A stretch of 20,000 bases of DNA, taken from the IMG/VR virus record IMGVR_UViG_3300035214_000047; one strand, written 5' to 3'. A program made the translations under genes and the position numbers. How positions within the stretch are numbered: position 1 is the stretch's first letter; every line of letters starts with the position of its first letter. The notes beneath the pieces were generated by a model that saw nothing but the letters and a program-made list of their open reading frames with translations, was not told the DNA's origin and ran no database searches. Shown one piece after another: positions 1-20,000 of this stretch. The stretch comes from an uncultured virus (IMG/VR IMGVR_UViG_3300035214_000047) (taxonomy: Duplodnaviria; Heunggongvirae; Uroviricota; Caudoviricetes).

Positions 1-80
1 CTTGTATTTACAATAGCATTTGAACTTATATCTCTTTGTAAACTTTCAAACTTCAATACTTTAACCAAATTGTTTATCAT
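1..80 (-). CDS. Small hypothetical protein downstream of the VrlC-like gene (5' part only; runs off the window)
   Basis: ATG at 80, 4 nt after the VrlC-like stop. Reads MINNLVKVLKFESLQRDISSNAIVNT... with no stop to position 1. From memory it resembles the small 'KV...L.RD..S.AI.NT' protein that follows VrlC in marine T4-like phages. Confidence 0.65.
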   Translation of the reverse strand, partial: MINNLVKVLKFESLQRDISSNAIVNT

Positions 81-84
81 TTAA

Positions 85-3000
85 TTATATCGCAAGCGCA
101 ATTCCTCTCATATCTCGTACTATTGGTGGATAAGAACTATTGTTTCCTTTTAATACTATTTTAGTTTGGAATGCTGTAAATGTATTTACATTACTTGCTG
201 AATATTGATATTCTCTAAAGTCATCATCAGCTTCAGAAGCAGTAACCGTTTTGTCTGCTTCACCAGCAGTATTAAATGGTGTCCAGTTAATCTCATTTAT
301 ATTTCTAACTTCATCAGCACTTGTTGTTCTATAATAAACTTCTACTTTAGCACTTGTTCTTACTACTTGCGTCAATCTAATATCTAACGCTGTTGAGTTG
401 TTTGTTAACACTACAGGTTTTGTAATATATTTTGAAGCACTTGAAGAACCATTAGCTGCTGTTTCTGATTGAAACGAAGGTGTATTTCCTGAAGTTGGAT
501 TATTTAATCTGTTTGTAATACAAAAAACACTTCTTCTAGCTAAGTCAATAATTGGAGAAATTTTTGGATTTGTTGTTGACATCTCCATAATAACATAAAA
601 AGATTTTGCACCAGCCATACGAGTAGTTTCATTTGGTGTTGACATAACTGCTTGTGGTTGAGTAAAGTATATATCATCTGCCAAAGTAACCGATTGTCTA
701 TTAGCTTCACTAAGTAAACTATATGGTGTTTGTGTTCCGTGAATTGATTTTGATGTTGTTGTTCTTACAAATGGAACAATTGAAGTTCCAGGAACTGATA
801 GTGATTGTAGACCACCTAAATTCAATACATCAAATTGTCTATTTTCTGTAGCAGTAACCGCTGTACCTCCAACATCTCCTGATGAAGTTGCAGTTCCGCT
901 AGTTGTTACATCATAAGTGTCTAAAGTTACATTTGTTATAGCAGTATAATCACCATTAATATCTGTATGAGCAATACCATTGTGAGTACCATTTGGAACT
1001 CCTGCAATAGTAACACACGAATTTGTATCGTGTAAATTATGATTTTTATGATACACTCTAACTACACCAGAACTATTTGTTGTTCTAATTGGATTTTGTT
1101 TTAATGTTTTAGCACTTAAAGTTTTATTTGATAAGTGAACCGTTCCAGTAACAGCAGAAAACTCACATCTTTTCATTGTGAATTTAATATCTTCGTTATT
1201 CTCAGCAGTCCAAGTTGAACCATTTTGAGATTTAAACATAACACCAGCATATGGTTGTTTTGATATTGTTCTACTAGAACCTATATTTGTTTCGCCTAAT
1301 CTCGCAACATAAGTTTCATAATCATTTGAGTTAGACATAATAACAAAAGAATACTCTACTTGGTCTTGTATATAAACAGGACTAGGAAAAGTAAATGTTG
1401 TTTTTACTGAAGCGTCTGAACTTGTATTAACAGCAGAAGGAATTAAAGTAACTTCTCCAAATGGAAGTATTTTACTTCCAGGATAACCATTAACCGTATT
1501 TCTAATTTGTACGGTTACAGGAATATTTGCGTCTTTAGTAGAGAAATATAAATCTATAGAAGATAAACATACTCCACCCTTTTCATCTGTCATAAAAGTT
1601 TGTGATAATGGGTCAACCCATCCAACCGTTTGTACTACTTGTCTTGTACTTGTTCTAATAACCGATTGTTGGTCTGTTACCGTTGTGTTTACACCTCTAA
1701 ATTCTCTAGTTGAAACAATTGTATCTCTAACCGTATTCAATAGACCTCTAGCAATATATTCAGCATTAGCAGCTGTAGAAACAGCAGCAGCATCCATAGA
1801 GTTAGTACTTGATGAAGTTAATCTAAATGTTCTTTCACCTGTACGCCATCTTGGATTTGTATCAATTTTTGGATCAGGTATTGAGAAAACACCAGATACA
1901 GCACCATTAGCATCCGTAACTAAATTACCTCCAAGTGAACCACTTGTTGGAGTTACATAAGAAGTTATATCTACATTATCAAAGAAAGGATAAACTCTAG
2001 CATTTGGTTTTAATCTCGTTGCAACAAAAGCAACATCCCTGCTTCTAATAAATGGAACAAAAGCAACATCAATTACTCTATCTCCCATACTTGTTCTAAC
2101 CGTTTGAGGTACAGCAGTTGTTGTAATTCCTGTTCTACTTTGGTTAACTTGGTTGATAGAAGTAATGTTAACTCTTTGTCTAACTGCTCTACCGTGTCTC
2201 CAAGTACTACCTGTTCTTTGACTACCAATATCCATTATTGGACTTCCAGTCCAATTTGTTTGCCATTCGTTCCAAACCGTACCAAGTGCTATTTCATTTT
2301 GATTAGGAACTCTTCCTTCTCTTAACAATTGGTCCCAAGCACCAGTAGTAGAATTTACTACTAGTTCAGGTGTTCGTTGTGTTTCTCTCCATTCATCTGA
2401 ACTTGGAGTTAATTCTATTGTTCCCATCCAACTAAAAATTGCAAATGGATTAACATTAATCGCTTTAGAAGCGAAAGGTTGATTAATTAAATCTTTTTCT
2501 ACAAATGGTAATAATAAACAATCACCAATCTTTTGATAGTTAGCAGCCGTTCTATCAGCGTCAACTAAAGCTGTTCCGTCTTCATCTACTTCTTCCAACT
2601 CAACAGCGTCTTGGTTAAAATGAGGTCTTAATTCTCCTTTTGCATAATCAACTGAACATCTGTAATCGCTATTTGTAACCTCACCAATACCGTGACCTTT
2701 AAAATTATCTACTATAAATCCATTTTTAAATCTATCAAAGCCATCAGCGTCTTGTATTTGTAATGATTGAGCAGCAGTTTCTAATAAAGATAATTGAGTA
2801 TAATATTCAACTCTATCAACTTTCTTTTCAATAGAACCAATATCTCTCATTGTATATCTTCTATTATTAATTGTTTCAAAAATTACATCATCCGTTGTTA
2901 AGTTATAAGCAGGTAATGAAATTGTGTATAGGTGCATAGCATTATCAATTATATCAGGCGCTTGTGGTTTAACATCTGGAGCACCAGATAATACTTTAAA

Positions 3001-6000
3001 CTCACCATCTTTTGTTAAGAATAATTTATCTATTCTTCCTTTATAAAATTCGTGGTCTGAATTAACAGAAGTTCCAAATTTAACAATATCAATAGTTGAA
3101 GCACCTGTACCATCATAACTCCTATTTTGTGTACCAGCATTAATTGTAGTTGCGTCATCTACTCTAGGTCTGAAATCTAAACAATCTCTTAATCTATAAT
3201 CGTCACCAGTTGTATCAGAAGTATAAGTTGGAATTAATGTATAATCTATTTGTCCTGAATAACTATCTACACTAAAGAAATCTCCATTACCATGTGTAAA
3301 ATAATTAAATGTAATTAGTAATTGTCCAGTTGGATTTAAACTTCCATCAACTCTTTTTAATCTTCCAATATCATAGAAGTTATCTCTTTGACCATTGTCT
3401 AAAGAAAATCTATCTGTAATGTCTGTATCTCCAGAAACAGGTGTTGTTGAAAAGTCAGCAGCCATTTTAACAGAAGCAAGAGAGTAAATATCAGCTTTGC
3501 CTAAAGAGATAGTACTTGCTTCACAATCTGCTTGAGTTGTAATAGTTGAAGTCGCATTTGAAGTTAAAGTTTTTGTTTTTTCGTTTTGTGCTGTTTTACT
3601 TAAAGTTCCAATAATTTTTACTTTGTGTCCTTGATGATTAGCACCAAAATCTAAAGTTAAAGTACGACCAACAGGTGAACCAGATAACGCAAAACAAGCG
3701 TCACCTTCGTGTTGGTTTCCAGTTGTAGATAATTTATCTCCAACAACACCAGCAGAAGAAGAACCGCCTTTTGTCATTATGGTTACTGAATAATCTGCTT
3801 CTGATTGAGATATAAAAGTCTCTCCAGTATTTGCAGTAATAGTAATATCTCCTGTTGAAGTTAATGTTCCAACAAAAGATTTTCTAACCGTAAATGCAGT
3901 ATCACTTATACCTGAATTTACAATTGTCTTTAATGTTTTAATTGTACTATAAGGTAATTCAAAGATACCAATATTTTTATCAGCTTCTTGTAATTTTGTT
4001 CTTCGTCTAATTACAATTGAACTAGACACAGCAGTTCCACCAATAGCACTTCCTAGTGTTAATGCTGAAGAAGATATAATTTCTATAACTTCTCTTGTTG
4101 TAATTGTTCCACCTGTATCAGCAAATTGGATTGAATCTCCAACTTTTAATTCTGTATTAAATTTAGAATTGAAACCTACTACAGATTGTCCACCACCTGA
4201 TACTGAAATTGTTCCAGATAGTTGTACATTTTCTCCATACGCTGATGATAATTCTGTTTGAGCAGTATAAGTTGGACTTCCTGCCATTGTAATTTCTTTT
4301 ACATCACTAGAACCATAACTTGTAAATGCTTTGTTTTCAAATACATCTGTTTTAGTTGTTGCAGTATTAGAAGAAGTACCACCTGTAACCGTTTCATTAG
4401 GTAAAAAATCTCCTTGTACATTTGATACAACTACTTTAGAAGTTGCAATATTTCCACCTGTACCTGCGCCTGTGTGACCAGTTCCGTCAACAGCAGTTCC
4501 GCTTGAGTCATATAATGCAAATTCTCTTTTAGCAGTACCACCAATTACTTGTTTAACATAATAAACATTATCATTTAATTCTGTTTGTGTACTAACACTA
4601 GTAATTGTTATTGCGTCACCATTTTTAATATCTAAATCAGCAGCCATTGTTATAACAACAGGATCAGCAGCTGTAGATGAAGAGATTGTAGAAGTTGTAT
4701 TTGTAGATACACTTTCAACAACAGCAGTTGCACCAGAAGAAGAACCTGTTAAAGTTTCACCAGTTGTAAATGCTTGGCTAGTAGTAATACCTATATGACT
4801 AAACATTTCTATATCAAATAGATAATGTTTATAAATTTCACTTGTTGATGGACTTATATTTCCTGAACCTGATATTGCGGCTCCTGTACTTGCGTTATAT
4901 TCAAAACCTTTAGATTTGGCACGACCAATATCTAATATTAAATTTTCATTATTTGCAGTAATTGTTCCAGCAGCATAAGTTGGTGAAGAAAGTTTTAATT
5001 GTAATGCTTTAAAGGCTTCTGTTTCTCCTGTTATAAAATTTACATCTGGAGAACCATATACATTAGATACATTAACATAATTTCCAACATCAAATTTTGT
5101 AGGGAAACCACTTTCAGTTCCAAATGTTCTTGCCTTATCTATTGTAACAAATTCGGTTCCTACTTTTTCTATTTCGTATCCTTTAACATATGCTTTTCCT
5201 GGAGATAATCCTAATGCAAGTTTAGTTTCTAAACCACCATTTCCTGATGTATAAATTCCTCTATTATCTCCTGAACTTAAATGTTCTCTAACATCTAAAT
5301 CAAAAGTTCTTATAGTATAATCTCCACTTTCATCACTTGTTCTACGAGCAAGAGTATCTTCTAAAATAGCATATTCAGTACTTCTAACTATATTTTGTAA
5401 AGCACCACTACTTAATCTTAATAATTCTATAAAGTTTGTATCTGTAATTGCAGTTAAAGCAAGTTTACTAAGTGTTAATGCAATTTTAAATCTGTGAGCA
5501 CCTGGAGCATTTACATTTGAAGAACCTTGAGCATTATCTACAAGTGTACTATCGTTGTTAGGTGTTACAAAACTTTCTGTGATTGTTAAACCAATTCTAT
5601 ATGATGGTTCGTTTGTATATTTGTCTAATACTAAAGTTTGTTTATCAACATTAACAGCATACCCATTAATGTAATAAGTACCAGCAGCAACTGAAGCAGC
5701 TGAACCTGTATATGATTCTGTACATACAGCAGTTAGATTACCTAAACTTGCGTGTACTGCTACCATTGATTCACCAGCAACAAAGTCGTTTGTATTATTA
5801 CCTACACCAGTTTTATTATATTTAACATATAAAGTATTTGGGTCAGTTGAAGTTGCAATATCAACAGCAACAATCTTCGCTTCAACAGCAGAAGTTTGTC
5901 CTATTAAAGTAAGTCCAACAAAATCTGATAATGTACTTGTACCTGTAAATGAAGTTAACTTAACAGAATAGTATTGTAAGTCGTAAGTAATCTCACCAGG

Positions 6001-6192
6001 TATCATCTGAGCACCACTTTCAAATATGTGGTTACCCATTTTTTCAATCTGATTTTGTAAGATTGTCTGTGATTGTGTTAACTCTCTAGCCTGTACAGCA
6101 AAAGCTGGTCTGAATAATATTCTATGGAAGCTTTTACTTTCCGAGAAATCATCATAATAAGGCGAGAGATTAAAGTCAGTTGGACTTGGCAT
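85..6192 (-). CDS. Large virion structural protein, VrlC-like / DUF4815 family (baseplate/tail associated), 2035 aa
   Basis: N-terminus 'FNLSPYYDDF...FHRILFRP..AVQARELTQSQTILQNQI'. Also 'TLARRTSDESGDY', 'LSPGKAYVKGYEI', 'RRYTMRDIG.IEK...VEYYTQLSLLE', 'DRFKNGFIVDNF' and 'DPLSQTF', all typical of this family in marine T4-like phages. Lies downstream of gp8; AGGGA RBS. Confidence 0.85.
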   Translation of the reverse strand: MPSPTDFNLSPYYDDFSESKSFHRILFRPAFAVQARELTQSQTILQNQIEKMGNHIFESGAQMIPGEITYDLQYYSVKLTSFTGTSTLSDFVGLTLIGQTSAVEAKIVAVDIATSTDPNTLYVKYNKTGVGNNTNDFVAGESMVAVHASLGNLTAVCTESYTGSAASVAAGTYYINGYAVNVDKQTLVLDKYTNEPSYRIGLTITESFVTPNNDSTLVDNAQGSSNVNAPGAHRFKIALTLSKLALTAITDTNFIELLRLSSGALQNIVRSTEYAILEDTLARRTSDESGDYTIRTFDLDVREHLSSGDNRGIYTSGNGGLETKLALGLSPGKAYVKGYEIEKVGTEFVTIDKARTFGTESGFPTKFDVGNYVNVSNVYGSPDVNFITGETEAFKALQLKLSSPTYAAGTITANNENLILDIGRAKSKGFEYNASTGAAISGSGNISPSTSEIYKHYLFDIEMFSHIGITTSQAFTTGETLTGSSSGATAVVESVSTNTTSTISSSTAADPVVITMAADLDIKNGDAITITSVSTQTELNDNVYYVKQVIGGTAKREFALYDSSGTAVDGTGHTGAGTGGNIATSKVVVSNVQGDFLPNETVTGGTSSNTATTKTDVFENKAFTSYGSSDVKEITMAGSPTYTAQTELSSAYGENVQLSGTISVSGGGQSVVGFNSKFNTELKVGDSIQFADTGGTITTREVIEIISSSALTLGSAIGGTAVSSSIVIRRRTKLQEADKNIGIFELPYSTIKTLKTIVNSGISDTAFTVRKSFVGTLTSTGDITITANTGETFISQSEADYSVTIMTKGGSSSAGVVGDKLSTTGNQHEGDACFALSGSPVGRTLTLDFGANHQGHKVKIIGTLSKTAQNEKTKTLTSNATSTITTQADCEASTISLGKADIYSLASVKMAADFSTTPVSGDTDITDRFSLDNGQRDNFYDIGRLKRVDGSLNPTGQLLITFNYFTHGNGDFFSVDSYSGQIDYTLIPTYTSDTTGDDYRLRDCLDFRPRVDDATTINAGTQNRSYDGTGASTIDIVKFGTSVNSDHEFYKGRIDKLFLTKDGEFKVLSGAPDVKPQAPDIIDNAMHLYTISLPAYNLTTDDVIFETINNRRYTMRDIGSIEKKVDRVEYYTQLSLLETAAQSLQIQDADGFDRFKNGFIVDNFKGHGIGEVTNSDYRCSVDYAKGELRPHFNQDAVELEEVDEDGTALVDADRTAANYQKIGDCLLLPFVEKDLINQPFASKAINVNPFAIFSWMGTIELTPSSDEWRETQRTPELVVNSTTGAWDQLLREGRVPNQNEIALGTVWNEWQTNWTGSPIMDIGSQRTGSTWRHGRAVRQRVNITSINQVNQSRTGITTTAVPQTVRTSMGDRVIDVAFVPFIRSRDVAFVATRLKPNARVYPFFDNVDITSYVTPTSGSLGGNLVTDANGAVSGVFSIPDPKIDTNPRWRTGERTFRLTSSSTNSMDAAAVSTAANAEYIARGLLNTVRDTIVSTREFRGVNTTVTDQQSVIRTSTRQVVQTVGWVDPLSQTFMTDEKGGVCLSSIDLYFSTKDANIPVTVQIRNTVNGYPGSKILPFGEVTLIPSAVNTSSDASVKTTFTFPSPVYIQDQVEYSFVIMSNSNDYETYVARLGETNIGSSRTISKQPYAGVMFKSQNGSTWTAENNEDIKFTMKRCEFSAVTGTVHLSNKTLSAKTLKQNPIRTTNSSGVVRVYHKNHNLHDTNSCVTIAGVPNGTHNGIAHTDINGDYTAITNVTLDTYDVTTSGTATSSGDVGGTAVTATENRQFDVLNLGGLQSLSVPGTSIVPFVRTTTSKSIHGTQTPYSLLSEANRQSVTLADDIYFTQPQAVMSTPNETTRMAGAKSFYVIMEMSTTNPKISPIIDLARRSVFCITNRLNNPTSGNTPSFQSETAANGSSSASKYITKPVVLTNNSTALDIRLTQVVRTSAKVEVYYRTTSADEVRNINEINWTPFNTAGEADKTVTASEADDDFREYQYSASNVNTFTAFQTKIVLKGNNSSYPPIVRDMRGIALAI

Positions 6193-6204
6193 TCATTTCC
6201 CTCT

Positions 6205-7665
6205 TTAAAATTCTATGATTAACTTAACATTCTCCGTTTGGTCAACACTTCGGGTTACTGGCGCTCTGTTTTCAATGTACATTACATCGCCAGAGTCAGC
6301 GTCTATTTCGGAAGTAGAATAACCTGAAACTAAAGAAACATTGTTAACCGTTTCGGTTGTGCCTGTTGGTGTGCCTGTTGCAGTTGAAGTGCCTCCTGTT
6401 ACCACATTGGTACCAGAAAAAGCAGTCATATTTCCATTTGCGTCAACACCTTCATCATCATATCTTGTTTGTATATAATATAAAATTAAATTTGCAGTAT
6501 CCCATTGTACGACTTTACCAACAGCACCTGTATTTGTTTGTGTAATCTTTTCGTCAGCAACAAAAGTTCCTGCACCTGCGTCAAATCTAATTGCTTTAGT
6601 TCCTCTTAATGTTGTTGTACTAGCAGCCGAACCACCAGCTAAAGGGTCTCTAATTAAAGCAACTCTTCTAAAATCGTTTTGTGTAGCAAAGTCTCCAGAG
6701 TTAGCAGTTTCAGCACCTTCAAAAGAAGTATTAAGTATTATAAAGAAAGCACCTAATTCTTCAAATGGGTCAAAACCGTGTCCGCCTTTTGGTTCTGTAA
6801 TTACATCTAACTCAGCACCTATTAAATTTGTACCACCAGCGGCAACAATATCTGCCACTCTAACATATCCAAAAGAATAGTTAATTGGTGTTCCTGTAAC
6901 CACAACCGTAGTAACCGAACCTGAAGCAATAGTTACCGAACAAGTTCCTCCAGAACCATCTCCTCTAATTGCAATGCCTGTATGTGTTCCATCAGTACCA
7001 CCTGTACCAGCAGCCTTAATTTTAATAATTGATATGTCGCCATCTACAGCAGCATTTTGTACAGAAGAGTTTGTAGAAACTCCCATAAAATCTGTTGATA
7101 AGAAATTTGCTTGTGAACTTGCAGATAAAGTAAACATATATTTCCATTTATAACTATCTGCTGTTTCTAATATATTAACACTTTCTCCAGTTGGTTCAAC
7201 CGTTGACGCTGAGTTGTCATTATTGTCTAAACATTTATAGACTTTAAAATTTGTATTCAATACATAGAAGTTTGCGTCATATAAATTTGTTGCTCCTGAA
7301 TTTGCAGATTGAGTAGTAGTAGTACCTGTTATTCTATTACCATAATCGTTTCTGTAAATATCATAAGTTGTTCCTGTTGCCCAATTTATTCTAGGACAAG
7401 CAAAAGCAACATCTGAGCTTGTAATTTTTTTAGCAGCCAGTAAATCATCAAAAGTATCATATTCATCTTGTACTGAATCTGCTGGTGTTATAGGAGCTGA
7501 ATCAGTTCCTATGTTATCTGTCCTTCCATCTGCTCTAGTTTTTGTTCCAAACGCAGTTGGTTTTCCTATTCCTAGGTAATAGACATTTGGAGCTGCCTCA
7601 CCAAAAGATTCCTCAAATTGTTGAGCATTGTTTCGTCTAAATTTACTTGTTATAATTGCTGGCAT
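6205..7665 (-). CDS. gp8: Baseplate wedge subunit, T4 gp8-like
   Basis: 'MPAIITSKFR..NA..F', 'YYLGIGKP', 'PRINW..GTTYDIYR.DY', 'FYVLN..FKVYKCLDN', 'D.YKWKYMFT', 'PKGGHG.DP.EELGA' and C-terminal 'SGDVMYIENRAPVTRS.DQTENVKLIIEF'; baseplate synteny. Confidence 0.88.
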   Translation of the reverse strand: MPAIITSKFRRNNAQQFEESFGEAAPNVYYLGIGKPTAFGTKTRADGRTDNIGTDSAPITPADSVQDEYDTFDDLLAAKKITSSDVAFACPRINWATGTTYDIYRNDYGNRITGTTTTQSANSGATNLYDANFYVLNTNFKVYKCLDNNDNSASTVEPTGESVNILETADSYKWKYMFTLSASSQANFLSTDFMGVSTNSSVQNAAVDGDISIIKIKAAGTGGTDGTHTGIAIRGDGSGGTCSVTIASGSVTTVVVTGTPINYSFGYVRVADIVAAGGTNLIGAELDVITEPKGGHGFDPFEELGAFFIILNTSFEGAETANSGDFATQNDFRRVALIRDPLAGGSAASTTTLRGTKAIRFDAGAGTFVADEKITQTNTGAVGKVVQWDTANLILYYIQTRYDDEGVDANGNMTAFSGTNVVTGGTSTATGTPTGTTETVNNVSLVSGYSTSEIDADSGDVMYIENRAPVTRSVDQTENVKLIIEF

Positions 7666-7688
7666 TGTTTATTTCCTATTTCTAACAC

Positions 7689-7696
7689 TATTTATA
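7689..7696 (-). promoter_or_regulatory. T4-type late promoter TATAAATA (gp55 sigma) upstream of gp8
   Basis: + strand tatttata at 7689-7696 in the intergenic gap; TAGGA RBS follows on the - strand. Confidence 0.85.
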
Positions 7697-7706
7697 CATC
7701 TTTCCT

Positions 7707-9341
7707 TTAAGATAGATTTATTGTACTTCCCATTCCTGCATGACTTGGACATTGATAATATAAGGTTGATGGAGAACTCATTAGAGGACAGAAAGTTATT
7801 GTTCCACTACTCGTTGAATTACCATCTACACCAAAGTTATATGCACTTCCACCACTTGAATATCTAATTTCAAATACATTACCACCACTAGATACCGTAA
7901 AAGTATAAGTGTGACCTCTCTTTAAATAAAGTACAGGATCGTTTTGTGAACCACCACTATTATGAGTTGTAAATCCATCACCTGTAAAAGTAAAATCTGC
8001 TGTTCCGCTATTGCCCACATTAAAATTTGCAGCTACTTTTTGAGCTGGAACATAATCATTTGGTCTCCATATTCCAGTACCACTTACATTTTCATATACT
8101 AATACTTGTCCATATACTGGAGTAACCGTAGTAGTATCAACATCTGTTAGTATATCTACACTATCGTTTTCTGATAATAAGTTAATCCAACCAGAAGAAG
8201 TAGCAAAGTATGCTTTAGTTGTTGAAGTTGATACAGCAAAACCACCAGCATAAGTAGCCGCTGTTGGAAATGAAGCAGTATTTGTAAAATCAAATCTTGC
8301 TTTTCCACCTGAACCAGTTAAATCAAGTTTACCTGTTCCATTAATTGTAAATCCTGCTGAATCTAAATTACCAGCAAGAACTGGACTAGTATCATCACTT
8401 AACTCGGATGTTATTGATGTAGGTTTCCATTGTGAACTTCCACTATTCCAAGTAAGTACTTGGTTATTAGTAGGGGCAGCTGTAGTAGTATCAACATCTG
8501 CTAAAATATCAATTGATGATAATGAACTTGCGATTTGGTTCCAAGCTGAATTAGCAGCAAAGTAAGCTTTGTATGTTGATGTATCAACACCAAATGCACC
8601 TGCATAAGCAGACGCAGGTTGAAAACTTGCAAGAGCAGTAGCACCTTGAGCAATAAATGAACCTATTGTAGCACATCTAAATTTAATATTTCCTGTTGAT
8701 GTACCTGTTATATTTGGGTCATCATAAATTTTGTTTGAAAAAGTTTGTGCGGTTGTTAAATCGGCAACCGTGTCGTCTATTGCTATTGTAATATTGTCGT
8801 CTGATACGGTTGTTCCAATTCCTGTACCACCACCAAAGTTAAGTGCATTGCCTACCGTATATGTATCATCAGTACCAGTATCAGCAGAAAGAGTAATTGT
8901 ACTTCCTACTTGTTTCCAATACATTGCACTTGCGCCATCAGTTGCAAGTACATAACCTGTAGTTCCTGCTCCTGTTGGAAAAGTTAGTTCATCTAACTTA
9001 ACTACTCCTGTTCCGTGTGGAACAAATTCTATATTTTCGTTATTAGCAGAAATAATATTAAAAGCGTTTATATCTAAATCGCCACCAAGCTGTGGACTGG
9101 TATCTACAGATATATCTCCAGCAGCTGCTGAAGCAGTTGGTTGAAATCTACTATTACCTGTATCCCATTGTAAAATTTGGTTTGATGAAGCACCTGCTAC
9201 GACAATTTTTAAATCTGTACCATCTCCAAGAGCTGTATACAATTCAGTTGTATTGTCATTAATTTTATCTCCACCAGCACGAAGGTTATCACCTGTGCCA
9301 TCATTTGGAGAACTTCCTAAATTGATTGTCTGTTTTGCCAT
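7707..9341 (-). CDS. Baseplate/tail fibre connector-like structural protein (gp9/gp10-type N-terminus, internal repeats, C-terminal cupredoxin-like domain), 544 aa
   Basis: N-terminal 'MAKQTINLGSSPNDGTGDNLRAGGDKINDN..ELY' is the gp9/gp10/gp12-type attachment motif. Repeats of 'DTSP.L.G.LD' and 'DIL.DVDTTT..P...QVL'. C-terminus 'LYLKRGHTYTF...LYYQCPSHAGMG'. Confidence 0.75.
   Translation of the reverse strand: MAKQTINLGSSPNDGTGDNLRAGGDKINDNTTELYTALGDGTDLKIVVAGASSNQILQWDTGNSRFQPTASAAAGDISVDTSPQLGGDLDINAFNIISANNENIEFVPHGTGVVKLDELTFPTGAGTTGYVLATDGASAMYWKQVGSTITLSADTGTDDTYTVGNALNFGGGTGIGTTVSDDNITIAIDDTVADLTTAQTFSNKIYDDPNITGTSTGNIKFRCATIGSFIAQGATALASFQPASAYAGAFGVDTSTYKAYFAANSAWNQIASSLSSIDILADVDTTTAAPTNNQVLTWNSGSSQWKPTSITSELSDDTSPVLAGNLDSAGFTINGTGKLDLTGSGGKARFDFTNTASFPTAATYAGGFAVSTSTTKAYFATSSGWINLLSENDSVDILTDVDTTTVTPVYGQVLVYENVSGTGIWRPNDYVPAQKVAANFNVGNSGTADFTFTGDGFTTHNSGGSQNDPVLYLKRGHTYTFTVSSGGNVFEIRYSSGGSAYNFGVDGNSTSSGTITFCPLMSSPSTLYYQCPSHAGMGSTINLS
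8128..8500. repeat. Internal duplication in the 544-aa fibre gene (period 354 nt = 118 aa)
   Basis: Exact 19-mer gtagtagtatcaacatctg at 8128-8146 and 8482-8500. The protein blocks 'PASAYAGAFGVDTSTYKAYFAANSAWNQI...SIDILADVDTTTAAPTNNQVLTW' and 'PTAATYAGGFAVSTSTTKAYFATSSGWINL...SVDILTDVDTTTVTPVYGQVLVY' align. Confidence 0.85.
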
Positions 9342-9365
9342 ATTGTTTATTTCCTACTATCCTAA

Positions 9366-9373
9366 TATTTATA
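9366..9373 (-). promoter_or_regulatory. T4-type late promoter TATAAATA
   Basis: + strand tatttata at 9366-9373, in the gap between gp7 and the 544-aa gene. Confidence 0.85.
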
Positions 9374-9380
9374 CACCGTA

Positions 9381-11936
9381 TTATACGGTTGAGTCAAAAG
9401 TTGATATACCACTACTAAATTTTGTACTTGTATTACTGAATTTACCTTGAGGTATTAATACTTCAGCAGGTAATGTAATATATGTCTTTGCAATAGTAGT
9501 TAAATCCCCATATTCAACAGCTGTTCCATCAGCAATTGTATTCGTTCCTATTACTTTTAATTCAGCTACTCTTGCCCAATTCATAGCACTTAAATTCATC
9601 ATACCTTGGAATCGTGTATTAAATTCTTTTAATCTAGGACCAGCATATACAGACCCAAAATTTGTATGAACCGTTCTGAAATAATAGAAAGGTTTAAACT
9701 GAAAGCTAAATTGCATTGGAGATTGTGTTAAGGTAATATCTCTAGTTGTTGTAGAGAAAGGAGATTTAGAACCTTGTACAACATCACCAGCAACTCCAAA
9801 ATGAGGATTAGCTCTTAATGATGTACCATCAGTTGTTGTTCCTAATCTTCTACCAAATACACTTCCAAATAGTGTGTTCATTAATGAAATAAATGGACTT
9901 GTTGAAATTCCAGTAACTCTTCCAACAACAGGCATATTAATTTGTGCGTCTATTCTACTTTCAATATTAACTTGTCCTGTAAAGTAAAAACCAGCAGGGT
10001 GCATAGTCTTTTTAAATGCGTCTCGCCATTCATCAATAGTACGACCCACTTTAACAACATAAGAAAAGTCCTGATAGTATAAACTATCTTGTACCTTCAT
10101 TGTTGTTTCTGATAAGTGTCCGTCTTCTGAAATATATTTACCTTCACTTGTTGCTAATCCAACAACATCAATCGTTGCAGTACCTGGATCCGATTTACCC
10201 ATTAAACCAGTTGTACCTGAAGTACCACCAGTCAAAGTTTCATTTAAAGTAAATGCAGTAGCATTTCTATTTTTTAATCTTAATAATTTTCTATCATTAT
10301 CCCAACTTACTACAACACCAGTTGCACTAGAAGAAGAACCTGTAACCGTTTCAGTTGCAACATAACTTCCGTTTGATTGTAATACAACTATTGATTCTAT
10401 AAGTGAAACCGTTGGAGGTGTTGGTGCTGTTTCGTGTGAGCGACCACTTTCTACTATAGTAACTCCTAATAAATTTCCAATTCCATCTCCGTATGTAAGT
10501 AATTCAGCGTTAACACCATTTGTACTTGTAATAGTAGCTGTAGGTGTTGTTGTATAACCAGAACCACCACTAATTAATCTTATGTCTGTAATATCTCCTA
10601 GTCCAGTTTCTAAAGCAATTTTATTACCTGGGCTAATATCGTGTGTGCTTGTTGCAGTTTCATAAACAATATGTCCATCGGTTCCTGTTTCGTTACCAAT
10701 GGCACCATTAACAACAGCAATTTCAGCAACGGCACCACCACCATTTGTATTTGCATTACTAAAAACTATTGGGTCACCTATTTGATATTGTGTACCAGAA
10801 GCGTTTATATAAAAATCTGTTATTGGTCCACTTCCAATTTCTCCAACTTGACAAATAGAAGCTTGACCACCACCTACTAAACTAACATTGTCTCCAATTT
10901 TAAAATGTGAACCATTATTTGTAATTGTAAATGTTCCAGGAACACCTGTAACCGTTGCCTTAATATAAATGTCATCTGTATCTGTAGCAGTACCTCTAAT
11001 TGTTTCACCAACTTGAAAAGTTCCTACTATATTGTCTTCATTTAATAATAATTCTGATACAAGTTGGTCACCAATTTGGAATCTATTTAAGTTTTCTACA
11101 ACAGCAGTTGTATTAGAAGTTAAACCTGTAATTGTTCTTCCAACTAATTGTCCTGTATTACCAACACTATTAATTGTTCTTAAAACTTTATTAGAAGTAA
11201 ACTCTCCATCTGATACTCTTAACATTTGTTCTTTTGGATAAAAGATTTCGGAGTTTTCACCAAACAATAATCTAAAAAATAATTCGTGTCCTTTTGCAGT
11301 ACCTTTAGTACGATATAAAGTTTTAACTCTTTTAATTAATTCTCTTTTGTTAACACTATCGTGTAAGTCTTCTGGTATTGTGTTTAAAACTTCGTTTCTA
11401 AATTGAGATAAGAAATGTTGTATAACTTTATCAGGATCCCTAAAGTTTAACAAATCTTGTATATGTTTTACTGGATTAGGTCTATAAGTTCCTGCAACAC
11501 CTGACGCACCAGAAACTAATCCAACAATTGTTTCACCTTTTATAAAACTATCATTTGCATTTATGAATAATCTATTAGTTGCTAAGTCTTCTGCTAATAT
11601 AGCAGTTTCGGCATTAGAAGTTTGACCTTTTATTATTTCACCTTGCGTGAATTTTCCATAAGTAGAACTTTCTTGTAATATTTTATTACCAGCGTCTATT
11701 TGAGTTGCTTCTGAACCAAGTCTACTTGCGTCTAACAATAAATTGTTAGCTTGACCTGTTTCTGTTTCTAATAAAATACCTTCAGTAGATTCTGATTCAA
11801 TAATACCTAATTCAGCAGATTCCATAAAAGTGAAATATGCTTTTATAAATTCTACAAATTTAGGATGTTCTGATAGTACAAATTCAGGTACCTGACCTTG
11901 AATAAGACTGGTAATCTTTTTAGTAAACTTTGCCAT
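9381..11936 (-). CDS. gp7: Baseplate wedge initiator, T4 gp7-like, 851 aa
   Basis: 'ITSLIQGQVPEFVLSEHPKFVEFIKAYF.FME', 'LIKRVKTLYRTKGT.KGHELFFRLLFGE..EIFYPK..MLRVSDG' and 'YISEDGHLS...KVQDSLYYQDFSYVVK.....EWRD.FKK.MHPAGF'; directly follows gp6. Confidence 0.8.
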   Translation of the reverse strand: MAKFTKKITSLIQGQVPEFVLSEHPKFVEFIKAYFTFMESAELGIIESESTEGILLETETGQANNLLLDASRLGSEATQIDAGNKILQESSTYGKFTQGEIIKGQTSNAETAILAEDLATNRLFINANDSFIKGETIVGLVSGASGVAGTYRPNPVKHIQDLLNFRDPDKVIQHFLSQFRNEVLNTIPEDLHDSVNKRELIKRVKTLYRTKGTAKGHELFFRLLFGENSEIFYPKEQMLRVSDGEFTSNKVLRTINSVGNTGQLVGRTITGLTSNTTAVVENLNRFQIGDQLVSELLLNEDNIVGTFQVGETIRGTATDTDDIYIKATVTGVPGTFTITNNGSHFKIGDNVSLVGGGQASICQVGEIGSGPITDFYINASGTQYQIGDPIVFSNANTNGGGAVAEIAVVNGAIGNETGTDGHIVYETATSTHDISPGNKIALETGLGDITDIRLISGGSGYTTTPTATITSTNGVNAELLTYGDGIGNLLGVTIVESGRSHETAPTPPTVSLIESIVVLQSNGSYVATETVTGSSSSATGVVVSWDNDRKLLRLKNRNATAFTLNETLTGGTSGTTGLMGKSDPGTATIDVVGLATSEGKYISEDGHLSETTMKVQDSLYYQDFSYVVKVGRTIDEWRDAFKKTMHPAGFYFTGQVNIESRIDAQINMPVVGRVTGISTSPFISLMNTLFGSVFGRRLGTTTDGTSLRANPHFGVAGDVVQGSKSPFSTTTRDITLTQSPMQFSFQFKPFYYFRTVHTNFGSVYAGPRLKEFNTRFQGMMNLSAMNWARVAELKVIGTNTIADGTAVEYGDLTTIAKTYITLPAEVLIPQGKFSNTSTKFSSGISTFDSTV

Positions 11937-11939
11937 TGG

Positions 11940-13793
11940 TTAGTAAGCACTTGTTGTAGTATAGCCAACTCCAGCGTCTGAACTTCCTGCGACAAAAGTA
12001 TCTTTTTCAACCGTAATAATTGAATTAGCAATATCTAATTCTAAAATTTGGTCTCTAACTGGTACAATGTCTTTTGAAGCTGGTTGGACGGTTAATTCTA
12101 TAATAGTTGAAGCGCTCCCTCTTATATTTGAAATTGTTGTCACCTGTAATGAATTAATTGTTATAGCACCTGTCGTATAATCTATTGTACCTTGTGTTGA
12201 GTTTGAGTAAACTCTTGTTGCACCAGAAAGATAATATGTTCTTATAATTCCATTACCATCATCATCTAAAAAATGTTCACTAGTACTACCTTCTATTTTA
12301 AAACCTGTTGAACTTAAAATACCACCACCAACAGCATTATGTCCGCTATGTGGATTATATAATGCGTTTCTAAAATAAACATTATATTTTAATGAACTAT
12401 TTAAAGTAGGAGTTAAACTTTTTCTTATTTTTAAAGTTGTTATGTTTGATAAAATTGAACTATCAACATCATCAACTAATCTAGTAACTTTACTATGTCT
12501 GAATATACTATCAAATCTTTGTAGTGTGCTTGTATTGTAATTATTCAATGAAGCTATAATATTTGCTTTAATTGTTTCAGCAGTTTTAATAGTTGCTGAA
12601 GTATTATATTTTGCAGTTGTAGATAATAGAATACTTGTTGTTTCTGGATCCACAATTACTGGAGTTACCGAAGCAACATTATATTCTTTTAATTTAGAAA
12701 CAATATCTGCTTTTGTTTGAGTAGTTAAAGTAGAACCACTAGCAGCTTTAATTGCAATTTTAACAATACCATAAACTGGTGTCTCATCATCTTCACCACC
12801 CCAAGCACTTACAACTAAAGCGTTTGGATATATAGATAAAACTTTTGTTTCGTAATCAGAAGTAGTTACCGCTCTATCTTGTGCTTGATATTGTAAAGGA
12901 GCATTAAATCTAATACTCTCTTTCAATTCTGGTTCACTACCACCTTGCGATACCGAAGAAGTTGTAACCGTAATGTTTGAAAAGAGTCCAATATTACCTG
13001 CAGGTGTAAATATATTTGCACCATTTGATTCTGCTTTGTTAGTAACAATATATTCCATTATAACAATGTTACCTTGCTTTAATTTTTTACCAAGTAAACC
13101 ATCACCAAAAGTTAAACAAAACTTACCTGTTTCTGTTTCACTTAAAAAGTAAATTGCAGATTCATCATTTAGTTTTGTTAAACCTGTAACCGCACTAAAG
13201 ATTTCAGAAGATGTATCTGATAAACTTGTTTGAACTTTTATTTTTAAAGTTGTTACATCAGCGTTTGTACTAGGTATATAAAATTTTTGGTCTGGGTCTT
13301 GCGTATCTACCGTATATCTAAAAGTAATTGGTGTACCTTCATATAAAGTTGTATTAGAAAATTTAAATACGCCGTCAATAGGTGTAATTGTTAAATCTTC
13401 ATTGGTAACATAATTGTAAGCAGTACCATCTACAGAAGTTGTAAATGTTTGTCCTTTGTTCATTGTTAAAGTTGTTCCTGTTGCGTCATTAACAACAATG
13501 TCAACTGAAGCAGTTGCTGCTTTTGCTGACGAAGGAGTATAACCTAACATTTTAGCAAGTGAAACTATATTTGCTCTTACATCAGCGGAGTCCAAATACA
13601 TTTCATTTGCTAGCATATTTGCATTGAAACCAAGGTAGTGTGTATTGTAAGCAAGTAGGTCTAAAAGAACAGCAAACCCAGAACCTTCAAAATTGTAATC
13701 TGAAAATTCTGCTTGACCTTGTAAAAATGTTTTTAGATTTAGTTTTATTAAATCAAAGTCTAATTCTGAAATATCTAGTTTTGTACTTGCCAT
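11940..13793 (-). CDS. gp6: Baseplate wedge subunit, T4 gp6-like
   Basis: 'LDFDLIKLNLKTFLQGQAEFSDYNFEGSG..VLLDLLAYNTHY..FNANMLANE.YLDSA..R..IVSLAK.LGYTP', 'ESIRFNAP..YQAQDRAVT..DY' and 'WGGE' are hallmark gp6 motifs. Confidence 0.93.
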   Translation of the reverse strand: MASTKLDISELDFDLIKLNLKTFLQGQAEFSDYNFEGSGFAVLLDLLAYNTHYLGFNANMLANEMYLDSADVRANIVSLAKMLGYTPSSAKAATASVDIVVNDATGTTLTMNKGQTFTTSVDGTAYNYVTNEDLTITPIDGVFKFSNTTLYEGTPITFRYTVDTQDPDQKFYIPSTNADVTTLKIKVQTSLSDTSSEIFSAVTGLTKLNDESAIYFLSETETGKFCLTFGDGLLGKKLKQGNIVIMEYIVTNKAESNGANIFTPAGNIGLFSNITVTTSSVSQGGSEPELKESIRFNAPLQYQAQDRAVTTSDYETKVLSIYPNALVVSAWGGEDDETPVYGIVKIAIKAASGSTLTTQTKADIVSKLKEYNVASVTPVIVDPETTSILLSTTAKYNTSATIKTAETIKANIIASLNNYNTSTLQRFDSIFRHSKVTRLVDDVDSSILSNITTLKIRKSLTPTLNSSLKYNVYFRNALYNPHSGHNAVGGGILSSTGFKIEGSTSEHFLDDDGNGIIRTYYLSGATRVYSNSTQGTIDYTTGAITINSLQVTTISNIRGSASTIIELTVQPASKDIVPVRDQILELDIANSIITVEKDTFVAGSSDAGVGYTTTSAY

Positions 13794-13802
13794 TTAATTA
13801 TC

Positions 13803-14036
13803 CTATTGTGCGTCATAGTAAGTTTTTGATAACTCACCACGCTCTTTTGTTTCGCCTTTTTTTCTACTTCTTATATAAACTGCTACCGTTGAACTATCAG
13901 TCTTGGTAAATGTTCTTATACCACTAGCGATTACTGAATTAGCACCGTCAGCTGAATCTGGATATGTATGTGCTATAGTGGCAGTATTTTCATATTGCCA
14001 AACACTATTTGATCCTGGTACATCTACCCACGCCAT
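13803..14036 (-). CDS. Hypothetical protein (77 aa) between gp25 and gp6
   Basis: Fills the gap exactly: starts 1 nt after the gp25 stop and ends 9 nt before gp6. Plausible composition. Confidence 0.7.
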   Translation of the reverse strand: MAWVDVPGSNSVWQYENTATIAHTYPDSADGANSVIASGIRTFTKTDSSTVAVYIRSRKKGETKERGELSKTYYDAQ

Positions 14037-14037
14037 T

Positions 14038-14463
14038 TTATCTTAACCTTTGTAAAAATGTTTCTACTACTATTGGTGTTTGTATGCCTACAACATAAAA
14101 ACTAATTTGTAAGTGATACCTGTTACTATCAATGTCTGGAGTTGCAATAACATTTACTATTTTTGCTCTAGGTTCAAAGTTTACTAAAACTTCTATTACT
14201 TTTCGTTCCAGATTTAATGCAGTAAGAGGTGTCATATTTTCAAATAACAATGCTCTTACATCACTCCCTATTTCGGGATGAAATGCTCTCTCATAATGAT
14301 TTGTTTGTATTAAATTCTTTACACTTCGTTTTACAGCGTCTACATCACTCAATCCAACAACATCTGAAGTAACTGGGTTTCGTGTGAAGTCCAAGTCTAA
14401 ATCAGAATATATCCGATTAACTCTTTTCTTATTAGTTGAATTTTTTGAATCGTAAAATGCCAT
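14038..14463 (-). CDS. gp25: Baseplate wedge subunit, T4 gp25-like (GPW/gp25 family)
   Basis: 'YSDLDLDF..NPVT.DV....DVDAVKRSVKNLIQTNHYER.FHPEIGS.VR.LLFE...EPRA'. Confidence 0.93.
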   Translation of the reverse strand: MAFYDSKNSTNKKRVNRIYSDLDLDFTRNPVTSDVVGLSDVDAVKRSVKNLIQTNHYERAFHPEIGSDVRALLFENMTPLTALNLERKVIEVLVNFEPRAKIVNVIATPDIDSNRYHLQISFYVVGIQTPIVVETFLQRLR

Positions 14464-14471
14464 AACACTAA

Positions 14472-14479
14472 TATTTATA
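14472..14479 (-). promoter_or_regulatory. T4-type late promoter TATAAATA, 8 nt upstream of the gp25 ATG
   Basis: + strand tatttata at 14472-14479. Confidence 0.85.
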
Positions 14480-14491
14480 CTCTATTTCCTA

Positions 14492-14779
14492 TCAACCAGC
14501 AAAGACATTTGTAGAACCTTCTGCCACAGAAGTACATCCTTTTACAGCGTCACCTACTCTACCACAACCTTTAGTATTAATGAATACCGAAGTACTACCA
14601 ACCTCTATTGGAGCTTTGTGTGAAGGACAAGGTACACCTGGTAACAAGTGACCTGTGTTATTGTCACCTTCTCTACTAACTGCTATACCATTGCAAAAGA
14701 CATCTGGACTACCTTCATCCCTTTTTGGTAACGAACAATGGGTAACATCATCATCACCTATCCTAGTAACTGCTGGCAT
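14492..14779 (-). CDS. PAAR-repeat spike tip protein (T4 gp5.4-like)
   Basis: Three PAAR-type repeats (PAVTRIGD, IAVSREGD, KGCGRVGD), 'GS..VF.NG' motifs and His/Cys metal ligands; 95 aa. Confidence 0.9.
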   Translation of the reverse strand: MPAVTRIGDDDVTHCSLPKRDEGSPDVFCNGIAVSREGDNNTGHLLPGVPCPSHKAPIEVGSTSVFINTKGCGRVGDAVKGCTSVAEGSTNVFAG

Positions 14780-14967
14780 TCTCTCTCCATTAATTGATTT
14801 AGTTTACTTACAAAAGTTGCTATGTAGTTATGTTGTTCTTCTGTATGAGGTTGTGTTGGATAATTCGGTTTAAATGATATTACAGCACCTATTTTTTCAG
14901 GTACATCATTGAAATTATTATAAGTCAAAACTAAATTACCAATTTTTACTTTAAATTCACCTTCCAT
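14758..14967 (-). CDS. Conserved hypothetical phage protein upstream of PAAR (69 aa)
   Basis: GAGAGG RBS, overlap with the PAAR start and a late-promoter-like site upstream. The 'F.P..P..PHTEEQH' motif is recalled from PAAR-adjacent proteins of marine T4-like phages. Confidence 0.7.
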   Translation of the reverse strand: MEGEFKVKIGNLVLTYNNFNDVPEKIGAVISFKPNYPTQPHTEEQHNYIATFVSKLNQLMERECQQLLG

Positions 14968-14990
14968 TATTTTTGCCTCTCTTTTTATTA

Positions 14991-14998
14991 TATTTATT
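14991..14998 (-). promoter_or_regulatory. Variant late promoter AATAAATA heading the PAAR/baseplate operon
   Basis: + strand tatttatt at 14991-14998; one mismatch to TATAAATA; intergenic. Confidence 0.55.
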
Positions 14999-15005
14999 AA
15001 ATTTT

Positions 15006-15215
15006 TTAAAAATTACATTTAAATTGTAAAGTTTTTCTTGCTTCATTTAGAGATTTTAATAAATTTTTCTTGGAAACCGAATCTACTTCACCTGGTTCTC
15101 TTAAATCGGGAAAAAACTTGCAATTATGCACATTTTTAACACAACTAGAGAACAAAAATAGAACAAATAGTAAAAAAAGTGTTGATTTTATTGATTTTTT
15201 TGTAATTTTGTTCAT
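15006..15215 (-). CDS. Putative small lipoprotein (69 aa)
   Basis: Basic N-terminus (MNKITKKSIK), hydrophobic stretch LFLLFVLFLF, lipobox-like FSS-C and two further Cys. No clear RBS, and it overlaps the regulatory region. Confidence 0.5.
   Translation of the reverse strand: MNKITKKSIKSTLFLLFVLFLFSSCVKNVHNCKFFPDLREPGEVDSVSKKNLLKSLNEARKTLQFKCNF
15150..15164. promoter_or_regulatory. GAAC-N7-GAAC direct repeat matching the alphaproteobacterial LexA (SOS) box
   Basis: gaac-aaaaata-gaac at 15150-15164 (GTTC-N7-GTTC on the - strand), about 60 nt upstream of the -35 of the + strand promoter. Confidence 0.45.
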
Positions 15216-15222
15216 TTTTTGC

Positions 15223-15251
15223 TTGACAATGGTTGAAATTTATGGTATTAT
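15223..15251 (+). promoter_or_regulatory. Sigma70-type (early) promoter TTGACA-17-TATTAT with extended -10 TG
   Basis: TTGACA at 15223-15228, 17-nt spacer ending tgg, TATTAT at 15246-15251, and a T-rich UP-like region upstream. Heads the + strand island. Confidence 0.85.
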
Positions 15252-15262
15252 GTATGTATATT

Positions 15263-15349
15263 ATGAAGAAAAAAATTAAAGGATTATTTTTTGTATTTTT
15301 TGGTATATATTTTTATATATGGGCATTAATTAATCCCTTTTTAAACTAA
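15263..15349 (+). CDS. Micro-membrane protein, 28 aa (MKKKIKGLFFVFFGIYFYIWALINPFLN)
   Basis: First ATG after the predicted transcription start. Basic N-terminus plus one TM segment; stop lies just before the RBS of the next gene. Not in the ORF track. Confidence 0.55.
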   Translation: MKKKIKGLFFVFFGIYFYIWALINPFLN

Positions 15350-15361
15350 AAAAGGAATACT

Positions 15362-15646
15362 ATGAAAAAAGAGAAAAACTATTTTTTGGAAAAGAAACAT
15401 TTTTATGTTTCTGAATTAAATATGGGTATTGACGGATTAGAATCTGTTTCTGATTATCACGGACCATATAACACTTTGAAAAGTGCCCAAAACGCATTTA
15501 AAAAGTATGTAATTAATGATAAATTTTTAAATCATTGGGATTACGCAATTAGAGGACCTAATCATACGCCTAAAAGTATATTACCTCACATTACGCCTAC
15601 TAAAACAATTTGGTATGCTGATGGAACATTAAAAAAGTACAATTAA
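15362..15646 (+). CDS. Hypothetical protein (94 aa)
   Basis: AAGGA RBS; part of the + strand operon; no recognisable motif. Confidence 0.7.
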   Translation: MKKEKNYFLEKKHFYVSELNMGIDGLESVSDYHGPYNTLKSAQNAFKKYVINDKFLNHWDYAIRGPNHTPKSILPHITPTKTIWYADGTLKKYN

Positions 15647-15662
15647 GAAAAGGAAAAACACT

Positions 15663-15959
15663 ATGTTAAAAAAATACACTAGATATTATGTTTATTATAA
15701 TACTTGGGCATTAAAACTTGCAAATAAAGTTTTTGATGTTAATAGAGTTATAAACAAATTAAAAAAATGTGGAGTTGATTTTACTAATATGAAAGTTAAC
15801 AAATATAATGGTATAGATAAATTTTCTACATTTAGTTTTGATACAACTACACCTGATAAAGTTGATTTTTATTTATGGTATTCAAAACATAATAGTAAAA
15901 AATTTGGACACAGATATTGCTATTTTGATAGTATGGATTCTAAATCTCTTCCATTTTAA
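15663..15959 (+). CDS. Hypothetical protein (98 aa, Lys/Tyr-rich)
   Basis: AAGGA RBS; operon position. Confidence 0.65.
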   Translation: MLKKYTRYYVYYNTWALKLANKVFDVNRVINKLKKCGVDFTNMKVNKYNGIDKFSTFSFDTTTPDKVDFYLWYSKHNSKKFGHRYCYFDSMDSKSLPF

Positions 15960-16006
15960 ATAAATTATGTAAATTATATAAACAACTCAACAAAAAGGAG
16001 AATAAT

Positions 16007-16252
16007 ATGATACCAAATGCAAAACTAGAAAAAATGTCAACTATGCAGTTGAACGATTTAGTTGCTAACATTGAATCAATCAAAAAACAAAAACTTTTAA
16101 ATGAACTTAAAATAGGTTCAAAGGTTTATGTTGTACAAAAGACTAAAAAAACACCTGGCGTTATTACAAAGATAATGCAATCAAAGTGTTTAGTTGATTT
16201 AAGTGGTAAAATATATAGAGTATCAATGTCAATGTTAGAAGTGGACGCTTAA
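16007..16252 (+). CDS. Hypothetical protein, probable SH3/KOW-like beta-barrel (81 aa)
   Basis: AAGGAG RBS. N-terminal helix then 'LKIGSKVYVVQKTKKTPGVITKIMQSKCLVDL.GKIYRVSMSML', an SH3-like strand pattern. Confidence 0.75.
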   Translation: MIPNAKLEKMSTMQLNDLVANIESIKKQKLLNELKIGSKVYVVQKTKKTPGVITKIMQSKCLVDLSGKIYRVSMSMLEVDA

Positions 16253-16332
16253 TGATAACTTCATTTTTTATATTAATGTTATCTATGTTTGTGGTAATAT
16301 TTGTATTAAATAAATTTTTATTAGTTAGATGA
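16252..16332 (+). CDS. Micro-membrane protein, 26 aa (MITSFFILMLSMFVVIFVLNKFLLVR)
   Basis: TAATG stop/start overlap with the previous gene; hydrophobic; converges on and overlaps the nfu stop by 12 nt. Confidence 0.45.
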   Translation: MITSFFILMLSMFVVIFVLNKFLLVR

Positions 16333-16644
16333 CATAGGCATATAAGGTGAATAACCTTGTTCCTCAGATTTTTTATCATCTTCACTTTCAATTGTATGTA
16401 CTTCAGGTACATAATGTTTCATCATACTTTCAACTCCCTGCTTTAATGTAAGTTGAGACATAGCACAACCACTACAAGCTCCTGCCATCATTAATTTAAG
16501 TACACCTTTATCATAAGAGATATATTCTATCTTACCATTATGAGCTGCTACTGATGGAGCTACTTTATCTTCTAATATAAGTTTAATATTCTCTATAATA
16601 TCTTCGGTGCTTCTTGCTTTACCTAACTCTATATTGTTATCCAT
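16321..16644 (-). CDS. nfuA: Nfu/NifU C-terminal domain Fe-S cluster carrier protein
   Basis: 'ILEDKVAPSVAAHNGKIEYISYDKGVLKLMMAGACSGCAMSQLTLKQGVESMMKHYVPEV' is the NifU-C domain with the CxxC (CSGC) cluster ligands; stand-alone domain. Confidence 0.92.
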   Translation of the reverse strand: MDNNIELGKARSTEDIIENIKLILEDKVAPSVAAHNGKIEYISYDKGVLKLMMAGACSGCAMSQLTLKQGVESMMKHYVPEVHTIESEDDKKSEEQGYSPYMPMSSN

Positions 16645-16714
16645 ATACTATTAATGCTATGACAAATATTACAAATAATGTTCCCATATAGATTTTAAAT
16701 TGTTTCTTATTCAC
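16637..16714 (-). CDS. Micro-membrane protein, 25 aa (MNKKQFKIYMGTLFVIFVIALIVYG)
   Basis: GTG start overlaps the TAG of the upstream ORF; its stop overlaps the nfu start (ATGGATAA); basic N-terminus plus TM segment. Confidence 0.5.
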   Translation of the reverse strand: MNKKQFKIYMGTLFVIFVIALIVYG

Positions 16715-16821
16715 TAAACTAATATCCATATAACTACTAATAAGACTACAACATATGCTGGTACTTGTTTATGTAATACCCAATCTGTCGCACACTTAAT
16801 TTGTTTTTTTATATCTTCCAT
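16714..16821 (-). CDS. Micro-membrane protein, 35 aa (MEDIKKQIKCATDWVLHKQVPAYVVVLLVVIWILV)
   Basis: Strong TAAGGAG RBS 5 nt before the ATG; C-terminal TM segment. Confidence 0.7.
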   Translation of the reverse strand: MEDIKKQIKCATDWVLHKQVPAYVVVLLVVIWILV

Positions 16822-16836
16822 AACTTCTCCTTATTG

Positions 16837-17049
16837 TTAGTTTTTACCAAAATCAAAAGGACCTCTATTAGTTTTATTTGTACTACTCAATCCTCTGAAT
16901 ATTGATTTTTCTTCTTTCTTCTTCTTTTTCTTTGGCATAGATATTACCGTAGTATCCTTTGTCATCCAAGGATCGGCTTTCTTCATTGCCTTCATCTTTC
17001 TTTCATTATATTGTTCTTCTGTTATTAAATCACCAAAACTACGACTCAT
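16837..17049 (-). CDS. Hypothetical basic protein (70 aa)
   Basis: Start overlaps the oxygenase 3' end with an AAGGA RBS; poly-Lys tract; probably disordered. Confidence 0.65.
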   Translation of the reverse strand: MSRSFGDLITEEQYNERKMKAMKKADPWMTKDTTVISMPKKKKKKEEKSIFRGLSSTNKTNRGPFDFGKN

Positions 17050-17911
17050 CTTTATCCTTAATCTTAAATTTTTCAGCGTAATCAGCTAACGCTTGTTCTT
17101 CTTTTAATTCTTCTTCTGTATATTCTTTAGAGCTGTTATCATAATCAAACTTGTCTACTTCTACATTATCTACTTTAATTTTATTTATTTTTTCTTGTCC
17201 TACACCTTGTTCTAAAACATAGTTACCACTTATACTTATTCGTTCAAAATCTTTATAGAACGGTGGTACCATATGATATAACCCTGCTGGAAAAACAAAC
17301 ATCAATCCTTTATATGGTTTAACAGCAAAAGCATTCATTTGTAATTGTGTTATTTTTTCACCATATTGAAATACGATTTGACCAGCTTGTTTACTATTAC
17401 TCTCTGGTACACCTTCGGTAAATATATCTTTGTCTATATCACCAAATATAACAAAACTAAATTCACCACCGTGAGCGTGTAATGGATTATAATCAGATGG
17501 TCGTTGAAAATTTATCCATAGGTGTTGTAATCTTAATGCACCCATACCACCAGCTTGTCCTTGCATTAATTTTTGTATATTATCCCAACCTGCTCCATAG
17601 TTAGATTGTAGTATTTCAAACATTTCAAAAACTTTTTGTATGATTGCTCTATCAGCATTATTACGAACCGTTTGATTTGGTCCTGCAGGATAAACTACAC
17701 TAGTACCTACTTTCATATTACCAGCAAGTTGTTTTTTAAAATCTTTATCTTTATCTTTTCTTGTTCGTTGTCCTTCGGCAATTAACTCATCAACTATCTT
17801 CAGGTCCATTTCACAACGATAGATAGGTGGACCAAATGGATACAATATTTCCCCATCCATTTTTGGGTGTATCATTTGTGGGATTACGGTATTATCTCTA
17901 TGCTTTGTCAT
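17039..17911 (-). CDS. Putative 2OG-Fe(II) oxygenase (TIGR02466 / 2OG-FeII_Oxy_5-like) with an acidic C-terminal tail
   Basis: 'PFGPPIY', 'LWINFQRPSDYNPLHAHGGEFSFV' (HxH), 'G.IVF', 'PYKGLMFVFPAGLYHMVPP' (distal His) and 'RISISGN' (2OG-binding RxS). Confidence 0.85.
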   Translation of the reverse strand: MTKHRDNTVIPQMIHPKMDGEILYPFGPPIYRCEMDLKIVDELIAEGQRTRKDKDKDFKKQLAGNMKVGTSVVYPAGPNQTVRNNADRAIIQKVFEMFEILQSNYGAGWDNIQKLMQGQAGGMGALRLQHLWINFQRPSDYNPLHAHGGEFSFVIFGDIDKDIFTEGVPESNSKQAGQIVFQYGEKITQLQMNAFAVKPYKGLMFVFPAGLYHMVPPFYKDFERISISGNYVLEQGVGQEKINKIKVDNVEVDKFDYDNSSKEYTEEELKEEQALADYAEKFKIKDKDES

Positions 17912-17917
17912 AATGTT

Positions 17918-17946
17918 ATTCTATCACTTTCTTATTCTTTTGTCAA
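17918..17946 (-). promoter_or_regulatory. Sigma70-type promoter TTGACA-17-TAGAAT with extended -10 TG, driving a leaderless oxygenase mRNA
   Basis: The - strand reads TTGACA aaagaataagaaagtga TAGAAT aacatt ATG. The -35 is at 17946-17941, the -10 at 17923-17918 and the ATG at 17911. Confidence 0.85.
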
Positions 17947-18189
17947 TATGCCAATGTCAGTTATTGTTTCTTGTAAAAATTTATTCTTTTCGTTTAATAT
18001 CTTATTCTCTATTTCCATTACTTCAACTTTTTTAGTTAAGTCTGATAATCCTCTATCATCATCTAATACCATTTGTAATTGTGTCTTTAACAATTCCATT
18101 TGATACTTATAATCTTTCTCTAAAGGTAGATTACTTGCAGGTTCATATGAGACTGAATCATCATTCCATAGTTTCATTGTTTCACTCAT
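17932..18189 (-). CDS. Hypothetical coiled-coil protein (likely start MSETMKLW at 18189)
   Basis: Heptad-like C-terminus 'LTKKVEVMEIENKILNEKNKFLQ'. The ATG at 18189 lies 1 nt after the iscA stop and avoids the 23-nt overlap of the 18213 start. Confidence 0.65.
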   Translation of the reverse strand: MSETMKLWNDDSVSYEPASNLPLEKDYKYQMELLKTQLQMVLDDDRGLSDLTKKVEVMEIENKILNEKNKFLQETITDIGILTKE

Positions 18190-18190
18190 C

Positions 18191-18517
18191 TTATACTCCA
18201 AAACTTTCTCCACATCCGCATTCTGATTTTGCGTTAGGGTTAATTAATTGTAGAAACGAACCAAAGATTTCTTTCTTATATTCTATAGTCATTCCTGCTA
18301 ACATTAATATACTTGATTTGTCTACTAACAATGTAAAGTTTTCATATTGCATTTCTTCATCATTGTCATCTTTATTATCTTCAAAGGACCAATCATATTT
18401 AAAACCAGCACAACCACCACCTTTAACTTCAAGTCTAACATATTTCTTATTATGTTCTTTACTCAACTCGGTCAAGTGTGTGTTCGCTGTTTCTGTTATC
18501 GTTATTAAACTACTCAT
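18191..18517 (-). CDS. iscA: A-type Fe-S cluster carrier (IscA/SufA/HesB family)
   Basis: 'ITITETA...VRLEVKGGGCAGFKY', 'LLVDKSS...LAGMTIEY......GS.L...NPNAKSECGCGESF' with all three Cys ligands. The start at 18517 gives an ATGA overlap with the upstream ORF (the track start is 18529). Confidence 0.93.
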   Translation of the reverse strand: MSSLITITETANTHLTELSKEHNKKYVRLEVKGGGCAGFKYDWSFEDNKDDNDEEMQYENFTLLVDKSSILMLAGMTIEYKKEIFGSFLQLINPNAKSECGCGESFGV

Positions 18518-18696
18518 ATGCTGTCCCAAATTCCTTCTAATCCTTTTAGTTTTTCTATCTCTAATAATTCTTGTAATGTATTTACTATTCCATATAACTC
18601 ATATATGTCAGTTTGTAAAGTCCAAATTGTATAAGACATAAACAATAACACAACTAATATTAATAGTAAAGTCAAGTCTTCAAGTTTCTTCTTCAT
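18514..18696 (-). CDS. Small membrane-anchored protein (60 aa; TM plus coiled coil)
   Basis: MKKK, a hydrophobic LTLLLILVVLLFMSYTIW segment and an amphipathic helix; sits immediately after a late promoter. Confidence 0.65.
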   Translation of the reverse strand: MKKKLEDLTLLLILVVLLFMSYTIWTLQTDIYELYGIVNTLQELLEIEKLKGLEGIWDSI

Positions 18697-18701
18697 AATA
18701 T

Positions 18702-18709
18702 TATTTATA
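18702..18709 (-). promoter_or_regulatory. T4-type late promoter TATAAATA, 5 nt upstream of the ATG at 18696
   Basis: + strand tatttata at 18702-18709 in the 19-nt gap after nadA. Confidence 0.75.
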
Positions 18710-18715
18710 TCCTTC

Positions 18716-19669
18716 TTATATACCGTATACCATTCTCTCTATTGGGCGCTTTGCTCTTTTCATTATATGGTATGGTATTTTAACCTCATAGGTATTTAAC
18801 ATTAACGATTGTAATATTCCTGCTAGAGTAATTCTTTTCATATGTGGACACAAATTACAAGGTCTAACAAATTCTACATTTGGATTCTCTATTGAAACAT
18901 TATCACTCATTGAACACTCCGTAACCATTAGTACTTTACTAGGTTGTTTATCTTTAACATAGTTACTCATTTTAGATGTTGAACCTGTAAAGTCTACTTC
19001 AGCAATTACATCTGGTGGACATTCTGGATGTGCTAATATAGTAATACCTGGATTATCATTTCTGTATTGTCTAATTTCTTCAGCAGTAAATTTTTCGTGT
19101 ACCATACAAGTACCATGCCAAGATATAATTTTAACCTTTGTTTGTTTAGCTATATTTTTTGCAAGGTATTCATCTGGGAGAAAGATAACTTTATCAACTC
19201 CTAATGATTCAACTATTTCTACAGCGTTGCCTGATGTACAACAAATATCTGTTTCTGCTTTAACATCAGCAGAAGTATTTACATAGGTGACTACTGGTAC
19301 ACCTGGATACTTTTGTTTTAATAAACGAACATCTTTACCTGTAATAGATTCTGATAATGAACAACCTGCTCTTGCGTCTGGTATTAAAACTTTTTTCTCG
19401 GGACTCATCAACTTAGCAGTTTCAGCCATAAAGTAAACACCACACATTATAATAGTATCTGCTGTTGTGTTCGCTGCTTCTTTTGCTAGTAATAAAGAAT
19501 CACCAACTATATCAGCAACACAATGATATATTTCTGGTGTCATATAATTGTGTGCTAGTATTACAGCATTCTTTTCTTTTTTTAATCTATTGATACTTGT
19601 AATGTAAGGTTCAAAAAATGGCCATTCTATTTCGGGTATCACTTTCGCTACCTTTTCATATTGACTCAT
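18716..19669 (-). CDS. nadA: Quinolinate synthase A ([4Fe-4S] enzyme of de novo NAD biosynthesis)
   Basis: '[11 protein letters not shown]', 'GDSL.LA', '[11 protein letters not shown]', 'AGCSL' (Cys1), '[10 protein letters not shown]', 'CTSGNA', 'PDEYLA', 'CMVHEKF' (Cys2), 'AHPEC', 'GSTS.M' and '[14 protein letters not shown]' (Cys3). Full length, 317 aa. Confidence 0.97.
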
Positions 19670-19681
19670 CTTCTTTTACCT

Positions 19682-19762
19682 TTATTTTCTACTCATCATA
19701 TCATATGTCATCCAAATGAAAAAACATATTACATATGCAATTAATAATATTTCTGTTATCAT
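19682..19762 (-). CDS. Micro-membrane protein, 26 aa (MITEILLIAYVICFFIWMTYDMMSRK)
   Basis: ATGA overlap with the upstream ORF; single TM segment; ends 12 nt before nadA. Confidence 0.55.
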   Translation of the reverse strand: MITEILLIAYVICFFIWMTYDMMSRK

Positions 19763-19899
19763 TGTTGTATTATAAGATGTCCTTTACTCCACGCTAGAAG
19801 AACAGCAACAGCTGCCAAAAATAACATAAAGCCTACTACTGCTAATCCTTCTTTCAGTAGCTTTTTATTTCCGTTTTTAAATTCGTTATTTTTAATCAT
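19759..19899 (-). CDS. Small membrane protein, 46 aa (MIKNNEFKNGNKKLLKEGLAVVGFMLFLAAVAVLLAWSKGHLIIQQ)
   Basis: AGGA RBS, ATGA overlaps at both ends and a clear TM helix. Confidence 0.65.
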   Translation of the reverse strand: MIKNNEFKNGNKKLLKEGLAVVGFMLFLAAVAVLLAWSKGHLIIQQ

Positions 19900-19961
19900 A
19901 TGTTTCCTAATACAATTGCTAGTATAACAAATAGACCTAATAAGATATAGACACTTAACAT
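19896..19961 (-). CDS. Micro-membrane protein, 21 aa (MLSVYILLGLFVILAIVLGNI)
   Basis: TAATG overlap with an upstream ORF running off the window (...LFKKLYHYWWMS*), ATGA overlap downstream; fully hydrophobic. Confidence 0.5.
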   Translation of the reverse strand: MLSVYILLGLFVILAIVLGNI

Positions 19962-20000
19962 TAGGACATCCACCAATAATGATATAACTTCTTAAATAAA

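Follow-up and report, generated by a model that had tools for sequence, protein, structure and literature searches.

Avoidance of short palindromes and restriction sites in phage genomes is reportedly a classical phenomenon, said to have been worked out by Sharp, Gelfand and Koonin, Rocha and others. Five-base recognition sites with W or S at the centre include CCWGG, GCWGC, GGWCC and CASTG, asymmetric five-base sites occur in type IIS and type III systems, and ACNGT is recognized by HpyCH4III, Tsp4CI and TaaI. Few biological entities in the ocean are as abundant as SAR11 bacteria and the phages that infect them. Passages of two reports describe SAR11 as nearly free of restriction systems (PMC7029224; PMC9516812), and the second describes depletion of GANTC in certain clades of pelagipodophages (Seong et al., 2022; PMC9516812).

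The DNA analysed here lacks a different short site, ACWGT (ACAGT or ACTGT), altogether. As a kind of phenomenon this is the known one of restriction-site avoidance; ACWGT as an avoided motif appears to be new. As in the classical cases, a short symmetric site lies far under expectation, is removed synonymously and is avoided together with other sites of 4-6 bases. Unlike in those cases, the purge in the phage clade concerned is absolute (0 of several hundred sites expected), and the presumed host group is the one that the passages mentioned describe as almost without restriction systems (PMC7029224; PMC9516812). The loss resembles the GANTC depletion in tracking the phylogeny of SAR11 phages without a known matching host nuclease (PMC9516812). 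However, the motif and the phage family are different there, and GANTC/GAWTC is a CcrM-type site that the host itself methylates and that is depleted in SAR11 genomes as well (0.40-0.52), whereas ACWGT is not.

The window, i.e., the whole stretch of 20,000 bases that was analysed (IMG/VR record IMGVR_UViG_3300035214_000047), most probably comes from a T4-like marine myophage that is uncultured and has Mosig and HTVC008M, two phages of SAR11, among its relatives. It is none of the cultured pelagiphages: in gp6 it shares 64% identity with Mosig, the nearest named relative, and 51.6% with the OM43 phage Melnitz; HTVC008M itself is ruled out by an identity of just 53.6%. The host of the clade is presumably a SAR11-type bacterium. 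Twenty ORFs, with 18,978 coding bases, were taken as genes, and the principal features are as follows.

1..20000, no strand: stretch free of ACWGT (counts and null models)
85..6192, minus strand: VrlC-like giant virion protein of 2035 aa, Thr/Val-rich, with many recoded Thr-Val pairs (phrog_358)
6205..7665, minus strand: baseplate wedge subunit (phrog_438, E 4.5e-136)
7707..9341, minus strand: baseplate wedge / tail-fibre connector-like protein (phrog_677)
9381..11936, minus strand: large virion structural protein (phrog_3465 and others)
11940..13793, minus strand: gp6-like baseplate wedge (baseplate J) protein (phrog_219, E 1.1e-179)
14038..14463, minus strand: gp25-like baseplate wedge subunit (phrog_261)
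18716..19669, minus strand: quinolinate synthase NadA, an auxiliary metabolic gene (68-69% identity to NadA of five SAR11 genomes)

ACAGT and ACTGT are mutual reverse complements, and ACWGT is one double-stranded five-base site. A direct count found neither word in the 20,000 bases, in agreement with the initial annotation, which had noticed the gap by eye. The tetramers CAGT and CTGT, of which it had seen more than 100, occur 193 times (80 and 113) and are never preceded by A; ACSGT, put at roughly 35-40 sites, occurs 40 times (ACCGT 34, ACGGT 6) and is present at all nine positions that had been named, one of them (246) being in fact 245. The few dozen ACWGT sites that it had expected correspond to the results of three null models, each to be set against an observed count of 0: 39.6 sites from base composition, 32.5 from a maximal-order Markov model, and 37.1 (sd 3.3, minimum 30 in 500 shuffles) from a synonymous codon shuffle of the window ORFs, which preserves both protein and codon usage. 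The counting check that it had proposed, against codon-shuffled and Markov nulls, thus placed ACWGT far under expectation rather than near it. None of the other motifs among the 35 put through the codon shuffle deviated as strongly as ACWGT (z = -11.3); the gap is real and far beyond chance.

The avoidance is confined to a central W, as the initial annotation had proposed. ACSGT is enriched in the coding sequence of the window (39 vs 16.1±3.7 in shuffles), and its density in the clade is double that in relatives (2.47 vs 1.22 per kb), which rules out avoidance of ACNGT of the HpyCH4III/Tsp4CI type; the ACNGT enzymes share the outer AC..GT and a single central base with the site described here, but the clade avoids central W alone. 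The neighbouring patterns ACWWGT, ACSSGT and ACWWWGT occur at normal frequency in the clade, so that a spaced AC...GT half-site rule is likewise ruled out. In form, ACWGT resembles both the W/S-centred five-base sites and the asymmetric sites of type IIS and type III systems; it fits a W-centred palindrome and an asymmetric word in both orientations alike, and the data are compatible with either. To our knowledge, no characterised enzyme recognizes it in either form. The earlier failure to match ACWGT to a known enzyme was repeated here, in that a literature search for ACWGT as a whole word returned no paper using it as a motif.

The sites have been lost by silent recoding. Threonine in the window is encoded by ACA (350), ACT (262), ACG (43) and ACC (24), ACA and ACT together making up 90% of Thr codons; all 32 Thr-Val pairs, however, have ACG (27) or ACC (5), and 27 of the 43 ACG codons precede Val. 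One correction to the initial annotation is that, the genes lying mostly on the minus strand, the coding ACG-GTN appears on the plus strand as ACCGT. ACG or ACC is likewise used in every Thr-Val pair of three related contigs (66/66 in G001, 114/114 in G002 and 118/118 in G003), compared with ACA or ACT in 182 of 221 pairs in Mosig and 206 of 224 in HTVC008M. The arrangements NAC-WGT and A-CWG-T, which number 31 and 27 in Mosig and 68 and 58 in HTVC008M, do not occur in the clade. Thr-Val is thus spelled ACG/ACC-GTN, NAC-AGT and NAC-TGT are respelled with NAT, and CAG or CTG flanked by A and T gives way to alternative Gln or Leu codons. The base that is altered depends on the frame (W to S in Thr-Val, frame 0; C to T in NAC-WGT, frame 1), and the change is always silent, which indicates selection rather than mutation. 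ACWGT is missing from every frame of either strand, and from non-coding DNA as well. These observations support its removal by selection, and not by composition or mutation bias, and ACWGT is a double-stranded DNA motif under negative selection. In four orthologous proteins, Thr-Val dipeptides number 23 and 22 in the clade, vs 44 in Mosig and 31 in HTVC008M; avoidance of Thr-Val at the protein level is weakly suggested by these counts and is not claimed.

ACWGT is one of about ten short sites avoided in the window, the others having been overlooked in the initial annotation: ACGT, TCGA, CCGG and CASTG are absent, and CATG occurs 3 times, GATC 8 times and GCATC/GATGC twice. The lineage genomes also avoid ACGT (0 vs 234-262 expected), CATG, GATC, TCGA, GCATC, CASTG and CGCG, all of which we take to be typical restriction sites, and ACWGT, a five-base self-complementary set, shares with its companions the form of a recognition site. 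Avoidance of CATG, TCGA and CCGG varies inside the clade, and Mosig, four other pelagiphages and Melnitz (50 kb of it) each have a distinct list of avoided sites. Seven avoided motifs counted in nadA occur once in the phage copy and 8 to 13 times in each of the five SAR11 copies. GATC is strongly avoided, but a search of 401 SAR11-family genomes for a DpnII-family GATC nuclease, meant as a positive control for this gap, found none; thus, at least one avoided site lacks an obvious host enzyme.

The gap extends to a whole lineage. G001 is the same phage as the window (99.94% identical over window positions 1-11994) and has 0 ACWGT vs 76 expected, and the count is also 0 in G002 (119.9 kb; 170 expected) and G003 (109.6 kb; 147 expected). 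The three contigs together (273 kb) contain none of about 393-550 expected sites, 393 being the Markov value, while Mosig and HTVC008M are at expectation. With gp6 as the marker for finding relatives and building a tree, 80 gp6-bearing IMG/VR loci and 81 tree rows were obtained. In 23 of the 80 loci, only 2 ACWGT occur in 249,628 bases (390 expected by Markov, 508 by composition), vs 1493 (1443 expected) in the remaining 57. Both of these sites lie within the first 650 bases of one contig (L007). This segment, which matches no relative and contains the contig's single ACGT as well as both of its CATG and one GATC, is a chimeric end or recent insert, and the two sites do not count as true exceptions. 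On the gp6 tree, the ACWGT-free rows form a single clade (22 of 81 rows, SH-aLRT 100), and the loss requires one change, compared with a mean of about 19 when labels are shuffled. ACWGT loss arose once and was then maintained across the clade, within which gp6 identity falls as low as 78%.

Outside the clade, ACWGT was found at expectation in Mosig, HTVC008M, Melnitz and three pelagipodophages. Five cultured phages of strain HTCC1062 carry it freely, and two cultured pelagimyophages isolated on that strain have 259 sites (265 expected) and 361 sites (352 expected), which indicates that HTCC1062 is not the source of the pressure. None of 240 pelagipodophage-type loci (2.2 Mb), which are likewise at expectation, and none of six cultured relatives lacks ACWGT; with no convergent loss in these unrelated pelagipodophages, nothing there points to a shared host factor, and their hosts may differ from those of the clade. 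The depletion of host genomes that the initial annotation had named as a refutation of its proposal did not appear: 25 sampled SAR11 genomes (20-100 kb each) have ACWGT at 0.65-1.18 of expectation, five of them at 0.90-1.10, and the 20 that bear methyltransferases have 13-33 sites each (17-32 expected).

The lineage is kept free of ACWGT by purifying selection, and the likeliest agent would be a sequence-specific nuclease that meets unmodified phage DNA in the natural hosts, i.e., a restriction enzyme or other motif-reading defence that cuts or flags ACWGT and spares ACSGT. The lineage-specific list of avoided sites would then record the nucleases that the clade has met. We consider a host nuclease the probable cause. 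Selection against a host restriction or defence specificity had been proposed in the initial annotation; its selection part is upheld by the count (0 vs 37.1±3.3) and the silent recoding, but its host enzyme did not materialize, since no enzyme or methyltransferase with ACWGT specificity was found and no restriction-type gene pair of the SAR11 family could be assigned to ACWGT, specificity being unreadable from sequence.

The single origin on the tree, with a trait uniform within one phage clade, suits a phage-intrinsic cause equally well. The clade might encode an ACWGT-cutting enzyme of its own, for breaking down host DNA to nucleotides or excluding rival phages, and keep its genome site-free in place of methylation; SAR11 DNA would be a good substrate, its ACWGT density being about 1.1-1.4 per kb (stretches of 100 kb have 115 and 137 sites), no Dam-family methyltransferase was matched in four phage records, and a Pfam scan of 122 of 142 ORFs of G002 found no DNA methyltransferase. 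There is also room for such an enzyme: of the 151 ORFs of G002, 52 are unmatched in both HTVC008M and Mosig, and many ORFs belong to no known family. We nevertheless regard this as unlikely. The same Pfam scan found no restriction-enzyme, HNH or GIY-YIG family, and the nucleases that it did find (RNase H, a PD-(D/E)XK protein, a gp4-like TnsA fold, gp46/47 and denV) are all common to T4-like relatives; the conserved genes specific to the clade are chiefly a radical-SAM/cupin/2OG cluster and fibre-like proteins, and among the 18 of 27 such ORFs scanned with PHROGs no clade-specific nuclease appeared, a single denV-like match being the only one. Moreover, about ten sites are avoided, in sets that differ between close relatives, and many self-made nucleases would be needed.

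A modification-dependent nuclease of the next host could instead attack phage DNA methylated at ACWGT by an enzyme of the present or previous host. Each strand of ACWGT has one cytosine, C5 DNA methyltransferases are widespread among SAR11-family bacteria, being encoded in 71 of 401 genomes, and proteins with an EVE domain, a putative reader of modified bases, adjoin the methyltransferase in 2 of 20 neighbourhoods. This explanation, however, requires two components where one is enough, and the 20 methyltransferase-bearing SAR11 genomes show no loss of ACWGT, although deamination of methylcytosine would tend to cause it; we hold it to be decidedly unlikely. Causes other than defence are highly improbable and as a group largely refuted; they comprise a context-specific mutation bias (e.g., at hot spots of a deaminase), effects on codon pairs or translation, a signal in the RNA, an artefact of sequencing, and a leftover of a past host that is no longer under selection. 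The somewhat fewer Thr-Val dipeptides in clade proteins would allow some protein-level effect, but ACWGT is also gone outside genes and in all frames of both strands, and the gap is seen in contigs from many independent assemblies. Mutation bias and base-calling artefact are ruled out, as either would always hit the same base and the observed change is frame-dependent and silent; with gp6 diverged to 78% identity, unselected mutation acting on a leftover would have restored sites towards the level of about 2 per kb carried by relatives.

Returning to a host nuclease, the absolute clade-wide purge, together with the avoidance of about nine further sites, would point to strong sequence-specific attack on phage DNA. 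We suggest tentatively, as a possibility that may well prove wrong, that the missing ACWGT is the trace of a sequence-specific nuclease not yet described, or of another motif-reading defence, which has been present almost everywhere and for a long time across the hosts of an abundant uncultured pelagimyophage clade, and that each pelagiphage lineage carries an "avoidance barcode" of about ten motifs. With several hundred expected sites held at zero across deep divergence, such a defence would have to be widespread and persistent. If this is true, SAR11 populations would harbour a large and so far overlooked set of DNA-targeting defences. Avoidance barcodes could then tie uncultured phages to host subpopulations, the lineage-specific motif sets indicating without culture which phage infects which host. 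ACAGT/ACTGT is a concrete specificity to seek in host methylomes and enzyme screens.

The 20 methyltransferase neighbourhoods examined in SAR11-family genomes include five with a type II nuclease of a named family (Eco47II, NgoFVII twice, BsuBI/PstI and Bsp6I), four with an HNH nuclease and five with a Z1/AIPR/DUF4420 set, one neighbourhood belonging to both of the latter groups. The C5 methyltransferases of this family, some of them beside named restriction-nuclease families, bear on the scarcity of restriction systems that passages of two reports ascribe to SAR11 (PMC7029224; PMC9516812).

ACAGT and ACTGT (together ACWGT) each occur 0 times in the 20,000 bases of the window, where 39.6 sites are expected from base composition and 32.5 under a maximal-order Markov model. 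Synonymous codon shuffling of the window ORFs (20 ORFs, 18,978 bases, a set chosen by the analyst from an ORF listing and not a validated gene call) gave 37.1 ± 3.3 sites, with a minimum of 30 in 500 shuffles, and the z of -11.3 for ACWGT was the most extreme among the 35 motifs shuffled. The initial annotation had reported this absence against a predicted few dozen sites, together with well over 100 CAGT/CTGT tetramers, none following A, and roughly 35-40 ACCGT/ACGGT (ACSGT) sites; exact counts bear this out, with 193 tetramers and 40 ACSGT sites, and all nine ACSGT positions that it named are right.

Nearly all large ORFs of the window lie on the minus strand and make up a T4-like baseplate module, which is followed by further genes:

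Baseplate module: VrlC-like virion protein, 2035 aa
Baseplate module: gp8-, gp6- and gp25-like wedge proteins
Baseplate module: PAAR protein
After the baseplate module: small genes, and also NifU-like, 2OG-Fe(II) oxygenase, IscA-like and NadA genes

A megablast search of 50,697 phage records matched the window to Pelagibacter phage Mosig alone (72% identity, 24% of the window), and the gp6 protein of the window is 64% identical to that of Mosig, 53.6% to that of HTVC008M and 51.6% to that of OM43 phage Melnitz. Judged by these nearest matches, the window comes from an uncultured, host-unassigned relative of the pelagimyophages. The IMG/VR contig G001 is the same phage, 99.94% identical to the window over bases 1-11994 of both, and lengthens the sequence by 31.8 kb beyond the window.

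The avoided word has W, and not N, at its centre, as initially proposed: ACSGT is enriched in the window coding sequence (39 vs 16.1 expected), and its density is 2.47 per kb in the ACWGT-free lineage that includes the window (hereafter the clade) vs 1.22 in Mosig plus HTVC008M. ACWWGT, ACSSGT and ACWWWGT occur at normal frequency in the clade. An ACNGT enzyme and a spaced half-site rule are therefore both excluded.

The site is removed by silent changes. Thr codons in the window comprise 350 ACA, 262 ACT, 43 ACG and 24 ACC, and those preceding Val comprise 27 ACG, 5 ACC and no ACA or ACT; the claimed recoding of Thr-Val as ACG-GTN thus describes 27 pairs, and the other 5 use ACC. Thr-Val usage was also counted in G001, in two further contigs of the lineage (G002 and G003) and in the two cultured SAR11 myophages.

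Thr codons in Thr-Val pairs (genome; ACG or ACC; ACA or ACT)
G001; 66/66; 0
G002; 114/114; 0
G003; 118/118; 0
Mosig; 39/221; 182/221
HTVC008M; 18/224; 206/224

In the other two frames, NAC-AGT/TGT and A-CAG/CTG-T are both 0 in the clade, vs 31 and 27 in Mosig and 68 and 58 in HTVC008M. The base altered varies with the reading frame and is the silent one every time, as expected if the word as such is selected against; neither a mutational hot spot nor an error in base calling would yield this pattern. ACAGT and ACTGT are each other's reverse complement, so the target is a single double-stranded five-base site, which either a W-centred palindrome or an asymmetric word would fit. ACG exceeds ACC before Val by 2.3-5 to 1 in the clade, approximately as expected of transitions from the ACA:ACT ratios before Val in the relatives (114:68 and 144:62).

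The gap extends throughout the clade, which is under continuous selection against the double-stranded site. ACWGT counts were 0 vs 76 (Markov) in G001, 0 vs 170 in G002 (119.9 kb, CheckV completeness 82%) and 0 vs 147 in G003 (109.6 kb), with a joint composition expectation of 550. Among the best 80 of 601 gp6-relative loci found in IMG/VR, 23 were ACWGT-poor, with 2 sites in 249,628 bases vs 390 (Markov) or 508 (composition), and the remaining 57 held 1493 vs 1443 expected. Both sites fall within bases 1-650 of one locus (L007:1-650), a segment with 1 ACGT, 2 CATG, 1 GATC and a GC content of 0.27 that matches no relative, and the remaining 18 kb of this locus lacks ACWGT, ACGT and CATG; the segment is either an assembly chimera at the contig end or an insertion of recent date. 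In a gp6 tree of 81 rows (partial sequences L030 and L037 dropped), all ACWGT-free rows form one clade of 22 rows (SH-aLRT 100, a single state change) on a long stem, with internal identity down to 78%. The initial annotation had proposed the same test on related pelagimyophages; no phage counted outside the clade, myophage or podophage, shows the depletion.

ACWGT outside the clade (phage; observed; expected)
Mosig; 259; 265
HTVC008M; 361; 352
Melnitz (50 kb of 141.5 kb); 167; 168
HTVC010P; 60; 73
HTVC011P; 92; 118
HTVC019P; 109; 118

The three podophage types were also represented by 240 IMG/VR loci (2.22 Mb), not one of which was ACWGT-poor.

Other sites are avoided as well. Observed vs expected counts in the window coding sequence were 0/33 for ACGT, 0/20 for TCGA, 3/25 for CATG, 8/41 for GATC, 2/29 for GCATC/GATGC, 0/12 for CASTG and 44/98 for AGCT; genome-wide, CGCG and TCAAGA/TCTTGA are missing or nearly so from the clade. 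Inside the clade, avoidance of ACWGT and ACGT is constant, and that of CATG, TCGA and CCGG varies by member. Outside it the lists differ: HTVC011P avoids GATC (0 vs 86), GANTC, TCGA, GCWGC, CCWGG (0 vs 28) and CATCC; HTVC010P avoids CTNAG and GTSAC (CTAAG 0 vs 40); and Mosig avoids CAGGG, CATCG, TCTAGA and AGTACT.

Several of these patterns have features of their own. HTVC019P lacks GCGC (0 vs 34) and GGCC (0 vs 23), and Melnitz lacks GGAACC (0 vs 34); the motifs under strong avoidance differ from one cultured pelagiphage to the next and in Melnitz too, though most of these phages were isolated on one strain. The asymmetric hexamer TCAAGA/TCTTGA numbers 0 in the window and G001, 2 vs 65 in G002, 1 vs 54 in G003 and 0 vs 84 in HTVC008M, and is common in Mosig (101); TCWWGA overall stands at 0.011 per kb in the clade. 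CATG avoidance is nested within the clade, being whole or nearly so in G003 (0 left), G001 (11) and the window (3) and confined to RCATGY in G002 (L087-L092; 100 CATG kept, RCATGY 0), an NspI-like pattern. Surviving GATC sites all lie within GGATC/GATCC in the window (8/8), G001 (20/20), G002 (33/33), G003 (28/28) and HTVC008M (83/83), and all 19 in Mosig are GGATCC, vs only 313/865 within GGATC/GATCC in SAR11 genomes; HGATCD is therefore purged and GGATC tolerated, a hint of either a nuclease sensitive to flanking bases or a GGATC-specific modification that protects the DNA. CTTA/TAAG, AACC/GGTT and ATTC/GAAT are under-represented in phages and SAR11 genomes alike, a shared compositional bias and not phage-specific avoidance.

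The SAR11 genomes do not share the ACWGT depletion, a possibility that the initial annotation had allowed for. Five were found with a 16S probe, and 60-100 kb was sampled per genome.

Observed/expected ratios in five SAR11 genomes
ACWGT; 0.90-1.10
ACGT; 0.85-0.92
CATG; 0.78-0.94
GATC; 0.87-1.02
GAWTC; 0.40-0.52

The low GAWTC is consistent with the published GAWTC methylation of SAR11 (PMC8919816). Two papers describe SAR11 genomes as almost devoid of restriction systems (PMC7029224; PMC9516812); at odds with this, 71 of the 401 SAR11-family genomes sampled carry a C5 DNA methyltransferase, and some of these enzymes stand beside named restriction-nuclease families. Among 20 neighbourhoods, RE_Eco47II was found in 1, RE_NgoFVII in 2, BsuBI/PstI in 1, RE_Bsp6I in 1, HNH nucleases in 4 and the Z1/AIPR/DUF4420 set in 5, one having both of the latter. 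The 20 methyltransferase-bearing genomes (20 kb each) showed no ACWGT depletion (13-33 observed vs 17-32 expected). No DpnII-family nuclease was found in the 401 genomes, so the strong phage GATC gap has no obvious host enzyme. Several of the methyltransferases are tandem pairs; example loci are L490:9719-10468, L500:18828-19835, L501:11208-12215, L502:8393-9358, L505:8516-9082, L219:9725-10735 and L224:10167-11201.

The agent is probably a nuclease or other motif-reading defence of the host, which would act on unmodified ACWGT in phage DNA. This is the best fit because the site belongs to a list of restriction-type sites that varies by lineage and even within the clade, because restriction gene pairs occur in the presumed host group, and because no phage enzyme was seen in the ORFs scanned. 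A phage-encoded nuclease would suit the single origin of the gap, but it is unlikely, having no candidate gene among those ORFs: Pfam detected no DNA methyltransferase or restriction-enzyme family in 122 of the 142 called G002 ORFs, whose nucleases were only those common to T4-like relatives, and a search of 4 records for the Dam family had no match. A second call (shortest ORF 60 aa) gave 151 G002 ORFs, 52 of which match neither HTVC008M nor Mosig; G003 keeps 27 of the 52, and most of these belong to a radical-SAM/cupin/2OG cluster or are fibre-like. A PHROGs scan of 18 ORFs, 17 from these 27, yielded one denV-like match and no other nuclease-like one. Somewhat less likely still is a model in which ACWGT is a methyltransferase target and is shunned because modification-dependent nucleases would attack it. 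Non-defence explanations are highly improbable, contradicted as they are by silent recoding that depends on the frame and by upkeep across the clade.

The avoidance of restriction sites by phages is a classical phenomenon. The whole word ACWGT, alone or with 'methyltransferase', was not found in about 8.4 million papers and preprints, and as a substring it appeared only inside primers among the matches listed (20 of 381 papers). GANTC depletion tracks pelagiphage phylogeny, according to PMC9516812, as the ACWGT gap does here.

The clade-specific cluster (G002 66025-76408; L090:6025-16408), downstream of the VrlC-like gene and just past window coordinate 1, is kept in G003 and G001, and tblastn matched it to neither HTVC008M nor Mosig. 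It encodes four radical-SAM proteins together with a cupin, a 2OG-Fe(II) oxygenase and several products that fall in no known family. The phage-borne NadA (quinolinate synthase; window 18716-19669, minus strand), close to the IscA-like and NifU-like genes, shares 68-69% identity with its counterparts in five SAR11 genomes, and at least 120 metagenome homologues stand above the 1e-20 E-value cut (120 listed, 8000 scored), most of them ~88-92% identical.
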